This document shows positions 1 to 57,675 of a stretch of 57,675 nt of DNA, piece after piece. How positions within the stretch are numbered: position 1 is the stretch's first letter; every line of letters begins with the position of its first letter. The notes under the pieces were generated by a model. The model was not told the origin of the DNA and searched no databases. It saw only the letters and a list, made by a program, of their open reading frames with translations. Both the position numbers and the translations under genes were made by a program. Where the stretch lies: contig CBEUCJ010000006.1 of NCBI GenBank assembly GCA_965541615.1, positions 1-57,675 of the forward strand, read 5' to 3'. The DNA comes from an uncultured bacterium. GTDB taxonomy: Bacteria; Omnitrophota; Gorgyraeia; Duberdicusellales; CBEUCJ01.

Positions 1-1
1 A

Positions 2-808
2 GCAGGTTTAAACCCTAATAGACCTCCAAAAGATTTTAAAGAATTTATTAAGTATGCAAAGATTTTGAAAGAAAAGCTTAGAGTAAATGGATTTGTATGT
101 GGTTGGGGAGAAGTTTGGCTTATTTATTGTTTAGTTACCGAATTTGCAATTAATATAATGGGTAAAGATAAATTTTTTGATACTTTGAGAGGAAAAGTTC
201 CTTATACTGATCCTGAATGGATAAAAGTATTTTCTTTATTTAAAGAAATGAGAGATGCTCAGATTTTAGCACCTAACATAGTTACTATGATAAACAAAGA
301 AGCAGAAGAATCTTTTGCTTTAGGAAAAGCTGGTTTTTCTTTTAATGGTTCTTGGTGCATAAATGTTTATAAAAAATTAAATCCAGATTTAGAATATGGA
401 GTCTTTCCATTGCCTACAGTTTCTGATAAAAAAAGTGTAAAAATCTGGGGAGGAGCAGGTTCTTCTTTTGTGGTAAATGCTAACTCTAAAAATAAAACAG
501 AAGCTATTAAATTTTTAAAATGGCTAACTGAACCTGAGCAACAAAAGTTCTTAATGGAAAAGACTTTAAACCTTCCAGCAGTTAAGATTCCTTTAGAAGA
601 AGTTTCACCTATTTTAAAAGAATTTTTAGATGATACAGGAAATTTAACTCATCCTAATGTTTGGCCTCTTCAAGAAGATTCTAGAGTAGTCGAAGTAATA
701 AACAGAGGTGTTCAGCAAATAATTATGGGGTTAAAGACCCCTGAACAAGTAGCTTTAGAAGTTCAAAAAGCAAAGGAGAGAGTCCTATTAACAAAGAGAT
801 CTCAATAA
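2..808 (+). CDS. ABC transporter extracellular solute-binding protein (sugar/CUT1-type), 5' partial
   Basis: The reading frame is open from base 2 with no stop before the listed ORF start at 65, so the gene runs off the left edge. The C-terminal half resembles family-1 sugar-binding proteins (KIWGGAGSSFVVNANSKNKTEAIKFLKWLTEPEQQ). Two cognate permease genes follow. Confidence 0.8.
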   Translation, partial: AGLNPNRPPKDFKEFIKYAKILKEKLRVNGFVCGWGEVWLIYCLVTEFAINIMGKDKFFDTLRGKVPYTDPEWIKVFSLFKEMRDAQILAPNIVTMINKEAEESFALGKAGFSFNGSWCINVYKKLNPDLEYGVFPLPTVSDKKSVKIWGGAGSSFVVNANSKNKTEAIKFLKWLTEPEQQKFLMEKTLNLPAVKIPLEEVSPILKEFLDDTGNLTHPNVWPLQEDSRVVEVINRGVQQIIMGLKTPEQVALEVQKAKERVLLTKRSQ

Positions 809-837
809 GAGAAAAATTTTATAACTTTTCATTTGTA

Positions 838-1674
838 TTGCCAGCCTTTTTAATATTTTCTGTATTTTACATTTATCCCTTCTTTTATACTCTCTTTCTA
901 AGTTTTTTTAAAGGAGATGCGATCAGTTACTTAGAATTTGTAGGTTTTAATAATTTTAAAGAAATTCTACTTTATGATAAAGCCTGGTGGCGTTCTATGT
1001 ATAATGCTGGTTTTATAACTTTTTGGGCTTTAACTTTTCAAAATATCTTAGCATTCTTATTAGCTTTAGGAGTAGATAAAGCTGTAAGAACTCAAAAATT
1101 TTATAGAGTGGTATTTTTTCTACTGCCTATTTTGTCAGAAATAATAATAGGATTATTGATGAGGATATTCTTGTTATCAGATCCTGGAGTTTTAAATCAC
1201 TTGTTAGAAAGGTTACATTTAGATTTTTTAAAAAGAGATTGGCTAGCTCCTCAAAGTGCATTGTTATCTTGTGCGTTAGTCCACTGTTGGAAAGGTTTTG
1301 GTTGGGCTTTTGTGATTATTTTAGCAGGTTTACAGAGTATTCCTGAGGAATTATATGAGGCAGCACGTGTAGATGGAGCAAATGCTTTCCAAAGTTTTTT
1401 AAAAATAACTTTGCCTTTAATGATCCCAGTGTTTACCTTGGTAGTTATTCTTACAATCTTGGGTACTATGCAAGCTTTTGCTATGATCTTAGCTTTGACG
1501 AGAGGAACAGGTGGTTTAACAGAAGTCCCTGTAATGAGGATCTATAACCATTTAAGGACAGGTCAAACATGCTATGCATGTAGTGAAGGTGTAGTTTTAG
1601 GGTTAATTTTAGTGATAGTAGCTTTTGGTATGCTCAAATTTTCTAAATTTGCCAGACAAAAGTATGGTTTATAA
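838..1674 (+). CDS. ABC sugar transporter permease (MalF/UgpA-type)
   Basis: Multi-pass membrane protein with the EAA loop LYEAARVDGANAFQSFLKITLPL. TTG at 838 is the first canonical start in a frame that is open from 745, so the start is uncertain. Confidence 0.88.
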   Translation: MPAFLIFSVFYIYPFFYTLFLSFFKGDAISYLEFVGFNNFKEILLYDKAWWRSMYNAGFITFWALTFQNILAFLLALGVDKAVRTQKFYRVVFFLLPILSEIIIGLLMRIFLLSDPGVLNHLLERLHLDFLKRDWLAPQSALLSCALVHCWKGFGWAFVIILAGLQSIPEELYEAARVDGANAFQSFLKITLPLMIPVFTLVVILTILGTMQAFAMILALTRGTGGLTEVPVMRIYNHLRTGQTCYACSEGVVLGLILVIVAFGMLKFSKFARQKYGL

Positions 1675-2500
1675 AGTTAAAAAATTAGTTTTATTAATAA
1701 TAGTTCACACTTTCCTGATGAGTGTAGCTTTAAGTTGTATCTTTCCTCTTTTGTGGATGGTAAATGTTTCATTTAAAAATAATTATGAGTTTAAAAAAGA
1801 CTATGGTTTACAATTGCCCAAAAGATTTGATTTTAAGAATTATGTAAGAGTCTTTAAGGAAGCAAAGATAGGAGTATATTTTTTAAACAGTGTATTTTAT
1901 ACTTTTGTTACTGTTTTAAGTATAGTTTTTATTTCTTCATTAGCTGCTTATGGATTTTCAAGATTAGAATTTAAAGGTAAAAATTTAATTTTTTATATGT
2001 TTTTAGCAGCTATGATGATCCCTTTACCAGCAGGATTCGTTCCAGTATATATTCTCTTAACCAAATTAAAATTGGTAAATAGGATAGGTTATATTTTGGC
2101 TATGACGAATATGGGTTTATCTTTGAGTATATATTTATTAAAAACTTTTTTTGATCAGTTACCTAGAGACTTAGAAGATGCAGCCAAAATCGATGGTTGT
2201 AGTAAACTTGGTATCTGGTGGAATGTAGCTTTACCTTTAGTCAAACCTGCTTTAGGGGTAGTTGTAATATTTAATTCTTTAAATGTATGGAATGAATTCG
2301 TTTTAGCTTCCTTAATGTTTACAGATGAGAATCTGATGCCTTTGCAAGTAGGATTAATGGAAATTTATAATAAAAATGTTATAGATTATACTTTGATAAT
2401 GAGTGGCTTGACTTTAGCATGCATTCCTATTATTCTAATTTATTTAAGAACTCAAAAATATATAATTAAAGGAATTACAGCAGGTGCATTGGTAGGATGA
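1664..2500 (+). CDS. ABC sugar transporter permease (MalG/UgpE-type)
   Basis: The ORF is open from TTG 1625. ATG 1664 (MVYKVKK...) is the more plausible start and overlaps the end of the preceding permease gene. EAA loop LEDAAKIDGCSKLGIWWNVALPLVKP. Confidence 0.88.
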   Translation: MVYKVKKLVLLIIVHTFLMSVALSCIFPLLWMVNVSFKNNYEFKKDYGLQLPKRFDFKNYVRVFKEAKIGVYFLNSVFYTFVTVLSIVFISSLAAYGFSRLEFKGKNLIFYMFLAAMMIPLPAGFVPVYILLTKLKLVNRIGYILAMTNMGLSLSIYLLKTFFDQLPRDLEDAAKIDGCSKLGIWWNVALPLVKPALGVVVIFNSLNVWNEFVLASLMFTDENLMPLQVGLMEIYNKNVIDYTLIMSGLTLACIPIILIYLRTQKYIIKGITAGALVG

Positions 2501-4770
2501 GAAAGATTTTTTTTATATCAAGTTTTTTAATTCTTTTTTTAAGCATAAATTTATATTCTCAAAAAACTTCAACAGAATTTGTAAAAGAATGCTGGCAAGC
2601 TTTAAGTAAAAGAAAATTTAATAAAGTTTATGAATTAGTAGATGAATGTATAAAATTATATGGAAAAAAAGCTTTGGAAATCTCTAAATCTTTAAAAGAT
2701 TTCCCTCCTAAAGGAGAAGAATCTTTATATAACATAATGAATGATGTAGCTACCTGTCTTTTTATTAAAGGAGAAGCTTTAATGAGAGAGGGGAGAAATC
2801 AAGAAGCAAAAGAAGTCTTTAAGAAATTAATTAAGGATTTTCCTTATGCTCAAAGCTGGGATCCTCGTGGTTGGTGGTGGAAGATAGCTGAGAAATCAAA
2901 ATTGAGTTTAGATAAATTAGAAAAGGGAATCTTAGAAGAAGAGTTAAAAAAGCCTACAGCCCGTACAAAAGTAATTTTATTTAATCCAGGAAAAGACCTT
3001 GTAGATTATGAAAAATACGGCGAATTTCTAAATGAAGGGACTCAACACTATAAATACAAAATTAAAGATTTAGCAGGTTTAATAAAAGCTGTAGGAGAAG
3101 GAGTCTGGCCTAATACTCGTTCTTTCATGAAGAATCCTAGATTTAAAATTGTTAAAAATAAAAAAGCATTTAAAAAACTTAATCACTGGCAGATTTTAAA
3201 TACTCAGGATTTAGAAACAGCTTTCTTTAAATGGTGCATAGCTCCTGAATCTGAAGCTGTAAAACAATTCTTTAGAGCTCAAATATTAGAAAGATCAGGT
3301 CTAATTAAGCAAGCTATAAAAGGATATTATGCAATCTTGGTGCATTTTCCTAAGAGTTATGGATGGACTTACTGGCATACACCATGGTACTTAGCAAAAG
3401 TTTGCGCTACAAGAATAAAGTATTTAATATCTAAACATCCAGAGTTAAATATGAAATTTGAAGGTTGCAAGATAAAGATAATAAATGGTTTTGATAATGA
3501 TGTTTCAAATGACATTTTTATTATAAGTCCAGGAAGAATAAAAAGAGTAGATTCATCAGAGAAAGTGGAAAAAGAGAAAAAAAGAGAATTGGGTAAAATA
3601 ATAGAAGAAAGAACTAAAGGGAAGATTAGATTGGTAAAATATGAATCAGGAGATTGGCAATTGCTGGTAGATGGAAAACCCTTTTTAATAAAAGCAGTTA
3701 CTTACTCTCCTACCCGAGTAGGAGAATCGCCTGATGAAGGCACTTTAAGAAACTGGACAAAATACGATTACAACAATAACAGAATAATAGATTGCTTTGA
3801 AGTTTTTGTAGATAAAAATAAGAATAATAAAAAAGACCCAGATGAAGAAGTTACCTCAGACTTCGCTTTAATGAAAGAAATGGGAGTAAATGCTATAAGG
3901 ATTTATCATCAGCCATTTAAACTTAACAAAAAAGTTTTAAGAGAGATGTACCAAAAATACAAAATATATGTTCTCATGGGTGATTTCTTAGGTAAGTATG
4001 CTTTGGGATCAGGAGCAGATTGGTTTGAAGGCACAGACTATGACAACCCTGAACATCAAAAAAACATGATAGAATCTGTCAAAAAAATGGTTTTAGAATT
4101 TAAAGACGAACCTTACATATTAGCTTGGATTTTAGGGAATGAAAATAATTATGGAATAGCTTGCAATGCTGATAAAAAGCCTGAGAGTTTCTATAAGTTT
4201 GCAAACCGAGTTGCAGGGATTATCAAAGAAATAGACCCTTACCACCCTGTTATTCTGTGTAATGGTGATACACTTTATTTGGATATTTTTGCTAAATACT
4301 GTGATAATATAGATATCTTTGGGACCAATGCTTATAGAGGTAAGTATGGTTTTGGATTTTTATGGCAAGATGTAAAAGATTTATGCGATAAACCAGTTTT
4401 AATCACTGAATATGGAGCACCAGCTTTTGGAGAAGGTTACACTTTAGAAGAAGCTGAAGCCTATCAAGCTGAATACCATAAATCTTGTTGGCAAGATATT
4501 TTAAGAAACTCTGCAGGTTCAGGTTGTGGAAATGCTTTAGGAGGTGTGGTTTTTGAATGGGTAGATGAATGGTGGAAAGCATACGAACCTTCTTATCATG
4601 ATAAGAAAGGAGTATTTAGCGGTCCTTTTTTAGATGGATACATGCATGAAGAGTGGTTAGGAATATGTAGTCAAGGAGATGGCAAAAATTCTCCTTTTTT
4701 AAGACAGTTAAGAAAAGTTTATTATGTTTTAAAGGAACTCTGGAAAGAAAAGGGAGGTGAGGTAAAGTGA
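2497..4770 (+). CDS. Secreted glycoside hydrolase: N-terminal helical/TPR-like region plus GH2-type (clan GH-A) TIM barrel
   Basis: Signal peptide MRKIFFISSFLILFLSINLYS. Acid/base-like motif WILGNENNYG and nucleophile-like motif LITEYGAP are 89 residues apart, a spacing like that of GH2 beta-glucuronidase. FEWVDEWWK motif is shared with the 5943 paralog. ATGA overlap with the upstream permease gene. Confidence 0.6.
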   Translation: MRKIFFISSFLILFLSINLYSQKTSTEFVKECWQALSKRKFNKVYELVDECIKLYGKKALEISKSLKDFPPKGEESLYNIMNDVATCLFIKGEALMREGRNQEAKEVFKKLIKDFPYAQSWDPRGWWWKIAEKSKLSLDKLEKGILEEELKKPTARTKVILFNPGKDLVDYEKYGEFLNEGTQHYKYKIKDLAGLIKAVGEGVWPNTRSFMKNPRFKIVKNKKAFKKLNHWQILNTQDLETAFFKWCIAPESEAVKQFFRAQILERSGLIKQAIKGYYAILVHFPKSYGWTYWHTPWYLAKVCATRIKYLISKHPELNMKFEGCKIKIINGFDNDVSNDIFIISPGRIKRVDSSEKVEKEKKRELGKIIEERTKGKIRLVKYESGDWQLLVDGKPFLIKAVTYSPTRVGESPDEGTLRNWTKYDYNNNRIIDCFEVFVDKNKNNKKDPDEEVTSDFALMKEMGVNAIRIYHQPFKLNKKVLREMYQKYKIYVLMGDFLGKYALGSGADWFEGTDYDNPEHQKNMIESVKKMVLEFKDEPYILAWILGNENNYGIACNADKKPESFYKFANRVAGIIKEIDPYHPVILCNGDTLYLDIFAKYCDNIDIFGTNAYRGKYGFGFLWQDVKDLCDKPVLITEYGAPAFGEGYTLEEAEAYQAEYHKSCWQDILRNSAGSGCGNALGGVVFEWVDEWWKAYEPSYHDKKGVFSGPFLDGYMHEEWLGICSQGDGKNSPFLRQLRKVYYVLKELWKEKGGEVK

Positions 4771-5903
4771 AAAGGTTAAGTTATTTTTTAATTTTGATTG
4801 TAAGTTTATATTTACTTCCAGCTTTTTGCCAGGAGAAATCATTTGATATTTATACTGACAAGACATCTCCTAAAAATCATTATGCTCCTTCTGGTTGGAT
4901 GGGAGACTATGGAGATCTTGAGTTAAATGATGAATGCAAAGTAGATCCTTTTGAAGGTACGACTTGTATTAAGATAGTTTATTCTGCTAAAAAATCTCAA
5001 GGAAAAGGATGGGCAGGCATTTACTGGCAGAATCCACCTAATAACTGGGGAGAAAGAAAAGGAGGTTATGATTTAACAGGATTTAACAAACTTGTATTCT
5101 GGGCAAAAGGAGAAAAGGGCACAGAGATTATAAATAAAGTAAAGATAGGAGGAATAAAAGGAGCTTATCCTGATTCAACAGAAGTAGAAATAGGTCCTAT
5201 TCAATTGACTAAAGAATGGAAAGAATACAGCATTAATTTAGTAGGCAAAGACTTATCTTACATAAGTGGTGGTTTCTGTATTATCTTTACTGCAGATCAG
5301 AATCCTGAAGGTTGCACGATTTATTTAGATAATATAAAGTATGTATATGAACCAGGCTTAGAACCAGAAGCAAAAAAGGTGACGTTCCCTTTTTACATAT
5401 ATGCAGATGCAAAAAGTTTAGATAATCATTATATTCCTTCAGGCTATATGGGAGATTGGGGAGATTTAAAAGTAGATCAAAGTTGCACAGAAAACCCCTA
5501 TTCAGGTCAAACCTGTATAAAGATAACTTATACTGGTAAGTGTTCTCAAGGTGCAAGATGGGCAGGCATTTACTGGCAGAATCCAGCTAATAACTGGGGA
5601 ACAGCTGATGGTGGTTATGATTTGACAGGTGCTACAAGACTTACTTTTTGGGCAAGAGGTCAAAAAGGCGGTGAGAGAATAGAAGAATTTAAAGTTGGTG
5701 GAATTATGGGGGAATATTCAGATTCAGATTCAGCTTCTATTGGGCCTGTGATTTTAACAAAAGAATGGAGGAAATACACAATTGATTTAAGAGGTAAAGA
5801 TTTATCTTACATAATAGGAGGATTCTGTTTTTCTTTAAATGTAGATAATAATCCTCAAGGATGCACTTTTTATTTAGATGAAATAAAATTTGAAAAAGAT
5901 TAG
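4767..5903 (+). CDS. Secreted protein built from two tandem ~185-aa modules (possible carbohydrate-binding modules, family unassigned)
   Basis: Signal peptide. The two halves (about nt 4836-5366 and 5379-5900) share HY(A/I)PSG(W/Y)MGD(Y/W)GDL, TCIKI.Y, WAGIYWQNP.NNWG, GGYDLTG, LTKEW..Y.I.L.GKDLSYI.GGFC and NP.GCT.YLD.IK. GTGA overlap with the upstream hydrolase gene. Confidence 0.55.
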   Translation: MKRLSYFLILIVSLYLLPAFCQEKSFDIYTDKTSPKNHYAPSGWMGDYGDLELNDECKVDPFEGTTCIKIVYSAKKSQGKGWAGIYWQNPPNNWGERKGGYDLTGFNKLVFWAKGEKGTEIINKVKIGGIKGAYPDSTEVEIGPIQLTKEWKEYSINLVGKDLSYISGGFCIIFTADQNPEGCTIYLDNIKYVYEPGLEPEAKKVTFPFYIYADAKSLDNHYIPSGYMGDWGDLKVDQSCTENPYSGQTCIKITYTGKCSQGARWAGIYWQNPANNWGTADGGYDLTGATRLTFWARGQKGGERIEEFKVGGIMGEYSDSDSASIGPVILTKEWRKYTIDLRGKDLSYIIGGFCFSLNVDNNPQGCTFYLDEIKFEKD

Positions 5904-5942
5904 TTAAATAGTAACTTATAATTAGTTTGTTTTTAAATTTTA

Positions 5943-7217
5943 ATGAGAAAAAGCACTACTATATTTTTCTTAACATTATTGTTAACCTTATATAGTGGGA
6001 AAGATACACATTGCTCAAAAAATAGACCAACTAAAGTAAAAATAAAAAGGTATCGGAAAGGATTTAGATTATTGGTAAATAGAAAACCTTTCATAATCAG
6101 AGGAGTCTGTTATAATCCTGTTCCTATAGGTAAAGGACCTACTTATAATTTCTTTAATTCTGAATCTGAACCTTGGAAAGTAGATGCACCATTGATGAAA
6201 GAGATGGGGATAAACACGATAAGAATTTATAATATTCCTCTTGAAAGTTTAGAATCTGCCAAAAAAGTTATAAGATTCTTTTATGAAAAATACAGAATCT
6301 ATACAATTGTAGGAGACTGGTTAGGTTTTTGGAATTATCCTGCACCTTTTTATGGAGATAAAGAATTTAGAAAAAAAGTTAAAGAGAAAGTTCTAAAAGT
6401 AGTAAAAGAACTGAAAGATGAAAAAGGAATCTTATGTTGGATATTGGGAAATGAGAATAATTATTCTTTTGATGGAAGAGTTCAAAATTGGACTACACAA
6501 GAAATTGAGAAGATTTCAGATCCTATTGAGAAACGAAAAAAGAAAGCAGAGATCTATTATTCTTTGGTAGAGGAAATTGCAAAAGAAATTAAGAAGATAG
6601 ACAAATATCATCCTGTAGGCTTGGGTAATGGTGAGTTAACAGGTTTAGAAATAGCTTCTAAGATTTGCAGACACATAGATTTTTTAGCTTTAGTAGTTTA
6701 TAGAGGAAAGACATTTGGAAACATTTATAAATCAGTAAAGTTCACTTTCAATAAGCCAATACTTTTTAGTGAAATGGGAGCAGATAGTTACAATGCATAT
6801 TTGAAGAAAGAAGATCAAGAAATGCAAGCCTTTTTCCTCAAATCTCAATGGATAGAAATTTATAAAAATATCTATCCAAGAGGTGAAGGAAATGTTTTAG
6901 GAGGAGTTATTTTTGAATGGATAGATGAGTGGTGGAAGCATAATCCAGAAAATGTTTATGATTGGAAGGTGCATAACACAGAAGCTGGTTGGTCAAACCC
7001 TTCTTATTATTTTGACATAAAAACAGATAAAAATTTAAATATGAATGAAGAATGGTTTGGGATAGTAAAACAATTAGAGGTGTTAGAAAACGGAGTTCAT
7101 AAAAGAGAACCCCGCAAAGCATTCTATGTCCTTAAAGCTTTCTGGAAAGATCCAGAAAAGTTTCTTCAAAAAGCCTCTAAAAGAAAAAAGTCTTTGAATG
7201 TAAAATATGAGCAGTAA
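5943..7217 (+). CDS. Secreted GH2-type (clan GH-A) TIM-barrel glycoside hydrolase, paralog of 2497..4770
   Basis: Signal peptide. Motifs WILGNENNYS, LFSEMGADS and FEWIDEWWKHN line up with the catalytic region of the 757-aa paralog. Confidence 0.6.
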   Translation: MRKSTTIFFLTLLLTLYSGKDTHCSKNRPTKVKIKRYRKGFRLLVNRKPFIIRGVCYNPVPIGKGPTYNFFNSESEPWKVDAPLMKEMGINTIRIYNIPLESLESAKKVIRFFYEKYRIYTIVGDWLGFWNYPAPFYGDKEFRKKVKEKVLKVVKELKDEKGILCWILGNENNYSFDGRVQNWTTQEIEKISDPIEKRKKKAEIYYSLVEEIAKEIKKIDKYHPVGLGNGELTGLEIASKICRHIDFLALVVYRGKTFGNIYKSVKFTFNKPILFSEMGADSYNAYLKKEDQEMQAFFLKSQWIEIYKNIYPRGEGNVLGGVIFEWIDEWWKHNPENVYDWKVHNTEAGWSNPSYYFDIKTDKNLNMNEEWFGIVKQLEVLENGVHKREPRKAFYVLKAFWKDPEKFLQKASKRKKSLNVKYEQ

Positions 7218-8662
7218 AGGTACATGGTATACACTTTTATAATCACTACTTTCCATCTTTTCTGCTAACCATTCTAATCTAATAGGAAGCAAATTCAAGA
7301 TTTTATCACATAAATTAGGTTCTTTTTCTTTAAGGAGTTGATAAGGAGATTATTAAAGAATAAAAAGATAAGCATAACTTTTAATAAAGAAATCATCTTG
7401 ATCATCAAATCTTTCACATTCATAGAATTCATCTTCAATTATCTTATGAAAAGCCTCAATATCAGAATTAAATGTAGGACTTCTTGTGGGTATTCTTTGA
7501 TGTTCTATGTTATTGTTTCCTAAAACCTTCTCAAAAAATGATCTCTTTTTAAAGTTCTTCTTTACACTTCCTATAAACTCACTTCCATTATCTGTCTGAA
7601 AGATAATTTTCATGGTTTGAGGAGAGATATTGTATTTTTTAAGGTGTGCTATCACATACAATGCAAATAATCCTGCATAAAAAGAGTTATTTTCATTACT
7701 GTAAGCATAAAAACTTAATCCTGTAGATAATTCTCTAAAAGTATATTGATAACGAGGAAGATTCAGTCTTTTCATGTAAACCCAGTATTGAGGAATGTCA
7801 GATAAATCTTTTACATCAATCTGGTTATATTCAAAAACTTTATATTTTCTTTTAATTTCCTGTAATTCTTTCTTCTTTATATGCTTTCTTTTCTTTTTCT
7901 TTATCCTTCCATTTTGTCTTAACACTCTATTTATTGCTGTATGGGAATATTTTAGTTTATATCTTAATTTTAGTCTTTTTGCTCCCCAAGAAGGATGTTT
8001 ATCTCTTAAAGAAAGTATAATATTCTTCATCTTCCTTTGGCATTTTATGAGGTATTCTTTTAGGTTTTTTGGGTTTATTTTTTAGTCCTTCTAAGCCTTC
8101 TTCTCTGTATCTTCTTAAATACTTATAAACAGTCTTCCTTGTTGTCTTAAATTCTCTACTTGCCTTTGATACTCCAAATTCCAAAGCATATCTTACCATT
8201 TTAAGCCTATAATCAAAAAAGTTCATTATTCCTGAATATATGCTATAATAAGTCATAGCCCGACCCTCCTTTTTGGAGAGTGTTAAAAGAAAAAGAAGAT
8301 AATATTTTACTATAAACCCTCCAATCTGATAGGGGGTCGGGCTCAATGAATGTATTGTTCCTAATAAATTCTTTAAATCTTTGCCATTTTTTGTTTTCTT
8401 TTCCTAAAAATATCAGTTTGGTGTTTATTATATTAGTAGGCTGGTAAATTGAATGGTTTGTTTGGGAATTATTTAAATTTCCTTTTTTTCTTAATTTTTT
8501 CCTCAAAGATAGATTTACTTTAGAGGAAGAAGGAATCTTCTTTATTTTCTTGTTAGAAAAAACCTTTAATCTTGATGCGTGCTTTTTTAACCTTTTAAAT
8601 AGCTTCTTATCAAAAAATGATAGGGGTTTTAGGTGTATACCATGTGGATTTACTTTTCTTTT
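7212..8662 (-). mobile_element. IS481-like insertion sequence (about 1.45 kb)
   Basis: Perfect 13-bp terminal inverted repeat: ACATGGTATACAC at 7222-7234 and GTGTATACCATGT at 8633-8645. Encodes an HTH plus rve (DDE) transposase on the minus strand. Both ends recur at 53657-54228. Confidence 0.8.
7353..8256 (-). pseudogene. IS481-family DDE transposase, split by a +1 frameshift into an HTH part (7999..8256) and an rve part (7353..8030)
   Basis: N-terminal part: MTYYSIYSG...VSKASREFKTTRKTVYKYLRRYREEGLEGLKNKPKKPKRIPHK, with AGGAGGG 8 nt before ATG 8256. C-terminal part carries IDVKDL, FQTDNGSEF and DIEAFHKIIEDEF (D, D, E). The expected continuous reading ...KEDEE/IILSLRDKHPSWGAKRL needs a 1-nt correction near 8010-8030. 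Confidence 0.75.
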
Positions 8663-8733
8663 GAATGTAAAATAAATCTTTACATCCAAAGAAAATTCCG
8701 ATATAATTTTTTGCAAGTAATTTTTTGATAAAG

Positions 8734-9927
8734 ATGGAAGAAGAGGTAAGAGAAAGAGCTTTTAAGAATATACTTATCTTAGAAGCAATAAGAAGAAAAG
8801 GCCCTTTAAGCAAAACAGACATATCCAAACTCACAGGAATAAATCCTGTAACGATTTCCAATTACATAGAAAGATTTTTAGAAAGGAATTTAGTTTTGAA
8901 AAAAGAGTTAGATATCTCAAGAGGAGGAAGAAGACCTTTACTATTAGATTTAAATCCTCAGGCAGGATATGCTATAGGAGTAGGAATTAATCTTTTTGGC
9001 GTAGTGGGAGTAGTTACTGATTTAGAAGGTAAGATAGTTTATAGTACAAAATTTGAAGCTGAAAGAGTTTCTTTTAAAGATGTAGAAAATTTCATAGAAA
9101 AAATAATTGAAAAGATTATTGAAGATAATTTTCAAATAAAAGAAAAAATAAAAGGCATTGGCATAGGCATAGGAGGAGTTATAGATAAAGAGCAAGGTTT
9201 AATTAAATGGCCGGAAAAGAAAAATCAAGAATATGTTTATGTTCCTGTGCCAATCTCTTTAAAATCTATGGAAAGAAAATGGAACTTGCCTGTACTTATT
9301 GAGAATGATGCTACTGCTGCTTGCTTTGCTGAATACTGGTTAGGGTTACCTTTTGGCATAAAGAATGTTATTTATATGTTTTCAGGTGTCGGAGTAGGTT
9401 TTATATTAAATGGAGAGTTATATACAGGAACTACAGGTTGTGCAGGAGAAGTCTCTGTTTATAACTCTTTAGAAGATAATTTATTTAACTGCGAGTTTGC
9501 AAACAATTGTTTTATAAAAAGATGGGAAAAAGATTTAGGGATTTTAGAAGAAGTAAAAAAAAGATGCTACAAAAAGAGAATAAAGTATTTAGGAGAGAAA
9601 AAGGTAGAAGATTTAACTTTGAGAGAAGTCTTTGAATTAGCTAAAGAAGAAAGCTTAATACAGGAAGTTTTAGAGGAAGCAGGTAAAAGATTAGGAATAA
9701 AAATAGCTTTTTTAGTTAATTTATTGAATCCAGAGATAGTAGTAATTGGTGGAGGGATTGAGTATGCAGGTGAAATATTTATTAATTCTGTAAGGACTAC
9801 TGTAAAAGCTTGGACATTTGAAGAAATTAACAGACCTCTTAAGATAGTCCCCTCTTTTTTAGGAGAAGAGTCAGTAGCTTTAGGTGGAGCTTCGTTAGTT
9901 GTGAGGAAAGTATTTTCTAAACTATAA
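8734..9927 (+). CDS. ROK-family transcriptional regulator (NagC/XylR-like)
   Basis: N-terminal winged HTH (ILEAIRRKGPLSKTDISKLTGINPVTISNYIERFLERNLV) followed by a ROK sugar-kinase-like fold (ENDATAACFAEYW, GCAGE). The ORF is open from TTG 8725; ATG 8734 is preferred. Confidence 0.85.
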   Translation: MEEEVRERAFKNILILEAIRRKGPLSKTDISKLTGINPVTISNYIERFLERNLVLKKELDISRGGRRPLLLDLNPQAGYAIGVGINLFGVVGVVTDLEGKIVYSTKFEAERVSFKDVENFIEKIIEKIIEDNFQIKEKIKGIGIGIGGVIDKEQGLIKWPEKKNQEYVYVPVPISLKSMERKWNLPVLIENDATAACFAEYWLGLPFGIKNVIYMFSGVGVGFILNGELYTGTTGCAGEVSVYNSLEDNLFNCEFANNCFIKRWEKDLGILEEVKKRCYKKRIKYLGEKKVEDLTLREVFELAKEESLIQEVLEEAGKRLGIKIAFLVNLLNPEIVVIGGGIEYAGEIFINSVRTTVKAWTFEEINRPLKIVPSFLGEESVALGGASLVVRKVFSKL

Positions 9928-9950
9928 ACTATTTTAGGAGGAGGTAAGAT

Positions 9951-11108
9951 ATGGATGATAAAGGAAAAATATTAATTATAATTTTGTGTTTACTTTTAAT
10001 TGGAAGTGGATACTTGTCTTATTACTTTTACTCTGAGTTTAAAAAAATCTCCTTAGATTTTGAAATAGCTAAAAAAGAATGGAAGAAAGAAAAACAGGAA
10101 TATGTAAGAGAACTTTCTTCTTACAGAGAAAAGGAAAAAAATTACAGATTAAGATTATCAGCTATGGAAGAGGAGTTAGAAAAGATAAAGCAAGAGAAAA
10201 AAGAGTTAGAATACAAGTATGAGACAGTTTCAAGGGAAAAAGAGATTCTTTTAGAAAAGTTGAAAGAACTGAGAATAAAATTGAGGACAAAACCTTCTGT
10301 TAAAGAAGCAAAACCTAAAGAACCTATACCTAAAGATGTTTTTTGGGCAAAGGTTTTAAAAGAAAGAGCTACGTTTAAAGCAAAAGTAGAAGATTTAGAA
10401 GAAAAGATAAAGGAATTAAGGAAAGTTAAAGAGAAAATGGAAGAAGAGAAAAAGGCTTTAGAGTTTGAATTAAAAAATAAACAAAATAAGATAGCAGAGT
10501 TGCAAAGTAAAATAAAGTTCAACGAAAGGACGATAGAAATTTTATCTCAAGAATTATATAAAGAAAAAGAAGATAAAAGAAATTTAACTGAGCAAATAGA
10601 AAAGTTTAGAAAAGATAACTTGCAGTTAATGAGAGAGGTTAAAAGATTAGAGGGTGAAAAAGAAAGGTTAGAAGAATCTTTGAATTCTCTAAAAAAAGAA
10701 AATGCAGAACTTTCAAAGAGAATAGAGAAAATGCAGAGAGCAATTAAAGAGAAAACTGCCCAGTTGATGGAGTTAATAGAAAAGATAGAAGGAAAAAAAC
10801 CAAAAGCCCAAAAAAATGAAACAAAAGAAGTTCAACTTCCCCCAATAATTATTACTCCACAAACAGAAGCTTTAGCACAAAAAGGATTGGAGGCCAAAAT
10901 AATTGCAGTGAATACAGAAAATAATTTTGTAATAATAGATGCAGGTGAAAAACAAGGATTAACTGCAGGTATGAGGTTAGGAGTTTACCGAGAAGGTGTA
11001 AAGATTGCAGATTTAGAGGTGATAGAAACAAGAGCTGAAATTGCAGCCTGTGATATTTTGCAAGTAAAACCAGGTCTGGAGTTAAATGTTGGTGATGTAG
11101 TAAGGTGA
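9951..11108 (+). CDS. Membrane-anchored coiled-coil protein with a small C-terminal beta-rich domain (function unknown)
   Basis: One N-terminal TM segment (ILIIILCLLLIGSGYLSYYFY), about 270 aa of K/E-rich heptad-like sequence, and a C-terminal ~75-aa domain (AKIIAVNTENNFVIIDAGEKQGLTAGMRLGVY...GDVV). RBS GGAGG lies upstream of ATG 9951. Confidence 0.6.
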   Translation: MDDKGKILIIILCLLLIGSGYLSYYFYSEFKKISLDFEIAKKEWKKEKQEYVRELSSYREKEKNYRLRLSAMEEELEKIKQEKKELEYKYETVSREKEILLEKLKELRIKLRTKPSVKEAKPKEPIPKDVFWAKVLKERATFKAKVEDLEEKIKELRKVKEKMEEEKKALEFELKNKQNKIAELQSKIKFNERTIEILSQELYKEKEDKRNLTEQIEKFRKDNLQLMREVKRLEGEKERLEESLNSLKKENAELSKRIEKMQRAIKEKTAQLMELIEKIEGKKPKAQKNETKEVQLPPIIITPQTEALAQKGLEAKIIAVNTENNFVIIDAGEKQGLTAGMRLGVYREGVKIADLEVIETRAEIAACDILQVKPGLELNVGDVVR

Positions 11109-12106
11109 AAAGAATTACGATCACCGATGTTGCTAAGGAAGCAGGTGTCTCAATAGCTACAGTATCAAGAGTCTTAAATGATTCTCCTTATGTAAGAGAA
11201 GAGGTTAGAAAAAGAGTTTTAGATGCAATTAAAAAATTAAATTATCAGCCCTCCTTATTTGCTCGTAGTTTAGCAGGGAAAAAAGTAAAAGCTATAGGAT
11301 TGGTAATTCCTGCATATGAAGGTCTTTTTTACTCTTATTATGGAAATGAGATCATAAAAAATGTAGGTACTATCTGCACTGAGTTAGGATTTGATCTTTT
11401 TTTACACATAGCTTCACCTAAAAAAAGTATAAATTTTTCTCTTTTGCAAGGAGTTATATTTGCAGATATAATTGAGAATGAATACCAGTTAAAAGAATGC
11501 TTAGAAAGAGAGATTCCTTGTGTAGTAATAAACCATTCTTTTAAAGATTTAGATGTAAATTTTATTGCTATTGAAAATCAAAAAGCTTCATTTGAAGCAG
11601 TCTCTTATTTAATAAGTTTAGGGCATAAAAGGATAGCTCATATTGCAGGAGATTTAAGAACCCAATGTGCTCAGGAAAGATTAGAGGGTTATAAGAAGGC
11701 TTTAGAAAAAGCAAAAATAAAGATAGATGAAGATTTGATAAAAATAGGTAATTTTTCTAAGATTTTAGCCAGGCGCGCTACAGAAGAACTTTTAAGACTT
11801 AAAAACAGACCCACAGCTATTTTCTGTGCTTCTGATGAGATGGCTCAAGAATGTATGTATGTAATCCTTGAACATAGATTAAAGATTCCAGAAGATATTT
11901 CATTAATAGGATTTGATGATAATCCTTTATGTTTGATGACTCCAGTAGCACTTTCTACTGTAAGACAACCTTTGAGTGAGATGGCAAGAAAGAGTGTAGA
12001 GATTTTAAGTTCTATAATTTATGAAGAAAAGAAATCTCAATCAAAAAAGAAAATATATCTTCCTGCTAAGCTGATTATAAGAGATTCTTGCGATTTTGTT
12101 TCTTAG
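11105..12106 (+). CDS. LacI-family transcriptional regulator
   Basis: Canonical LacI/PurR HTH (ITITDVAKEAGVSIATVSRVLNDSPYVREEVRKRVLDAIKKLNYQPSLFARSL) plus a periplasmic-binding-protein-like core. GTGA overlap with the upstream gene. Confidence 0.9.
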   Translation: MKRITITDVAKEAGVSIATVSRVLNDSPYVREEVRKRVLDAIKKLNYQPSLFARSLAGKKVKAIGLVIPAYEGLFYSYYGNEIIKNVGTICTELGFDLFLHIASPKKSINFSLLQGVIFADIIENEYQLKECLEREIPCVVINHSFKDLDVNFIAIENQKASFEAVSYLISLGHKRIAHIAGDLRTQCAQERLEGYKKALEKAKIKIDEDLIKIGNFSKILARRATEELLRLKNRPTAIFCASDEMAQECMYVILEHRLKIPEDISLIGFDDNPLCLMTPVALSTVRQPLSEMARKSVEILSSIIYEEKKSQSKKKIYLPAKLIIRDSCDFVS

Positions 12107-12129
12107 AATTTACTTTCTTTTTGCATACC

Positions 12130-12158
12130 TTGACTTTAAAAATTATGTAGTATACAAT
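12130..12158 (+). promoter_or_regulatory. Putative sigma70-type promoter for the GGDEF / pilus-ATPase operon
   Basis: TTGACT (12130-12135), a 17-nt spacer, then TACAAT (12153-12158), ending 14 nt before ATG 12172. Confidence 0.4.
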
Positions 12159-12171
12159 TTAAGAAATAAAA

Positions 12172-15100
12172 ATGGAAGAAAAAGAAAATTTAAAAGAAAG
12201 TATTATTACTATAGACCCTCTTACTAAACTCTACACACGTTATTTTATTTATCATAATTTCCCAAAAATTCTTGAAGAAGCAAAGAATTTTGAAAAAAAG
12301 ATAGCAGTAGTTATGTTAGATATAGATAATTTTAAAAGTGTAAATGACACTTATGGTCATCTAAAAGGAGATGAAGTATTAAAAAAAGTAGCTGAAGTAT
12401 TAAAAAGGTCTGTAAGAGAAAAAGATATTTTAGTAAGATATGCAGGAGATGAATTTTTGGTGATTCTTAATGATGTAGATGAGAGAATAAGTAAAAATGT
12501 GGCTCAAAGAATAATAAAAGAGATAAGTAAAATCTCTATTGAAAAGATAAAAATCACTGTAAGTGCAGGTTTAGCTATATATCCTCAAGATGGTCAAACT
12601 CTTCAAGATTTACTCGATAAAGCAGATAAGGCTTTGTATCTTTCTAAAGAAAAAGGTAAAAACAGATTATCTTTAGCTCAAGAAGTCATCCAAGAGGCAA
12701 TAAGTATACAGGAAGCTTTAAAACTATTTCCTACTAAAAGATTTATAAATAGAACCCAACAATTAGAGTTTCTTAAAAAAAGACTCTCTGATACTTTGGG
12801 TGAAAAAATGTCTTTAGTTATAATTAAAGGAAAAGTTGGTATAGGAAAGACAAGACTTCTTAATGAATTTGAAAGATATGCTAAAGATTTACAGATAATA
12901 TCTTTAAAAAACATAGCTCAAGAAAGAAAAATGCTTCAGCCTTATTATACTCTTTCACAAGGATTAGAAGAATTTTTGCAAAACAATGAAGTTTTTTTAT
13001 CTGCATTAACTGCATCTTTACCACCAAAAGAAGTGCAAGCATTAGCTAAGTTATTACCTTCTTTTAAAAAACTCATAAAAGAAAGCCTTCAAGAAGAAAC
13101 AGAGGAAACCAGATTAAATATTTTTAAAGGCTTTAGAGATATATTCGTTCAATTCTCACAGTTTCAAGGACTTTTATTGTGTTTTGATGATGTTCAGTGG
13201 TTAGATGAAGCAACTCTTAGATTATTGAGTTATTTTATCGATAATGAATTTATTAGAAAGATAATGGTATGTTGCACTCTATCAGAAGAGGAACTAAAAG
13301 AGCATGCTCCTTTTAAAAAGTTTTTGAAATCACCTAAAAAGAATATAAATTTTGACATAATAGAATTACCACCTTTTGGATTAGAAGAGACCAAAGAAAT
13401 GATTTGCTCCATTTTTCCACAGATAACTGCTTCTGAAGAATTTTACAATTCTATATTTGAAATTACAGGAGGAAACCCTCTGTTTATAGAAGAGATGCTT
13501 AAATATCTAATAGAGAGTGGAGTAATTTTTTATAAAGATAAAAGATGGCAGATTCACAAGATTTCAAAAGAAGAAATTCCCTCTTCTTTAGAAGAAGTTT
13601 TAAAAAGAAGATTTAGGAAATTAGATCCTGAGACAAAGGAATTTTTAGCACAAGCAGTAGTTATTGGAAAAGATTTCCAGTTAGATTTTTTAAGGCACAT
13701 GGTAAAAAAAGATTTAGGTTTTCTTTTTGAATTAATAGATAGAGCTAAGAGAAGAGGTTTTATTGAGGCAAAAAAATTAAATACTTTTGATTTCTTAAAT
13801 CCTTTTTTACAAAAAGTTATTTATGAAGAGCTGAGCCCTTCTGAAAAGATATCTTTGCATAAGAAAATAACCCAAGCTATAGAAGAAGTCTATAAAAAAG
13901 AACCTCCTCCTCAAGACTTTTTGCAAGAGTTAACTTATCATTATGAAAAAATAGGAGATACTTCTAAATTGCACAAATATAAAACTCAGATAGAAAAGGA
14001 GATTTCAAAAATATTTGATCCAACTGAGATAACTTCTTATCTAGAAGAAATGACGACTGAAATTTCTACTGAAGAGACACCAGCTGAAGTGAAGATAAGA
14101 AAAATAGAAAAGAAAATAAAAGAAGAAGACTTTGAAAAGATAGCAGAATTCTTAAGATGGGTTTCAGCTGCTTTAAGAAATATTATTCTATATCCTGAAG
14201 GAAATCAGATTAGAGAATATTCTATCAAAAGAGCACATTCTGGCTTGATAGATATCTTTAATATTAATAAAGAGATTTCAAGTTTAACTTTTAATGAGGT
14301 AGAAGGAATACTTATCGTAAATGGTCATAGATTGCCTTCTCATTATGAAAAAGCTTTTTTTATTCAAAACTTTATTTCAACTTTGATAGAAAAAGAGATA
14401 AAAGGAGTCCAGTTTTTACCTGAATTAGAAGAAAAAGAATTAAGCGCATTTTTAGTTTTACTTTCTCAAAAAAGAGAAGATTTGAAAAAGAAAGGAGGTA
14501 TAGGTCAAATTTTGAAAGAAAAAGGAATAAAGAATATAAAAGTAGATACAGCTCGTTATGAGAGAGTGGCTACTCAACAGAGATTCCAGCCATTAGAAGA
14601 AAATATTATGAAATTTGCTCTTTTAGATATTCTTTCAGGAGAAAAAAAACAAAAGAGCGCAGAGACTTTAATTACATGGTTAAGTAAGTCTCCTCAAATC
14701 TTAGCTCAAAAACTTACTGAAATAGCAAGAGATTTTGTTCTAAAAAAATCAGGTAAAGTTGATTTTATTGAAGAGGCAAAGGTTGTTAGTGATTTTATTC
14801 AAAAGGTAGAAAAAATAGTTTCTGAAAGAGCTCCTCATTTTAAGGAAAGTTTAGTTAAGATGGTCTCTCATTTAGATAGTACTCTAAAAAGTTATTTAAT
14901 TTCTCAAAAAAGCTCTCCTTTACAAAAAGAAAAAGAAATGTTAGAGAAAATAGTAAATAACCTTTCAAATGAAGAGATAGTAGAGATGATAATCAATGCT
15001 TCAAGAGCAGGGAAAGATTCTCTTTTGCATATGCGAGAACTTTTTGAAAAGTTTACTTCATTAAAAGGAAGAAGAGAAGAGATAGCTTCTCTTTTGAAAA

Positions 15101-16173
15101 AGAGATTAAGTAAAATAGGATTAAGTGAAGGTGAAATTTCTTTTGTTATTCAAAAAGATTATAGCACATTAAGTTTAAAAGAAAAGGTAGATACCCTTTT
15201 AAAACTTCCACCTTCAGGATACTCTTCTTTGGGAATAGAAAATATAAGAGAACTTTTAAATAATTTGATAAAGAGTTCTCAAAAAGAAGCTTTAGAAAAA
15301 ATTATAGATAAATTCTTGTTTTATTTAAAACAAAGTGAATCTTCAGAAAAAGAAACTGTTTTCACAGTCTTAAACAACTTTTTAGAATCTACACCTTTAG
15401 AAGAGACACAAATAGACCCATATATAGCCAAAATAATCTCATCTTTAAAAGATGAAATATTAAATTTGGAATCTCCTTTTTATGAACACACACTTAAAAT
15501 TTTAGATTTAGTTATAAAATGGTGTTATAAAAGTGCTGTTACTTCTTTAAGCAAGGAAAGATACATAATCCATTTAAGATTTTCTTATCTTAATGAGTTA
15601 GTTGAATGTATTCACAAAGCTTTAAATAAAGAAAGCACTAATTTTAAAGTAGAAAGAAATAAAGAAAAATTAAGATTATTTGTTTTTAAACTTTTAGATA
15701 GTGATTTAGTAGAGACATTAATCTTTGAATTAGCCGATCCCTCTTTAGAACATACAGAAATAATTGAAAATATATTAGTTAAGCTTGGAGAACCTGCATT
15801 GAAAAAAATAATCTCTGTTATTGTATCTAAAACTGACTTTACTTTTGAAGGTTACATTTATCGTAAAAAAATAAGTTATGTTTTAAAAAAGATGGGAAAA
15901 AAAGCAGCTCAGGAACTAAAAAGAGCTTTGCTTTCTGAAAAAGAAATTCCTAAATTAATTCGTTTAATCGAGATAGTAGGTTTCTTACAAGACAAAGATT
16001 TTGTAGATGTCTTAGCTGAATTTAGCAAACACCCTGATTATGAAGTCAAAAAAACAGTTATTTCAGCTTTAGCAGAAATAGGAGGTTCTGAAGCTGAGAA
16101 GATTCTTTCTGAAATGAGCAGAAGTTCTGATGTGAGAATTAGTAGGTTAGCTGCAGAAAAGATTAAAAAGTGA
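12172..16173 (+). CDS. Multidomain signalling protein: GGDEF (AGDEF variant) diguanylate cyclase domain, AAA_16/STAND-type ATPase, long helical region, C-terminal HEAT repeats
   Basis: GGDEF domain in aa ~15-170, with the active-site motif RYAGDEF at nt 12442-12456 and the I-site-like REKD five residues upstream. Walker A GKVGIGKT (nt 12829-12852). Walker B-like LLLCFDDVQWLDEATLRLL. C-terminal HEAT-like repeats (PDYEVKKTVISALAEIGG..., SSDVRISRLAAEKI). Confidence 0.8.
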   Translation: MEEKENLKESIITIDPLTKLYTRYFIYHNFPKILEEAKNFEKKIAVVMLDIDNFKSVNDTYGHLKGDEVLKKVAEVLKRSVREKDILVRYAGDEFLVILNDVDERISKNVAQRIIKEISKISIEKIKITVSAGLAIYPQDGQTLQDLLDKADKALYLSKEKGKNRLSLAQEVIQEAISIQEALKLFPTKRFINRTQQLEFLKKRLSDTLGEKMSLVIIKGKVGIGKTRLLNEFERYAKDLQIISLKNIAQERKMLQPYYTLSQGLEEFLQNNEVFLSALTASLPPKEVQALAKLLPSFKKLIKESLQEETEETRLNIFKGFRDIFVQFSQFQGLLLCFDDVQWLDEATLRLLSYFIDNEFIRKIMVCCTLSEEELKEHAPFKKFLKSPKKNINFDIIELPPFGLEETKEMICSIFPQITASEEFYNSIFEITGGNPLFIEEMLKYLIESGVIFYKDKRWQIHKISKEEIPSSLEEVLKRRFRKLDPETKEFLAQAVVIGKDFQLDFLRHMVKKDLGFLFELIDRAKRRGFIEAKKLNTFDFLNPFLQKVIYEELSPSEKISLHKKITQAIEEVYKKEPPPQDFLQELTYHYEKIGDTSKLHKYKTQIEKEISKIFDPTEITSYLEEMTTEISTEETPAEVKIRKIEKKIKEEDFEKIAEFLRWVSAALRNIILYPEGNQIREYSIKRAHSGLIDIFNINKEISSLTFNEVEGILIVNGHRLPSHYEKAFFIQNFISTLIEKEIKGVQFLPELEEKELSAFLVLLSQKREDLKKKGGIGQILKEKGIKNIKVDTARYERVATQQRFQPLEENIMKFALLDILSGEKKQKSAETLITWLSKSPQILAQKLTEIARDFVLKKSGKVDFIEEAKVVSDFIQKVEKIVSERAPHFKESLVKMVSHLDSTLKSYLISQKSSPLQKEKEMLEKIVNNLSNEEIVEMIINASRAGKDSLLHMRELFEKFTSLKGRREEIASLLKKRLSKIGLSEGEISFVIQKDYSTLSLKEKVDTLLKLPPSGYSSLGIENIRELLNNLIKSSQKEALEKIIDKFLFYLKQSESSEKETVFTVLNNFLESTPLEETQIDPYIAKIISSLKDEILNLESPFYEHTLKILDLVIKWCYKSAVTSLSKERYIIHLRFSYLNELVECIHKALNKESTNFKVERNKEKLRLFVFKLLDSDLVETLIFELADPSLEHTEIIENILVKLGEPALKKIISVIVSKTDFTFEGYIYRKKISYVLKKMGKKAAQELKRALLSEKEIPKLIRLIEIVGFLQDKDFVDVLAEFSKHPDYEVKKTVISALAEIGGSEAEKILSEMSRSSDVRISRLAAEKIKK

Positions 16174-16598
16174 GAAAAAAATTAAAATTAGGTGAGATTT
16201 TGTTGGAAGCAACTTCTTTAACCAAAGATCAATTAAAAGAAGCTCTCTATCTTCAAGCAAAAGAAAATATCTCTAAACCTTTAGGTGAGATTTTGGTAGA
16301 AAAAGGATATGTAAGTAAAGAAGATGTGGAGTTAGCTTTAGGAATTCAAGAAGGATACCCTTTTATTTCGGTAAAAAATTATAATTTAATTCCAGATGTA
16401 GTTAAAAAGGTTCCCAAAGAAGTAGCTTTAAGATATTTTATTTTGCCTTTGGATTTAATAGATAATATAATGACAGTAGCTGTACCTTCTATTTCTGAAG
16501 AGATTTTAAATAAAATTGAGGAGTTAGGTTTTAAAGTTAGAATTTTTTTAGGTAGGAAAGAAGAAATAAAAGAAGCTTTAAAAAAGTACTTTGACTGA
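16170..16598 (+). CDS. Stand-alone T2SSE_N / MshEN-type domain protein (predicted c-di-GMP receptor)
   Basis: Residues 6-29 (KLGEILLEATSLTKDQLKEALYLQ) and 37-60 (PLGEILVEKGYVSKEDVELALGIQ) match the tandem 24-residue MshEN motif. The remainder resembles the GspE/PilB N1 domain. GTGA overlap with the GGDEF gene. Confidence 0.75.
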   Translation: MRKKLKLGEILLEATSLTKDQLKEALYLQAKENISKPLGEILVEKGYVSKEDVELALGIQEGYPFISVKNYNLIPDVVKKVPKEVALRYFILPLDLIDNIMTVAVPSISEEILNKIEELGFKVRIFLGRKEEIKEALKKYFD

Positions 16599-17784
16599 AA
16601 GATTTAAACAAACTTCAATAGTAGATCTTACTCACCATCTTCTTGTTGAAGGAGTCAATAAAAGAGCAAGTGATATTTTAATTGAACCTTTAGATGATGA
16701 GTTACAAATAAGGTTTCGTATAGATGGTGTGCTTTCTAAATTTGCATCTTTGCCTTCTGAAATGCATTCAAAAATAATTACCAGAATAAAAGTAATGGCA
16801 GGTTTAGATATTTCTGAAAAAAGATTACCTCAAGATGGTAGTTTTAAAATGAAATTTCCAGGAAAAGAAGTAGATTTCAGAGTCTCAGTAGTTCCTTCAA
16901 GATTAGGAGAAAGAGTGGTCTTAAGAGTCTTGGATAAAGGAAGGCTTATTTTAGATATTAATAAATTAGGTTTAGATCCTTATTCTTTAACTTCTCTTAA
17001 AGAGAGTTTATTAAGACCTTATGGAATAATTTTAATATGTGGTCCTACAGGTTCTGGGAAGACTACAACTTTATATGCTTCCATAAAATATATTGATTCT
17101 GTAGAAAAAAATATTGTAACAGTAGAAGACCCTGTAGAATACCAACTCTATGGTATAAATCAGGTTCAGATAAATGAAGAGATAGGCTTAACTTTTCCTG
17201 CAGTTTTACGTTCTATTTTAAGACAAGACCCAGATGTAATCCTGGTAGGTGAAATTAGAGATTCTGAAACTGCTGAAATTGCTGTAAGAGCTGCTTTAAC
17301 AGGACATTTGGTTTTAAGCACTCTTCATACGACTACAGCCACAGGTGGAGTTATCAGACTGATAAATATGGGAATAGAACCTTATTTAATAAGTTCATCT
17401 TGCCTTTTAATAGCTTCGCAAAATTTAGTCAGATTATTATGTCCAGATTGTAAAAAGCCTCAACCTCTTCCAAAAGTAATTTCAGTTCAATTAGAGCAAT
17501 ATGGATACAAAAAAGAAGAGATCCCAGAAATAATTTACACAGCTAAAGGTTGCGAGAAATGTAATAATACTGGTTACTTTGGTAGAAGAGCTATTATGGA
17601 AGCTCTGATGTTATCTCCTGAAATTAGAGAATTAATAGAAAAAAATGCTCCTGAAAGAGAAATCAGAAAGAAAGCAAGGATGCAAGGAATGAGGAGCTTG
17701 AGAGAAAGAGGATATGAACTCTTAATGAAAGGTTTGACTTCTTTAGAGGAGGTAATAAGAGTAACTTCTGCTCAAGAAGTTTAA
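16591..17784 (+). CDS. PilB/GspE-family secretion ATPase lacking the N-terminal (N1/MshEN) domain
   Basis: Walker A GPTGSGKTT, Asp box, Walker B (DPDVILVGEIRD), His box (TGHLVLSTLHT) and the tetracysteine motif CPDC...GCEKC, which is typical of PilB/GspE and not of PilT. TTG start overlaps the stop of the MshEN ORF by 8 nt. Confidence 0.85.
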   Translation: MTERFKQTSIVDLTHHLLVEGVNKRASDILIEPLDDELQIRFRIDGVLSKFASLPSEMHSKIITRIKVMAGLDISEKRLPQDGSFKMKFPGKEVDFRVSVVPSRLGERVVLRVLDKGRLILDINKLGLDPYSLTSLKESLLRPYGIILICGPTGSGKTTTLYASIKYIDSVEKNIVTVEDPVEYQLYGINQVQINEEIGLTFPAVLRSILRQDPDVILVGEIRDSETAEIAVRAALTGHLVLSTLHTTTATGGVIRLINMGIEPYLISSSCLLIASQNLVRLLCPDCKKPQPLPKVISVQLEQYGYKKEEIPEIIYTAKGCEKCNNTGYFGRRAIMEALMLSPEIRELIEKNAPEREIRKKARMQGMRSLRERGYELLMKGLTSLEEVIRVTSAQEV

Positions 17785-17797
17785 AATAGTTTTTAAG

Positions 17798-19390
17798 ATG
17801 GAAAAGCATTTTTCTAAAAAAGATGAACTAAATTATATGCTTGAGATTTCAGAGAAGCTAAATATTCCTTTTATAAGAATCTCTCAATATCAAATCCCCA
17901 AAGAATTACTCAATCTCATTCCAGAAAAAATAGCCCGCAATTATAAAGTTATTCCTGTAGCTAAATTCGGTCCAGTACTCACTTTAGCTATGGTAAATCC
18001 TCTCAACTTAATGATTTTAGATGAGTTGCGTTATTTAATAGGATTAGAGATAACCCCTGTAGTAAGCACTTCTTCAGAAATCTTGGAAGCAATAGAAATT
18101 TATTATAAGCCTTCTTTTGAGATGAGTATAGAGAAGTTAAAAGAAGAAAGGACAAAAGAAATAACCATTGAGAAGACAACAGCTGAAGAAGAAGAGTTAG
18201 ATATCTATAAACTTACAGAGATGAGTTCACAAGAAAAGGTAGTAAACACCCTCAATAATATTATCTTGGAAGCTTTGAAATCTAAAGCGAGTGACATTCA
18301 TATAGAACCCTATCAAGAACATATCAGAATCCGTTACAGAATAGATGGTGTTTTGACAGAAAAAATGACTCTTCCAAAAGATATGCAAGATGCACTTTTA
18401 GCCAGGATAAAAATAATGTCTAAATTAGATATTACTCAAAGGAAAATTCCCCAAGATGGCAGATTTACTATAAATTTTGAAGACAGAAACATAGATTTTA
18501 GAGTTTCAATTTTACCTACATACTTTGGAGAAAAAGGAGTCTTAAGGATTTTAGATAAAGGAAGAATGAAGTTAGATTTAAGAAGTTTAGGTTTTTCTGA
18601 GCGTGCTTTTGAAATATACAAAGAAGCTATCTTTTCTCCTTTTGGTATCATATTAATCACAGGTCCTACAGGTTCTGGAAAATCAACTACTCTGTACTCT
18701 ATGCTAAATGAGTTAAATACACCTGAAAAAAACATAGTTACAATTGAAGATCCAATAGAATACCATCTGAAAGGTATTGCTCAAATCCAGATAAAGCCAG
18801 AAATCGGTTTAGACTTTGCTCAATGTTTAAGGAGTGTTTTAAGACAATCTCCAGATGTGATTATGGTAGGTGAGATAAGAGACTTTGAGACAGCAGACAT
18901 TGCTATGAAATCTGCTCTAACAGGACATTTGGTTCTAACTACCCTTCACACAAATGATGCTCCATCAGCTATAACCAGATTGTTAGATATGGGAATAGAG
19001 CCTTTTTTGATAGCAGGTGCTTTAAGAATGGTTTCAGCTCAAAGATTGGTAAGAAAGTTATGTGATTACTGTAAAGAGAGTTATATCATAGATAAAAGGA
19101 GTTTAGAAAAATTTGGTATCTTTGTTGATAAAGAAGAAGTCGTTTTATACAGAGCTACTGGTTGTAATGAGTGTGATAGAGTAGGTTATAAAGGAAGAGA
19201 AGCTATAGTAGAAGCGTTTTTAGTAGATGATACTTTAAGAGAGATGATAATTCAGAGAGCCCCTCTCTTAGATATTAAAAAGTATCTGAAATCAACAGGA
19301 ATGCATACTTTACGTGAAGATGGTTTTCTGAAAGCTTTAAAAGGAGCTACTTCCTTAGAAGAAGTAATAAGAGTAACTGCCCAATTTTGA
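17798..19390 (+). CDS. pilB: Full-length PilB/GspE-family type IV pilus / type II secretion ATPase
   Basis: T2SSE_N-like N-domain without the MshEN 24-mer motifs. Walker A GPTGSGKST, DPDVIMVGEIRD, TGHLVLTTLHT, and CDYC...GCNEC. A GspE (T2SS) assignment cannot be excluded. Confidence 0.85.
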   Translation: MEKHFSKKDELNYMLEISEKLNIPFIRISQYQIPKELLNLIPEKIARNYKVIPVAKFGPVLTLAMVNPLNLMILDELRYLIGLEITPVVSTSSEILEAIEIYYKPSFEMSIEKLKEERTKEITIEKTTAEEEELDIYKLTEMSSQEKVVNTLNNIILEALKSKASDIHIEPYQEHIRIRYRIDGVLTEKMTLPKDMQDALLARIKIMSKLDITQRKIPQDGRFTINFEDRNIDFRVSILPTYFGEKGVLRILDKGRMKLDLRSLGFSERAFEIYKEAIFSPFGIILITGPTGSGKSTTLYSMLNELNTPEKNIVTIEDPIEYHLKGIAQIQIKPEIGLDFAQCLRSVLRQSPDVIMVGEIRDFETADIAMKSALTGHLVLTTLHTNDAPSAITRLLDMGIEPFLIAGALRMVSAQRLVRKLCDYCKESYIIDKRSLEKFGIFVDKEEVVLYRATGCNECDRVGYKGREAIVEAFLVDDTLREMIIQRAPLLDIKKYLKSTGMHTLREDGFLKALKGATSLEEVIRVTAQF

Positions 19391-19446
19391 ACCCCTTTCT
19401 TTTTATAGATTTTCTTTTTTTAAATATGGTATAATTTAAAGGAGGT

Positions 19447-21342
19447 ATGAAACATAAATATCTTTTTTTTATTTTTTTATTCTTCTTTTTGAAATATGGA
19501 TTCTCTCAAGATCCAATATCTCCTAAAATTAGAGTAGAAGGTGATACTCAAATAAAGTTTGGAACTTTAAGATTAAAACCTGTAAAAGACACCCCTCCTG
19601 CTTCTCCTCAATTAGGAGATTTGTATTTTGATGGGACTTATCTTTATACTTGGGATGGCTCAAATTGGGTGCAAGTTTCAGAAGAAGGTTCACTTTTCTT
19701 TAATGATGCAGATAATTCCTTATATTTTTATGATGGAGCTCAGTGGCAAAAATTAGGAGAAGGTGAAGGTCCTAAAAAAATAGCTACAAGGATAGTAGCA
19801 GCATCTGACTCTCCAGATAAAAGCAGAGCAGACTATATCTGTGATGGAACAGATGACCAAGAAGAAATAAATCAAGCAATAATAGATGTGTATTTTAATC
19901 AAAATAATCCAGGTTTGGGAGGTTCAGTTTATTTATTAGCTGGAACTTACAATATAAGTGATAATACATCTATTACTTACACAAAACCAGATGGCACTAC
20001 TTTAACTTATTCAACTCCAGGCATCGTTTTATACTCTAATATCTCCTTAATAGGTGAAGGAGCAGGCACAGTTTTAAAAGCAGTTTCTGGCACAGCTTAC
20101 GATATAATAAATGTAATTGGCTCTTCTACAGAGTTTCTCAAAGGTGCTTTTATTTCCCAATTAAGAGTAGATGGAAATAAAGCTAATGTGTCAGGTACAC
20201 ACAATGGAATTTATTTTAAGTATGCTCAGAATTCAAAAATTACAAAAGTATGGATTGAAAATTGTTCAGGTTCTGCAATAAAATTGGAAAACTCTTCTTA
20301 TAATATTTTCTCTAAAAGTTTTCTATTAAATTGCTCAAAAGGAATTTACTTTGATTCAAGTTCTAATAACATCATTGCAAAAAATATAATTGAAAATATA
20401 CCTGAAGGAGCTATATACTTTGCTTCAACTTCAGATAGCAATTATAACATAATAGAAAGCAATATTATTTACAATTTAACAGGAACAGTTACTACAGGAG
20501 CTATAAGATTACATGGTGATTACAATATTTTTTTGGCAAACCATATTACAAGTTCTAAAATAGGAGGCGTTTTAATAGAAGGTGATTACAATCTTTTATA
20601 TTCAAATCTATTAAGTGGTTTAGAAAATTTCGGAGTCAATTTATCTGGTTCTACTTACAATCTTTTATCTTCAAACCACATTCATTTAGGTTCTTCTAAT
20701 TCAGCTTATGGGATAAAAATAGAGTCGAGTTCAGATTCTAATCTTTTAGTGGGAAATTATATTTGGGACCAAGAAGATGATTTTGCTTCACTTTCAATCC
20801 TTGATTCAGATAAACTCCTCATAGCTTCCAATTACATACTTTATCCTGGAATCCCTGATTATGGGATTGAAATAGATAGTCTTTCAAAAGATAACTATAT
20901 TGTAGGAAATCAAATAATAGATAGCAGCACAAATTCTCCAGGAAATATAAAGGACAATGGCACAAATACTCAGTATACTCAAAAAGAAAAAATGACAATA
21001 GAAAAGTATACTTTTCCTTATCCATCTATTTCTTCTCCTTATAAATTAGATACTTTTGTCAATGTACGGGCTCACAGTTATATAGCTTTTAATATTAACA
21101 GAGCAGGCACTTATACTGTTTATTTAACGACAGGCAAATCTCCAGGTGACATACTTATCTTAGAGAACAAGACCAATAATAAAAATAACTTTATTAGAGT
21201 CTATGATTATACTGATCCTGGTTCTCCTTCAGGAAATGCAATAAATTTAAGTGTTTCTTACATAGATTTAGGCAAAAATGATGTTTTAAAACTGATCTGG
21301 AATGGAACTCACTGGATTGAATTAGAACATATTGATAACTAA
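19447..21342 (+). CDS. Secreted right-handed parallel beta-helix (PbH1/NosD-like) repeat protein, paralog 1 of 4
   Basis: Signal peptide ending GFS/QD. N-terminal motif duplicated (GDLYFDGTYLYTWDGSNWVQV and NSLYFYDGAQWQKL). DYICDGTDDQEEINQAI and GGSVYLLAGTYN. Many N.I..N-type beta-helix turns. Conserved ~130-aa C-terminal module ending LKLIWNGTHWIELEHIDN. Confidence 0.75.
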   Translation: MKHKYLFFIFLFFFLKYGFSQDPISPKIRVEGDTQIKFGTLRLKPVKDTPPASPQLGDLYFDGTYLYTWDGSNWVQVSEEGSLFFNDADNSLYFYDGAQWQKLGEGEGPKKIATRIVAASDSPDKSRADYICDGTDDQEEINQAIIDVYFNQNNPGLGGSVYLLAGTYNISDNTSITYTKPDGTTLTYSTPGIVLYSNISLIGEGAGTVLKAVSGTAYDIINVIGSSTEFLKGAFISQLRVDGNKANVSGTHNGIYFKYAQNSKITKVWIENCSGSAIKLENSSYNIFSKSFLLNCSKGIYFDSSSNNIIAKNIIENIPEGAIYFASTSDSNYNIIESNIIYNLTGTVTTGAIRLHGDYNIFLANHITSSKIGGVLIEGDYNLLYSNLLSGLENFGVNLSGSTYNLLSSNHIHLGSSNSAYGIKIESSSDSNLLVGNYIWDQEDDFASLSILDSDKLLIASNYILYPGIPDYGIEIDSLSKDNYIVGNQIIDSSTNSPGNIKDNGTNTQYTQKEKMTIEKYTFPYPSISSPYKLDTFVNVRAHSYIAFNINRAGTYTVYLTTGKSPGDILILENKTNNKNNFIRVYDYTDPGSPSGNAINLSVSYIDLGKNDVLKLIWNGTHWIELEHIDN

Positions 21343-21344
21343 AA

Positions 21345-21854
21345 ATGATTTATGAAGAGGTTTTTAAAGAGTTAAATAAAAGAAAAGTTAAATATGTAGT
21401 AGTAGGAGGCATAGCTCTGGTCTTATATGGTATATTACGCTTTACTGCAGATTTGGATTTAGTAATTCATTTAGAAGAAAAAAATATAGATAGATTCTTC
21501 AAAGCGATCAAAAATTTAGGTTTTAAACCAAAAGTTCCTGTTACAGAAGAAGAATTTAAAGATAAGAAAAAGAGAGCTGAATGGATAAAAAAGAAAAATA
21601 TGATAGTATTCTCTTTTTATCATCCAAAAGACCCCCTTAAAATAATAGATGTCTTTATAAAAGAGCCAATAAAATTTGAATCTCTTTATAAACAGGCAAA
21701 AAAAATAAAAGTAAAAAAGATTACCATTCCTTTAGCTTCTCTCAAGCATCTAAGACAACTTAAAAAAAGAGCAAAAAGAGAAAAGGATTTTATAGATTTA
21801 ATTAAGCTTAAAGATTTTGAAAAAATAGAAAAAGATGAAAAGAAAAAAATTTAA
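21345..21854 (+). CDS. Small nucleotidyltransferase-fold protein (DUF-type, toxin-antitoxin-like)
   Basis: VKYVVVGGIALVLYGILRFTADLDLVI matches the GG...D.D minimal nucleotidyltransferase signature. C-terminal KREKDFIDLIKL. Confidence 0.55.
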   Translation: MIYEEVFKELNKRKVKYVVVGGIALVLYGILRFTADLDLVIHLEEKNIDRFFKAIKNLGFKPKVPVTEEEFKDKKKRAEWIKKKNMIVFSFYHPKDPLKIIDVFIKEPIKFESLYKQAKKIKVKKITIPLASLKHLRQLKKRAKREKDFIDLIKLKDFEKIEKDEKKKI

Positions 21855-21939
21855 AGAAGATCATTTAGATTTATATTTAAAGTCTACTTATCTGCAAAGA
21901 TTAAACTGGTTAGAAAAAGCTCATGAATTTGTTAAAAAG

Positions 21940-23637
21940 ATGATAAAACTGAGTAAAAAAATTAAAGACCTTAAAAAGTTACTTTTCATTTTATTATTTA
22001 TTTTTCTTTTTATCTCTTACTCTTTTTCTGCAAAACTCAATATACCTGACAGCTTAATCATAGAAAGAACTCTTTATTTGGTCCCTCAATCAACACCACC
22101 TACTTGTGATGCAGATTCAGAAGGAAAGATATACTATGATGCAAATGATAAGACTATAAAATACTGTGATGGTTCTGGTTGGAAAGATTTAAGAGGAAAA
22201 GAAAGATCAGTAGCTACAGTAATAGTTGCAGCTAAAGACTCCTTAGATACAGTATGTGATGCTTCAGGTTGTACAAATGAAAGAGCAGATTTTACTTGCG
22301 ATGGAATAAGTGACCAAGTAGAGATAAATCAGGCAATTAATTCTTTGCCTCCTGAAGGAGGGGCAGTCTATTTATTAGAAGGAACATATAATTTAACTGG
22401 TAGTATACATATTAACAAAGATAATGTTTCTTTAATTGGACAGGGAAGAGGAACAATACTGAAAATAAATGGTATAGTTATAAATGCAAGTGGAACTTCT
22501 AGTGATCCTTTAACAGGTATTTTGATTTCTAAATTGAAAATAGAAGGTGAGCTTAGGTTTAATTGTATAGAAAAATCTGCAATTAATAGTCTATGGATTA
22601 AAACTCTACATGATGTTCACTGCTCTAATTATAAACACAATATTTTCTCAGAAAATTTCTTAAAAACTTCTATGGGGAGTTTATGGGTAAATTCTTCTTC
22701 TTCAAATATTTTTGCAAATAATATATTTGAAGGTTTAGAGTTATGGCTTACAGCTAATAGTAATAATAACATAGTAGAAAGTAATATAATTTATAATGTG
22801 CCATTTTATATGGGAGTTGGAATTATATATCTTCAAGATAAAGGAAATATTATTATGGGAAATAGTATACATAATTGTCCAGCAGAACCGACCGGAATAG
22901 GAGTTCGGTTTAATGCAAGTAACAATGTTATCTGCGCTAATAGTATATTTGATGTTAAATTATATGGAATACTTCTTAGCTCATCCCCAGAAGAAAACCT
23001 TGTATCTTCAAATCTAATTCATCTCCTCTCTTCAAATAATGCAAAAGGAATTGATTTAGCTTTTGACAAAAATCTTGTTACAGCAAATCTTATAAAAGAA
23101 GAAGCAAGTTGTAATGCTTTACACTTAAACTCTTTATCTAATGAAAATCTTATTACTTTCAATTATATAGATTCTTCTTATACTTCAGGATATGCAGTTG
23201 ATAATGATGGTTCAGATAACTATTTTGTAGGAAATCAGATAGTTGCACCTAATGCTTTAAAATTTTCTGATGATGGCACAAATACTCAACACATTCAAAA
23301 AGAAAAAATAACACTTGAACGCCAGACTGTAACTTTATCTTCTTCACCTGCAACTTTAGAAGTAGCTACTACTCCTCGTGGGTATGTAGTTTTTGATACA
23401 GGAGGTTCAAACATTCAATTAGGAGACCCAGCAAACAATATTAATGCAATAAATGATGGAAAAGCTCAAGGAGATTTACTCATCTTAGAAGGACCTTCAT
23501 CAGGTTCAGTCACAATTAAAAATGGAGCAAATGTTAAGTTAAAAGGAGGTTTAGATAGAACTTTACAATCTGAAGATACTCTGACTCTAATCTGGAATGG
23601 TTCTGATTGGATTGAAATAGCTTACAGCGATAATTGA
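21940..23637 (+). CDS. Secreted beta-helix repeat protein, paralog 2 of 4
   Basis: The ORF is open from ATG 21835, but a typical signal peptide (MIKLSKKIKDLKKLLFILLFIFLFISYSFS/AK) begins at ATG 21940. Family motifs: GKIYYDANDKTIKYCDGSGW, FTCDGISDQVEINQAI, GGAVYLLEGTYN, and the C-terminal GDLLILEG...LTLIWNGSDWIEIAYSDN. Confidence 0.75.
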   Translation: MIKLSKKIKDLKKLLFILLFIFLFISYSFSAKLNIPDSLIIERTLYLVPQSTPPTCDADSEGKIYYDANDKTIKYCDGSGWKDLRGKERSVATVIVAAKDSLDTVCDASGCTNERADFTCDGISDQVEINQAINSLPPEGGAVYLLEGTYNLTGSIHINKDNVSLIGQGRGTILKINGIVINASGTSSDPLTGILISKLKIEGELRFNCIEKSAINSLWIKTLHDVHCSNYKHNIFSENFLKTSMGSLWVNSSSSNIFANNIFEGLELWLTANSNNNIVESNIIYNVPFYMGVGIIYLQDKGNIIMGNSIHNCPAEPTGIGVRFNASNNVICANSIFDVKLYGILLSSSPEENLVSSNLIHLLSSNNAKGIDLAFDKNLVTANLIKEEASCNALHLNSLSNENLITFNYIDSSYTSGYAVDNDGSDNYFVGNQIVAPNALKFSDDGTNTQHIQKEKITLERQTVTLSSSPATLEVATTPRGYVVFDTGGSNIQLGDPANNINAINDGKAQGDLLILEGPSSGSVTIKNGANVKLKGGLDRTLQSEDTLTLIWNGSDWIEIAYSDN

Positions 23638-23647
23638 AAATAAAACC

Positions 23648-23805
23648 TTGGACACATCCGGAGTGTCCAAAGAACAAAGGTTGAGATGGGTGCCCAAAGA
23701 ACAAGATTGAGATTTGAGGAAATAAAGAAAGTTGTAAGTGAGAAACAAAAAAGGACAGTCCTTAAATGTTACACTTCTGGGGTGTCCAAAAAAACAAGGT
23801 TGAAA
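23648..23805. promoter_or_regulatory. Intergenic palindrome plus direct-repeat cluster upstream of, or overlapping, the start of paralog 3
   Basis: An 8-bp-stem palindrome TTGGACAC-atccgga-GTGTCCAA at 23648-23670. Three copies of GTG(T/C)CCAAA(G/A)AACAAG(G/A)TTGA(G/A)A at 23663-23686, 23690-23712 and 23782-23805. A further palindrome AAGGACAGTCCTT near 23749-23761. Confidence 0.4.
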
Positions 23806-25485
23806 AAAACGATCTTTAAAAAAATTAATTTATTCTTTCTTTTATTTTATTTTCTGCTTTCTCTTTCTTTCTCCCAACAAGACAACCTCTGTATAAAAGG
23901 CACCCTTCAAACTCAAACTCTAACTATAAAAGGTTCAGATACTCTGCCTGCTTCTCCTACAAAAGGTGAAATCTACTACAAAACAGATGAAGATACAATC
24001 TACTTTTATGATGGCTCACAATGGCAGAAAATAGGAGAAGGTCAAGACAAAACAGTAGCTTCTCAAATAGTAAGAACCCAAAACTCAAGATATGATGCAG
24101 ACAAAACCTGTGATGGAACAGATGATCAACAAGAAATTCAACAGGCAATAAATGATTTGGGAAATGATAAAGGTGCAGTTTATTTATTAGAGGGAGAGTA
24201 TAATCTTTCAGCTCTTGTCAGATTAGATTCACAAAATAGTCCTAATTATGATGGAATAAGTGATTTTAATAAGTCTATAATTGGAACAGGTGCAGGGAGT
24301 TTATTAAAAACAGATAGCCAAACGAACATAATTGAACTTTATTATAGTTGGGGAACTAAAAGAAGAAACCTTCTTTCTCAATTTAGAATGGATGGAAATA
24401 AAGTAGGATACGAGGGAATATATGCAATGTATCTTGCTCACAGTTTAATAGACAATGTTTGGGCAAGTAAGTTTTACTGTATAGGAATTAATTTAGGGAA
24501 TGCAAAAAAAAGTATACTTACTTCCTCTTTTGCTGAACAATGTAATTCTCGTTGGTTTTCTTCTGGAATGGGAGCTTATCCATGGGCAGGTTTTAGCTCT
24601 TCAATTCTTGCTAACAATATTAGTATAAGAAATTCACATGGAATTTGTACAGCAAAAGGGATATACAGTAGTATTATTTCTTTTAATATTGCTGGATATA
24701 TTTCTCATATACACAGTGCTAGTATGTATAATAATATCTTTATAGGAAATATTTTTTCTTTAAGCCATCAACAACCTGGGCATTGTATAGTGGTAGGAAA
24801 TAAGGGAGGAAATATAGGGCTTTTTATTGCATCCTTTAATATGGTTTCTTCCTGCAATGTAGCATCTATTGGTTTTGGCTGGTGGTGGTTGGATGATCAT
24901 TTTAATATAATATGGGGAAATATAGCTTCAAGAGACACGGGAACTTTAATTGGAATGAAAAGACATAAATATGGGTTAATTTCTTCTAATTTATGTTTTT
25001 GTACATCAGCTACTATTGGAAGTTGGCGTTGGTGTTGGCGTGGAATTGCTATTACAAACGCATATGGAGGTATTAGTACAGGTGTATATTTTGTAGGTAA
25101 TCTCATTGAAGGGGGCCCATTTTCTCAACAAATTAAAGTCGAAGATCAGGGTACTTCCACCTTCTACACAGACAAACTCAAACTCACTCTTGAAGGAAAA
25201 CCCCTTGATATCTCTAATTCAACTTATACTCTGGATATGACCACAAACCCAAGAACTTACTTTCAATTAAACCCTCAAGTTGATACTACTCTTTCTCTAC
25301 AAGATGGAAAATCACCTGGAGACCTACTCATCTTAGAAAATACAAGTTCTTCTTATACTATTACTATCTCTGAATCAAGAAATATAGAATTAGAAAAAAA
25401 CACTTTAACTTTAGGAGAAAATGACACCTTAATGCTCTTATGGGATGGAACAAAATGGATACAAACAGCTTATGCTGATAATTGA
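23686..25485 (+). CDS. Secreted beta-helix-family protein, paralog 3 of 4 (mosaic partner of paralog 4)
   Basis: ATG 23686 has AAGG 5 nt upstream but gives a 48-aa basic N-region. TTG 23800 would give a canonical signal peptide (MKKTIFKKINLFFLLFYFLLSLSFS/QQ). The N-terminal ~118 codons and C-terminal ~111 codons match paralog 4 with a single synonymous difference. The core is divergent and Trp/Cys-rich (GWWWLDD, SWRWCWRG). Confidence 0.7.
   Translation: MGAQRTRLRFEEIKKVVSEKQKRTVLKCYTSGVSKKTRLKKTIFKKINLFFLLFYFLLSLSFSQQDNLCIKGTLQTQTLTIKGSDTLPASPTKGEIYYKTDEDTIYFYDGSQWQKIGEGQDKTVASQIVRTQNSRYDADKTCDGTDDQQEIQQAINDLGNDKGAVYLLEGEYNLSALVRLDSQNSPNYDGISDFNKSIIGTGAGSLLKTDSQTNIIELYYSWGTKRRNLLSQFRMDGNKVGYEGIYAMYLAHSLIDNVWASKFYCIGINLGNAKKSILTSSFAEQCNSRWFSSGMGAYPWAGFSSSILANNISIRNSHGICTAKGIYSSIISFNIAGYISHIHSASMYNNIFIGNIFSLSHQQPGHCIVVGNKGGNIGLFIASFNMVSSCNVASIGFGWWWLDDHFNIIWGNIASRDTGTLIGMKRHKYGLISSNLCFCTSATIGSWRWCWRGIAITNAYGGISTGVYFVGNLIEGGPFSQQIKVEDQGTSTFYTDKLKLTLEGKPLDISNSTYTLDMTTNPRTYFQLNPQVDTTLSLQDGKSPGDLLILENTSSSYTITISESRNIELEKNTLTLGENDTLMLLWDGTKWIQTAYADN
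23848..24201 (+). repeat. Repeat block A, copy 1 (5' end of paralog 3)
   Basis: 354 bp matching 25641-25994 at a constant offset of 1793. By eye there is one mismatch (24180 T versus 25973 G, synonymous Val). Confidence 0.9.
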
Positions 25486-25492
25486 TTATTAT
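25154..25492 (+). repeat. Repeat block B, copy 1 (3' end of paralog 3 plus 7 nt past the stop)
   Basis: 339 bp matching 26989-27327 at a constant offset of 1835. No mismatch seen by eye, and the encoded 111 aa are identical. Confidence 0.9.
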
Positions 25493-25522
25493 TTAAAATA
25501 AAATTTTTTATCCCAAACCATG

Positions 25523-25556
25523 TGGACACCTCCGGAGTGTCCAAGGATGTTGAAAG
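25523..25556. promoter_or_regulatory. Second copy of the GGACAC/GTGTCC palindrome element, between paralogs 3 and 4
   Basis: TGGACAC-ctccgga-GTGTCCA at 25523-25543, followed by a shortened version of the CCAAGG..GTTGAAAG motif (25537-25556). Confidence 0.4.
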
Positions 25557-25580
25557 TTTTTAAAACTGAGAAGAAGAATA

Positions 25581-27320
25581 ATGATTACAAAAATAAAGAA
25601 AAATAAACTGAAAATAGGAAATATTTTATTCATTATTTTTATTTTCTGTCCCTCTCTTTCTTTCTCCCAACAAGACAACCTCTGTATAAAAGGCACCCTT
25701 CAAACTCAAACTCTAACTATAAAAGGTTCAGATACTCTGCCTGCTTCTCCTACAAAAGGTGAAATCTACTACAAAACAGATGAAGATACAATCTACTTTT
25801 ATGATGGCTCACAATGGCAGAAAATAGGAGAAGGTCAAGACAAAACAGTAGCTTCTCAAATAGTAAGAACCCAAAACTCAAGATATGATGCAGACAAAAC
25901 CTGTGATGGAACAGATGATCAACAAGAAATTCAACAGGCAATAAATGATTTGGGAAATGATAAAGGTGCAGTGTATTTATTAGAGGGAGAGTATTTGGTG
26001 AGTAATGCGATACAGTTAGAATACGGAGCTGGTTTTACTTTTACCCCTGATAGAATAGGAGATAGTTATAAGTCTATAATAGGCACAGGAGCTGGGAGTA
26101 TCTTAAAAGTAAATGCAGATGCAGATTTTTGTGTTTTTAAACTTTATTACGGAAGAAAAGGATGCGCTCTTATGAGTAATTTTCAAATCGATGGAAATAA
26201 AGCTTCAGTAACAGGTAAGAACTGTGGAATTAGTCTTGGGGGTTGGTATCAAGTTGGGTTTAAATACTCTATAGTTGATAATGTATGGATAAAAGATCTC
26301 ACCTCTTGGGGGATTACTCTTGTCAATAGGTTAAGTATTTATACTGATAATTATATTTTATCTGGAATTGATTGTAAAGATGCCCTTAGATTTGGCTCGG
26401 GTAGTAAAGGATTGAGTATATTTTCCAACAATTTTATTACCCCTCAGATTCATTTCTATGGATATGGAGGAGGTAGTATGCAGTGTGATATAATTTCTTT
26501 AAATATTTTTCCTTCTGGCAATATTGATCTTTATGGTTATTGTGCATATTGTAGTCGTCACATTCTTTTAGGAAATATTGTACCTGGAGGTAATATTGTA
26601 ACTAGAGGTATTAATCCTCGTTGCAATCATTTAGTTGTGTGTAGCAATCTCCTTAGTGGAGGAGGAGGAGGAATTAATTACTCAGGTGGGAAAAGCATGA
26701 TTTCAAATAATTTAATCAAAGAAAGTAGTTTCCCTGCTATTAACTATAATGGAGCTGAGTTAGTTTTTAGTAACATGATTTCTGAAAGTGCTACAGGCGG
26801 CTTTTGGGCAGACTGCGGAATATACGTAACAGCTCCGTCTCTTATTTCCTCAAATTATATTTATGATTCTGTTTGTAATGGTGGTTATTACTATGGGATT
26901 ATTATCTGGCATCCATTTTTAAAAAATATTTATATTGTAGGTAATTATATTCAAGGAAATTATACACATCCTATTTATGATAGACCTTCTTCCACCTTCT
27001 ACACAGACAAACTCAAACTCACTCTTGAAGGAAAACCCCTTGATATCTCTAATTCAACTTATACTCTGGATATGACCACAAACCCAAGAACTTACTTTCA
27101 ATTAAACCCTCAAGTTGATACTACTCTTTCTCTACAAGATGGAAAATCACCTGGAGACCTACTCATCTTAGAAAATACAAGTTCTTCTTATACTATTACT
27201 ATCTCTGAATCAAGAAATATAGAATTAGAAAAAAACACTTTAACTTTAGGAGAAAATGACACCTTAATGCTCTTATGGGATGGAACAAAATGGATACAAA
27301 CAGCTTATGCTGATAATTGA
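25581..27320 (+). CDS. Secreted beta-helix repeat protein, paralog 4 of 4 (mosaic partner of paralog 3)
   Basis: Signal peptide (...FCPSLSFS/QQDN). Ends match paralog 3 apart from one synonymous base. The core is divergent, with PbH1-like turns and a GGGGGINYSGG stretch. C-terminus ...LMLLWDGTKWIQTAYADN. Confidence 0.75.
   Translation: MITKIKKNKLKIGNILFIIFIFCPSLSFSQQDNLCIKGTLQTQTLTIKGSDTLPASPTKGEIYYKTDEDTIYFYDGSQWQKIGEGQDKTVASQIVRTQNSRYDADKTCDGTDDQQEIQQAINDLGNDKGAVYLLEGEYLVSNAIQLEYGAGFTFTPDRIGDSYKSIIGTGAGSILKVNADADFCVFKLYYGRKGCALMSNFQIDGNKASVTGKNCGISLGGWYQVGFKYSIVDNVWIKDLTSWGITLVNRLSIYTDNYILSGIDCKDALRFGSGSKGLSIFSNNFITPQIHFYGYGGGSMQCDIISLNIFPSGNIDLYGYCAYCSRHILLGNIVPGGNIVTRGINPRCNHLVVCSNLLSGGGGGINYSGGKSMISNNLIKESSFPAINYNGAELVFSNMISESATGGFWADCGIYVTAPSLISSNYIYDSVCNGGYYYGIIIWHPFLKNIYIVGNYIQGNYTHPIYDRPSSTFYTDKLKLTLEGKPLDISNSTYTLDMTTNPRTYFQLNPQVDTTLSLQDGKSPGDLLILENTSSSYTITISESRNIELEKNTLTLGENDTLMLLWDGTKWIQTAYADN
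25641..25994 (+). repeat. Repeat block A, copy 2 (5' end of paralog 4)
   Basis: See copy 1. Identity stops abruptly after GAGGGAGAGTAT. Confidence 0.9.
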
Positions 27321-27327
27321 TTACCAT
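26989..27327 (+). repeat. Repeat block B, copy 2 (3' end of paralog 4)
   Basis: See copy 1. Identity starts at CTTCCACCTTCTACACAGAC. Confidence 0.9.
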
Positions 27328-27379
27328 TGTTTAAAATAAAAATAACTGATAGAATAGGTTAACTAACTAAAAATTTAAA

Positions 27380-27757
27380 ATGCAAGCTGATTTTTTAAAA
27401 GAAAGAGCAGAAAAATTCCTTAAGAACGCAAAAGATTTGTTTAATAAAGAAGAGTATGATTTATCTGCTTTTAATTTAGAACAAGCCTGCCAACTTTTTT
27501 TAAAATACTATATCTTTCTTAAAATAGGTGATTTCCCTAAAACTCATTATTTAAAAAGATTAATAAGAGAAGTAGGTAAAGTCTATGAAAAAGAAGAAGA
27601 TGTAGAAAAATTAATTGAAGAAAATATAAGTGTGGTCTCTAACCTTGAAGACGCTTACATTGGAGCAAGGTATCTACCTTATATTTTTGAGAAAAAACAG
27701 GTAGAAAATATGATGGTATTTGTAGATAAGTTATTAAATTTTCTTAAAAAACTATGA
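27380..27757 (+). CDS. HEPN domain protein (PF05168-like)
   Basis: YDLSAFNLEQACQLFLKYYI..., PKTHYLKRLIREV and EDAYIGARY match the classic small HEPN signature. ATGA overlap with the downstream nucleotidyltransferase gene. Confidence 0.75.
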   Translation: MQADFLKERAEKFLKNAKDLFNKEEYDLSAFNLEQACQLFLKYYIFLKIGDFPKTHYLKRLIREVGKVYEKEEDVEKLIEENISVVSNLEDAYIGARYLPYIFEKKQVENMMVFVDKLLNFLKKL

Positions 27758-28101
27758 AGACTCTTACAGATATCTTATTAGAAGAAGCAAAAGAAAATAA
27801 AAAGTATTTCTGTGATTATTTAAAATATTTAAAAATCGTTAAAGAAGAGGTAAATAAGATTTTAAAAGGAGCCAAAGTATATGTTTTTGGTTCAGTAGTA
27901 AAAGGTAATTTCAATTTTGCAAGTGATATAGATGTGTTGATCGTATGTGAGAATTTAGATCCTTCAAAAAGAACTTTGATTAAAACTCTCATCTATAAAA
28001 AAATAGGTTTCTTTTCTCCTTTTGAAATCCATGTAATCACAAAAGAAGAGTATCTTTGTTGGTATAAAAATTTCATAAAAGAAGATGTAAAAGAGATTTA
28101 A
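27754..28101 (+). CDS. Minimal nucleotidyltransferase (MNT, NTP_transf_2), partner of the HEPN protein
   Basis: VYVFGSVVKGNFNFASDIDVLIV matches the GS-x(n)-SD.D Pol-beta-type nucleotidyltransferase motif. Confidence 0.8.
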   Translation: MKTLTDILLEEAKENKKYFCDYLKYLKIVKEEVNKILKGAKVYVFGSVVKGNFNFASDIDVLIVCENLDPSKRTLIKTLIYKKIGFFSPFEIHVITKEEYLCWYKNFIKEDVKEI

Positions 28102-28138
28102 TACACTAAAATCATTTCTAATTCTCCCAAAAATAATA

Positions 28139-28147
28139 TGGTATAAT
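28139..28147 (+). promoter_or_regulatory. Extended -10 promoter element (TGGTATAAT) upstream of pilC
   Basis: TGnTATAAT at 28139-28147, followed by RBS AAGGAG (28156-28161) and ATG 28167. The same 16-mer ATATGGTATAATTTAA also occurs at 19424-19439. Confidence 0.4.
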
Positions 28148-28166
28148 TTAATGAGAAGGAGAAAAG

Positions 28167-29366
28167 ATGCCAGTATTTGTTTATAAAGCAAAAGATTCTG
28201 AAGGAAAGACCACCAAATCTATAATCGAAGCTCCAAGTTATCAGGAAGCTCTATCAAAGTTAAGAGAAGAATTTTCTGCAGTTTTACTTTTAAAAGAGAC
28301 AAAAAGAAAATTTGCAAAGAGAATAAAGAAAGTAAGTTTAGATAGTTTAGCTCAATTCTCAAGAGAGTTAGCTACAATGGTAGGAGCAGGCACTCCTTTA
28401 GTAAAAAGTTTAACGATATTAGGAAATCAATTTAAAGAAAAGACTTTATCAGAAATTGCCCATGATTTAGCAAAATATATTGAAGCAGGAAACAGTTTTG
28501 CAGATGGGTTAAAAAAATACCCCAAAGTTTTCTCTCCTCTCTATATAAATACTGTAGTAGCTGGTGAAACCAGTGGAACTTTAAAAGATGTCTTAGAAAG
28601 ATTAGCTAATTATTTGGAGAATACATCTATTCTTTTAAGAAAAATAAAGACTGCCATGATCTATCCAACAGCAGTAGTTATCGTAGCAATAATTATTACT
28701 TCTTTTTTAGTCTTTAAAATCATACCTGGATTCAAAGAAATATTTGAGAATTTAGGAGGAGAGTTACCTTTACCTACAAGAATAGTTATAAAAGTAAGTG
28801 ATACTTTTAAGAAATATTTCTTTTTCATTGCAGGATTTTTTATTATAAGTTTTTTAATCTTTATTAGACTTATTAACACTTCTCGGGGCAGATTTTTATT
28901 CGATAAATTTAAATTAAAAATCCCTGTATTAGGTCCTCTTTTTCAAAAAGTGGCCATCTCGCGTTTTAGTAGAACTTTAGGGATACTTTTAAGGAGTGGT
29001 GTGCCTATTTTAGAAGCATTAAAAATTGTAAGTAAAGCTGTGGGAAACAAAGTATTAGAAGAATCTATTTTAAAGACTTTAGAAGAGGTAAGAAGAGGAA
29101 AGACTTTAGCTCCTAATTTAGAGAAAAGTAAAATATTTCCTCCAATGGTAATAGAGATGATAAGTGTAGGTGAAGAGAGTGGAGAGTTAGAGAATATGTT
29201 AGAGAATATAGCTGATAGCTATGATACTCAAGTAGATATAGCCACAAACAATCTGGTCTCTCTTATAGAGCCTTTTATCATCATTTTCTTAGGAGTCGTA
29301 ATTGGAGGAATAGTAGTTAGTATGTTTTTACCTATCTTAAAGATCACTCAACTCTTAGGAAGATGA
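28167..29366 (+). CDS. pilC: PilC/GspF-family inner-membrane platform protein
   Basis: 399 aa with two T2SSF-type repeats (SRELATMVGAGTPLVKSL... and SRTLGILLRSGVPILEAL...) and three TM regions. GspF cannot be excluded. Confidence 0.88.
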   Translation: MPVFVYKAKDSEGKTTKSIIEAPSYQEALSKLREEFSAVLLLKETKRKFAKRIKKVSLDSLAQFSRELATMVGAGTPLVKSLTILGNQFKEKTLSEIAHDLAKYIEAGNSFADGLKKYPKVFSPLYINTVVAGETSGTLKDVLERLANYLENTSILLRKIKTAMIYPTAVVIVAIIITSFLVFKIIPGFKEIFENLGGELPLPTRIVIKVSDTFKKYFFFIAGFFIISFLIFIRLINTSRGRFLFDKFKLKIPVLGPLFQKVAISRFSRTLGILLRSGVPILEALKIVSKAVGNKVLEESILKTLEEVRRGKTLAPNLEKSKIFPPMVIEMISVGEESGELENMLENIADSYDTQVDIATNNLVSLIEPFIIIFLGVVIGGIVVSMFLPILKITQLLGR

Positions 29367-30712
29367 AAATTTTAATAAAAAAAATAAAGAGTTTTACTTT
29401 AATGGAACTGTTAATAGCAAGCACAATTTTGATCTTAATATTAACAGCATTCTTAGGGACTTTTAATTCTCTTTTAAACACAGCTCAGCAAGCTAAATAC
29501 ATCTCTTTAGCATTAAACAGATGTCTGCAAGAAGCTTCAGAAATGCAAAAAAAAGGATTTTTAGAGAGTTTGTTTTCTAATTGTTCTTTAGGAGGAAGTT
29601 TTGATATCTATGATGAAGCAAACAATCTTATTGGAAAAGGAAATTTTACTCTTAAAGATAGATACGACCTTTATAGAGTAGAGAATGCTACTAATACTTC
29701 AGCTTTTCCTACTGGGCGTGAAAGAATTTCTTGTGTAGTCTTTGATAACAAAATATGGGTAATAGGAGGTTTTGATGGGACTTACTTAGATGATGTATGT
29801 TATTCTGAAGATGGAGTAAACTGGAACTGCACTTACTCTTTGCCATCTCCCAGAGCTTCACATACTTCAGTAGTCTTTGATAACAAAATATGGGTAATAG
29901 GAGGTTATGATGGAACAAATTACTTAAAAGAAGTCTGTTACTCTTCAAATGGTGCTAATTGGACATGCAAAGATTCTTTACCATCTGGTAGAATCTTACA
30001 CACATCTGTGGTCTTTAATAACAAAATCTGGGTAATAGGAGGTTATGATGGAACAAATTACTTAGATGATGTATGTTATTCTGAAGACGGAGTAAACTGG
30101 AACTGCACTTACTCTTTGCCATCTCCTAGGGCTTTGCATACATCTGTAGTCTTTGATGATAAAATATGGGTAATAGCTGGTTTTAATGGAACGAGCTACT
30201 CAGATGATGTTATCTATTCTACAGATGGTTCTAGTTGGAATACAGCTACCACTAATGCTACAGGTATTCAGAGAGGTTGCCATGTAAGTGTGGTTTATGA
30301 TGGTAAGATGTGGATTTTAGGAGGAAGAGATAAATATGGCACCCCTTATAATGATGTCTGGCATTCAAAGAATGGTAATTGCTGGATAAAAGCAACAGAT
30401 AATGCAAATTGGTCTAAAAGATATCTTCATGCAGGAACAGTCTTTAAAGATAGAATTTGGATACTGGGTGGTTATGGTAATGGTTATAAAAAAGATGTCT
30501 GGTCTTCTACAGGTTATGGAAGATTATTTGAAGCCAAAATCACAGCTTCTTTTAAATTACCAAACGGAAGGATAATAGGAGAAGATAAAAATCTAAATGG
30601 AATTTTAGATGCAGGTGAAGATTTAAACGGAAATGGAGAATTAGATTCTCCAGTTTTTTTAAGGAGCTTTATTTCAAAGAAAAAAAGAGGCTTATATTTA
30701 GGAGAGCAATAG
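29363..30712 (+). CDS. Pseudopilin-like protein fused to a six-bladed Kelch/Asp-box-like beta-propeller and a C-terminal Asp/Asn-rich (Ca-binding-like) segment
   Basis: N-terminal class III signal KS/FTLMELLIASTILILILTAF. Six ~46-aa blades of the form VVFDNKIWVIGG.DGT...DV.YS.DG.NW. Asp/Asn-rich DKNLNGILDAGEDLNGNGELD at nt 30584-30647. ATGA overlap with pilC. Confidence 0.75.
   Translation: MKILIKKIKSFTLMELLIASTILILILTAFLGTFNSLLNTAQQAKYISLALNRCLQEASEMQKKGFLESLFSNCSLGGSFDIYDEANNLIGKGNFTLKDRYDLYRVENATNTSAFPTGRERISCVVFDNKIWVIGGFDGTYLDDVCYSEDGVNWNCTYSLPSPRASHTSVVFDNKIWVIGGYDGTNYLKEVCYSSNGANWTCKDSLPSGRILHTSVVFNNKIWVIGGYDGTNYLDDVCYSEDGVNWNCTYSLPSPRALHTSVVFDDKIWVIAGFNGTSYSDDVIYSTDGSSWNTATTNATGIQRGCHVSVVYDGKMWILGGRDKYGTPYNDVWHSKNGNCWIKATDNANWSKRYLHAGTVFKDRIWILGGYGNGYKKDVWSSTGYGRLFEAKITASFKLPNGRIIGEDKNLNGILDAGEDLNGNGELDSPVFLRSFISKKKRGLYLGEQ
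29782..29850 (+). repeat. Intragenic DNA repeat in the propeller gene, copy 1
   Basis: 69 bp matching 30058-30126 (offset 276 nt, equal to two blades) with one mismatch (29812 T versus 30088 C). Confidence 0.85.
30058..30126 (+). repeat. Intragenic DNA repeat in the propeller gene, copy 2
   Basis: See copy 1. Confidence 0.85.
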
Positions 30713-30752
30713 TCTTGAATATTTTAGATTAATAGATTATTTTTAAAGTGAG

Positions 30753-31286
30753 ATGAAAAATAGAAAATCTTTTACTTTAATGGAGATGATGGTGGTTCTA
30801 AGTGTGTTTGCAGTAATTTCAGGTATAACTTTTACTGCCTTAAAACTTAATGATACTTATAGAGATACAGTATTAACTCAGCTTGAGTTATACAGAAAAG
30901 CTAAAAAAATCCATGATACCATTACAAAAGAACTTTCTCTTTCTCAAATCAATAGAATAAACATTACAGATTCTAATCCAGATGTCCTTACTTTTCAGAT
31001 ACCTCTTTTAAGTCAAATAGACGATAACTATACTATTCCTTGGGGAGCAGAAGAAAATGAAGGATATTATATAAGATACCAATTAATAGGAGATGAATTA
31101 AAAAGAGAAATCTTAGATTCTACATATTCACTTGTCTCTCAACAGACAGTTACTAAAGGTGTAGCTGACTTACAATTTTCTTCAGATTCAGAGAGCATAA
31201 CCATTAATTTTACACTTTCTAGGACTAATATTGAAGGAAGGGTTATAAATTTTACTTCTCAATTTAAAGTTTACTTAGCAAATTGA
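30753..31286 (+). CDS. Minor pseudopilin (prepilin-type N-terminal cleavage/methylation domain protein)
   Basis: MKNRKS/FTLMEMMVVLSVFAVISG class III signal with Glu at +5. Small beta-rich body, GspJ/PilW-like in size. Confidence 0.75.
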   Translation: MKNRKSFTLMEMMVVLSVFAVISGITFTALKLNDTYRDTVLTQLELYRKAKKIHDTITKELSLSQINRINITDSNPDVLTFQIPLLSQIDDNYTIPWGAEENEGYYIRYQLIGDELKREILDSTYSLVSQQTVTKGVADLQFSSDSESITINFTLSRTNIEGRVINFTSQFKVYLAN

Positions 31287-32038
31287 TTATGAAAGTTAAA
31301 GATAAAAAAGGAATAGTAATGTTAAGTGTACTTTTGGTAGTGACTATGGTTTCAGTTTATTTAACAGGTTATGTTATCTGGACTATTTATGATCAAAGAC
31401 ATTTACTTATAGAAAGGAAAATAGCTCTTGCTAAAAGAATAGCAAGAGCAGGTTTAGAAAGAGCAAAAGCTGAATTGTATTTAGATTCAAATTGGATAGA
31501 TGGAGAAGTAAACGGAAAAAATTTAACCGATAATTTAGGAAATCCTATTACAGGACCAGATCCTAACGATCCTGATGAATGGTATTTTTTATATAAAAAT
31601 GTTTCTTTAGGTGAAGGAAATTACACTGTAATGATAGATTACCTTCAAAAACCACGGAGTTGCACTTCAGGATGTAGTTTTTATAAACGCAGATTACATT
31701 TACGTTCTATAGGTAGAGTAGAAAATTTTGTAAAGACTTTAGAAGAATTTATCTGGGAAGAACCTATTAAAAACTTAAATCAAAATACTTATTATGAAGA
31801 GCTCCAAACAGCTATAAATGAAGCTCAGGATAATAATACCCTTGCTATTACAGATGCAGTCTTAAATGAATTATCTATAAATACAAACTCTACTTTAGCT
31901 CAAAATTTTTCTATAAAAGGCTGTTATGATCCTTCATTCCAAACAAGGAATTGTCAAAATTATCTTTCCTATATAGAAGGGAATGTGACTATTTCAGGTA
32001 ATGTTCAAGTAGAGATCGGAGGAATAACTGTAAGATAG
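31283..32038 (+). CDS. PilX/GspK-like minor pseudopilin candidate
   Basis: N-terminal KKG/IVMLSVLLVVTMVSVYLTGYVIW hydrophobic helix without Glu5, as seen in PilX/GspK-type proteins. TTGA overlap with the upstream pseudopilin gene. The assignment rests on position and N-terminus only. Confidence 0.5.
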   Translation: MIMKVKDKKGIVMLSVLLVVTMVSVYLTGYVIWTIYDQRHLLIERKIALAKRIARAGLERAKAELYLDSNWIDGEVNGKNLTDNLGNPITGPDPNDPDEWYFLYKNVSLGEGNYTVMIDYLQKPRSCTSGCSFYKRRLHLRSIGRVENFVKTLEEFIWEEPIKNLNQNTYYEELQTAINEAQDNNTLAITDAVLNELSINTNSTLAQNFSIKGCYDPSFQTRNCQNYLSYIEGNVTISGNVQVEIGGITVR

Positions 32039-32110
32039 CTTCTCCTTTTTTAAGACCCCAATTTAAAAATATTTAAAATACTTTTTAAAAACAATTTTTA
32101 AATTTTTTTA

Positions 32111-32139
32111 TTGACAAATATTTGAAGTAATTTTATATT
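32111..32139 (+). promoter_or_regulatory. Putative Pmra-type promoter of the dcw cluster
   Basis: TTGACA (32111-32116), a 17-nt spacer, then TATATT (32134-32139), preceded by an AT-rich tract. Confidence 0.5.
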
Positions 32140-32141
32140 AC

Positions 32142-32171
32142 AAAGTGGGATAAAGTGGGATAAAGTGGGAT
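32142..32171 (+). promoter_or_regulatory. Three tandem MraZ-box direct repeats (AAAGTGGGAT x3)
   Basis: Perfect 10-bp period. GTGGG at 32145-49, 32155-59 and 32165-69. The last repeat abuts and overlaps the mraZ ATG (32170). Confidence 0.7.
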
Positions 32172-32604
32172 GTTCTATGGAGAGTATATCCACACTTTAG
32201 ATAATAAAGATAGATTCATTTTACCTTCAAAGTTCAGAAGCATCTTAAAAGAAAAAAAGATTAAAAAATTATATCTAACAAGAGGATTAGATAACTGTCT
32301 GTTTTTATTTCCTGATTTTGAATGGAAAAGAATAGAAGATTCTTTAAAAACACTTCCTTTAACTAAACAGAATGCAAGAATATTTAACAGAATATTTTTT
32401 TCAGGAGCAGTCGAAATAGTTTTAGATTCTGTAGGTAGACTCACTATTCCTCAATATCTAAAAGAATTCGCTCACATAAACAAAGAGATAGTTCTTATAG
32501 GAGTAGCTTTTAGAATAGAAATTTGGGCAAAAGAATTATGGGTAGAATTCTACAAGAAACACAAAGAGCTTTTCGACAAGATCTCAGAGGATTTAATAAT
32601 TTAA
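32170..32604 (+). CDS. mraZ: Transcriptional regulator MraZ
   Basis: MFYGEYIHTLDNKDRFILPSKFR plus a second SpoVT/AbrB-like half (VLDSVGRLTIPQYL). First gene of the dcw cluster. Confidence 0.92.
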   Translation: MFYGEYIHTLDNKDRFILPSKFRSILKEKKIKKLYLTRGLDNCLFLFPDFEWKRIEDSLKTLPLTKQNARIFNRIFFSGAVEIVLDSVGRLTIPQYLKEFAHINKEIVLIGVAFRIEIWAKELWVEFYKKHKELFDKISEDLII

Positions 32605-33497
32605 TGCCATACACTTTGCATAAACCTGTAATGTTAAAAGAAGTAATAGAATTTTTTAATTTAAAAGAAAAAGATATTGTTTTAGATTGCACAATCGGTG
32701 TAGGAGGACACGCTTCTCAAATATTAAAAAAGATAAAAAAAGGATTACTAATCGGTATAGATAAAGATGCAGAGTCTTTAAAGATAGCTGAAGAGAATTT
32801 AAAAAAAATAGGAAGTAATTTTATATTATTTCATCAAGATTTTAGAAACTTAGATTTAGTTTTAAAAAAAGCAAAGGTAAAAAAAGTAGATAAAGTTTTA
32901 TTTGACTTAGGAATTTCAAGTTTTCAATTAGATAACCCTGAAAGAGGATTTAGTTTTTCAAAAGAAGGTCCTTTAGATATGAGAATGGATAGGACTTCTT
33001 TTGTTTGTGCAGCAGACCTTATAAATAACTTAACTTTTTTAGAACTCTTTAAAATAATAAAAGAGTTTGGAGAAGAAAAGTTCGCTAAAAAAATAGCTCA
33101 CCAGATAGTTCAAGAAAGAAGAAAGACACCTTTTAAAACTACATCTCAATTGAGAGAAGTAATAGAAAGAGCAGTCCCTTTTAATAGAAGGCAAAGAATC
33201 CATCCAGCTACTCGCACATTCCAAGCTTTGAGAATAGCTGTAAACAGAGAATTGGAATCTTTAGAATCTGCTTTAGATAAGATATTTTATTTTTTAAATC
33301 CTAAAGGAGTATGCATTGTGATTTCCTTCCATTCTTTAGAAGACAGGATAGTTAAGAAAAAATTTAAAGAATTTTATACAAAAGGAATGATAGAGATATT
33401 GACAAAGAAACCTTTAGTTCCTTCAAAACAAGAAATTGAGCAAAACTTTAGAGCAAGGTCTGCAAAGTTGAGAGCTGCTCAAAAAAATGAAGATTAA
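32604..33497 (+). CDS. rsmH: 16S rRNA (cytosine1402-N4)-methyltransferase RsmH (MraW)
   Basis: HKPVMLKEVIEFF, DCTIGVGGHA, FDLGISSFQLD and SFHSLEDRIVK. The ORF is open from 32523, but ATG 32604 (TAATG overlap with the mraZ stop) gives the canonical N-terminus. Confidence 0.92.
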   Translation: MPYTLHKPVMLKEVIEFFNLKEKDIVLDCTIGVGGHASQILKKIKKGLLIGIDKDAESLKIAEENLKKIGSNFILFHQDFRNLDLVLKKAKVKKVDKVLFDLGISSFQLDNPERGFSFSKEGPLDMRMDRTSFVCAADLINNLTFLELFKIIKEFGEEKFAKKIAHQIVQERRKTPFKTTSQLREVIERAVPFNRRQRIHPATRTFQALRIAVNRELESLESALDKIFYFLNPKGVCIVISFHSLEDRIVKKKFKEFYTKGMIEILTKKPLVPSKQEIEQNFRARSAKLRAAQKNED

Positions 33498-33810
33498 AAT
33501 TTTCTTTTATTTAAATTTAATCCTATTTTTATTAGCTTCTGTTTTTGTAAAAATACAGACTGAAATCACTAAATCTCTTTATAATATCAGCCAGAAAAGA
33601 AAGATAATTAAAGAGCTCTCAGAAGTTAAAAATATTTTATCTTATAATTTGACAGTTAAATCTTCTTTAGATGAAGAAGAATTAGATTTTAAAGATTTTA
33701 AATTTGCTAAGAACAAAGATGTTTTCGCTATAATTCCTAATAGAACAAGAAAGAAGCCTCAAGAGCTAAAGTTTTTTAATGTCATAGCTTCCGCTCAAGA
33801 AAAAAGATAA
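33487..33810 (+). CDS. ftsL: FtsL-like cell division protein
   Basis: 107 aa with a single N-terminal TM helix followed by a coiled-coil-like segment. Lies in the conserved position between rsmH and ftsI. Confidence 0.6.
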   Translation: MKIKIFFYLNLILFLLASVFVKIQTEITKSLYNISQKRKIIKELSEVKNILSYNLTVKSSLDEEELDFKDFKFAKNKDVFAIIPNRTRKKPQELKFFNVIASAQEKR

Positions 33811-33826
33811 ATTTTTTAATTCTTAA

Positions 33827-35491
33827 GTGAAAAAGAGAATCTCAAAAAATAGAGAAAAAATTTTAATAGTTTTTATATTTAGCAGTTTTTTAATTCTTTT
33901 TTTAAAATTAATTAAAATTCAACTAATAGAATCTGAACATTTTCTAAACCTCTCTTCAAAACAAAGTATAATTATCTTAAGGAGTAGAGGAAAAAGAGGA
34001 GATATTTTAGATACTCATCTTAAAGTATTAGCTACAGATATTTATGCATTTTCAGTATATATAGATCCTTTTTTAGTAAAAGATAAAGAAAAGACAGCTT
34101 TAATACTTTCAAAAAAACTTAATCTTCCTTATGAGAGTATATTAAAAAAAATAAAGTCAAAAAAAAGATTTGTATGGATAAAAAGAAAGATCCCTTTAGA
34201 AAAAAAAGAAGAGTTAGAAAAATTAAATATTAAAGGGTTAGGTTTTATAAAAGAGTATAAAAGAGTTTATCCTCAAAAAAAATTAGCTTCCCACATTGTA
34301 GGTTTTGTAAATATAGATGGAAAAGGTTTAGAAGGATTAGAACTTTTATATGATGATGTTTTAAAAGGAGAAGAAGGTGTATTTGAAATAATAAAGGATG
34401 CAAAAGGTAGATTCTTAGAGGTTAAAGAGAGGATAAAGAGAAGAAAAGGTAACACTTTAATCCTCAATATAGATTCTTTTATCCAAAAAGTAGTAGAAGA
34501 AGAACTCCATAAAACAGTAGAAAAATTCAAAGCAAAATCTGCAAGTTGTGTAGTAATAGAACCTTTTAGTGGCAGGATTTTAGCTTTAGCAAATGTTCCA
34601 GATTATGATCCTAATTTTCCTTCTAAATTTCCAAAAGAAAATTTAAGAAATAGATGTATTACTGATTTTTATGAACCAGGTTCTGTATTTAAAATAGTGA
34701 CAGCATCTTTAGCTTTAGAAAAAAATATATTTAAAGAAGATGATAAGATATTTTGCGAAAATGGAAGGTACAGAATATTTAATCATATCCTCCATGACCA
34801 TACACCCCATAATATTTTGAGTTTTGAAGGAGTAATAATTCAATCTTCAAATATAGGTGTTACAAAGATAGCTCAGAAAATAGGTCTAAAAGAAATTATA
34901 AGATTTGCTAAAAAATTTGGATTCGGAAAAAAAACAGGAATAGACCTTCCAGGAGAGACCACAGGTATTATTAAACCTATTAATAAGTATTCTAAAATAT
35001 CGATAGCTAGTTTTCCTATAGGACAAGAAGTATGTGTAACATGTCTTCAGATGGCAACTGCTTTCTGTGCTGTTGTGAATGGAGGTTTTTTGGTAAAGCC
35101 TTTTGTAGTTAAAAAAATTGTCTCTCCAGAAGGCGTAATAATAAAAGAGTTTAAACCCAAGATAATTAGAAGAGTTATATCTAAAAGTACTTCAGAAAGA
35201 ATGAAAAAGATACTGTATAAAGTAGTAAATGAAGGTACCGGCAAATTAGCAAAGATTTGTGGTTTAAAGATAGGAGGAAAGACAGGTACTGCTCAAAAGA
35301 TAGAGAACGGAAGATACTCTCACCGACTTTTTAGAGCTTCTTTTGTGGGATTTTTTCCATTAGAAAGACCAAAAGTAGTAATAAGTTTGGTATTCGATGA
35401 ACCAAAACTCTCTCACTATGGAGGCGTGGTAGCAGCTCCAACTTTTAAAAATATATTATTAAGAATAAAAGATTATCTTTTAAAGAGTTGA
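33827..35491 (+). CDS. ftsI: Penicillin-binding protein 3 / FtsI-type peptidoglycan D,D-transpeptidase
   Basis: TM anchor, PBP dimerisation region, and the SXXK (GSVFKIV), SXN (QSSNIG) and KTG (GGKTGTAQ) motifs. Confidence 0.9.
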   Translation: MKKRISKNREKILIVFIFSSFLILFLKLIKIQLIESEHFLNLSSKQSIIILRSRGKRGDILDTHLKVLATDIYAFSVYIDPFLVKDKEKTALILSKKLNLPYESILKKIKSKKRFVWIKRKIPLEKKEELEKLNIKGLGFIKEYKRVYPQKKLASHIVGFVNIDGKGLEGLELLYDDVLKGEEGVFEIIKDAKGRFLEVKERIKRRKGNTLILNIDSFIQKVVEEELHKTVEKFKAKSASCVVIEPFSGRILALANVPDYDPNFPSKFPKENLRNRCITDFYEPGSVFKIVTASLALEKNIFKEDDKIFCENGRYRIFNHILHDHTPHNILSFEGVIIQSSNIGVTKIAQKIGLKEIIRFAKKFGFGKKTGIDLPGETTGIIKPINKYSKISIASFPIGQEVCVTCLQMATAFCAVVNGGFLVKPFVVKKIVSPEGVIIKEFKPKIIRRVISKSTSERMKKILYKVVNEGTGKLAKICGLKIGGKTGTAQKIENGRYSHRLFRASFVGFFPLERPKVVISLVFDEPKLSHYGGVVAAPTFKNILLRIKDYLLKS

Positions 35492-36978
35492 GAGTAAAAG
35501 AATTAATAAAAAATTTAAAAAATTTAAAAATAAGTTGGGGAGGAAATTTAGATTTAAATTTTAAAAGAATAATTTTTAATTCCAAAAAAGTGCAAGAAGG
35601 TGATTTATTCTTTGCTTTAAAAGGTCTAAAGACAGATGGCCATAGATTTATAAAAGAAGCTTTTTTAAAAGGAGCCAAAATCTTTGTCTTAGAAGATAAG
35701 AAGTTTAAAAAATATATGAATTTTTTTGAAAAAAATAAAGAAAAAATATTCTGGATAACTACACCCGATACTCTTAAACTTTTTTCTTATGTAAATCTAT
35801 ATTTTTACAAAGTGGATCTCAAGAAATTTAAATTTATAGGGGTTACAGGTACTAATGGTAAGACTACAGTCTGTTTCTTAACAGAAAAAATATTAAAAGA
35901 AAACAGATTAAAAACATCAAGAATTAGTACTATCAATTGCAGCCTAAATTCAAAGATTTTAAAAAATTCTCTTACTACACCTTTAGCTTCAGAGCTATTT
36001 AAGATTTTAAAAAAATGTGAAAAAGAAAGTATAGAGTATGTAATTTTAGAAGCTTCATCTCAAGGATTAGAAGAAAAAAGATTAGAACCCTTAGAATTTA
36101 AAATAGCTGTTTTTACAAATCTATCTCAAGACCATTTAGATTATCACTTCACTTTAGAAAATTATTTTAAAGCAAAAAAAAGATTATTTGAGAAATTATC
36201 TTTAGAAGGCACAGCTTGTATAAATTTAGATGATTCTTATGGAAAAAGATTGTATAAAGCATTGAAAACAAAAAAGATAGGTTTTGGGATAAAGACAAAA
36301 AAAGATATCTATCTTAAAGAAAGGATTCTAAAGAGATTCTCCCAAGAGCTTAAGATCAAAATCCTAAAAGATACCTTCACCATAAAGACCAAACTTTTAG
36401 GTATCTATAATATTTATAATATTATGGCTTCATTGGGAGTAGCAGTTTCTTTAGGTTTGAGTTTAAAAAGGACTATAAAAGCCTTAAAAGAATTTTTGCC
36501 TCCTCCAGGAAGATTAGAATTTATAAATACTAAAAGAGTAAGCTTTGTTATAGACTATGCACACACACCATCAGCTTTAAAAGAAGTCTTGAATACTTTG
36601 AGAGAGTTAAAATTTAATAGAATAATTACTGTTTTTGGATGTGGAGGAGAAAGAGACGTATCTAAAAGACCTTTAATGGGAAAAATAGCTTCAAGTCTTT
36701 CAGATATAGTTATAATTACAGATGATAACCCACGCTCAGAATCGCCTCAAAAGATAATAAGAGATATATTAAAAGGAATAAAAAAATCTAATTTTAAAAT
36801 AATTAGGGATAGAAAAAAGGCGATTAAATATGCTATAGAGATTGCTGAACCCAGAGATTGTGTTTTAATCGCAGGTAAAGGTCATGAAAGTTATCAGATA
36901 TTTAAAGATAAAAAAATTTGGTTCAAAGATTCTTTTTATGTTAAAAAATTTTTAAATGTTAAAGATAAAAGTATCTGA
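35488..36978 (+). CDS. murE: UDP-N-acetylmuramoyl-L-alanyl-D-glutamate--2,6-diaminopimelate ligase
   Basis: GVTGTNGKTT P-loop. DDNPRSE (the DNPR motif associated with meso-DAP specificity). dcw position. Confidence 0.9.
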   Translation: MRVKELIKNLKNLKISWGGNLDLNFKRIIFNSKKVQEGDLFFALKGLKTDGHRFIKEAFLKGAKIFVLEDKKFKKYMNFFEKNKEKIFWITTPDTLKLFSYVNLYFYKVDLKKFKFIGVTGTNGKTTVCFLTEKILKENRLKTSRISTINCSLNSKILKNSLTTPLASELFKILKKCEKESIEYVILEASSQGLEEKRLEPLEFKIAVFTNLSQDHLDYHFTLENYFKAKKRLFEKLSLEGTACINLDDSYGKRLYKALKTKKIGFGIKTKKDIYLKERILKRFSQELKIKILKDTFTIKTKLLGIYNIYNIMASLGVAVSLGLSLKRTIKALKEFLPPPGRLEFINTKRVSFVIDYAHTPSALKEVLNTLRELKFNRIITVFGCGGERDVSKRPLMGKIASSLSDIVIITDDNPRSESPQKIIRDILKGIKKSNFKIIRDRKKAIKYAIEIAEPRDCVLIAGKGHESYQIFKDKKIWFKDSFYVKKFLNVKDKSI

Positions 36979-38302
36979 GATTCCTCAAAATATTTATAAA
37001 AAAATCTTTTTTAGAAAAGATTTTTATATAAAGAGTATCAGTATTGATTCAAGGACGATAAAAAAAGGAGAAGTCTTTGTAGCCTTAAAGGGAGAAAGAT
37101 TTGATGGGCACCATTTTATAAAAGAAGCTTTAAAAAAAGGAGCTTCTTTAATCGTCTGTGAAGAGGATTTTTATAAAAAAAATAAAGAGAGTTTTAAAGA
37201 TTTTAATTACCTAATCTGTAAATCTACATTAAAATTTTTAACAGATTTTGCTCATTTTATAAGGAAAAAGCATGATAAAGTAAAAGTGATAGGTATAACA
37301 GGGAGTTGTGGCAAAACTACTACAAAAGAGATTATAGGAACTATCTTGAGTAAAAAGTTTAATACAGTATTTAGTAAAGATAGTTATAATAATTTTATTG
37401 GATTGCCTTTAACTGTGTTTAGACTTACTCCTTTTACAGAGTATTTGGTATTGGAAATCGGCACAAATAAAAAAGGTGAAGTTTATAAACTTAGTAAACT
37501 AGCTCTGCCAGATTTTTCTTTAATTACTAATATCGGTCCTTCGCACTTAGAATTTTTTAAGACTATAAAAAATGTTTATTTGGAGAAGATAAAAATTTTA
37601 AGATTTACCAAAGAAAAAGTTTTTTTAAATAATGATGATAAGTTTTTAAGAAACGTAAATTTTAAAAAAAAGACTACATTTGCTTTAAAAAACAAAGCTG
37701 ATTTTGAAGCTATCATTAAAGAAAAGACAGATCATTATATAAAATTTTATGTGCCTCAATTAAAAGAGACCTTTACAATAAAATCAGCATTTTTGCATAA
37801 TGTGTATAATAGTTTAGCAGGTATAAGTTTGTTGGTAAGTTTAGGTTTAGAAGTGGGTTTTATTAAAAAGAAATTAAAAGAATTTACTTTTCCTAAAATG
37901 AGAGTTGAGTTAATAAATAAAAATGGGATTTTGATTATAAATGATGCTTACAATTCAAATCCTTTGTCTTTAAGTTCAGTTTTAAAGGATTTAGATTCTT
38001 TCAAAAACAAAAGAAAAATATTAGTGTTAGCAGATATGTTAGAGTTAGGTAAAAAAGCTAAATACTATCACTATAAAATAGCTGAATTATTAAAAAAATG
38101 TGATTTTGAATATTTATTATGTTGGGGAAGATACTCAAAATTTCTTTTTGACAGGATAAAAGATTTTAAAAAAAATTGCGAATACTTTGAAGAAAAATCT
38201 AAAATGATTAAAAAATTAAAGAAAATATTAAGAAAAGGAGATTTATTACTCATAAAAGGTTCAAGAAGAACAAGATTAGAAGAAATTTTAGAAAAAATTT
38301 AA
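36956..38302 (+). CDS. murF: UDP-N-acetylmuramoyl-tripeptide--D-alanyl-D-alanine ligase
   Basis: IDSRTIKKGEVFVALKGERFDGHHF, GITGSCGKTTTKE, and dcw position. Confidence 0.88.
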   Translation: MLKIKVSEIPQNIYKKIFFRKDFYIKSISIDSRTIKKGEVFVALKGERFDGHHFIKEALKKGASLIVCEEDFYKKNKESFKDFNYLICKSTLKFLTDFAHFIRKKHDKVKVIGITGSCGKTTTKEIIGTILSKKFNTVFSKDSYNNFIGLPLTVFRLTPFTEYLVLEIGTNKKGEVYKLSKLALPDFSLITNIGPSHLEFFKTIKNVYLEKIKILRFTKEKVFLNNDDKFLRNVNFKKKTTFALKNKADFEAIIKEKTDHYIKFYVPQLKETFTIKSAFLHNVYNSLAGISLLVSLGLEVGFIKKKLKEFTFPKMRVELINKNGILIINDAYNSNPLSLSSVLKDLDSFKNKRKILVLADMLELGKKAKYYHYKIAELLKKCDFEYLLCWGRYSKFLFDRIKDFKKNCEYFEEKSKMIKKLKKILRKGDLLLIKGSRRTRLEEILEKI

Positions 38303-38303
38303 A

Positions 38304-39392
38304 ATGTTTTATCATCTTTTATACCCTTTAAAAAATATTTTTTTTGGATTCAATCTCTTTAAATACATTACTTTTAGGAGTGCAGGGAGTGCTTTAACAT
38401 CCTTTTTAATAGTTATTCTATTCGGTAATTACTTTATAAAAAAATTAGAATCTTTAAGATTCACTGAGAAGATAAAATTTAAAGATGCTCCTATTTTAGA
38501 GAATCTACACTCTCAAAAAGAAGGGACACCTACAGCAGGTGGAATTTTAGTTATTTTTGCTGTACTTTTTTCTGTAATTCTGTGGGCAAGATTAGATAAT
38601 GTATTTATTTGGCTTACTCTTTTTGTAATGGTAAGTTTGGGTTTGGTAGGTTTAAAAGATGATATTGTAAAGATAAGAAAGACTCAAAGAAGAGGGATCA
38701 GTAAAAGTGAGAAATTGATTCTGCAAGGATTAGTTGGTTTAATAATAGGAATATACATTTACTTTTCAAAAAATTTAGATACTTATTTAGATATTCCATT
38801 TATTAAGCATAAGATCGTTGACTTAGGGATCTTTTATATCTTTTTCTCTATACTGGTAATTACAGCTAGTTCCAATGCTGTTAATCTCACAGATGGCTTA
38901 GATGGTTTAGCTTGTGGAAGTTTAATATTCGTTACTCTTACATATGCTATTTTGAGTTATCTTGCAGGTCATTTTGTATTCGCTAAATATCTTTTCATTC
39001 CTTTTATAAAAGGAGCAGGAGAGTTAACTGTTTTTTGTGCGAGTTTGGGAGGAGCTTTATTGGGTTTTCTGTGGTTTAATTGTTTTCCTGCTCAGGTTTT
39101 CTTGGGGGATACAGGTTCCTTGAGTATAGGAGGAAGTTTGGGGTGTGTGAGTTTGTTTATAAAAAAAGAATTGCTTTTAATAATAGCAGGAGGCATTTTT
39201 GTTATTGAGACCTTATCTGTAATACTGCAGATATTTTCTTTTAAAATATTTAAGAAACGCATATTTAAGATAGCACCTTTACACCATCATTTTCAAGCTT
39301 TAGGATATCCTGAAGCAAAGATTACAATTAGATTTTGGATAGTCTCAGTGATTTTAATGATTTTAGCTCTTTCTACTTTGAAGATAAGATGA
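38304..39392 (+). CDS. mraY: Phospho-N-acetylmuramoyl-pentapeptide transferase
   Basis: Ten-TM-type protein with NAVNLTDGLDGLA, FLGDTGSLSIGG and APLHHHF motifs. Confidence 0.93.
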   Translation: MFYHLLYPLKNIFFGFNLFKYITFRSAGSALTSFLIVILFGNYFIKKLESLRFTEKIKFKDAPILENLHSQKEGTPTAGGILVIFAVLFSVILWARLDNVFIWLTLFVMVSLGLVGLKDDIVKIRKTQRRGISKSEKLILQGLVGLIIGIYIYFSKNLDTYLDIPFIKHKIVDLGIFYIFFSILVITASSNAVNLTDGLDGLACGSLIFVTLTYAILSYLAGHFVFAKYLFIPFIKGAGELTVFCASLGGALLGFLWFNCFPAQVFLGDTGSLSIGGSLGCVSLFIKKELLLIIAGGIFVIETLSVILQIFSFKIFKKRIFKIAPLHHHFQALGYPEAKITIRFWIVSVILMILALSTLKIR

Positions 39393-40648
39393 GACTTAAA
39401 TTTAAAAAAGTGACAGTCGTTGGAAGTAAAGTAAGTGCAGAAGGAGCAGTTAGACTCCTTAAAAGAATAGGAGCAAAAATAAAACTTACTACTCTTTCAG
39501 ATTTAGAAAAATCTCCTCCAGAATTCTTAAAACTGGTAGATGAGTATGAATGTAAAACTCATTCAGAAGAGTTTATAAAAGGTCAAGACTTAATAGTAAC
39601 TTCACCAGGTGTTCCTAAAAGTTCTCCTGTATTTAAATGGGCAAAAAAATACAATGTAAGAGTAATCAGTGAGATAGAATTAGCTTACAATTTTTGTGAT
39701 TCATTTATAATAGGTGTTACAGGTACAAATGGAAAGACCACGACTACTTATCTTTTAGAAAAGGTTCTAAGAAAGTTTGGTTTTAAAGCTGTAAGTTGTG
39801 GAAATATCGGTAGGAGTTTTTCTTCAGTAGTAATAGATGAAAAACCTCAAATAATATGTTTAGAACTTAGTTCTTTTCAATTGGAAAACATAATAAATTT
39901 TAGACCAAATATAGGAGTAATACTTAATATTACTCCTGACCATTTAGACAGATACAAAAGTTTTAAAGAATATGTAAAAGCAAAATTTAATATTTTTAAA
40001 AATCAAAAGAAAACAGACTTTTCTCTTTTAAATTTTGATTATGAGTTTTTAATAAAAAAATCCAAAAGTTTAAAATCTAGAGTAATCTTTTTTAAAGCTT
40101 CAGATAAAATCAATGAAGATTTTGTAGCTATTTTAAGTATCTGTTTTATTTTAGGTATAGATGAAAAAAAAGCCTTAGATTATTTAAAGACCCTTAAATT
40201 ACCTCCTCATAGAACCGAATTTGTAAAAAGAATACAAGGCATAGATTTTTATAATGATTCTAAAGCTACAAATATTCATTCTACTCTTTTTTCTTTAAAG
40301 AATTTAAGAAGGAAAGTAATATTGTTAGCAGGCGGAGAAGATAAAAATCAAGATTTTAATATTTTGAAAGATAATGAAATTTTTAAGGAATATGTAAAAA
40401 AGATAGTAGTCTTTGGTAAAGCTAAATCAAAACTCAAAGATTGCTTAAAAGGATTTAAAGATATTTTTTGTGCACAAGATCTAAAAGAAGCAGTTTTAGT
40501 AGCCTTTGAAATAGCTAAAAAAAATAAGATTAATTGTGTGTTGTTATCTCCTATGTGTGCATCTTTTGATAGTTTTAAGAATTTTGAGGAAAGAGGTGAT
40601 TTCTTTAAAAAAATAGTAAAGGATTTAGAATGCAAAAAAAAGTTTTGA
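39389..40648 (+). CDS. murD: UDP-N-acetylmuramoylalanine--D-glutamate ligase
   Basis: The ORF is open from 39335. ATG 39389 (ATGA overlap with the mraY stop) is preferred. GVTGTNGKTTTT P-loop, NITPDHLDR, and dcw position. Confidence 0.88.
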   Translation: MRLKFKKVTVVGSKVSAEGAVRLLKRIGAKIKLTTLSDLEKSPPEFLKLVDEYECKTHSEEFIKGQDLIVTSPGVPKSSPVFKWAKKYNVRVISEIELAYNFCDSFIIGVTGTNGKTTTTYLLEKVLRKFGFKAVSCGNIGRSFSSVVIDEKPQIICLELSSFQLENIINFRPNIGVILNITPDHLDRYKSFKEYVKAKFNIFKNQKKTDFSLLNFDYEFLIKKSKSLKSRVIFFKASDKINEDFVAILSICFILGIDEKKALDYLKTLKLPPHRTEFVKRIQGIDFYNDSKATNIHSTLFSLKNLRRKVILLAGGEDKNQDFNILKDNEIFKEYVKKIVVFGKAKSKLKDCLKGFKDIFCAQDLKEAVLVAFEIAKKNKINCVLLSPMCASFDSFKNFEERGDFFKKIVKDLECKKKF

Positions 40649-41715
40649 GAGTAAAAATAATCTTAATAGCTTTTACCCTCATACTTTTAGGGATAATTAT
40701 GGTTTATAGTACTACTTCTATAAGCAGTTGGCAGATAAAAGGTGATAGTGAGTTTTATTTTAAAAGACAACTATTATATTTTTTTATAGGATTTATATTA
40801 TCTGGTTTTGCACTTTTATTGGATTTAGATTTTTTAAGAAGATATAGCAAAGTTCTTATTTTAATAGGATTAGTTAGTCTAATCTGTGTATTTTTGCCTC
40901 ATATAGGCAGACAAGCAGGAGGAGCTAAAAGATGGTTAAGTCTTAAAGGATTTAACATTCAACCTTCTGAATTCTGTAAATTATTTCTTATTCTATATTA
41001 TGCAGATTATCTTTGCAGGAAAAAAAATAAAATCAAAGATTTTAAAGAAGGAATATTAGCTCCTCTTTTAATTACAGCTCTATATTCTTTTTTAATAATC
41101 TTAGAACCTGATTTTGGTCAGGCTATCTTTGTATTTTTAATTTTTTTATTTATGTTCTATATAGGAAGAGCAAAGTTTAAGCATTTATTGTTTATAGTCT
41201 TGGTAGGATTAATATTTTTTCTAATCTTTAGCTTTTCTTCACAATACAGAGCAAAAAGATTGTTAGTTTTTTTAAATCCTTGGAAAGACCCTAAAGGTGC
41301 AGGCTACCAACTTGTGCAAGCACATTTGGCTTTAGGAAGAGGAGGTTTATTAGGAAAAGGTTTGGGTAAAAGCATTCATAAGTTGTATTATCTGCCAGCA
41401 GCTCACACAGATTTTATATTTGCTATCATAGGAGAAGAATTAGGATTCTTAGGGTGTTTTTCTGTGATTTTTTTATACTTACTTTTTTTCTTTTATTCTT
41501 TAAAATTGATTAAATTTATCAAAGATGAATTTTCTTATTATTTAGCATGGGGATGTGTTTTAAATTTAATCCTGCAAGCTCAAATAAATATGGGAGTAGT
41601 TTTAGGGGTTTTACCTACAAAGGGTTTGCCTTTACCTTTTGTAAGTTATGGAGGGTCTTCTTTAATCTGTAGTATGCTAAGTTTAGGTTTATTTCTAAAT
41701 GCCTCAAAAAATTAA
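40630..41715 (+). CDS. ftsW: SEDS-family peptidoglycan glycosyltransferase FtsW
   Basis: Multi-TM FtsW/RodA family (QPSEFCKL, LEPDFGQA, AHTDFIFAIIGEELGF, LPFVSYGGSS). dcw position. Confidence 0.9.
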   Translation: MQKKVLRVKIILIAFTLILLGIIMVYSTTSISSWQIKGDSEFYFKRQLLYFFIGFILSGFALLLDLDFLRRYSKVLILIGLVSLICVFLPHIGRQAGGAKRWLSLKGFNIQPSEFCKLFLILYYADYLCRKKNKIKDFKEGILAPLLITALYSFLIILEPDFGQAIFVFLIFLFMFYIGRAKFKHLLFIVLVGLIFFLIFSFSSQYRAKRLLVFLNPWKDPKGAGYQLVQAHLALGRGGLLGKGLGKSIHKLYYLPAAHTDFIFAIIGEELGFLGCFSVIFLYLLFFFYSLKLIKFIKDEFSYYLAWGCVLNLILQAQINMGVVLGVLPTKGLPLPFVSYGGSSLICSMLSLGLFLNASKN

Positions 41716-42739
41716 AAAAATTGTATTCTGTGCAGCAGGCACAGGCGGACATTTTTTCCCTGCCTTTAATTATGCAAACTTGCTTAAAAAAAAATATTCT
41801 GTTGTATTCATAATTAACAGAGAGGAATTTAAGAAAATTTTAATAAAAGAGGGCATTAAATTTTATACTATAAAAATTAAATATTTCAGATTATTCCCAC
41901 TAAAAGATTTTCTAAAAACATTGTTATTATTTTTGTTTAATTTCTGGGAGTCTTTAATAATACTTTTAAAAGAAAGACCAAGTTTTGTATTCTGCTTTGG
42001 AAATTTTTCTTCTTTTTGGATAGGGATCTTAAGTAAAGTTTTTTTAAAAAGATTAATAATCCATGAGCAAAATGTTAACTATGGAAAGGTAAATAAAATT
42101 TTAGGTTTTTTTGCAGATAAAATTTGTGTTCAAAAATGGACTAAGAGTATCTTTAAAAATAAAGAGGTTTTTTTACCTTTAATTTTAAGAAAGTCTCCTA
42201 AAGATTTATATAAAAAAGAATTTGTAGTCCTCTTTTTTGGAGGCTCACAAGGTTCCAGAATTATAAACAATTTATTCTTAAAAATCTATAAAGATTTATT
42301 AAAATTTAATATGAAATTGATTTTAATAACTGGTAAGGATAATTTTGAGATGGTCTCTAAAAAAATAGAGCTTTGTGATAATTTAGAGATATATGATTTT
42401 TTTGAAGAGATGCATAAGATTTATTCTAAAACCAAAGTCTGTGTGATGAGAGCAGGTATAATGAGTATATTTGAGGTATTAAGTTTTAAAATATATCCTC
42501 TGCTTTTACCTCATTATTTAGCTCAACTTCACCAAGTTAAAAATGCTTTATACTTTCATAAGATAGGATTGGCTTATCTTTGTAAAGAAGACCCTACAGA
42601 AATTAAAAAAAGAATACTCTCTATTTATAAGGATAAGACATCTTTAGAAAAGTTTAGAAAGAAGGTAGATGATTTTTTAAGTGAATACAACAAAGAAGTC
42701 TTTCTAAAAAATTTTGAATTAATTACTAAAGAATGTTGA
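41699..42739 (+). CDS. murG: Undecaprenyldiphospho-muramoylpentapeptide beta-N-acetylglucosaminyltransferase
   Basis: N-terminal AAGTGGHFFPA G-loop, GGSQGS, and dcw position. Otherwise rather divergent. Confidence 0.78.
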   Translation: MPQKIKKIVFCAAGTGGHFFPAFNYANLLKKKYSVVFIINREEFKKILIKEGIKFYTIKIKYFRLFPLKDFLKTLLLFLFNFWESLIILLKERPSFVFCFGNFSSFWIGILSKVFLKRLIIHEQNVNYGKVNKILGFFADKICVQKWTKSIFKNKEVFLPLILRKSPKDLYKKEFVVLFFGGSQGSRIINNLFLKIYKDLLKFNMKLILITGKDNFEMVSKKIELCDNLEIYDFFEEMHKIYSKTKVCVMRAGIMSIFEVLSFKIYPLLLPHYLAQLHQVKNALYFHKIGLAYLCKEDPTEIKKRILSIYKDKTSLEKFRKKVDDFLSEYNKEVFLKNFELITKEC

Positions 42740-44115
42740 TTAAAGAGATACTTTCTAAATCAAAAAGGTTACATTTAGTAGGGATTGGAGGAATAGGAAT
42801 GAGTGGGTTAGCTATTTTGTTAAAAGAATCTGGATTTTGTGTACAAGGTTCAGATATTAAAGAATCAGAAAATACTAAGATTTTAAAAGAAAAGGGCATC
42901 AAAGTATTTATAGGACATTCTTCTGAGAATATTACTTCTCAAGAAGTTTTAATCCTATCCTCAGCTATTAAGTCAGATAACCCTGAAGTTTTAGAGGCAA
43001 AGAAAAGAGGTATTCCGTTGTTGAGGAGGAGTCAAGTCTTAAATTATTTAGTTGAAGATAAAAAAACTATATGTGTTTGTGGAGCTCATGGGAAGACGAC
43101 TGTTTCAGGGATGTGTTCTTTTCTGCTTAAAAATGTTTTGAAAAGAGTCTCTTGGTTTGTAGGAGGCAGATTCAGAAACTCTCTTTTACATGCAAGAAAA
43201 GAAGATTTTGAGTATTTCATCGTAGAGACAGATGAGAGTGATGGTTCGTTTTTAGATTTTCATCCTTACATAACTATCTGTACGAACATAGATAAAGAGC
43301 ATTTAAATTTTTATGGGAGTTTTGATAATTTAAAGAAAAAATTTTTAGAGTTTTTTTCAAGGACCAAGTATAAAAATATTATATGTTTAGATAACAGGTA
43401 TTTAAGAGAGAGTCTCTCTCAGATACCTAAAAAACTCACCTATGGATTTAGTAAAGATGCTGATTTAAGAGCAGATGTTGTAGATTTAAACACTTCACGG
43501 TTTAAAGTATTCTTGAACAGAAAGTATATAGAAGAATTTAAGATAAAATTATTTGGTCTTCACAATATTTTGAATTCCTTAGCATGTATTTGTGTAGGTG
43601 TAATTTTGGGTTTGGATTCAAAGGAGATTAAAAAAGTGCTCAGCAAATTCGAAGGGATAAAAAGGAGGTTAGAATTAAAGTATAATTTAAAAGATATACT
43701 TTTTTTTGATGATTACGCTCACCATCCTCAGGAAATAAAAGAAAGTTTAAAAGCTTTAAAACTTTTTTCTCCTAATAGATTGATCTGCGTATTTCAACCT
43801 CATAGGTATTCTAGGTTCAGTATTTTATTTAAAGAATTTTTAGATTCTTTTGATGGAGTAGATTTTTTGATAATCACAGATATTTATCCTGCTCAGGAAC
43901 AAAATATTTATCAGATAGATATTTTAGATTTTTATAAAGAGATGAGAAAAAGATTAAAAAATAGAGTTAAATACTTGCATTTAGAAGATATACCCAAATT
44001 CTTAAAGGATTTTTTAAAGCCAAAAGATTTACTCGTAAGTTTAGGAGCAGGTAATGTCAATAAGGTATTAGAAGAAACTTACTCCCTTTTAAATGAAAAT
44101 AATAAAAAACTTTGA
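42733..44115 (+). CDS. murC: UDP-N-acetylmuramate--L-alanine ligase
   Basis: HLVGIGGIGMSGLA, CGAHGKTTVS, DDYAHHP, and dcw position. Confidence 0.9.
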   Translation: MLIKEILSKSKRLHLVGIGGIGMSGLAILLKESGFCVQGSDIKESENTKILKEKGIKVFIGHSSENITSQEVLILSSAIKSDNPEVLEAKKRGIPLLRRSQVLNYLVEDKKTICVCGAHGKTTVSGMCSFLLKNVLKRVSWFVGGRFRNSLLHARKEDFEYFIVETDESDGSFLDFHPYITICTNIDKEHLNFYGSFDNLKKKFLEFFSRTKYKNIICLDNRYLRESLSQIPKKLTYGFSKDADLRADVVDLNTSRFKVFLNRKYIEEFKIKLFGLHNILNSLACICVGVILGLDSKEIKKVLSKFEGIKRRLELKYNLKDILFFDDYAHHPQEIKESLKALKLFSPNRLICVFQPHRYSRFSILFKEFLDSFDGVDFLIITDIYPAQEQNIYQIDILDFYKEMRKRLKNRVKYLHLEDIPKFLKDFLKPKDLLVSLGAGNVNKVLEETYSLLNENNKKL

Positions 44116-44941
44116 TTTAAAAAAAATCCTCAATTTAAATATTGGAGGAAAAGCTCTGTTTTATGCTAAAGTTCAAAATTTGCCTGAGTTAGAAGAGATT
44201 TTGAGATGGAGGAAAACCAAAGGAGTAAACTTAAAGATTTTAGGCAAAGGCACTAACATCTTAATGCAGGAAGGTCTTTTTGAAGAACTTTTTTTGCAGG
44301 TAAACATAGATTACATTTTTCCTCAAGATCAAATCTTAAGAGTAGGAGCAGGCACTCATCTAAATAGATTGATCAAATTCTGTGTAAAAAATAAATTAAA
44401 AGGTTTAGAGACTCTATGGGGTATACCAGCGAGTGTAGGAGGAGCTATTGTAAAGAATGCTTCTACTAAATGGGGTGAGATTTCAGAGAGGCTTTCAAAT
44501 ATCAAGGTATTAGATTTAAAAGGGAAAAAATTCACAATACCTAAAAAAATGATCCCTTTTTCTTATAGGTATTCAGGAATAAAGGATTTGGTAATTTATG
44601 AGGCTGAGTTTAAATTAGAGAAGACAAAAGAGAGTTTAGATGAAAAGATAAAAAATTTCTTTGAATATAGAAGATCTACTCAACCCTTAGAATATAAAAA
44701 TTCAGGTTGTGTATTTAAGAATTCTTTGGAGTTTTCAGCAGGAGAGTTAATAGAAAATGTAGGTTTAAAAGGATACAGTATTGGAAAGGTAAGTGTGAGT
44801 CTAAAACATGCTAATTTTTTTATAGTTAAAGAAGGTGCAAGATTCTCAGATTTTTATAATCTTATGGAATTTGTAAAAAATAAAGTTAAAGAAAAAACAG
44901 GTATAGAATTAGAACCAGATTTAATCATATGGAAAATATAA
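44093..44941 (+). CDS. murB: UDP-N-acetylenolpyruvoylglucosamine reductase
   Basis: FAD-binding type (LGKGTNIL, IPASVGGA) and RRSTQPLEYKNSGCVFKN. dcw position. Confidence 0.88.
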   Translation: MKIIKNFDLKKILNLNIGGKALFYAKVQNLPELEEILRWRKTKGVNLKILGKGTNILMQEGLFEELFLQVNIDYIFPQDQILRVGAGTHLNRLIKFCVKNKLKGLETLWGIPASVGGAIVKNASTKWGEISERLSNIKVLDLKGKKFTIPKKMIPFSYRYSGIKDLVIYEAEFKLEKTKESLDEKIKNFFEYRRSTQPLEYKNSGCVFKNSLEFSAGELIENVGLKGYSIGKVSVSLKHANFFIVKEGARFSDFYNLMEFVKNKVKEKTGIELEPDLIIWKI

Positions 44942-45894
44942 ATGACTTAAAGATAGGAATCTTTATGGGAGGAAATTCTTTAGAAAGAGAGATTTCTCTT
45001 ATTACAGGAGAGAATGTTTTGAAAGCTCTTAAAAAAAGAGGATTAAATGTTGTGGGAATAGACTTAAGAACAGAATCAAAACACGAAATAAAAAACATAA
45101 TAACTCAATATAAAATAGATTTAGTTTTTATTGCTATGCATGGAAGATTTGGAGAAGATGGCACTTTGCAGAGTATTTTAGAAGATTTAGGTGTCCCTTA
45201 TACAGGTTCAGATAGCAGAGCTAGTAAAAACGCTATGGATAAGACTTTGACCAGAAAACTTCAAATACTACATAATATTCCTCATCCTAAATTTAAAGTA
45301 GTAAAGAAGAAAGATGAGATAGATTTAGAGAGTTTATTAAAAGAGTTTAAAAATGGTAAGATAGTCATAAAACCTGCAAATCAAGGTTCAAGTATAGGTT
45401 TGCATATAATAAAAAAAGAAAAGTTTGAGTTAAATAAAGCCTTAAAAGAGGCATTTAAGATAGATGAGACTCTTTTAATAGAGGAATTTATAGAAGGAGC
45501 AGAATTAACAGTAGGGATCTTAGAAGAAAGAGTTCTGCCTCCAATTCGTATAATTCCTAAAGAGGTATGTTTTGATTTTAAATGTAAGTATACTCAGGGT
45601 TTTACTTTCTATGAAGTGCCAGCAAAGATTCCAAAGGAATTAGAAGAAAAGGTAAAAGATTTAGCTTTAAAAACTCACAGAGCTTTAGGTTTAAGAGATT
45701 TTTCAAGAATAGATATGAGAATTTCTTTGGAAGGAGAGCCTTTTGTATTAGAAGCAAATTCTATTCCGGGATTGACTCCAACTAGTCTATTACCCAAAGC
45801 TGCAAAATTAGTAGGTTTTGATTTTGAGTCTCTTTGCATTAAGATGATAGAGTTGGCTTTGAAAAGATGTACAAAAAAAGAAGGGTCTTTATAA
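44929..45894 (+). CDS. ddl: D-alanine--D-alanine ligase
   Basis: ATP-grasp fold. HGRFGEDGTLQSILEDLGVPYTGS, KPANQGSSIG and EANSIPGLTPTSLLPKAA. Confidence 0.92.
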   Translation: MENINDLKIGIFMGGNSLEREISLITGENVLKALKKRGLNVVGIDLRTESKHEIKNIITQYKIDLVFIAMHGRFGEDGTLQSILEDLGVPYTGSDSRASKNAMDKTLTRKLQILHNIPHPKFKVVKKKDEIDLESLLKEFKNGKIVIKPANQGSSIGLHIIKKEKFELNKALKEAFKIDETLLIEEFIEGAELTVGILEERVLPPIRIIPKEVCFDFKCKYTQGFTFYEVPAKIPKELEEKVKDLALKTHRALGLRDFSRIDMRISLEGEPFVLEANSIPGLTPTSLLPKAAKLVGFDFESLCIKMIELALKRCTKKEGSL

Positions 45895-46559
45895 TTTGCA
45901 TTTTTTCTTTTATAATCATAGCTTCTTTGTATTTTTTAACTTTATTTATTTTAAATAGTTTTTTATTTAAAATAGAGAAGATAATAACTGAACCTTTTAA
46001 TTATAATCTTTCTAAATACCTTGAAGAAAAAATTATAGGTAAGAATATCTTTAAATTAGATATAAAAAAGTTAAAAAAACAGACTTTAAAAGACTTTTAC
46101 AAAGATTTAGAAGAAATAGAGTTTCTCAAAATACTACCTAATTCAATAAAGGTCAGATTTAAACCTAGAAAATTTATATTTCAAGTTTTTTATAGAGGAA
46201 AGTGGTATATGTTAGATAAGAATCTCAAGGCAGTTAAAAGATTAAAATATGCCCCCCATCCTCAACTTATAGAAATTCGTGGTTTGGAATTCAAAGACAA
46301 AGATAAGATTCAGGTTTTAAGAGTGCTCTCTCAGGGGTTAGAAGAACAAGGATTTTTAAAGGAGATAAAGTTCATTGAGATATATACATTAGTAAATTTA
46401 AGATTTAAAATGAAATCAAATTTAAAAATCATAATAGGTTATAAAGATATTAAAAACCGTTTATCTAGTTTAAAGGAAATATTAAAAAGAATAAAAAAAG
46501 AAGATTTAGAATATGTAGATTTGAGATTTGAAAAACCAGTAATAAGATTTAAAAGATGA
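45867..46559 (+). CDS. ftsQ: FtsQ-like cell division protein (TM plus POTRA)
   Basis: N-terminal TM helix and a POTRA-like region. Lies in the conserved position between ddl and ftsA. Sequence is divergent. Confidence 0.65.
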   Translation: MYKKRRVFIICIFSFIIIASLYFLTLFILNSFLFKIEKIITEPFNYNLSKYLEEKIIGKNIFKLDIKKLKKQTLKDFYKDLEEIEFLKILPNSIKVRFKPRKFIFQVFYRGKWYMLDKNLKAVKRLKYAPHPQLIEIRGLEFKDKDKIQVLRVLSQGLEEQGFLKEIKFIEIYTLVNLRFKMKSNLKIIIGYKDIKNRLSSLKEILKRIKKEDLEYVDLRFEKPVIRFKR

Positions 46560-47722
46560 TAAGCTGGGGTTTGGATTTAGGTTCTTCTAAGATAAGTTTG
46601 GTAGGAATAAGAAAAGTAAAGCCCCTTGAAATAGTATTTTCTAAATTTTGGGAGACAGATTTTATAGAATCTGGTTACATTAAAGATTTTTATGGGATGG
46701 TAGAATTTTTAGATAAGATATTCAAAAAAACTGAAATTGAAACAGGATTCAAAATAGATGACTTGAATGTGAATATTTCAGGTAGTTTTTTAAACACCAA
46801 ATTCTCAGATTTTTCTTTTGTAATCACAGAAGAAAAGGAAAAATTAATTACCAAAAGAGATACAGATTACATTATAAAGCAAGCCCAACTCTTAGCCTTA
46901 AATTGGACAGAAAAACTTTTACATACATTTCCTCAAGAATTTATAATAGATGATACAGAGATAGTCAAAAATCCTGTTGGACTTTGGGGTAGAAAATTAA
47001 AGGGTAATATTTTTATAATAAGCACGCCTCTCACTATCTATGAGAATATTAAAAAATTATTTGAGTTTTTAGATAAAAACTTAAAGAATCTTATTTTTAG
47101 TGGAATAGCTCAAAGTCAAATATTCTTAGATTCAGATCTTAAAAATCAAGGATGTGTATTGGTAGATGTAGGAGATACTCTCACAGAAGTTTTAAGCTTT
47201 GAAGCAGGTATCCTTAAGTCTGTGAAAATTATTAATCAAGGTTTGAGAAATATTACAAGAAAGATCTCAGAGGATTTTGAGATCTCTTTGGAATTAGCCA
47301 AAAAAGTTAAAGAAGAATTTGTTAATTTAGAAAGTCCTTCAGATGAGGAGATAATGGTAAGGTTAGGTTCAGATTATAAAAAAATAGAAGTTTCAAAAGT
47401 TAAAGAGATAATGGTAAATCAAATAAAAAATATATTTGAAGAGATAAAAGATATTTTAAAAAAAGAAAATTTATTCATGTTAGCTGAGAAAAATTTAGTG
47501 GTATGTGGAGGTATAGTCCAAATAAAAGGTTTCTGTAAGATAATAGAAGAATCTTTTGGTAAGAGTCCTTTGGTGCCTCAAATAGAAGGTTTAGATACAA
47601 AGAGAAATTCTTTAGCTTTGGGATTGGCTATTATGGGATTTGAATCCAGAAAGAAAAGAGTGTTTAATAAATTTTTGAAGTTGATCAATACTTTAAAAGA
47701 GATATACTCTGAATATTTTTAA
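46556..47722 (+). CDS. ftsA: Cell division protein FtsA (actin-like ATPase)
   Basis: LDLGSSKISLVG phosphate-1 motif, VLVDVGDTLTEV, VCGGIVQIKG, and a C-terminal amphipathic tail (FNKFLKLINTLKEIYSEYF). ATGA overlap with ftsQ. Confidence 0.85.
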   Translation: MISWGLDLGSSKISLVGIRKVKPLEIVFSKFWETDFIESGYIKDFYGMVEFLDKIFKKTEIETGFKIDDLNVNISGSFLNTKFSDFSFVITEEKEKLITKRDTDYIIKQAQLLALNWTEKLLHTFPQEFIIDDTEIVKNPVGLWGRKLKGNIFIISTPLTIYENIKKLFEFLDKNLKNLIFSGIAQSQIFLDSDLKNQGCVLVDVGDTLTEVLSFEAGILKSVKIINQGLRNITRKISEDFEISLELAKKVKEEFVNLESPSDEEIMVRLGSDYKKIEVSKVKEIMVNQIKNIFEEIKDILKKENLFMLAEKNLVVCGGIVQIKGFCKIIEESFGKSPLVPQIEGLDTKRNSLALGLAIMGFESRKKRVFNKFLKLINTLKEIYSEYF

Positions 47723-47724
47723 AA

Positions 47725-50700
47725 ATGGTATTTCCTCATCTTTATATTCTGAATGCTTCAGCAGGAACAGGTAAAACCCGTCAACTCTCTTTAAGGTATA
47801 TTAAATTTCTTCTTTCTCAAAGACCAAATTCAGATATTAAAAATATTTTGGCTATAACTTTTACAAATAAAGCAGCCAATGAGATGAGAGAGAGGATCTT
47901 AGATATGTTGAAAAACATAGCTTTAAAGACCTCTTATTCTCAAAGTATCTTAAAAGAGTTGGGGATAAAAGATCTTGAAAAAGCTTCAAAGATAGCTTGC
48001 AGAAAGATAGAGGAGATAATTTTAAACTATTCAGATTTTTATGTTAAGACAATAGATAGTTTTGTGAACTCTTTGCTTTTAGCTTCAGCTTTTTATTTAA
48101 AGCTCCCTCCTTACGCAGAGATACTCCAAGATTCTCAAGAATTTTTAGAATTTATTTTAGATGAACTATTAGAAACCCTAAATAGAGATCAAAATGTCTT
48201 TAAGCTTTTTAAAGAGTTTTTGAGATTCTATTTAGAAGTAGAGGATAAACCCAGCTGGTACCCTAAGAAAGATATGTTAAACATTTTTATTCAATTTCAT
48301 AATCAAGAAAATATAAGAGCAAAAGATATAAAGACTTTGTTCTTAGAAAAAGATTTCCTGAGTTTAGAAAAGGAAATTAAAGAAAAAATAAAAGAAATTC
48401 TATCTTACATTTATGAAAAGAATATTTTTGTAGAGAAAAAGATAATTAAACTTTTTGAAGAAGCGTTATCTTTTTCTTTTAAAGAATTCTTAAAATCTTT
48501 AAAGAAGATTTTTGATAGGTTATCTACAATTAATTTACCTCAAGAGTTAGAAAAAAAGATTAAGGAATTAAAAAGACTTTGTTCTGAGTATGTAGATAAC
48601 TTTTGTCTACAGAGATTTAATCCTTACATAAATATTTATAAAAAATTTTGCGAGCATTTAGAAGAATTTAAATTTAAGAAGAAGATTATATTTTTAGAAG
48701 AGCTGAACAAAAAAGCTAATCAATTTTTGAAAGGAGATCCAGCCTTTATTCCTGAGATATATTATAGGTTATCTGCTGTCTTTTATCATTTTTTAATAGA
48801 TGAATTTCAAGATACAAGCATCTTACAATGGATGAATATATTTCCTTTAATAGATGAAGCTATATCTAAAGGAGGTTCTTTATTTTATGTAGGTGATAGA
48901 AAACAAGCTATATACAGATTTAGGGGTGGTCAAGCAGAATTATTTGAAGAGGTTAAAGATTATTTTAAAAACAGAGTTGAAAAAATCATTTCAAAGTCTT
49001 TAACAAAAAATTTTAGGAGCAAAGAGAACATAGTTAAATTTAATAATTCAATCTTTAATGTTAAGAACCTTAAAACATTTTTAGATAATTTAGAATTAGA
49101 ACAAACCTATAAAAATAAATTATTAGAGTTTTATAGTGATTCTGAACAAGAAGTTTTAGATACGCAAGATAAAAAAGGTGGGTATGTATATTTAGAACAG
49201 ATCTCTGCCAAAGATTTTCAAGAATACAAAGATTTAGTAAAAGAAAAACTTAAAGAGTTAATAGAGGAGTTAGAGAAAAGATATCTCTATTCTGAGATAG
49301 GAATCCTTTTAAGAAAGAATGAGGATGTGAGAGAAATAACAGAGTTTCTGTTAGAACTTAAAAAACCTGTAAGTTCAGAACAGACCCTTAACATAAAAGA
49401 GAATTATTTGATAAGAGAGATAATAAGTTTTTTAAATTTTCTATTAAATAATTCAGATGATCTTTCTTTTGCTAATTTCATCTTAGGAGATATTTTTCTA
49501 AAAGAATCTAAATTAGAATTTAGTGAACTTAAAAGATGGTTGTATAAAAGAGAAAGATCTGTGCCTCTCTATAAGAATTTTAGTAAAGATTTTCCTTCTA
49601 TATGGAAGAAATATATAGAAGAATTTTTAATAAATTATAAAATTTTGCCTCTCTATGACCTTTTAGATCTATTTTTTAAAAAATTTAAATTGTTAGAAAA
49701 CTTCCCCACTCAAGAAGCCTTTTTTATGCATTTTTTAGAATTGGCAAAGAATAAGGAGGATAAAATAAATAATTTAAGAGATTTTTTAGAAGAATGGGAA
49801 AAAATACCCCTTGAAGAGCTTTTATTGAAAATCTCTGAAAATCTTAAAGGGATAAGAGTAATGACTATACATAAAGCAAAAGGATTAGAATTCAAAGTAG
49901 TTATTTTACCTCAGGTAACAATAGATACTCAATTTTATAGAAAAACACAAAATAGAATATTTAAGGAAACTGAAAGTAGTTTACATCTCATAAGTATCTC
50001 TAAAAATTTTAGTGAACTCTCTTCTAATATAAAAAAAGAATATCAAAAAGAATATTTTTATAATATTTTAGATGAGTTAAATACTCTTTATGTAGCTTTT
50101 ACAAGAGCTTCTGATGAGCTCTATGCTTTTTTTCCTAAAAATATAGGTAGGACTAAGAATGTTGGAATTGAGTTATTTTTTAAAGGAAAAGAAAAGATAG
50201 AGTTAGGAGAAAAATCTAAGAGGAGACCTGTAGAAAAAGAAGCTCCTCAAGAATTCATACCAAAAATTTCAGATAAACCCAAAATTTTTTCTGTTAATCA
50301 AATAAGACTTAAAGATCAGCTTAAATCCCCTCAAGAAGTAATTAAAGAAATAAATAACGAGAATAAATTAAGAGGAGAGATTTTTCATTACATTTTAGCT
50401 CATATCAAGCAGATTCCTTCTGACTATCAAAAATTTTTAGAAGATTTAGTCTCTCAAGTTTGCAGAATTTTTAGTTATTCAGATTCTAAAGGAATTTTAT
50501 CTGTGCTTTTGAAGAATTTTGAGAATCAAAGGTTTAAAGATTTTTTTACGATGAGAGCGAAAATATTTACTGAAAAAGAAATTACAGATAAAAAAGGAAA
50601 TTTAAAAAGAGTAGATAGGTTAATGATTACTCCTAAAAAAATTATCCTTATAGATTTTAAATCTGGAGAGAACTTTTCTCCTGAACACCTAACTCAGATA

Positions 50701-50802
50701 AAGGAGTATGTAGATATTTTAAAAGAAATTTATCCTCAGCAAAAAATAACTCCTTACCTTATATATTTAGAGACTGCAACTGTAAAAGAAGTTTTAATAT
50801 GA
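47725..50802 (+). CDS. UvrD/Rep-type helicase with C-terminal PD-(D/E)XK nuclease (AddA/RecB-like)
   Basis: Walker A NASAGTGKT, DEFQDTS, YRFRGG, VMTIHKAKGLEF and LYVAFTRA. C-terminal nuclease motifs GEIFHYIL and VDRLMITPKKIILIDFKSGE. Confidence 0.82.
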   Translation: MVFPHLYILNASAGTGKTRQLSLRYIKFLLSQRPNSDIKNILAITFTNKAANEMRERILDMLKNIALKTSYSQSILKELGIKDLEKASKIACRKIEEIILNYSDFYVKTIDSFVNSLLLASAFYLKLPPYAEILQDSQEFLEFILDELLETLNRDQNVFKLFKEFLRFYLEVEDKPSWYPKKDMLNIFIQFHNQENIRAKDIKTLFLEKDFLSLEKEIKEKIKEILSYIYEKNIFVEKKIIKLFEEALSFSFKEFLKSLKKIFDRLSTINLPQELEKKIKELKRLCSEYVDNFCLQRFNPYINIYKKFCEHLEEFKFKKKIIFLEELNKKANQFLKGDPAFIPEIYYRLSAVFYHFLIDEFQDTSILQWMNIFPLIDEAISKGGSLFYVGDRKQAIYRFRGGQAELFEEVKDYFKNRVEKIISKSLTKNFRSKENIVKFNNSIFNVKNLKTFLDNLELEQTYKNKLLEFYSDSEQEVLDTQDKKGGYVYLEQISAKDFQEYKDLVKEKLKELIEELEKRYLYSEIGILLRKNEDVREITEFLLELKKPVSSEQTLNIKENYLIREIISFLNFLLNNSDDLSFANFILGDIFLKESKLEFSELKRWLYKRERSVPLYKNFSKDFPSIWKKYIEEFLINYKILPLYDLLDLFFKKFKLLENFPTQEAFFMHFLELAKNKEDKINNLRDFLEEWEKIPLEELLLKISENLKGIRVMTIHKAKGLEFKVVILPQVTIDTQFYRKTQNRIFKETESSLHLISISKNFSELSSNIKKEYQKEYFYNILDELNTLYVAFTRASDELYAFFPKNIGRTKNVGIELFFKGKEKIELGEKSKRRPVEKEAPQEFIPKISDKPKIFSVNQIRLKDQLKSPQEVIKEINNENKLRGEIFHYILAHIKQIPSDYQKFLEDLVSQVCRIFSYSDSKGILSVLLKNFENQRFKDFFTMRAKIFTEKEITDKKGNLKRVDRLMITPKKIILIDFKSGENFSPEHLTQIKEYVDILKEIYPQQKITPYLIYLETATVKEVLI

Positions 50803-53639
50803 AACTATATTCAGTTCCTTTTCATGTAAATCTTATAGAATTCTTAGCAGAATTATTGTTGAAAGAAGCAGATTTCAAAAAAGATTTATCTGAGATTTGT
50901 GTTGTTTTCCCATCTAGAAGACCTAAGTTATTTTTAAATAAACTTCTTTCTCAAAAAATAGGCTCATCTTTTATAAGTCCACAAATTTTTTCTATAATAG
51001 AGTTTATAGATTATTTAGTTAAAAAGACTTCACCTTTTTTAAAAGAACTCTCTTTGCAGGAAAGTAGTTGGGTTATTTTTAATATCTTAAAAAAATCAGA
51101 TTTTTTGAGTTTTAAAGACTACAAAGATACAGAGTTTTGTGAATTTTTTTTATGGGCAAAGAAAATATATGAATTTTTAGAAGATTTAGATAAAGATGAT
51201 ATCTCTAATGAAGAGTTAAAGAGTATAGAAAAGAATGCAGAAATAGGTTATCAAGTTCCTGAAAGGATAAATATTTTACTCAAGAATCTGAAAAAAATAA
51301 GAGAAGAATTTAAGGAGTTTTTAAAGGAAAATAATTTCACTACTTTAGGAAATAATTATCAAATAGCTTTAAAAAACTCTCAAGAAGTAAATTTAGAGGA
51401 ATTCAGATGTATTTACTTTGTAGGTTTTTTTGCTTTAAGAAATGCAGAAAAAAAGATTATAAAAAATATTTTGAATAGAAAAGGAGGAGTATTCTTAGTT
51501 CAAAAAGAAGATACTTGGGAAGTTTTCAAAGAATTAGAGGATTTCTTTAAATCTAAATTTATTGAGATTCCTTTTGAAAGAAAAGAAAAGCCTAAAATAG
51601 AAATATTTGAATGTTTTGATACTCATTCTCAAATAAAGCAAGTAAAAGAAATTTTAAATTCTCTACCTCCTACAGAGATAGAAAATACTTGCATTATGCT
51701 ACCTGAGGCTTCAGCTCTTTTACCTTTATTACTACAAGCAATTTCTTATTTTGATTTTGATTATAATGTCTCTTTGGGATACCCTTTAAAAAGGACCCAT
51801 CTTTTTTCTTTCTTGGATTTATTGGTAAAAGCCCAGGAAAGAAAGAAGAATAATCTCTATTATACTAAAGATTATTTAAAAATAATCACTCATCCTTTCA
51901 TAAAAAATATGAATTTGCCTTCGGTTACTTCAGATAAAATAAGTCTTCTTATAGAAAGGATAGAAAAATCTATTTTAGGAGAAGAAAAGAAAAGTTATTC
52001 TCAAAAACTTTTTATTGATTTGAGAGAAGTAGAAGAAGATCGATCTCTGTTTATAGAAGATGAAAGATTAAAGGAATTTTTAAGAAAGATTCATTTTTTA
52101 TTTTTTGATAAGTTTTCAGAAATGAAGACACCTTTAGAATTCGCCCAACACTTAGAAGAATTATTTTTATTTATTTTAAAATATACTGATACTTTTTTAT
52201 ATATATTTTCAGGAGAGATATTTAAAAAATTTTTTGATCTGCTTAAAGAAATGAAATCTTCTCTTTTTAAAAATGAGAATTTTAAAGACATAAATTCTCT
52301 ATTTGAGTTTTTCAGATTCAATCTTTTAGATCAGAATATTCCTTTTTCTGGCTCTCCTTTGAAAGGTTTACAGATTTTGGGAGCTTTAGAGACGAGAAAT
52401 TTAAATTTCAAAAACGTTATTATTTTAGATGTAAATGAAGGAATTTTACCTAAAACTCCAGAATATGAGAGCCTTATTCCAGAACTCGTAAAACACCAAT
52501 TAGGACTCCCTTCTTATAAAAAAAGAGATGAGATTTATAGATACCACTTTAAAAGACTAATAGGAGGAGCTGAGCGCATTTGGCTTTTTTATAAAAACCT
52601 TCCTCAAGAAGGAGTAACAAGAAGCAGATTTATAGAAGAGATTATCTGGAGAGAAGAAAAAAAGTCTTTAAAATTAGGAGCCCTCCCTGTTAAAAAAATC
52701 TCCTTTAATATAGAAGTTTTAAAAAAAGAGATGAAAATAGAAAAGGATTCAGAAGTATTAAAAAGAATAAGAAATTTAAAGATAACACCCTCAGCTTTAG
52801 ATACTTATTTAGAATGTCCTTTGAAATTTTATTTTCGATATATAATGAATTTAGAAGAGTATCAAGATTTAGAAGAAAACATTGAACCCAAAACCATAGG
52901 AAATTTTTTTCACGAAGTTTTAAAATCTGCATATTTTCAATTTTTAGATAGAGAAATAATTTTGGATGAAAATTTTGAAAAAAGTCTTTTCAAAATAGCA
53001 GAGCAAAAATTTAAGGAATATTTTAAATTAGAGACACCAGAATCTTTTCTTTTAAAAGAAATACTCTTCTACAGATTAAAAAGATTTTTAGAAAAAGAGA
53101 AAGAGAAAAAAGAGAAAATAAAGATCTTATATATAGAGAGAGAATTCCCTATTAAGAATGATTTTATTATATCTTCAGAAAGAGGAAATTTTTCCTTAAA
53201 AGGAATATTAGATAGAGTAGAAGAAAGATATAAAGACGAAGATAAGAACGCAAAAGTAGTAATATTAGATTATAAGACATCTTCTCCTAAAAATTTCAAA
53301 TTCAAATTAGATAAAGTGAATACAAAAGATATAGAGACCATCAAAGAGAATATCTCTTCTTTACAACTTCCTTTTTATTTGCTCTTAGTTCAAAAAGACT
53401 TTCCACAAAAAGATTTAGATGCAGGTTTTTATTTCCTAAAAACTAGCCAGGAAAAATTCTTCTTTAAAGATTATCTTAAATGTAAAAGTTTAAAAGAAAA
53501 AAGAGAAGTTCTTTTATTTTTTGAAGAGATTATAAAAGAAATCTTAGAGAAACTTTCAGATCCTAAAATTCCTTTTGTGAGAACTACATTTAAAGAAAGT
53601 TGCAGATACTGTCCTTATTCGACTTTATGTAAGATATAG
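50799..53639 (+). CDS. AddB-like PD-(D/E)XK nuclease subunit with a Cas4/AddB-type Cys cluster
   Basis: ATGA overlap with the helicase gene. Nuclease core (GILDRVEE..., VVILDYKTSS). Cys pattern C-x(n)-CxxCxxxxxC (YLECPLKF ... CRYCPYSTLC), typical of the AddB Fe-S nuclease domain. Degenerate helicase-like N-terminus. Confidence 0.75.
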   Translation: MKLYSVPFHVNLIEFLAELLLKEADFKKDLSEICVVFPSRRPKLFLNKLLSQKIGSSFISPQIFSIIEFIDYLVKKTSPFLKELSLQESSWVIFNILKKSDFLSFKDYKDTEFCEFFLWAKKIYEFLEDLDKDDISNEELKSIEKNAEIGYQVPERINILLKNLKKIREEFKEFLKENNFTTLGNNYQIALKNSQEVNLEEFRCIYFVGFFALRNAEKKIIKNILNRKGGVFLVQKEDTWEVFKELEDFFKSKFIEIPFERKEKPKIEIFECFDTHSQIKQVKEILNSLPPTEIENTCIMLPEASALLPLLLQAISYFDFDYNVSLGYPLKRTHLFSFLDLLVKAQERKKNNLYYTKDYLKIITHPFIKNMNLPSVTSDKISLLIERIEKSILGEEKKSYSQKLFIDLREVEEDRSLFIEDERLKEFLRKIHFLFFDKFSEMKTPLEFAQHLEELFLFILKYTDTFLYIFSGEIFKKFFDLLKEMKSSLFKNENFKDINSLFEFFRFNLLDQNIPFSGSPLKGLQILGALETRNLNFKNVIILDVNEGILPKTPEYESLIPELVKHQLGLPSYKKRDEIYRYHFKRLIGGAERIWLFYKNLPQEGVTRSRFIEEIIWREEKKSLKLGALPVKKISFNIEVLKKEMKIEKDSEVLKRIRNLKITPSALDTYLECPLKFYFRYIMNLEEYQDLEENIEPKTIGNFFHEVLKSAYFQFLDREIILDENFEKSLFKIAEQKFKEYFKLETPESFLLKEILFYRLKRFLEKEKEKKEKIKILYIEREFPIKNDFIISSERGNFSLKGILDRVEERYKDEDKNAKVVILDYKTSSPKNFKFKLDKVNTKDIETIKENISSLQLPFYLLLVQKDFPQKDLDAGFYFLKTSQEKFFFKDYLKCKSLKEKREVLLFFEEIIKEILEKLSDPKIPFVRTTFKESCRYCPYSTLCKI

Positions 53640-53656
53640 AACCTATGTTTACTGGC

Positions 53657-54228
53657 CAGCAAAGGTACATTAGTATACACTTTTATAATCACTACTTTTC
53701 ATACTTCCAGCTAACCATCCTAATTAACTGATGGCAAATTCAAGATTTTATCACATAAATTAGGTTCTTTTTCTTTAAGGAGTTGATAAGGAGATTATTA
53801 AAGAATAAAAAGATAAGCATAACTTTTAATAAAGAAATCATCTTGATCATCAAATCTTTCACATTCATAGAATTCATCTTCAATTATCTTATGAAAACCT
53901 CAATATCAGAGTTAAATGTAGGATTCCTTGTAAAGTATTCTTTGATGTTCTATATTGTTTTCTTTATCTTAAAAATATCAGTTTGGTGTTTATTATATTA
54001 GTAGGCTGGTAAATTGAATGGTTTGTTTGGGAATTATTTAAATTTCCTTTTTTTCTTAATTTTTTCCTCAAAGATAGATTTACTTTAGAGGAAGAAGGAA
54101 TCTTCTTTATTTTCTTGTTAGAAAAAACCTTTAATCTTGATGCGTGCTTTTTTAACCTTTTAAATAGCTTCTTATCAAAAAATGATAGGGGTTTTAGGTG
54201 TATAATCAGGTGCCTTTACTTTTCTTTT
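53657..54228 (-). mobile_element. Internally deleted (non-autonomous, MITE-like) copy of the IS481-like element
   Basis: 53657-53960 aligns with 7212-7520, and 53965-54228 aligns with 8395-8662. The ~0.88-kb transposase core is missing. Terminal repeats are degenerate (ACATTAGTATACAC at 53667-53680 and GTGTATAATCAGGT at 54198-54211). Confidence 0.8.
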
Positions 54229-54244
54229 CTACTTTATTTTCTTC

Positions 54245-54274
54245 TTGACAAAGTAAATTTTTTTTAAATAATAT
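54245..54274 (+). promoter_or_regulatory. Putative sigma70-type promoter upstream of the gltB-like gene leader
   Basis: TTGACA (54245-54250), an 18-nt spacer, then TAATAT (54269-54274). Confidence 0.35.
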
Positions 54275-54306
54275 TAGAAAACTACAACGAGGTAGTTAAA
54301 GCAAAG

Positions 54307-54360
54307 AAGCTCAGGGAGCAAAGGAGCTCAAAAAATAGCACCCTGAGCTTTTTTATTTTT
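54307..54360 (+). terminator. Rho-independent-terminator-like hairpin inside the 5' leader (attenuator, or the displaced terminator of the upstream operon)
   Basis: AAGCTCAGGG (54307-54316) pairs with CCCTGAGCTT (54341-54350), giving a 10-bp stem. It is followed by TTTTTTATTTTT, ending 30 nt before the RBS/ATG of 54390. Confidence 0.5.
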
Positions 54361-54389
54361 ATGAGTATTTTATAAAAGGAGGTGGAAAA

Positions 54390-55979
54390 ATGCCTAATTT
54401 AAGAAGGCCTAATGCTAATGATGCTACACTAACTTTTAATCGCTCAAGAAATCCTGTTCCTTTTTCAGGTCTTTGTTCAAAATGTGTCGATGGATGCACA
54501 GGAGGATGTGAAGTTTGGCTTGCATCATTTAGAGGAAGAGAAGTCTTATACCCTCAACCATTTGGAGAGATAACTGCAGGAGCAGATAAGAACTATCCTG
54601 TAGATTACTCTCATCTAAATATTCAAGGATATGCAAGAGGAGCAAAAGGATTACCTGAAGGTGCAGGTCCTGATGAAGCTATATTTTCAAATGTTGATAC
54701 TACTACAGAATATGGATGGGAGAAAAAGGTAAAAATGAAACTGCCTATCTTTACAGGAGCTTTAGGTTCTACAGAAATTGCTCGTAAAAACTGGGAACAT
54801 TTTGCAGTAGGTGCAGCAATCTCAGGGATTACAATTGTGTGTGGTGAAAATGTATGTGGGATGGATCCTCAACTTGAGCTTACTTCTGATAAAAAAGTTA
54901 AAAAGTCTCCAGAGATGGATAGAAGAATAGAGATTTATAAAAGGTTTCATGAAGGTTGGGGAGAGATTCTTGTTCAGGTAAATGTTGAAGATACAAGATT
55001 AGGAGTTCCTGAGTACCTTATAGATAAACATAAATTAGAAACGATTGAAATTAAATGGGGACAGGGTGCAAAATCTATAGGTGGAGAGGTAAAATTGAAA
55101 ACAATAGAAAGAGCTTTAGAACTTAAAAAAAGAGGATACATAGTTTTACCTGATCCTGAAGACCCTGCAGTTAAAGAAGCCTATAAAAAAGGAGCAATCA
55201 GAGAGTTTGAAAGACATTCAAGATTGGGATTTGTAGATAAAGAATCTTTTTTAAAAGAAATAGAGAGATTAAGAAAATTAGGTTTTAAAAGAATTACATT
55301 AAAAACTGGTGCCTATTCTGCAGTAGATTTAGCAATAGCTTTAAGATTAGGAGCAGAAGCAAAACTCGATTTAATTACAATAGATGGTGCTGGTGGAGGA
55401 ACAGGAATGAGTCCTTGGCCTATGATGAATGAATGGGGGATTCCTACATTTTACCTTGAGTGTTTAGCATACCAATTTGCAAAGAAATTAGAGAATTCTG
55501 GATTTAAAGTCCCTGATATTGCAATTGCTGGAGGTTTTTCTACTGAAGATGGAATATTTAAAGCAATAGCTTTAGGCGCTCCTTTTGTTAAAGCAGTATG
55601 TATGGGAAGAGCATTGATGATTCCAGGAATGGTAGGAAAAAACATTGATAAGTGGCTTAAAGAAGGCAATTTGCCAAAAACTGTTTCTAAATATGGAAAT
55701 AGTGTTGAGGAAATATTTATCTGTTATGAAGAGTTAAAAGAAAAATATGGAACAAGAATCAAAGAGATTCCTTTAGGAGCAATAGCTATGTATACATTCT
55801 CTCAAAAGATAAAAATAGGTTTACAACAATTGATGGCAGGAAGCAGAAACTTCAAACTTTCAACTATATCTCGCTCTGATTTAATAGCTTTAACTGAAGA
55901 AGCAGCAAAAATTTCTGGGATTCCCTATGTAATGGATGCTTACAGAGAAGAAGCAGAAAAGATTTTAGAAGAAAAATAG
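54390..55979 (+). CDS. FMN-binding glutamate synthase family protein (GltB domain-2-like) with an N-terminal Cys cluster
   Basis: CSKCVDGCTGGCEV, IDGAGGGTGMSPW, and IAGGFSTEDGIFKAIALGAPFV...GRA. Strong RBS AAGGAGGTGG. Confidence 0.8.
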   Translation: MPNLRRPNANDATLTFNRSRNPVPFSGLCSKCVDGCTGGCEVWLASFRGREVLYPQPFGEITAGADKNYPVDYSHLNIQGYARGAKGLPEGAGPDEAIFSNVDTTTEYGWEKKVKMKLPIFTGALGSTEIARKNWEHFAVGAAISGITIVCGENVCGMDPQLELTSDKKVKKSPEMDRRIEIYKRFHEGWGEILVQVNVEDTRLGVPEYLIDKHKLETIEIKWGQGAKSIGGEVKLKTIERALELKKRGYIVLPDPEDPAVKEAYKKGAIREFERHSRLGFVDKESFLKEIERLRKLGFKRITLKTGAYSAVDLAIALRLGAEAKLDLITIDGAGGGTGMSPWPMMNEWGIPTFYLECLAYQFAKKLENSGFKVPDIAIAGGFSTEDGIFKAIALGAPFVKAVCMGRALMIPGMVGKNIDKWLKEGNLPKTVSKYGNSVEEIFICYEELKEKYGTRIKEIPLGAIAMYTFSQKIKIGLQQLMAGSRNFKLSTISRSDLIALTEEAAKISGIPYVMDAYREEAEKILEEK

Positions 55980-56008
55980 TATTTTAATTTTAAGAGCAAA
56001 GAGCATTT

Positions 56009-57112
56009 GTGGCGAAGACTGCTTTATTATATCATGAAGATTTAAAAGGATATAGTTTTGGAGAAAATCATCCTTTCCAAGGGAACAGATTTTTAATATT
56101 CTGGGATTTTTTTCAAAAGGCTTTTTCTCCTTTTAAAGATAAATTTGAAATTATAAAACCTGAACCAGCTCAAGATGATCTTTTAAAATTAGTCCACACC
56201 CAAGATTACATTGAAGCAGTAAAATATGCATCTTCAGGGTTATATATTTCAAACATCTTTAATTACTTTAGTTCAGATAACCTTAACCCTTTAACCTACC
56301 AGCTTCCTGAAGGAATAGATAAACCTGCAAGATTAATTGTTGGAGCTTCTGTAAAAGCAGCCAGTTTAGTAGCAGAAGGTAAATTTAAAAAAGCAATTAG
56401 TATTGGAGGAGGACTTCACCATGCAAAGCCTGATTTTGGAGAAGGTTTCTGTATTTATAATGATGTGGCTGTTGCTGTTAAATATCTTAAAGAAAAGTTT
56501 GGTTTCAAAAAAATTTTAGTCTTAGATACAGATGCTCATGCAGGAAATGGAACAAAAGAAATTTTTTATACAGATAATGAAGTTTTATTTATCGATATCC
56601 ATCAAGACCCCAAAACTATCTATCCTGGTTCAGGATTTATCTATGAGATTGGAGAAAACAAAGGTAAAGGCTTTACAGTTAATATTCCTTTGCCTCAGAG
56701 AACTTCTAATTTAGCCTATAAAACTGTTTTTGAGAAGATAATCATTCCTTTAGCAGAAGAGTTTAACCCTCAAATAATCATAAGATATGGAGGCTCAGAC
56801 CCCCATTATTTAGATGAGTTGACAGATTTAGGATTAACTTTAGATGGTTTTAAAATGATAGGTGATTATGTAAGAAAAATAGCAGAAAAAATTTGTCAAG
56901 GAAAAGTAGTCGATTTAATAACTTCTGGATATAATCTAAAAATCTTACCCTTTGCCTGGACTTCTTTAATTTGTGGATTATTAGATTTAGATATGGATTT
57001 TAATTTAGAAGAAAAGGGAGCTCCTCCCCCTGACACAGGACTTAAAGAAACAGAGATTATAATTGAAGAATTAAAAAATCTTCTTAAAAAATTCTGGAAG
57101 TGTTTTTCTTAA
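56009..57112 (+). CDS. Histone deacetylase-family protein (AcuC / acetylpolyamine amidohydrolase-like)
   Basis: GGGLHHAKPDFGEGFCIYNDVAVA and LDTDAHAGNGT zinc and active-site motifs. GTG start. Confidence 0.85.
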   Translation: MAKTALLYHEDLKGYSFGENHPFQGNRFLIFWDFFQKAFSPFKDKFEIIKPEPAQDDLLKLVHTQDYIEAVKYASSGLYISNIFNYFSSDNLNPLTYQLPEGIDKPARLIVGASVKAASLVAEGKFKKAISIGGGLHHAKPDFGEGFCIYNDVAVAVKYLKEKFGFKKILVLDTDAHAGNGTKEIFYTDNEVLFIDIHQDPKTIYPGSGFIYEIGENKGKGFTVNIPLPQRTSNLAYKTVFEKIIIPLAEEFNPQIIIRYGGSDPHYLDELTDLGLTLDGFKMIGDYVRKIAEKICQGKVVDLITSGYNLKILPFAWTSLICGLLDLDMDFNLEEKGAPPPDTGLKETEIIIEELKNLLKKFWKCFS

Positions 57113-57273
57113 AGATTTAATAAAATTTTATTTTTAGCTTTGGAAGGTAAAAGTATTGAATTTAATCCTGTATTTTCTGAGAAAAATTTTGAGGTTAAGA
57201 TACCTGCAGATTGGGTAAAAGTAAAAAAACAGTATCTTGATTGTGAGTTTTTAGATACAAAATTCTAAGGATA

Positions 57274-57675
57274 ATGAGAAAAAATAAAATTCTCTTTATA
57301 ATTAGTAGCTTAGGAATATTATTTATCTCTTCTTTTCTAATAAGCTGGAGTCCTCAAAATAATTCTAAAAAAGAGATAATTTCTGCAACAGGAACTATAA
57401 AATATATCCCTTTAGAAGGCGGATTTTACGGAATTATAACAGATAAAGGAGAAAAATATTTGCCATTGAATTTACCAGATGAATTTAAAAAAGACAGATT
57501 AAAAGTTTGGTTTAAAGCAAGACCAAAAAAGATTGTCACAATTCAAATGTGGGGAGAGCCAGTTGAGATTTTGGAGATTAAGCTTATCGAGAAAATACAA
57601 AATCTTTCTCAAATAAAAGTTGCAATCCTTTATGAAAGAATAACAGATGGTATTTATCATCCCTCAAAAATAAGA
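57274..57675 (+). CDS. Hypothetical secreted protein, 3' partial
   Basis: ATG 57274 is preceded by AAGGA. Signal-peptide-like N-terminus (MRKNKILFIISSLGILFISSFLISW). 134 codons with no stop up to the right edge of the window. Not in the supplied ORF track because it has no stop. Confidence 0.55.
   Translation, partial: MRKNKILFIISSLGILFISSFLISWSPQNNSKKEIISATGTIKYIPLEGGFYGIITDKGEKYLPLNLPDEFKKDRLKVWFKARPKKIVTIQMWGEPVEILEIKLIEKIQNLSQIKVAILYERITDGIYHPSKIR

Follow-up and report, generated by a model that had tools for sequence, protein, structure and literature searches.

What kind of machine is encoded by a pilus-like gene cluster in which exported beta-helix proteins separate the motor genes from the platform gene, and on what would it act? 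The locus that raises this question belongs to an uncultured bacterium of the phylum Omnitrophota (NCBI GenBank assembly GCA_965541615.1, contig CBEUCJ010000006.1, positions 1 to 57,675; hereafter the window) and consists of 16 co-oriented genes at 12172-32038 (Table 1). A preliminary description had read these genes as a c-di-GMP-gated pilus or T2SS-like machine whose fibre tip or secreted proteins mediate variable contacts. Its open reading frames and coordinates were confirmed, as were its domain calls by a Pfam scan, and our analysis supports its hypothesis. We propose that the locus probably encodes a c-di-GMP-controlled T4P/T2SS-like machine with a propeller pilin and a Sec-exported, tailspike-like beta-helix (BH) module as glycan-acting accessories. 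Read in this way, it suggests a pilus or secretion machine for recognising or digesting variable surface sugars. We found no published description of this gene combination, in agreement with the earlier impression that it is not a described system.

Table 1 Features of the locus, with positions in the window.
Feature	Position	Strand	Evidence and remarks
Promoter-like site, TTGACT-17-TACAAT	12130..12158	+	10/12 consensus match; in 65-nt gap 5' of first gene
GGDEF(AGDEF)-STAND(AAA_16)-HEAT protein, 1333 aa	12172..16173	+	Pfam GGDEF 8.7e-44, AAA_16 4.9e-15, HEAT_2 4.6e-8
Stand-alone MshEN protein, 142 aa	16170..16598	+	Pfam MshEN only, 1.3e-10; 8-nt overlap with next gene
PilBc, PilB/GspE-type ATPase core without N-terminal MshEN, 397 aa	16591..17784	+	T2SSE 1e-132, full profile
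Full-length PilB-type ATPase, 530 aa	17798..19390	+	MshEN 1e-19, T2SSE 8e-134
BH1, right-handed beta-helix, 631 aa	19447..21342	+	Beta_helix and NosD (Pfam); Sec signal
Nucleotidyltransferase, 169 aa	21345..21854	+	Weak DUF6036/AbiEii match (Pfam, PADLOC); passenger
BH2, beta-helix with Phage_depo_C C-terminal domain, 600 aa	21835..23637	+	Phage_depo_C 1.3e-14, Beta_helix 4e-9
BH3, beta-helix paralog, 599 aa	23686..25485	+	Phage_depo_C (Pfam)
BH4, beta-helix paralog, 579 aa	25581..27320	+	Phage_depo_C (Pfam)
HEPN protein	27380..27757	+	HEPN 6.8e-27; toxin-antitoxin-like passenger
MNT-type nucleotidyltransferase, HEPN partner	27754..28101	+	NTP_transf_2 3.7e-12; passenger
PilC/GspF platform protein	28167..29366	+	T2SSF 1e-62, two repeats
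Kelch-propeller minor pilin, 449 aa	29363..30712	+	Kelch 4e-46; class III signal motif KS/FTLMELL
Minor pseudopilin, 177 aa	30753..31286	+	N_methyl 3.6e-7
GspK/PilX-like minor pseudopilin candidate, 251 aa	31283..32038	+	Hydrophobic N-terminus, without Glu5

The core set comprises the GGDEF-STAND-HEAT protein, the stand-alone MshEN protein, an N-truncated and a full-length PilB, PilC, the Kelch pilin and two minor pilins. Relatives were retrieved with either the Kelch pilin or GGDEF-STAND as anchor, and the BH family was searched independently. Core orthologs were found in rearranged order in the loci L011-L017, L023-L025, L035, L041 and L181/L182; conservation of the neighbourhood, proposed earlier as a check, thus holds among relatives with PilB identities of only 47-82%. 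Nearly all named homologs belong to Omnitrophota (Candidatus Omnitrophota MAGs). Several parts had been reported missing from the window, and we could not find them either: PilT, secretin, PilMNO and prepilin peptidase were not found by Pfam in the open reading frames flanking the locus, and a six-frame scan for class III signal motifs returned only two in the entire window, both with Ser instead of Gly at position -1, so that no major pilin was found in it. A machine conserved in this Candidatus Omnitrophota clade appears to have its cytoplasmic and inner-membrane core, as well as its set of fibre-tip proteins, encoded here. In some relatives, a secretin, PilM, PilO and PilN/PilP-like genes belong to the same operon, so that the clade's machine is a complete one of the diderm type.

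Control by c-di-GMP is suggested by the first two genes. The GGDEF-STAND-HEAT protein, a candidate c-di-GMP writer or sensor, has an RxxD I-site (REKD) five residues ahead of AGDEF, intact DxDxFK...ND...GH residues and the Walker A motif GKVGIGKT. Its family counts over 100 clusters, with lengths of about 1330-1390 aa and named matches nearly all from Omnitrophota; AGDEF is found in 109 of 113 members and the I-site in 83 of 113. Of the writer/reader pair assumed initially, the writer is plausible, with a cyclase activity made uncertain by the non-canonical AGDEF. The stand-alone MshEN protein, a candidate c-di-GMP reader, carries two tandem 24-residue motifs (residues 6-29 and 37-60), judged against the published consensus (PMC5013675), from which motif 1 departs at two conserved positions (T-S versus G-hydrophobic). 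Orthologs were found in every related locus with that region visible, and such motifs occur only in these stand-alone proteins and in no PilB, orthologs included. Accordingly motif-free is the MshEN-fold N-domain of the full-length PilB. PilBc shows Walker A (GPTGSGKTT), Walker B, a His box and a CxxC...CxxC zinc motif, and is 56-85% identical to truncated counterparts in L011, L014, L015, L016, L017, L023, L035 and L041. In one lineage of relatives (L035, L181/L182), the GGDEF-STAND gene was not seen and a PilZ gene takes its place upstream of MshEN. The promoter-like site noted in front of the first gene gains no weight from its consensus match, because a scan found fewer such sites than in shuffled sequence (62 versus 87 +/- 10). 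However, the relative L016, at 68% identity, keeps the -35 box and spacer of the site unchanged, with TAGAAT as -10 box, in an intergenic region that has otherwise diverged; this lends the site modest support.

The platform and tip genes are likewise shared with relatives. PilC is 43-50% identical in L011, L014, L015, L035 and L041. According to its AF2 model, the Kelch pilin is a six-blade propeller (residues 110-381, pLDDT >90) inserted within a pilin fold made of a helix (13-63) and flanking strands (78-99 and 388-438); its orthologs have the canonical GFTLVEL motif. In all relatives, an ortholog of the 177-aa pseudopilin lies behind or beside the Kelch pilin. The 251-aa protein has no Pfam match; its orthologs, 27-42% identical, invariably adjoin the 177-aa pilin, and position and N-terminus suggest that it is a pilin as well.

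But, what are the proteins encoded between motor and platform? All four BH paralogs within 19447-27320 start with a Sec-type N-terminal hydrophobic leader, as judged by eye, and BH2-4 match Phage_depo_C at 1e-10 to 1e-14. The AF2 model of BH1 (pLDDT 81.6) gave the AlgE4/AlgE6 epimerases and an alginate epimerase/lyase as best Foldseek matches, followed by the tailspikes of Sf6, CBA120 and Det7, RbmB and K1 lyase. BH1 has orthologs of 51-61% identity in L011, L014 and L016, and BH2 is 64% identical to L013 821-2632. The family combines conserved ends with a variable centre: BH3 and BH4 have 100% identical ends and centres of about 30% identity, and the stretch 25154-25453 recurs with 100% identity as a direct repeat at 26989-27288. 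Loci contain one to four, possibly five, BH genes, and near-identical strains differ in copy number and central cassettes, with the strain variants L029 and L038 either lacking BH3 or carrying a replacement. No family member was found outside Omnitrophota and no full-length relative among 2.9 million viral contigs, and matches to PHROG were weak and local only. Across the whole family, conservation in the helix centre is limited to an Asn ladder and to Gly/Ile positions and includes no acidic or basic residue. This gives no evidence of catalysis, and the BH proteins may be binders only.

Such proteins might serve nutrition instead of contact with a host or prey: a T2SS-like exporter would release them as depolymerases of environmental polysaccharide, with the products used via neighbouring sugar genes. 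We regard this as unlikely, albeit worth serious consideration. The genes upstream encode a solute-binding protein, two ABC permeases, GH2_C/TPR and GH72-like proteins, ROK and LacI, and the same sugar-use neighbours are present in L016 and, as GH2_C, ROK and LacI, in L179. Yet L179 has the sugar genes without BH genes, and most BH-bearing relatives (L011/L014, L015, L017, L025, L035, L041) have BH genes without these neighbours. Among the classical cargo of T2SS are beta-helix pectate lyases, and genes for cargo are often found beside T2SS operons (Out, Pul); this precedent fits an exporter, as does the fact that no PilT was seen in the loci examined. The relatives nevertheless contain PilM and PilO and not GspC, GspL and GspM, and cassette-type strain variation combined with a tailspike-like architecture is unusual for bulk foraging enzymes.

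Alternatively, the BH proteins could be self-directed envelope enzymes which stay in the periplasm or at the surface and there modify or trim the exopolysaccharide or capsule of their own cell for passage or display of the fibre, similar to enzymes of the AlgG/AlgL type, whose genes lie within polysaccharide operons. Their Sec signal peptides guarantee export no further than the periplasm, and the mannuronan C5-epimerases AlgE4/AlgE6 and AlgG come nearest among solved structures in both sequence and fold. We nevertheless consider this quite improbable: in the alignment, the YGFDPH region harbouring the catalytic motif of AlgE4 is not conserved in the BH consensus, polysaccharide synthesis genes were present in none of the loci examined, and centre-swapping multi-copy arrays in near-identical strains fit a variable external target better than a housekeeping self-glycan.

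The proposed assignment of the BH genes to the pilus-like machine is backed by their linkage. They adjoin pilus genes in all 8 metagenome loci that span 8 kb or more, and both occur together in the separately retrieved L181/L182; among these loci, an array devoid of pilus genes was not encountered. The unusual spacing of pilB and pilC described before exists, with 8776 nt between the pilB stop at 19390 and the pilC start at 28167, but it is not a fixed layout, as the two genes are adjacent in other relatives. The array takes at least five positions: it follows PilB in the window, L016, L017, L035 and L181, PilC in L041 and the pilins in L015, adjoins the pilins in divergent orientation in L011, L014 and L024, and lies next to the PilM/PilO/secretin block in L025 and L042. 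This variation by lineage implies that the linkage has outlived repeated rearrangement. Kelch pilin and BH genes are both present in every locus showing both regions (at least seven), and both are absent from the distant loci L018, L178 and L179; a single gain in one clade instead of functional dependence could explain this co-occurrence.

The nucleotidyltransferase and HEPN/MNT genes, initially counted among the components, drop out as toxin-antitoxin-like passengers that are not conserved across relatives. The 169-aa nucleotidyltransferase gene is missing in most relatives and shares 93% aa and 92% nt identity with L011/L013; together with the BH2 5' end it forms a segment of 92% nt identity between lineages with core genes of about 65%, which indicates lateral exchange. 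HEPN is kept only in the near-identical strains L010 and L038 and not in the core clade, and MNT is truncated to 47 aa in L010. That the array and its toxin-antitoxin-like and IS passengers (HEPN/MNT, DUF6036/DUF6922, DUF2283/DUF4258, 23S_rRNA_IVP, Y1_Tnp) form a mere recombination hot spot or variable island near a pilus operon would suit this exchange, but is very unlikely in view of linkage in every locus with enough sequence at PilB identities down to 47%, the same-strand placement of BH genes with short gaps between essential machine genes in several loci, and a BH family found only in Omnitrophota.

How might the c-di-GMP-controlled machine work? The GGDEF-STAND-HEAT protein would sense a cue and make or bind c-di-GMP, which the neighbouring small MshEN protein would read; by acting on both PilB-type ATPases, one of them without its own N-domain, it would gate fibre assembly on PilC. 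At the fibre tip, a pilin showing the Kelch propeller as binding surface would join the two small minor pilins. With their conserved helix start, swappable centre and C-terminal beta-sandwich, the exported BH proteins resemble phage tailspike depolymerases and may either leave as cargo through the secretin in T2SS style or act as extracellular partners; to our knowledge, T2SS cargo is not recognisable from sequence. Outside the cell they would bind or cut variable polysaccharides, most plausibly of a host or prey surface or matrix.

How does the locus compare with known systems? Type IVa pili (Pseudomonas, Myxococcus) share with it the PilB-type ATPase, the PilC platform and minor pilins with class III signals, and PilM, PilO, secretin and PilN/PilP-like genes, here in orthologous operons of relatives. 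As in PilY1 tip complexes, a beta-propeller is presented with minor pilins, but here it is a Kelch fold inside a pilin and not a separate PilY1. Further differences are the lack of PilT in any locus and of a major pilin in the cluster, two PilB paralogs, one without an N-domain, and the exported beta-helix array inside the operon. T2SS, such as Out of Dickeya with pectate lyases and Pul of Klebsiella with pullulanase, resemble it in the GspE/GspF-like motor and platform, a pseudopilin tip set in which a GspK-like member bears an inserted domain, a secretin (here in relatives), no retraction ATPase, and Sec-exported proteins akin to beta-helix polysaccharide enzymes encoded alongside. In contrast to T2SS, PilM and PilO replace GspC, GspL and GspM, a GspG-like major pseudopilin is not seen, and the candidate cargo is a variable multi-copy array with tailspike-like C-domains.

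Pilus ATPases of the MshE/PilB2/PilF type are controlled by c-di-GMP through MshEN (PMC5013675, PMC11731258). Tandem 24-residue motifs beside a PilB-type ATPase and a GGDEF protein encoded alongside recall this control, but the motifs reside in a separate 142-aa protein, neither ATPase has them, and the partner is a 1333-aa STAND-HEAT fusion with AGDEF family-wide. Modular type IV pilins, such as PilB-vWA and PilC-lectin of S. sanguinis (survey in PMC8179133), also carry an extra binding module expected to be tip-exposed; the Kelch propeller, of which we found no mention in the text of the survey, interrupts the pilin fold as the extra domain of GspK does and is not appended by a linker. Phage tailspikes and capsule depolymerases share the right-handed beta-helix with a Phage_depo_C C-terminal beta-sandwich, conserved ends with an exchangeable centre, side-by-side paralogs and lateral exchange, whereas the BH proteins have a Sec signal peptide in place of the N-terminal virion-anchor domain and are encoded on the chromosome within a pilus operon. 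Finally, secretion or pilus loci beside giant genes of Omnitrophota combine gspD/E/F and rcpC (Tad-like) genes with giant proteins and were interpreted by their authors as serving prey cell-wall attack (bioRxiv 10.1101/2023.11.21.568195, 10.64898/2026.06.07.730766). Shared with our locus are the phylum and the theme of T2SS/T4P-like genes, the c-di-GMP components PilZ and GGDEF, glycoside hydrolases and ABC transporters for sugars; GGDEF-STAND, stand-alone MshEN, Kelch pilins and beta-helix arrays are named in neither text.

The run of 16 ORFs at 12172-32038 on the + strand, which overlap or are separated by gaps of at most 95 nt, had been read in the preliminary description as a c-di-GMP-gated pilus or T2SS-like locus. 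Pfam agrees with the gene and domain assignments made there, and every checkable detail of that observation was confirmed. Below, GGDEF-STAND denotes the GGDEF(AGDEF)-AAA_16-HEAT protein, BH1-BH4 the four beta-helix paralogs and Kelch pilin the prepilin-Kelch fusion, while L-numbers denote related or BH-bearing loci used for comparison.

Features of the pilus-like cluster and mobile or accessory genes within the BH arrays of related loci.
Feature	Position	Strand	Basis
GGDEF-AAA_16-HEAT_2 protein, 1333 aa (GGDEF-STAND)	12172-16173	+	Pfam
MshEN-only protein, 142 aa	16170-16598	+	Pfam
T2SSE ATPase without N-domain, 397 aa (PilBc)	16591-17784	+	Pfam
MshEN + T2SSE ATPase, 530 aa (PilB)	17798-19390	+	Pfam
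Four beta-helix proteins (BH1-BH4)	19447-27320	+	Pfam
Nucleotidyltransferase, weak DUF6036/AbiEii, between BH1 and BH2	21345-21854	+	Pfam
HEPN/MNT pair	27380-28101	+	Pfam
PilC/GspF	28167-29366	+	Pfam
Prepilin-Kelch fusion (Kelch pilin)	29363-30712	+	Pfam
N_methyl pilin, 177 aa	30753-31286	+	Pfam
251-aa protein, hydrophobic GspK/PilX-like N-terminus	31283-32038	+	
23S_rRNA_IVP / Y1 transposase sites	L011 3766-4155, L013 227-616, L016 21324-22214, L011 621-1499		

The window has a G+C content of ~29% and carries nearly all genes on the + strand. Upstream of the cluster lie genes for LacI, a coiled-coil protein, ROK, glycoside hydrolase-like proteins and a sugar ABC transporter, and downstream the dcw cell-division cluster starts (mraZ, rsmH, ftsL, PBP, murE/F, mraY, murD, ftsW and onwards to ftsQ and ftsA). 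The GH2_C/TPR-ROK-coiled-coil-LacI flank (window 65-12106) is also present in L016 (1-9928) and partially in L179 (83-2410, 20188-23644; 27% GGDEF-STAND identity), and is missing in most other relatives. On the minus strand, three overlapping ORFs including IS630/IS481-type HTH transposase fragments (7353-8716) break up a sugar-utilisation block otherwise located on the + strand; L016 has no insertion at the matching position. The dcw cluster ends with ftsA, and immediately behind it lies an AddAB-like pair (47725-53639) consisting of a 1025-aa UvrD-type helicase and a 946-aa PD-(D/E)XK nuclease protein. Riboswitch control was rejected, as no Rfam family reached the threshold anywhere in the window.

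How well is this block conserved? An exact look-up of the Kelch pilin retrieved no identical sequence on record, and PilB as query against GTDB species representatives yielded no close relative, only generic PilBs of unrelated phyla with 40-49% identity. Named homologs of Kelch pilin, GGDEF-STAND and BH proteins belong almost exclusively to Candidatus Omnitrophota/Omnitrophica MAGs; the few exceptions for GGDEF-STAND are from Planctomycetota and Thermodesulfobacteriota, with ~60% coverage. An Omnitrophota bacterium is therefore the most probable source of the window. Using Kelch pilin and GGDEF-STAND as anchors and quantifying the orthology of each core gene in a blastp table, we found that the core set recurs in relatives in rearranged orders, as expected if the genes belong together. 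The closest relative, L016 (a 56-kb NCBI contig of assembly GCA_053996315.1), shares the upstream synteny and has a GGDEF-STAND with 68% and a PilB with 82% identity, and the near-identical strain L010 has HEPN, PilC, Kelch pilin, pilin and dcw genes in common with the window. In L011-L014, which represent two lineages with a Kelch pilin identity of 39-46%, the genes for GGDEF-STAND, MshEN, PilBc, PilB and PilC are adjacent, while Kelch pilin and two pilins are located on the opposite strand, followed by a BH/Phage_depo_C array. L015, an Omnitrophota MAG locus of assembly GCA_046757595.1, keeps the whole set collinear with adjacent pilB and pilC and a single BH gene after the pilins, and L016 and L017 have BH arrays directly after PilB, like the window. 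More distant loci (L018, L178 and L179; GGDEF-STAND identity 26-29%) retain GGDEF-STAND, a stand-alone MshEN, two PilBs, PilC and pilins and additionally encode PilM, PilO, a secretin and a TPR protein; neither Kelch pilin nor BH genes were found in these three loci. In two of them, unannotated proteins of 800-860 aa are encoded after the minor pilins (L018 20250-24080, L178 17012-19594), which may be alternative tip or cargo proteins.

In the reverse direction, a profile of 16 BH proteins was scanned against metagenome contigs and the window proteins were mapped onto the resulting loci, with BH-family loci told apart from generic ones by presence of the family-specific C-terminal domain. Machine genes were present in each of the eight BH-family loci that comprise 8 kb of sequence or more, so that BH arrays were not encountered at unrelated sites devoid of pilus genes. 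Matches to PilB, PilC, Kelch pilin or GGDEF-STAND occur in L020, L021, L023, L024, L025, L035 and L041, while in L042 three complete BH genes, preceded by a partial ORF, lie directly ahead of genes of the PilN/O/P-like, secretin-like and PilM-like kinds. Shorter contigs (L019, L031, L033, L046 and L053) likewise have PilB, PilC, Kelch pilin or the 251-aa pilin beside BH genes, and no pilus genes lie close to the remaining ~50 loci, whose beta-helix proteins are generic and lack the C-terminal domain. Another look-up with BH as anchor revealed a 17-gene operon on one strand (L181/L182) in the order PilZ, MshEN, PilBc, PilB, three BH genes, PilC, Kelch pilin, pilin, pilin, PilN-like, PilO, PilP-like, secretin, an unassigned 349-aa protein and PilM. 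Across lineages, the BH array occupies at least five positions relative to the machine genes and in these loci never lies outside the cluster. Inheritance from a common ancestor accounts for the presence of BH genes, but not for retention of their linkage through repeated rearrangement. The retained linkage is thus our main argument for a probable functional tie between BH proteins and the machine.

What kind of machine do these genes encode? As in type IVa pili, there are PilB-type ATPases (T2SSE, 1e-132 and 8e-134) and a PilC platform (T2SSF, 1e-62), and on reading the sequences Walker A, Walker B, His box and zinc-binding cysteines are kept in both ATPases. Pfam analysis of the ORFs and a motif scan bore out the earlier statement that the window lacks PilT, a secretin, PilMNO, a prepilin peptidase and a major pilin; neither the PilM/N/O/P alignment complex nor the PilQ secretin of type IVa pili is encoded there. 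In relatives, genes for PilM_2, PilO, a secretin and PilN/PilP-like proteins are part of the orthologous operon (L018, L178, L179 and L181/L182), and PilT and PilD were found neither in the window nor in any of the related loci examined. Among the defining T2SS components, GspC, GspL, GspM and GspG had no Pfam match in the window or its relatives; PilM_2 and PilO occur in relatives instead, together with a weak T2SSB match. The machine is no clean member of either class because it combines PilM and PilO in place of GspC/L/M, a cluster without PilT or major pilin, and cargo-like exoprotein genes inside the operon. The data support a diderm T4P/T2SS-like machine that would be controlled by c-di-GMP and, together with an accessory set specific to the clade, act as a single functional module. 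The reading of MshEN and PilBc as a single, frameshifted PilB was rejected, as the two-gene arrangement with its 8-nt overlap recurs in relatives and as distant loci with two full-length PilBs likewise have a stand-alone MshEN after GGDEF-STAND.

Control by c-di-GMP would be exerted by GGDEF-STAND and MshEN. The window GGDEF domain has AGDEF in place of the canonical GG(D/E)EF motif; an intact RxxD I-site precedes it by five residues, and the remaining positions for nucleotide and metal binding are also kept. Of 113 family members of full length, 109 have AGDEF, 83 the I-site and 102 Walker A; AGDEF is a conserved family trait rather than a sign of decay. An active AGDEF enzyme is known from V. 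cholerae. The AGDEF of NbdA is called degenerate in the title and abstract of one paper. As expected for a STAND NTPase, the protein has an AAA_16 domain (4.9e-15) with Walker A at residue 219 and a C-terminal HEAT_2 match (4.6e-8). A role as antiphage STAND protein was rejected, given that it matched none of the PADLOC defence families and that the gene is conserved beside MshEN and PilB. MshEN-type c-di-GMP receptors are characterised by tandem 24-residue motifs, RLGxx(L/V/I)(L/V/I)xxG(L/V/I)(L/V/I)xxxxLxxxLxxQ, connected by a short spacer (PMC5013675). Motif 2 of the window protein (PLGEILVEKGYVSKEDVELALGIQ) fits the relaxed pattern of the same authors, motif 1 (KLGEILLEATSLTKDQLKEALYLQ) departs from the consensus at positions 10-11, and the spacer comprises 7 residues compared to 5 in the consensus; orthologs such as those of L018 and L041 have canonical motifs. 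In all related proteins searched, the 24-residue motifs are confined to stand-alone MshEN proteins, which often have both, and are missing from every PilB and PilBc. The MshEN gene follows GGDEF-STAND wherever the latter is present, and in L035/L181, which lack GGDEF-STAND, a PilZ gene is located upstream of MshEN instead. Hence, the interpretation of the two proteins as c-di-GMP writer and reader is supported at motif level. It would constitute a new regulatory layout for PilB motors, in which a predicted c-di-GMP-binding MshEN is a separate protein partnered with a phylum-wide GGDEF(AGDEF)-STAND-HEAT protein, and two ATPase paralogs are present.

The Kelch pilin has the features of a modular type IV pilin: a class III motif, a long N-terminal helix and, in the AF2 model, pilin strands around a six-blade Kelch propeller. 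In this model, predicted with low confidence in the pilin part and high confidence in the propeller, the N-terminal helix is followed by two strands, the propeller and two further strands that close a small sheet. As the strands before and after the propeller together make up the pilin sheet, the propeller is predicted to be inserted in the pilin fold, much like the alpha-domain of GspK. Such an inserted alpha-domain is described for GspK in PMC8179133. Full-length homologs of the Kelch pilin begin with a canonical GFTLVEL, and the version of the window and its close strain has Ser at -1. The two class III motifs of the window (KS|FTLME; at 29390 and 30768) both have Glu5 and Ser at -1, a position held by Gly in most prepilin orthologs and by Ala in one lineage. 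Ser at -1 is unusual for prepilin peptidase substrates, the class III norm being Gly at -1 and Glu at +5. Blade number varies among homologs. The blades in the window (29734-30210) are encoded by a 138-nt tandem repeat with 3.5 copies and 76% match, and on a contig of a 93-98% identical strain (L010 2087-3160) the pilin is shorter by 92 aa, i.e. two blades, which reflects either real variation in blade number or assembly collapse. A conserved C-terminal stretch (residues 408-428, window 30584-30646) contains two tandem DxNxNGxxD loops (EDKNLNGILDAGEDLNGNGELD), whose D, G and E positions are invariant across ten homologs; they resemble EF-hand-like calcium sites and may bind calcium.

The BH proteins share a common plan. 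Behind a Sec-type leader (read by eye) comes a short beta-hairpin module, marked by G-x-hydrophobic-Y/F ... Y-x-Y/W-D-G-x-x-W and showing weak, sub-threshold similarity to DUF2793. The helix then begins with a strongly conserved start (CDGTDDQxEIQQAI ... GGAVYLLEGTYN) and continues into a variable part, and the conserved linker YTQKEKxTLE connects it to a C-terminal beta-sandwich identified by Pfam as Phage_depo_C. The BH2 frame opens within the nucleotidyltransferase gene, at its 3' end, and has a ~45-aa hydrophilic extension (KEDHLDLYLKSTYLQRLNWLEKAHEFVKKM) before the signal peptide (window 21835-21970); conserved in L013 and L016, this extension may be translated or may be the fused remnant of another small gene. 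Across 42 members, the helix start is the best conserved part with a mean pairwise identity of 59%, ahead of the C-domain (44%) and the centre (36%), where conserved positions are limited to an Asn-ladder, Gly and Ile. In the search for a glycan-cleaving catalytic site, no charged residue of the helix centre was found to be conserved family-wide; sub-families may each have a catalytic site of their own. The closest solved relatives by sequence are AlgE4/AlgE6 epimerase modules (1e-16), followed by AlgG, NosD, a GH87 glucanase and PL6. Foldseek searches with the AF2 model (pLDDT 81.6) matched AlgE4/AlgE6 and alginate epimerase/lyase, the phage tailspikes Sf6, CBA120 TSP3 and Det7, Geobacillus virus E2 ORF18, RbmB, K1 capsule lyase and many predicted phage tail fibres and depolymerases. 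We regard the predicted fold class as secure and enzymatic activity as not secure. Origin from a prophage or tailocin was rejected: phage structural genes are absent, matches in viral contigs are confined to the generic helix (residues ~100-450) and PHROG matches are weak. As a separate observation, a 471-aa protein encoded at L180 8001-9416 (P0316) has a prepilin N_methyl motif fused directly to a NosD/beta-helix domain and appears to be an independent case of a pilin-borne beta-helix; judged by the neighbouring FemAB, SepF and DivIVA genes, the contig may derive from a Patescibacteria-like organism.

The array varies even between near-identical strains. At both ends, over approximately 150 N-terminal and 110 C-terminal residues, BH3 and BH4 are 100% identical, and in between they are ~30% identical, with direct DNA repeats of at least 300 nt (100% identical). 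In L029, a BH4-like gene directly follows BH2, while in L038 the sole BH3/4-type gene has a centre of yet another, third type and precedes a 299-aa ORF and HEPN; recombination between the direct repeats would give rise to contractions of this sort. Exchange also seems to cross lineages. A 755-nt segment (21334-22088) comprising the nucleotidyltransferase gene and the BH2 5' end shares 92% nucleotide identity with L011 5776-6530, compared to ~65% for the core pilus genes, and the 169-aa nucleotidyltransferase is 93% identical at amino acid level; this difference indicates a probable recent lateral exchange of a small cassette between lineages co-occurring in the same sample series. Avd-like 23S_rRNA_IVP genes in the arrays of relatives prompted us to consider a diversity-generating retroelement, but none is indicated, as no reverse transcriptase matched among the window ORFs scanned and the 100% identical ends of BH3 and BH4 show no adenine-biased mismatches. 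Invertible or shufflon-type switching was rejected because inverted repeats are just short, AT-rich and at chance level. Arrays of different lineages hold differing toxin-antitoxin-like, four-helix-bundle and IS200 genes, which are passengers and not machine parts. 23S_rRNA_IVP genes (Avd-like four-helix-bundle) and an IS200-type Y1 transposase lie within the BH arrays of relatives. The window HEPN-MNT pair has the hallmarks of such a toxin-antitoxin system (HEPN 6.8e-27, NTP_transf_2 3.7e-12, 4-nt overlap) and is not conserved together with the machine; in L010 (479-622), the MNT partner is truncated to 47 aa, which suggests that the pair is decaying there.

Omnitrophota are widespread, uncultivated, mostly ultra-small and suspected of living on other cells. 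T2SS cargo, which is exported by Sec or Tat and released in folded form through the secretin, is not known to have a sequence signature. We favour the view that BH proteins are cargo or extracellular partners of the machine acting on variable external glycans. The surfaces of partner cells are the most attractive target, given that BH evolution is tailspike-like, resembling that of phage receptor-binding proteins, and that Omnitrophota are suspected of host-dependent life in PMC10066038 and bioRxiv 10.1101/2023.11.21.568195. Nutritional foraging and self-envelope remodelling are less probable alternatives. Going beyond the favoured reading as glycan-directed cargo or partners, the Kelch propeller at the fibre tip might dock the conserved BH ends, so that a parasitic or predatory nanobacterium would breach the glycan coat of its partner with pilus-mounted, swappable and laterally exchanged tailspike-like depolymerases switched by the c-di-GMP pair. 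We consider this complete scenario improbable; if true, it would amount to a phage-style interchangeable host-range device on a pilus, which recognises and breaches the glycan coat of partner cells. The cluster provides a concrete and conserved candidate apparatus for partner recognition, comprising a machine, a propeller-bearing tip pilin and a strain-variable tailspike-like set, and the BH family could mark host range in metagenomes and yield new glycan-active proteins.

In the searchable literature, which leaves most subscription journals outside and in which absence is no proof, we found no description of this combination, namely the pair of GGDEF(AGDEF)-STAND-HEAT and stand-alone MshEN, a second PilB that is truncated, a pilin with an inserted Kelch propeller, and variable tailspike-like arrays embedded in the cluster. 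Its ingredients have precedent: MshEN control of PilB-type ATPases, modular pilins, adjacency of T2SS cargo genes, and T2SS/T4P-like loci with PilZ, GGDEF domains and glycoside hydrolases near the giant genes of Omnitrophota. BH proteins resemble tailspike depolymerases in their beta-helix body and C-terminal beta-sandwich (AF2/Foldseek; Phage_depo_C in BH2-4), but differ from them in carrying a Sec leader instead of an N-terminal virion-attachment domain and in being encoded within a chromosomal pilus operon.

Follow-up and report, generated by a model that had tools for sequence, protein, structure and literature searches.

In the V. cholerae MSHA system and in related PilB/PilF ATPases, c-di-GMP is bound by an MshEN domain that carries two tandem 24-residue motifs, and this binding regulates the PilB-family ATPase and, through it, pilus assembly (PMC5013675, PMC7096442, PMC11731258). 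The published motifs are separated by a spacer of 5 residues, and MshEN was reported to be specific for c-di-GMP, with no binding of c-di-AMP and weaker binding of cGAMP (PMC5013675). Local c-di-GMP modules whose partners interact physically were described for DgcJ-NfrB in E. coli (PMC8669469) and for FimX-PilZ-PilB in Xanthomonas (PMC8389850); in the latter, a small adaptor connects the c-di-GMP protein to PilB.

Cyclases fused to STAND modules are found in other settings. In the TOMM kinase/cyclase fusions (TIGR03903) a nucleotide cyclase at the N-terminus precedes a STAND NOD of the AAA_16 type and helical repeats. Rv0386 and other mycobacterial proteins of the class III adenylyl cyclase-STAND-TPR-LuxR type share this cyclase-NOD-repeat layout. 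Proteins of these types carry a class III (cAMP/cGMP) cyclase and TPR repeats, many ending in a LuxR DNA-binding domain, and we know of none that is tied to pilus genes. More generally, in Apaf-1, MalT and PH0952 (6mfv) an NBD-HD-WHD fold precedes a repeat sensor, under a scheme in which an N-terminal effector is activated by oligomerisation.

Here we analyze a 57,675-nucleotide stretch of DNA ("the window") from an Omnitrophota bacterium of hydrothermal-vent metagenomes, in which a 1333-aa ORF with an ATG start (12172-16173; forward strand, as are all domains, motifs, pilus genes and the promoter-like site located below) combines a GGDEF domain, a STAND NOD and an alpha-solenoid. We consider it rather probable that the encoded protein is a cytoplasmic diguanylate cyclase gated by its STAND module, and that its product goes to a dedicated MshEN receptor in control of type IV pilus (MSHA/T2SS-like) ATPases.

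Domain architecture and family spread

The ORF is present exactly as proposed in a first-pass annotation of this DNA, and the cyclase-AAA_16/STAND-repeat architecture proposed there was borne out by profile searches and by two high-confidence AlphaFold models, covering residues 1-650 (pLDDT 89.4, pTM 0.81) and 601-1333 (pLDDT 88.7). The GGDEF (diguanylate cyclase) domain lies at the extreme N-terminus (residues 13-165; 12208-12666; Pfam PF00990, E=8.7e-44; TIGR00254, E=1.9e-45), and its model superposes on solved DGC domains with an rmsd of 1.4-1.8 A. The STAND NOD (residues about 190-595; 12739-13956), as delimited by Pfam, TIGR03903 and fold, consists of a P-loop domain (AAA_16, residues 190-358, E=4.9e-15), a helical domain and a winged-helix domain.

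The NOD part of TIGR03903 (positions 480-882) matches residues 188-592 with E=1.3e-26, which supports the likeness to cyclase-AAA_16-repeat signalling proteins suggested earlier. Since the whole-protein score of 92.8 bits is far under the cutoff of 705.75, the protein is not a TIGR03903 member; it also differs from the TIGR03903 and Rv0386 types in having GGDEF rather than a class III cyclase and a HEAT/ARM-like solenoid rather than TPR repeats. The NOD model aligns with Apaf-1 (3sfz, 1z6t) and with the STAND-TPR protein PH0952 over 430-460 columns. Unlike in Apaf-1, MalT and PH0952, the effector here is a GGDEF cyclase and the sensor is a solenoid with an alpha/beta insert, and sequence similarity to these proteins is detectable in the P-loop region only.

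Judging from alignments of homologues, the STAND switch looks intact. In the Walker A motif GKVGIGKT (residues 220-227; 12829-12852) and directly after it, G220, G223, G225, K226, [ST]227 and R228 are kept in 109-120 of 120 homologues. The Walker B motif reads LLLCFDD (hhhhDD; residues 334-340; 13171-13191), and in this region D339 is found in 118/120, D340 in 96/120 and D345 in 117/120 homologues. In the STAND helical domain, the GxP motif reads GGNPLF (13468-13485), with G434, P436 and F438 invariant in an 18-sequence alignment (A1).

The region after AAA_16 had been described as about 950 aa of helical or HEAT repeats, a description that fits only its C-terminal portion: the helical solenoid covers residues about 796-1333, whereas the helical and winged-helix domains of the NOD take up residues about 360-595, and residues about 650-795 form an alpha/beta subdomain. 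The HEAT/ARM-like solenoid (14557-16170) is all-helical in the AF2 model and has Foldseek matches to PP2A-A, RanBP5 (importin), CAND1, beta-catenin and alphaRep (E=3e-6 to 1e-4), with Pfam HEAT_2 restricted to residues 1253-1329 (15928-16158; E=4.6e-8). The alpha/beta subdomain (14119-14556) is family-specific, is modeled with pLDDT >90 across most of its length, and contains the conserved motifs LYPxG, EVExxLxxNG and IKxIxF, with Y674, P675, N717 and E756 invariant in alignment A1. Its sequence matched nothing in Pfam or the PDB, and it is a candidate for a signal-input or partner-binding module. The protein as a whole is soluble, as a Kyte-Doolittle scan found no TM-like segment in it (highest 19-residue mean, 1.3).

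The full architecture was found again in more than 800 database proteins, and the family is present throughout the uncultured phylum Omnitrophota. The protein is not a singleton oddity but a member of a large family, and its features are far beyond chance.

Active site of the GGDEF domain

The active-site motif reads AGDEF (residues 91-95; 12442-12456), in the place given by the first-pass annotation, which noted, correctly, that this variant is still active in some enzymes. All 120 of the nearest homologues have RYAGDEF, which constitutes a family signature; when relatives were searched with a query lacking the GGDEF domain, AGDEF appeared in 86 of the 112 that bear a GGDEF domain, the published background being ~1.6%. 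The metal-binding Asp residues, the guanine-contacting Asn58 and the specificity residue Asp67 lie in DIDNFKSVNDTYGHLKGD (12319-12372), and D50, D52, K55, N58, D59, G62, H63, G66 and D67 are unchanged in 120/120 homologues. These alignments make catalytic competence of the AGDEF domain plausible, in line with the V. cholerae enzyme VCA0965, which has both an AGDEF active site and an RxxD I-site, synthesizes c-di-GMP in vitro, and tolerates Ala, Gly, Met and His alike at the first motif position (PMC3974145). In VCA0965, too, AGDEF is tied to one partner domain, with AG(D/E)EF in 62/68 homologues of its N-terminal region (PMC3974145). The two proteins are, however, homologous in the GGDEF domain only: in VCA0965 the N-terminal domain is a membrane domain of five helices and the GGDEF domain is C-terminal, a STAND or solenoid module is absent, and no pilus-locus context has been reported.

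The inhibitory (I) site of the RxxD type is present as REKD (residues 82-85; 12415-12426), separated from AGDEF by five residues (ILVRY); this confirms the earlier reading and corresponds to the canonical spacing. Among the 120 homologues, R82 is found in 90 (Lys in 22) and D85 in 111. RxxD is kept in all type A loci and is lost in L085 and L086, two relatives without an own-type adjacent MshEN or PilZ receptor gene; in distant relatives the I-site is gone and AGDEF is retained.

The residue at the specificity position is Asp in the window protein (GHLKGD), in all 120 homologues and in the canonical T. maritima DGC, and Ser in the Geobacter Hypr enzyme 6d9m (GHLVGS). Since Asp67 is present and conserved, the product is expected to be c-di-GMP rather than cGAMP, and the GGDEF-STAND-solenoid protein most likely synthesizes c-di-GMP.

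A stand-alone MshEN protein in a pilus locus

Directly downstream lies a gene for a 142-aa stand-alone MshEN protein (16170-16598; Pfam MshEN, E=1.3e-10), a putative dedicated c-di-GMP receptor. The GTGA coupling of the two genes noted in the first reading was seen again: the TGA stop of the cyclase gene (16171-16173) overlaps the GTG start of the MshEN gene (16170-16172), which is the sole start codon upstream of the MshEN binding motif, and the N-terminus VRKKLKLG has its counterpart in MRKKIKLG of the closest orthologue. The protein also matches NF053729, an NCBIfam domain for the c-di-GMP motif (48.3 bits; cutoff 38), and the MshEN part of NfrB (E=1.9e-14). Comparison with the published motif revealed two 24-residue c-di-GMP-binding motifs in tandem, KLGEILLEATSLTKDQLKEALYLQ and PLGEILVEKGYVSKEDVELALGIQ (16185-16349), carried by no other protein in the window. 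Motif 2 fully fits the relaxed published motif, and motif 1 departs even from the relaxed form at two positions, 10 (T) and 11 (S). In 25/25 stand-alone MshEN proteins, both motifs keep their core of hydrophobic residues, Gly and Gln. The 142-aa protein is thus predicted to bind c-di-GMP. It differs from MshE in having Lys or Pro where the motifs usually begin with Arg, and in the 7-residue spacer of the window's subgroup.

The next gene overlaps the MshEN gene by 8 nt and encodes a 397-aa PilB/GspE-type ATPase core (16591-17784; T2SSE, E=1e-132) that is devoid of an N-terminal MshEN domain and spans PilB profile positions 178-563 only. The two genes are a split MshE-like ATPase; the split is kept in L081-L083 and L087-L090, with intergenic gaps in some. 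A full-length PilB-type ATPase of 530 aa follows (17798-19390; TIGR02538, E=1e-180, with the alignment beginning at profile position 49), in whose N-terminal domain neither an NF053729 search nor reading of the sequence revealed the two c-di-GMP-binding motifs. The same pilus system includes a PilC/GspF platform protein (28167-29366; Pfam T2SSF, E=1e-62), whose gene adjoins the cyclase-MshEN-ATPase block in most related loci. Encoded at 29363-31286 are a Kelch-propeller protein with a prepilin-type N-terminus (29363-30712; Kelch repeats, E=4e-46) and a pilin (30753-31286; N_methyl, E=3.6e-7), their N-termini reading KSFTLMEL/KSFTLMEM. Toxin-antitoxin-like genes are also found a few kb downstream of the cyclase gene (AbiEii-like, 21345-21854; HEPN and nucleotidyltransferase, 27380-28101).

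Of 25 distinct loci that could be evaluated (25-68% identity), 22 have a gene for a stand-alone MshEN protein of 142-158 aa directly behind the cyclase gene, with gaps of -8 to +599 nt (<=30 nt in 16 loci), and in a 23rd locus a PilZ gene takes its place. The operon link proposed in the first-pass annotation is real, and this conservation makes it much stronger than the window sequence by itself could. Since the remaining two (L086 and L093) have no adjacent receptor gene, the pairing is not obligatory. The pair is flanked by PilB-type ATPases and PilC in both gene orders. Such conserved gene order is evidence of functional linkage, from which neither signalling direction nor physical contact follows. 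In contrast to MshE, the MshEN domain is here a separate protein, next to an ATPase without an N-domain, and the operon also includes the cyclase gene. The proposed arrangement resembles DgcJ-NfrB and FimX-PilZ-PilB in assigning a specific GGDEF protein and a specific MshEN or PilZ receptor to one machine; however, the cyclases of those modules use membrane or REC/PAS sensors whereas the window cyclase has a STAND switch.

Proposed mechanism and alternative readings

Because the cyclase gene is nearly always directly before those of the MshEN protein and the pilus motor ATPases, the cyclase looks like a dedicated pilus on-switch. The input, which might be a ligand or a partner protein, would be received by the conserved alpha/beta insert together with the C-terminal solenoid, and would release the STAND NOD for ATP binding and oligomerisation. 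Catalysis by GGDEF domains needs two GTP-loaded domains. As the GGDEF domain here lies at the extreme N-terminus and has no dimerising stalk of the usual kind, NOD oligomerisation would bring these domains together, so that the cyclase, if active as its residues suggest, may be gated by induced proximity, by analogy with other STAND proteins. The c-di-GMP made, its level capped through product inhibition at the RxxD I-site, would be captured by the co-translated 142-aa MshEN protein, which may in turn act on the adjacent ATPase by supplying the missing regulatory N-domain in trans, and thereby switch pilus assembly.

One alternative, which we regard as unlikely though deserving of attention, is that the AGDEF domain is a catalytically dead sensor that binds GTP in its A-site or c-di-GMP in its I-site, so that the protein would serve the pilus machinery as a receptor or scaffold and would not itself supply c-di-GMP. 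Across the whole family, Gly is indeed substituted at the first position of GGDEF, the I-site is kept in the window and most close relatives, and long solenoids are typical of scaffolds; moreover, AGDEF domains are not always active, since the one in P. aeruginosa NbdA is called degenerate. However, receptor-type degenerate GGDEF domains usually lack catalytic residues, whereas here the residues needed for catalysis, and not just for binding, are all invariant across 25-100% identity. The same loci offer an example of such degeneracy in a TM-HAMP-GAF protein, whose motif reads SDSEF and whose DxD/ND region is degraded. AGDEF is, besides, proven compatible with synthesis (PMC3974145), and conservation is lower in the I-site (R82 in 90/120) than in the active site (120/120), with distant members having lost the former but kept AGDEF. 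It is far less probable still that AGDEF marks an altered specificity, with 3',3'-cGAMP or c-di-AMP as product, as in Hypr GGDEF enzymes. By sequence, the Hypr enzyme 6d9m is the nearest of the solved structures (40% identity, E=1e-31), but the Asp shared with the T. maritima cyclase in place of the Hypr Ser makes the "other cyclic dinucleotide" of the first-pass annotation unlikely, and the receptor next door is of a type reported specific for c-di-GMP (PMC5013675).

Bacterial NLR-like defence proteins likewise combine an effector at the N-terminus with a STAND NOD and repeats at the C-terminus, and the protein might accordingly be an Avs/NLR-like antiphage sensor, whose solenoid recognizes a phage protein and whose cyclase raises an alarm nucleotide; the AbiEii-like, HEPN and nucleotidyltransferase genes downstream would fit such a role. 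We give this reading very little credence. None of 5027 PADLOC models matched, c-di-GMP would be a housekeeping messenger with its receptor encoded alongside, and pilus neighbors constant over 25-68% identity and two gene orders fit a vertically inherited core gene rather than a defence island. The cyclase gene adjoins the dcw cluster, and this chromosomal place together with the lack of a PADLOC match speaks against an origin in mobile elements or defence. Taken as a functional analogy to immune sensors, the looser likeness to STAND sensors with N-terminal effectors drawn at first reading thus finds no support.

In the 65-nt gap between a lacI-family gene and the cyclase gene, a promoter-like site, TTGACT-17-TACAAT (12130-12158), has 10/12 matches and the joint top score in the scanned region, where 22 such sites were observed vs 31 expected in shuffles; it is a weak candidate promoter. 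None of the RNA runs searched contained the cyclase sequence. In databases, the GGDEF-STAND-solenoid family is currently labeled "diguanylate cyclase" only.

The cyclase domain and its AGDEF signature

The first-pass annotation had placed a 1333-aa protein combining a GGDEF domain, a STAND ATPase and helical repeats at 12172..16173 on the plus strand, and we recovered this ORF there with its ATG start. Residues 13-165 form the GGDEF domain (Pfam PF00990, E=8.7e-44; 149.6 bits against a cutoff of 23.8), which also exceeds the cutoff of the cyclase model TIGR00254 (154.6 vs 37.4 bits), and whose structural model superposes on solved diguanylate cyclase (DGC) domains with an rmsd of 1.4-1.8 A. 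The active-site motif annotated at nucleotides 12442-12456 is indeed AGDEF, with Ala in place of the first Gly and Gly-Asp-Glu-Phe kept, a departure from the strict GG(D/E)EF. The product-inhibition site (I-site, RxxD) was likewise found as described, with REKD at residues 82-85 (12415-12426) followed by the five residues ILVRY and then AGDEF. This spacing fits that of I-site-regulated DGCs, and product inhibition is predicted. Residues D50, D52, N58, D67, E94 and K159 are all present and are invariant in 120/120 homologues; their roles, which we take to be those seen in the PleD and WspR structures, are those of metal Asp, guanine-contacting Asn/Asp and transition-state Lys. The usual arrangement in DGCs is a sensor domain at the N-terminus that switches the enzyme by way of a dimeric helical stalk; the present GGDEF domain has no such stalk, being preceded by about 12 residues only. 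The protein contains no hydrophobic segment of transmembrane quality and is therefore taken to be cytoplasmic.

The annotation had stated that AGDEF is still active in some enzymes, and the literature bears this out: like the present cyclase, Vibrio cholerae VCA0965 combines AGDEF with RxxD, and it raised c-di-GMP in vivo and synthesised it in vitro (PMC3974145). The first motif position tolerates Ala, Gly, Met and His alike (PMC3974145). As for the product, the nearest solved structure by sequence is a Geobacter Hypr GGDEF enzyme that makes cGAMP (6d9m), and this best PDB match prompted us to consider a Hypr/cGAMP identity. Around the base-specificity position the cyclase reads GHLKGD and the canonical Thermotoga maritima cyclase GHLSGD, as compared to GHLVGS in 6d9m, and on the Asp vs Ser difference we rejected the Hypr identity. 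The specificity Asp is invariant across the family, and since it is shared with the T. maritima cyclase, the predicted product is c-di-GMP. Against activity of the domain, at least one AGDEF domain, that of NbdA, has been termed degenerate in an abstract.

A word-indexed search retrieved at least 836 relatives of the cyclase. The best 120 of these, at 25-68% identity, are with few exceptions full-length proteins (about 1270-1520 aa). Those bearing a name are mostly "diguanylate cyclase" of Candidatus Omnitrophota, and Planctomycetota and Thermodesulfobacteriota contribute a few; "diguanylate cyclase" is the only label the databases give this family. In the alignment of the 120 homologues RYAGDEF is invariant, as are D50, D52, K55, N58, D59, G62, H63, G66, D67, K159 and other catalytic and substrate-binding positions of the GGDEF domain. 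Conservation extends to the Walker A residues and to D339, D340 and D345. The I-site is looser, with R82 in 90 of the 120 (Lys in 22) and D85 in 111.

Because a word-indexed search may favour shared words such as YAGDEF, we repeated the search without the GGDEF domain, scanning 1.84 billion representatives by index-free HMMER with residues 181-1333 only as the query. This retrieved 590 representatives at E<1e-30, and 112 of the best 150 carry an N-terminal GGDEF domain. The motif in these 112 is AGDEF in 86, GGDEF in 16 and degenerate in a few, counts that are not phylogenetically independent and show a signature rather than a probability; set against the 1.56% of AG(D/E)EF among GGDEF domains generally (PMC3974145), they therefore point to AGDEF as a heritable signature of the GGDEF-AAA_16 clade and not as decay. 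RYAGDEF can be used as a practical family marker, and it warns against labelling AGDEF domains "degenerate". A scan of a genome collection with the full-length alignment gave, among the matches listed, nearly all generic GGDEF proteins, with the relevant ones in three loci (L001-L003).

The STAND module and the C-terminal solenoid

The assignment of an AAA_16/STAND module was supported by a Pfam match at residues 190-358 (AAA_16, E=4.9e-15; 56.9 bits against a cutoff of 32.6), and NCBIfam agrees with Pfam on the domains of the cyclase. Walker A (GKVGIGKT, 12829-12852) and Walker B (LLLCFDD, 13171-13191) lie where they had been located, and both are conserved. A parallel to cyclase-AAA_16-repeat proteins had also been drawn, and residues 188-592 do match the nucleotide-binding oligomerisation domain (NOD) part of NCBIfam TIGR03903 (E=1.3e-26). 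Proteins of this layout with class III cyclases are known from the mycobacterial Rv0386 type; TIGR03903 proteins share the layout of the present protein but carry a class III cyclase. Membership in the TIGR03903 family of TOMM kinase/cyclase fusions was rejected (92.8 bits against a cutoff of 705.75), as the NOD part alone matches.

The approximately 400 residues following the GGDEF domain align over 430-460 columns (E about 1e-10) with Apaf-1 (3sfz, 1z6t) and with 6mfv, a STAND-TPR protein from an archaeon; residues ~190-595 therefore constitute a complete STAND NOD. Its modelled parts are a P-loop domain, a helical domain, in which the GxP motif (GGNPLF) is conserved, and a winged helix, and it is predicted to act as an ATP switch. 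Two AlphaFold2 predictions were made from a 70-sequence family alignment, covering residues 1-650 (pLDDT 89.4, pTM 0.81) and residues 601-1333 (pLDDT 88.7). In these models residues ~650-795 form a compact alpha/beta subdomain and residues ~796-1333 an all-helical solenoid. The "~950 aa of helical/HEAT repeats" of the first-pass annotation therefore stands for about 540 aa of solenoid, the remainder being the arm of the STAND module and the insert domain.

Within the C-terminal two-thirds of the protein, conservation is highest in the alpha/beta subdomain, with Y674, P675, N717 and E756 invariant, and no Pfam family or PDB sequence matched residues ~650-795. More broadly, residues 590-1250 gave only noise in Pfam (E<=10) and when their profile was searched against PDB sequences. 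A weak PFK match (E=0.008, under the cutoff) was discarded. The folds closest to the solenoid are PP2A-A, importins, CAND1, beta-catenin and the designed alphaRep (E=3e-6 to 1e-4), and Pfam places HEAT_2 at residues 1253-1329 (E=4.6e-8). By modelled fold and HEAT_2 profile, the C-terminal repeat sensor is thus predicted to be a HEAT/ARM-like solenoid.

Pairing with MshEN genes in pilus loci

The cyclase gene is translationally coupled to its downstream neighbour as had been claimed, its stop codon overlapping in GTGA (16170-16173) the GTG start of a 142-aa protein (16170..16598) with an MshEN domain, the c-di-GMP-binding domain of PilB-family ATPases. Next come a 397-aa PilB/GspE ATPase core that has no N-terminal domain (16591..17784) and a full PilB of 530 aa (17798..19390). 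A site upstream of the cyclase gene reached the joint best promoter-like score in the scanned region; it carries little weight because, at 29% G+C, shuffled versions of this DNA yield such sites no less often.

The published MshEN site consists of two 24-residue motifs, RLGxxhhxxGhhxxxxLxxxLxxQ, joined by a five-residue link, and binds its ligand mainly by hydrophobic contacts: changing Arg9 affected affinity less than fivefold, whereas hydrophobic changes cost more than tenfold (PMC5013675). In all of the 25 stand-alone MshEN proteins the hG..hh...h...h..Q core of both motifs is kept, with the leading Arg replaced by Lys (or by Pro, Leu and others). The 142-aa protein lies above the Pfam MshEN cutoff and scores 48.3 bits against a cutoff of 38 with the c-di-GMP-motif model NF053729. 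Its motifs are seven residues apart; motif 2 fits the relaxed published motif, and motif 1 departs at positions 10 and 11, with Thr-Ser where Gly/Ala/Ser and then a hydrophobic residue are expected. Judging from its motifs, c-di-GMP binding by this protein is likely but not certain. The full-length PilB begins past the motif region and the ATPase core lacks any N-domain; the 142-aa protein is therefore the sole carrier of c-di-GMP motifs in the block.

Across 16170-17784 a PilB/MshE-type ATPase is split into the MshEN protein and the core, encoded in different frames with an 8-nt overlap. The same split recurs in seven related loci from other genomes and metagenomes (L081-L083, L087-L090), where the two genes overlap by 8-13 nt or leave a true gap of 9-71 nt (9, 57 and 71). 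This recurrence with varied overlaps and real gaps ruled out a frameshifted pilB pseudogene, and argues for a genuine two-gene arrangement.

To place the pair in a wider context, we collected six homologue loci by exact-protein look-up and 21 more by a metagenome scan with a 7-sequence alignment of the cyclase sensor region, and annotated them by phmmer with the proteins of the window. A stand-alone MshEN gene (142-158 aa) lies immediately 3' of the cyclase gene in 22 of the 25 distinct loci with a visible 3' flank, at distances of -8 to +599 nt (30 nt or less in 16 loci). In the complete genome CP070780.1 (L085) a PilZ gene (Pfam E=1e-6) takes the MshEN position. No adjacent receptor gene was found in the other two loci, a Planctomycetota MAG with PilB 4 kb off (L086) and one where the cyclase adjoins lpxC/lpxA/lpxI (L093). 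The PilZ-domain gene of CP070780.1 encodes 131 aa (13530-13925), the receptor type being swapped at the same position; the cyclase of that locus is a shorter member of 1174 aa that has lost RxxD.

Two gene orders were observed. In type A, comprising the window and its relatives (29-68% identity), the order is cyclase, MshEN, ATPase core, full PilB and PilC; in type B (25-28% identity) it is PilB, PilB, cyclase, MshEN and PilC. The motif spacer is seven residues in most type A MshEN proteins and five in most of type B. The unit constant across both orders is the cyclase with the MshEN-only gene, amid genes for pilus ATPases and platform. Some type B loci contain, further upstream, a TM-HAMP-GAF protein whose GGDEF domain is truly degenerate (SDSEF), and then a second MshEN-only gene. 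This extra pair precedes the two PilB genes in L096 (2629-4531), L100 (2631-4533) and L105 (2728-4583), and its TM-HAMP-GAF protein reads RFSDSEF with a degraded DxD/ND region.

Proposed mechanism and genomic setting

Apoptosis, plant and animal immunity and phage defence are the settings for which STAND switches are best known, and in these the switches turn on their effectors through induced proximity. Induced proximity is exactly what a GGDEF domain needs, since two such domains must meet, and the cyclase here appears to be the N-terminal effector of a STAND ATPase. The protein has an intact-looking AGDEF site, an I-site, an intact-looking STAND NOD and a solenoid with an insert domain, and its gene shows tight, deeply conserved linkage to those of an MshEN-only protein and of pilus ATPases. 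On this basis we somewhat favour a path leading from a signal through the STAND module, c-di-GMP and MshEN to the pilus ATPase. The C-terminal region would receive a cue, upon which the NOD would bind ATP and oligomerise, bringing the stalk-less N-terminal GGDEF domains together for c-di-GMP synthesis, with RxxD capping the output. The co-expressed MshEN protein would then bind c-di-GMP and act on the adjacent ATPase, switching pilus assembly; in type A loci it would be the detached regulatory domain of that ATPase.

The strongest competing explanation holds that the AGDEF domain is dead and the protein a nucleotide-sensing receptor or scaffold. We consider this unlikely, since conservation in the family is stronger at the active site than at the I-site, and the truly degenerate GGDEF proteins of the same loci look quite different. 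Synthesis of another dinucleotide is very improbable, with both Asp67 and the MshEN partner speaking against it. There is equally little chance that the protein is an Avs-like sensor of antiphage defence: its gene lies in conserved core synteny, and neither it nor the MshEN protein matched a PADLOC-DB 2.0 family at E<=0.001, on which account defence was rejected as the main explanation.

The path from STAND module to pilus ATPase is built from parts of known kinds (GGDEF cyclase, I-site, STAND NOD, HEAT/ARM solenoid, MshEN receptor and PilB ATPase), and local modules have been published, with DgcJ-NfrB pairing a DGC with MshEN and others joining GGDEF/EAL, PilZ and PilB. A full-text literature search found no description of a STAND switch with a GGDEF domain for its effector, of the invariant RYAGDEF signature of the family, or of its near-constant pairing with stand-alone MshEN in Omnitrophota pilus loci. 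The sequences thus offer a clear and testable hypothesis of some mechanistic novelty in an uncultured organism; if confirmed, it would represent a new regulatory logic for c-di-GMP signalling and a new output class for STAND proteins. The near-obligatory pairing of cyclase, MshEN and pilus ATPase provides a clean case in which hard-wired local c-di-GMP signalling can be tested, and a first handle on the control of type IV pili or T2SS-like systems in uncultured Omnitrophota. More tentatively, the cyclase, the MshEN protein and the truncated ATPase might form one physical complex, in which the solenoid would hold receptor and motor, the STAND module would sense a contact or cargo cue (e.g. prey or host attachment, or pilus load), and c-di-GMP would be private, non-diffusing within a single machine. 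Such a complex, which we rather doubt, would be the first case of a second-messenger cyclase activated by STAND-type induced proximity.

Omnitrophota are ultra-small and possibly predatory or epibiotic, with a lifestyle suspected to involve attachment to other cells or predation on them. The window (29% G+C) comes from the chromosome of an Omnitrophota bacterium: every best match of its MraY that carries a name is from Omnitrophota/Omnitrophica (53-60% identity). Near-identical sequence occurs in hydrothermal-vent metagenomes; a search for RNA runs with the window sequence found none, and no c-di-GMP riboswitch or other RNA was detected in the window at Rfam gathering thresholds. Upstream of the cyclase lie a sugar ABC transporter, glycoside hydrolases, an IS remnant and a trio of ROK, coiled-coil and LacI genes, and downstream of the pilus ATPases follow four secreted beta-helix/depolymerase-like proteins interspersed with toxin-antitoxin-like genes, and then PilC, a Kelch protein with a prepilin N-terminus, a pilin and the dcw cell-wall cluster. 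Because these neighbours include polysaccharide import and hydrolases, depolymerase-like proteins and a Kelch-bearing pilin, they suggest, but do not prove, a surface- or prey-related function. Giant genes of Omnitrophota have been described with T2SS-like loci, PilZ genes and carbohydrate import nearby (bioRxiv 10.1101/2023.11.21.568195).

The trio (8725-12106) adjoins the pilus/cyclase locus and consists of a ROK-family regulator/kinase, a 385-aa membrane-anchored coiled-coil protein with SMC-like matches only, and a LacI-family regulator. It recurs in L081 (6539-9928) and L084 (20188-23644), in relatives with a cyclase identity of only 27%, which suggests a conserved regulatory link from sugar sensing to this locus. 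On the minus strand between the glycoside hydrolase and ROK genes (7353-8716) are three short ORFs, one with IS630/IS481-type transposase HTH domains; in the syntenic L081 the two flanking genes are adjacent, so this segment is probably an IS remnant inserted in the window genome.

Between pilB and pilC (19447-27320) lie the four beta-helix paralogues of ~580-630 aa, with signal-peptide-like N-termini and all related to one another by phmmer; the first two match right-handed beta-helix families (NosD/Beta_helix) and the last three "phage depolymerase C-terminal". Possibly they are secreted proteins, tied to the pilus system, that degrade polysaccharide or act in adhesion; similar genes come after the pilus genes in L081, L082 and L087. 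Among them are an AbiEii/DUF6036-like nucleotidyltransferase just under the Pfam cutoffs (21345-21854) and a HEPN gene (E=7e-27) that overlaps one for a minimal nucleotidyltransferase (27380-28101). Between pilC and the pilin gene, a 449-aa protein (29363-30712; KSFTLMELLIASTILILIL) combines a prepilin-type N-terminus with five Kelch repeats (beta-propeller); with this propeller domain it is a candidate minor pilin or tip protein. The dcw cluster (32170-47722) comprises mraZ, rsmH, a PBP gene, murE, murF, mraY, murD, ftsW, murG, murC, murB, ddl, ftsQ and ftsA. No ftsZ follows ftsA within the window; directly after ftsA come AddA/AddB-like helicase-nuclease genes.

Follow-up and report, generated by a model that had tools for sequence, protein, structure and literature searches.

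The sensor and the motor of a PilB/GspE-type assembly ATPase are encoded here by two genuine genes of one operon, an arrangement that is conserved in the Omnitrophota. The first gene, ORF1 (16170-16598, + strand, GTG start), encodes a stand-alone MshEN domain protein of 142 aa, and the second, ORF2 (16591-17784, + strand, TTG start), encodes an N1-less ATPase of 397 aa. Within the window, by which we mean the whole stretch of 57,675 nt that was analysed, the two genes share an 8-nt stop/start overlap (TTGACTGA, 16591..16598, + strand) that is a candidate translational-coupling junction, with ORF2 in the +1 frame relative to ORF1. This layout had been described in an earlier note on the same DNA, as had a TAA at 16579-81 that closes the ORF2 frame and leaves only 16582-16595 for any fusing event, and both observations were confirmed. 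On the PilB profile TIGR02538, ORF1 covers positions 1-136 and ORF2 positions 178-563, which places the break in the N1-N2 linker. Receptor and ATPase were not found as a single polypeptide either here or at 10 other N1-less loci. As judged from the sequences compared, the encoding of sensor head and ATPase body by two separate, co-translated genes is conserved across the lineage. Since the arrangement is conserved and is neither an error nor a switch, it offers a natural system for asking how a sensor controls a motor.

The two-gene arrangement is conserved at diverged loci

When orthologous loci were compared for fused versus split forms, the two-gene arrangement was present at every one of the further N1-less loci examined (10/10), with MshEN identities between 36% and 96%. 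At species level the nearest relatives are MAGs of Candidatus Omnitrophota, and both independent assemblies and diverged Omnitrophota again show an N1-less ATPase gene preceded by a separate MshEN gene. Homologs of ORF1 at 46-96% identity are without exception stand-alone proteins of 142-149 aa. The order of the module is also conserved, and runs from a GGDEF(AGDEF)-STAND-HEAT cyclase gene through the MshEN gene and the N1-less T2SSE gene to a PilB paralog that lacks the four-helix sensor. It is complete in L001, L003, L004, L008, L088/L089, L090 and L091, and is kept in L002, where the contig ends inside the cyclase gene; L007, a partial locus, retains the MshEN-to-ATPase junction.

The junction itself varies. 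An 8-nt overlap is common to L001, L002, L091, L004 and L007, the overlap in L003 is 13 nt, and the genes are separated by gaps of 9 nt in L090, 57 nt in L088 and 62 nt in L008. Across the loci the two frames are offset by +1, +2 or 0, and the start codon is ATG, GTG or TTG. The dN/dS ratio was 0.12 for ORF1 (against L091) and likewise 0.12 for ORF2, indicating purifying selection.

ORF2 has the features of an intact motor

ORF2 consists of N2 and a C-terminal ATPase domain with a tetracysteine motif, and matches Pfam T2SSE over positions 5-370 of 370 (E 9.7e-133). Each element of a PilB/GspE ATPase core was found, namely N2, Walker A (GPTGSGKTT), the Asp/Walker B box (ILVGEIRD), the His box (TGHLVLSTLH) and the tetracysteine Zn motif (CPDC, CEKC), which bears out the earlier description of a complete core without N1. 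Alignment extends over 107-486 of TIGR02533 (522 bits, cut-off 630) and 178-563 of TIGR02538 (509 bits, cut-off 676), and both scores are below the equivalog cut-offs because the N-terminal part is missing. Many ORF2 homologs are 380-428 aa long with T2SSE as their sole Pfam domain, and those with a named source are from Omnitrophota. ORF2 therefore looks like an intact hexameric assembly ATPase of the PilB/GspE type lacking an N1/MshEN domain.

At all related loci the gene that follows is the PilB paralog, which in the window encodes a second ATPase of 530 aa (17798..19390, + strand). It retains T2SSE_N1 (Pfam MshEN 21-105, T2SSE 143-525), but its alignment to TIGR02538 begins only at position 49, and it therefore lacks the four-helix motif region, in line with the proposal that this paralog carries no c-di-GMP motifs. 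A terminator-like site was looked for between genes on the + strand from 12172 to 19390, and none was found. A promoter-like site (TTGACT-17-TACAAT, 12130..12158, + strand) was identified by consensus scan directly 5' of the cyclase gene and is a possible operon promoter, although it is weak evidence since sites of this kind are no more frequent here than in shuffled sequence. The window also contains genes for a PilC/GspF platform protein (28167..29366, + strand; Pfam T2SSF 1e-62) and for a pilin or pseudopilin with an N-terminal methylation motif (30753..31286, + strand; Pfam N_methyl 3.6e-07). In L088-L090 the PilC/GspF gene directly follows the second ATPase gene.

ORF1 resembles c-di-GMP-binding MshEN domains

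ORF1 has a four-helix MshEN_N subdomain followed by a T2SSE_N1-like MshEN_C subdomain. Residues 62-142 match Pfam MshEN, and residues 6-59 score 48.3 bits against NF053729 ('c-di-GMP_motif'), a curated NCBIfam model with a cut-off of 38. Sequence matches in the PDB include PilF, which is the best, Geobacter PilB and MshE (5HTL). The AlphaFold2 model (pLDDT 91.6) has four helices and then a beta-alpha region, a predicted four-helix bundle followed by an alpha/beta T2SSE_N1 subdomain. Foldseek aligned this predicted structure to 8PDK and 5HTL with TM 0.71-0.73 over about 140 columns, so that the predicted fold is similar to that of c-di-GMP-bound PilF GSPII-B and MshE.

It had been proposed that ORF1 carries two tandem matches to the 24-residue MshEN motif, which we tested in the form (R/K/L)LGxx(L/V/I)(L/V/I)xxG(L/V/I)(L/V/I)xxxxLxxxLxxQ. 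Neither match is exact. Motif II (P37-Q60, PLGEILVEKGYVSKEDVELALGIQ; 16278..16349, + strand), with Pro at position 1, does fit the published relaxed pattern [RKPN]hGxxhhxx[GAS]hhxxxxhxxxhxx[QNKRYWST] (PMC5013675). Motif I (K6-Q29, KLGEILLEATSLTKDQLKEALYLQ; 16185..16256, + strand) does not match the strict consensus at three positions, 1 (K), 10 (T) and 11 (S), and in a regex search it did not fit the relaxed pattern either, failing at the degenerate turn positions 10-11. The spacer between the motifs is 7 residues, not 5. Among distant module members, motif I fits the relaxed pattern in L088 and L090, and both motifs fit in L090.

The ligand-contact positions Leu2, Gly3, Leu17, Leu21 and Gln24 are kept in both motifs (10/10, with V53 conservative). 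Across 16 family members there is no variation at L7, G8, L26, Q29, G39, L57 and Q60 and little at K6 (at least 90% conserved), while position 38 is L, I or V, L22 is replaced by I in a few sequences, and position 53 is V or I. Wang et al. (PMC5013675) describe the motif glycine at position 10 as required for the alpha1-alpha2 turn. Since motif I has T in place of this glycine and S at the hydrophobic position 11, its binding of c-di-GMP could be weakened or lost in the window's sub-clade. Taken as a whole, the ORF1 protein is plausibly a c-di-GMP receptor.

A GGDEF gene is coupled to the receptor gene

Wherever the contig of an N1-less locus reaches far enough upstream, the gene directly 5' of the MshEN gene is that of a putative dedicated diguanylate cyclase. 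In the window it encodes a GGDEF/AAA_16 (STAND-type NTPase)/HEAT-repeat protein of 1333 aa (12172..16173, + strand), and the end of the gene and the start of ORF1 share 4 nt (GTGA). The protein matches Pfam GGDEF (8.7e-44), AAA_16 (4.9e-15) and HEAT_2 (4.6e-08), as well as TIGR00254 (1.9e-45). Its A-site is the non-canonical AGDEF rather than GGDEF, with an I-site RxxD five residues upstream, and 8/8 orthologs keep both. AGDEF A-sites can be active, as in V. cholerae VCA0965, and on this precedent the protein is assumed to have cyclase activity and is a plausible source of c-di-GMP.

A proposed receptor acting in trans on the motor

We consider it probable that ORF1 is a c-di-GMP receptor that is supplied by a dedicated cyclase and acts in trans to control the N1-less motor, ORF2. 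The GGDEF(AGDEF)-STAND-HEAT protein would make c-di-GMP locally, and the 142-aa protein would bind it through its four-helix subdomain. The liganded protein would then dock non-covalently on the motor and/or the PilC platform, where it would supply in trans the regulation and anchoring that a fused N-domain provides in MshE, PilB and GspE, and thereby gate pilus assembly or secretion. The short stop/start overlaps or gaps may couple translation of receptor and motor, which would therefore be made together, and we infer that the two proteins interact physically. The ATPase activity of MshE in vitro is barely altered by c-di-GMP, and regulation is therefore thought to act through partners (PMC5013675).

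A less likely account, to which we give perhaps one chance in several, is that ORF1 is an MshEN-fold adaptor that has lost c-di-GMP binding and acts as a constitutive detached N1, docking the motor to the membrane platform. The N1 domains of GspE bind GspL, which would favour such a role; Foldseek gave only weak matches of the ORF1 model to 2BH1 and 4PHT (E-values above 0.3). The failure of motif I in the window's sub-clade at positions 10-11 of the relaxed pattern points the same way, and there are precedents for MshEN domains that are degenerate and do not bind the ligand, such as that of XpsE (PMC5013675). However, the contact positions of both motifs are all kept and mostly invariant, position 17 changing only conservatively (L22 to I in some, V53 to I), and an adaptor role alone would not need them. 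The score above the cut-off of the curated model NF053729 and the conserved, translationally coupled GGDEF gene immediately upstream likewise argue for a receptor.

It is also conceivable, though distinctly improbable, that ORF1 is a real c-di-GMP receptor whose main partner is not ORF2 but the PilB paralog or, in a feedback, the HEAT/STAND part of the cyclase. The paralog kept N1 and lost the four-helix sensor, being without MshEN_N at all module loci; the M. xanthus protein FrgA has an MshEN-unknown-HEAT architecture (supplement of PMC5013675); and stand-alone MshEN genes adjoin full-length ATPase genes as well (L005, L009, L010). Against this, the ORF1 gene is directly 5' of the N1-less ATPase gene at 10/10 other N1-less loci examined, often with a stop/start overlap, and a separate protein supplying N1 function is the simplest account of the loss of the whole N1 from the motor.

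The A6 run at the junction is incidental

The A6 run reported by the earlier note is present at 16580..16585 (+ strand), where it is read as TTA-AAA-AAG (Leu-Lys-Lys) within the conserved C-terminal 'EALKKY' helix of ORF1. The window is 29.3% GC and has 251 runs of at least six A, or about 4.4 per kb; because of this abundance, and because the arrangement is conserved at other loci, we regard the run as incidental and not as a switch. To describe it as what separates the two genes is a misleading emphasis, as junctions vary and mostly lack an A-run. Among the junctions compared, only those of L001 and L002, two near-identical loci, contain it, and their DNA showed no A5 or A7 variant; it is missing from the junctions of L091, L003, L004, L007, L008, L088 and L090. 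In L091, the closest diverged relative (85% ATPase identity), the site reads AGG AGA (Arg-Arg), and the TTG start and 8-nt overlap are retained. Four close ORF1 homologs are all 142 aa long with an identical C-terminus (4/4).

The earlier note had offered a genuine two-piece receptor and motor, a phase switch and a sequencing indel as explanations, and the comparative data strongly support the first and refute the other two. A phase switch, programmed +1 ribosomal frameshifting or transcriptional slippage at the A-run, yielding a fused receptor-motor some of the time, is very improbable. Lys-tRNA could slip +1 on AAA-A inside the 14-nt fusable window, and the phase of the heptamer A_AAA_AAG would permit slippage, but a -1 slip would give only ...KKVL-stop, and an A6 run is too short for efficient slippage and occurs 251 times in the window. 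Among the orthologs we found neither a conserved slippery or homopolymer site nor a conserved frame relation, the overlap is not conserved, with offsets of +1, +2 and 0 occurring, the L088 spacer holds a further in-frame stop, and AGG AGA replaces the run in the nearest diverged relative. That a sequencing or assembly indel hides a true A5 at 16580-85, and with it one fused MshE-like protein (537 aa by our computation, not the 539 aa first claimed), can be dismissed almost entirely, since, although homopolymers are error-prone and removing one A joins both frames cleanly, the independent JGI assemblies L001 and L002 both have the same A6 and 8-nt overlap, JGI, ENA and Logan assemblies all give 142-aa products with the same C-terminus, diverged orthologs without the run are likewise split, some with intergenic gaps, and purifying selection acts on ORF1 and ORF2 each in its own frame. 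With the split conserved, with junctions, frames and starts that vary, and with no A-run in L091, sequencing indel, phase switch and programmed frameshifting were therefore rejected.

In evolutionary terms, too, the picture of a 'split' is probably wrong. In L009 and L010 an orthologous stand-alone MshEN gene is upstream of a full-length ATPase gene with its own N-domain, and a history in which a free-standing MshEN paralog arose and the motor then lost its own N-domain is for this reason more likely than a recent fission at the A-run, a duplication-plus-loss history that rests on these two loci only.

Comparison with known systems

The fused MshEN-T2SSE ATPases MshE of Vibrio cholerae (MshEN structure 5HTL) and PA14_29490 have the same order of parts, with a four-helix c-di-GMP subdomain, T2SSE_N1, and then N2 and an ATPase domain with tetracysteine. 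The predicted ORF1 fold superimposes on 5HTL with TM 0.72, and ORF1 and ORF2 together span the PilB profile minus the linker. In contrast to MshE, every clade member examined has its receptor and its motor on different polypeptides, the motif spacer is 7 residues rather than 5, and motif I starts with K and lacks the turn glycine. PilF is the best structural (TM 0.71-0.73) and sequence match to ORF1. Motif I of PilF GSPII-B also starts with K, and GSPII-C agrees exactly with ORF1 in having a 7-residue spacer, 'KPLGEILVE...', and P at motif II position 1; each of the two domains binds c-di-GMP (PMC11731258). In PilF, however, three such domains stand in a row, covalently fused to the ATPase, and the motif I turn glycine is kept.

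Pseudomonas aeruginosa PA3740 is an MshEN-type protein (MshEN_N and a divergent T2SSE_N1) without an ATPase domain and is among the experimentally characterised c-di-GMP binders, linked to swarming (Wang et al., PMC5013675), which shows that a free-standing MshEN receptor is an already known kind of protein. The C-terminal subdomain of PA3740 has diverged strongly, while ORF1 has a canonical one, and no cognate N1-less ATPase partner is described for PA3740 in the literature surveyed. In the PilB-PilZ-FimX complex of Xanthomonas citri (7LKO), separate c-di-GMP-signal proteins control the PilB motor in trans, and the PilB N-domain shares the ORF1 fold (Foldseek ranks 13-16). In that complex PilB still has an N-domain of its own and the EAL domain of FimX serves as receptor, with PilZ as the bridge, whereas ORF1 is predicted to be the N-domain itself as a detached receptor.

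Pairing of an MshEN receptor with a specific diguanylate cyclase has a counterpart in E. coli NfrB (GT2-MshEN), the MshEN domain of which is fed by the dedicated cyclase DgcJ in local c-di-GMP signalling (PMC8669469); ORF1 matches the NfrB MshEN region at 1.9e-14. The output of NfrB is a glycosyltransferase and not a secretion ATPase, and DgcJ is not an operon neighbour in E. coli, whereas the cyclase gene described here is fused to STAND NTPase and HEAT-repeat regions and appears to be translationally coupled to the receptor gene.

Organisation of the receptor and motor genes

The 142-residue MshEN-domain protein (ORF1, 16170-16598, + strand) starts at a GTG, and the gene for the 397-residue PilB/GspE-type ATPase lacking the N1 domain (ORF2, 16591-17784, + strand) starts at a TTG in the +1 frame relative to it, overlapping ORF1 by 8 nt (TTGACTGA). 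A TAA at 16579-81 closes the ORF2 frame upstream, and any event fusing the two genes is therefore confined to 16582-16595. The Pfam MshEN domain is found at residues 62-142 of ORF1, and the T2SSE match of ORF2 is complete (E 1e-132; 5-370 of 370 positions). Aligned with TIGR02538, the PilB equivalog profile, ORF1 accounts for positions 1-136 and ORF2 for 178-563, so that the break lies in the linker between N1 and N2. ORF2 has intact Walker A, Asp/Walker B and His boxes, together with the tetracysteine motif that is typical of assembly ATPases of the PilB/GspE type. The 530-aa PilB paralog that follows (17798-19390) aligns with TIGR02538 only from profile position 49; the T2SSE_N1 subdomain is kept and the four-helix sensor is absent. 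The earlier note had described this arrangement, from coordinates, overlap and stop codon to the truncated motor and the paralog without receptor motifs, accurately save for small details. It had also proposed that the loss of one A from the A6 run (16580-85) would yield a 539-aa fusion; the computed product is 537 aa.

The two-gene state is conserved and under selection

A search of 5.8 billion proteins with ORF1 returned 29 matches, and its homologs, from 96% down to 46% identity, are all stand-alone proteins of 142-149 aa. An exact-sequence look-up found ORF1 on no other contig, the window's own protein being unique, and close homologs served for the comparison of contigs. These share their gene order with the window: a GGDEF/AAA_16/HEAT gene (~1330 aa), an MshEN gene (142-147 aa), an ATPase with T2SSE only (396-399 aa) and a PilB (530-535 aa). 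Among the best 120 matches to ORF2 there are many proteins 380-428 aa long whose sole Pfam domain is T2SSE, from Omnitrophota wherever a source name exists, with full-length forms of ~571 aa interspersed among them at 55-59% identity. All three of the T2SSE-only ATPases that were looked up have an MshEN gene (142-152 aa) directly upstream and a large GGDEF gene before it. In a species-level genome collection the nearest relatives are Candidatus Omnitrophota MAGs.

Relative to the related locus L091 (85% ATPase identity), dN/dS is 0.12 for ORF2 and approximately 0.12 for ORF1, for which dS is near saturation. These values point to purifying selection on both genes, each in its own frame. The comparison of fused and split forms suggested by the earlier note found the genes split at every N1-less locus for which the junction is described below, and its reading of a genuine two-piece gene arrangement for receptor and motor is borne out by this recurrence and by selection on both genes.

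Origin of the split

In two Omnitrophota MAGs (L009 and L010) a stand-alone MshEN gene is followed by two full-length ATPases (573-575 and 568 aa) and PilC, and no GGDEF gene is present at either locus. ORF1 resembles these stand-alone proteins more closely (40-41% identity, 100-106 bits) than it does the N-domains of the full-length ATPases beside them (27-29%, 47-60 bits), which disfavours a simple recent fission of an MshE gene; ORF2 is 52% identical to the first of these ATPases and 46-48% to the second. A second family of stand-alone MshEN proteins was found in a more GC-rich organism (L005, 1857-2306; 149 aa), flanked by a PilT-like ATPase and by a full-length PilB that is followed by PilC and a PilS-like kinase, showing that free-standing MshEN genes are not confined to the Omnitrophota module. 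This 149-aa family also occurs at locus L006, and comprises proteins P0015-P0021. Of the 150 best profile matches in a library of representatives at 50% identity, 33 are single-domain proteins no longer than 200 aa. Together with the L009/L010 and L005 genes, these indicate that free-standing MshEN proteins form a broad class. On these sequence comparisons, which cover few loci, the state in the window most likely arose when a motor already beside a free-standing sensor lost its own N-domain.

Readthrough, frameshifting and sequencing error

Stop-codon readthrough is possible in L090 only, where a lone TAG closes the MshEN gene and the ATPase ATG lies 9 nt on in the same frame (4740-4754), so that readthrough would fuse the two proteins. 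This layout is not conserved: in L088 and L089 the frame is also shared and the start is ATG, but a 57-nt gap contains a further in-frame stop, which excludes readthrough in L088. In the window the frames differ and readthrough is irrelevant.

The earlier note also raised a homopolymer phase switch. The A6 run at 16580-85 forms the codons TTA AAA AAG (Leu-Lys-Lys) within a conserved C-terminal helix ('...EIKEALKKY..'), and in a window of 29.3% GC that has 251 A-runs at least six long, or about 4.4 per kb, it is not special. The window, L001 and L002 have the run together with the 8-nt overlap, the +1 frame and a TTG start. The same overlap and frame occur without an A-run in L091 (AGG AGA; TTG start), L004 (GTG) and L007 (ATG), and in L091 the replacing sequence makes an AAGGAG Shine-Dalgarno-like site five bases 5' of the TTG. 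ATPase genes with ATG starts in the +2 frame follow a 13-nt overlap in L003 and a 62-nt gap in L008. These loci have no A-run, nor do L088-L090. Since the loci compared have neither a slippery site nor a frame relation nor an overlap in common, a homopolymer switch and programmed frameshifting are both ruled out as properties of the system. The remaining suggestion, a sequencing indel, is rejected by the comparison with related loci, since A6 is identical in two independent assemblies (L001, L002) and 142-aa products are present in JGI, ENA and Logan data. Classical -1 slippage on the heptamer A_AAA_AAG (16580-16586), which is in the right phase in ORF1, would give no fusion, as the -1 frame meets a stop two codons on (...KKVL*) and a slip would cost ORF1 just one residue.

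ORF1 as a putative c-di-GMP receptor

Residues 6-59 of ORF1 score 48.3 bits on the curated NCBIfam model NF053729, 'cyclic di-GMP-binding domain, MshE-related' (cut-off 38), and the MshEN region of NfrB is a further match to the full-length protein. Sequence matches in the PDB include T. thermophilus PilF, Geobacter and Myxococcus PilB, and V. cholerae MshE (5HTL). An AlphaFold2 model using 16 family members (pLDDT 91.6) has four helices followed by an alpha/beta subdomain, and its top Foldseek matches are c-di-GMP-bound PilF GSPII-B (8PDK) and MshE (5HTL), with TM 0.71-0.73 over ~140 columns.

The earlier note had reported two tandem 24-residue c-di-GMP motifs, motif I (K6-Q29) and motif II (P37-Q60). 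The ligand-contact positions are indeed kept: L7, G8, L26, Q29, G39, L57 and Q60 are invariant across the family, L22, L38 and V53 show conservative substitutions only, and the equivalent residues are ligand contacts (Wang et al., PMC5013675; Neissner et al., PMC11731258). For the K with which motif I opens, PilF GSPII-B provides a precedent, and for the P at position 1 of motif II, GSPII-C; both of these domains bind c-di-GMP by ITC (PMC11731258); the 7-residue spacer between the motifs is also seen in the aligned GSPII-C. However, positions 10-11 of motif I are T-S in the window's sub-clade, and the motif so fails even the relaxed pattern, which needs G, A or S followed by a hydrophobic residue. 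Glycine at position 10 is needed for the alpha1-alpha2 turn (Wang et al., PMC5013675). Motif I of the distant L088 and L090 fits the relaxed pattern (L090 in both motifs), from which the family is taken to be ancestrally canonical, with drift in the window's sub-clade at a position that is structural and does not contact the ligand. On balance, c-di-GMP binding by ORF1 is likely, with appreciable room for doubt.

Genomic context

The gene upstream of ORF1 (12172-16173), the stop of which overlaps the ORF1 start (GTGA), encodes a 1333-aa protein that matches GGDEF strongly and also has a STAND-type AAA_16 NTPase, with HEAT repeats at its C-terminus. Its A-site is a non-canonical AGDEF with an RxxD I-site five residues upstream, both present in all eight orthologs checked (window, L001, L003, L004, L008, L088, L090 and L091). 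This gene accompanies the N1-less ATPase in the loci seen, and is absent from L009 and L010, where the ATPases are full-length. A promoter/terminator scan, which is weak evidence, placed a promoter-like site at 12130-12158, ahead of the putative cyclase gene; between genes it gave no terminator-like site up to 19390, and nothing else informative.

Downstream of the ATPases lie genes for four beta-helix/Phage_depo_C proteins, PilC (28167), a Kelch protein, a pilin (30753) and the dcw cluster; in L088-L090 PilC directly follows the second ATPase. The four proteins between the ATPases and pilC (19447-27320; ~580-630 aa) are paralogs, each hydrophobic at its N-terminus; models of right-handed beta-helices (NosD/Beta_helix) match the first two, and a 'Phage_depo_C' C-terminal domain is matched by the last three. 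Genes of this type also follow the PilB paralog in L001, L003, L090 and L091, and their products may be substrates or accessories of the machine. Set among them are a nucleotidyltransferase-like gene (21345-21854; weak AbiEii/DUF6036 matches) and a HEPN-domain gene (27380-27757), which may be parts of toxin-antitoxin or defence pairs. Four ORFs of 157-378 aa (31283-32038, 4767-5903, and 7353-8030 and 8243-8716 on the minus strand) have no Pfam match; the first, directly 3' of the pilin gene, could encode a minor pilin or assembly component. The dcw cell-wall/division cluster right after the pilin genes (32170-39392; MraZ, RsmH, a PBP transpeptidase, two Mur ligases and an MraY-like glycosyltransferase) and an AddAB-like pair, a UvrD helicase and a PD-(D/E)XK nuclease (47725-53639), look like ordinary housekeeping genes.

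A proposed mechanism and its relation to known systems

The two genes are conserved, selected, co-oriented and often overlapping, and the putative cyclase gene is conserved upstream of them. One encodes a predicted complete MshEN fold, and the other a complete N1-less motor. We propose that the putative cyclase would supply c-di-GMP locally, much as DgcJ does for the NfrB MshEN domain (PMC8669469), that ORF1 would bind it, and that liganded ORF1 would join the motor, the platform or both, thereby performing in trans the function of the fused N-domain in MshE, PilB and GspE. The ATPase activity of MshE in vitro is barely changed by c-di-GMP (PMC5013675), which fits a role in recruitment or assembly better than direct catalytic activation.

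A fuller reading is offered tentatively, as one that we consider possible but rather doubtful in its entirety. c-di-GMP sensing would have been wholly transferred to a single MshEN protein that stands free and is loaded by a STAND-regulated cyclase dedicated to it. This protein would act as a ligand-dependent, non-covalent clutch common to two sensor-less PilB-type motors, one without N1 and one with N1 but without the four-helix sensor. The machine driven by these motors would be a pilus or a secretion system, associated with the beta-helix, depolymerase-like proteins encoded nearby, and the arrangement would have originated by sensor duplication and loss of N-domains from the motors, not by fission.

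For studying how c-di-GMP binding by MshEN acts on pilus assembly or secretion, this is a natural two-piece system. With receptor and motor separate, one can ask what the liganded receptor binds (motor, platform or both), whether a covalent link is needed at all, and how one sensor might serve two motors. As the organisms are uncultured, tests would have to use recombinant proteins. For annotation, the 380-428-aa 'GspE/PulE family' proteins (Omnitrophota where the source is named) are not truncated artefacts, and the small 'hypothetical' genes upstream of N1-less ATPases, judging from the 10 related loci checked, likely encode their regulatory subunits.

Our literature search found no description of an MshEN receptor gene, split or stand-alone, paired with an N1-less PilB/GspE motor, and nothing specific on MshEN or this cyclase-MshEN-ATPase module in Omnitrophota; a survey paper on the phylum mentions type IVa pili and does not mention PilB, GGDEF or c-di-GMP. 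An N1-less motor with a separate MshEN receptor is no surprise in principle. The closest known systems are the fused MshE and PilF, PA3740, an MshEN protein without an ATPase (PMC5013675), Xanthomonas PilB under trans-acting PilZ-FimX control, and the NfrB-DgcJ local signalling pair (PMC8669469). For local c-di-GMP signalling the module would be a further example, an operon-encoded cyclase-receptor-effector unit.
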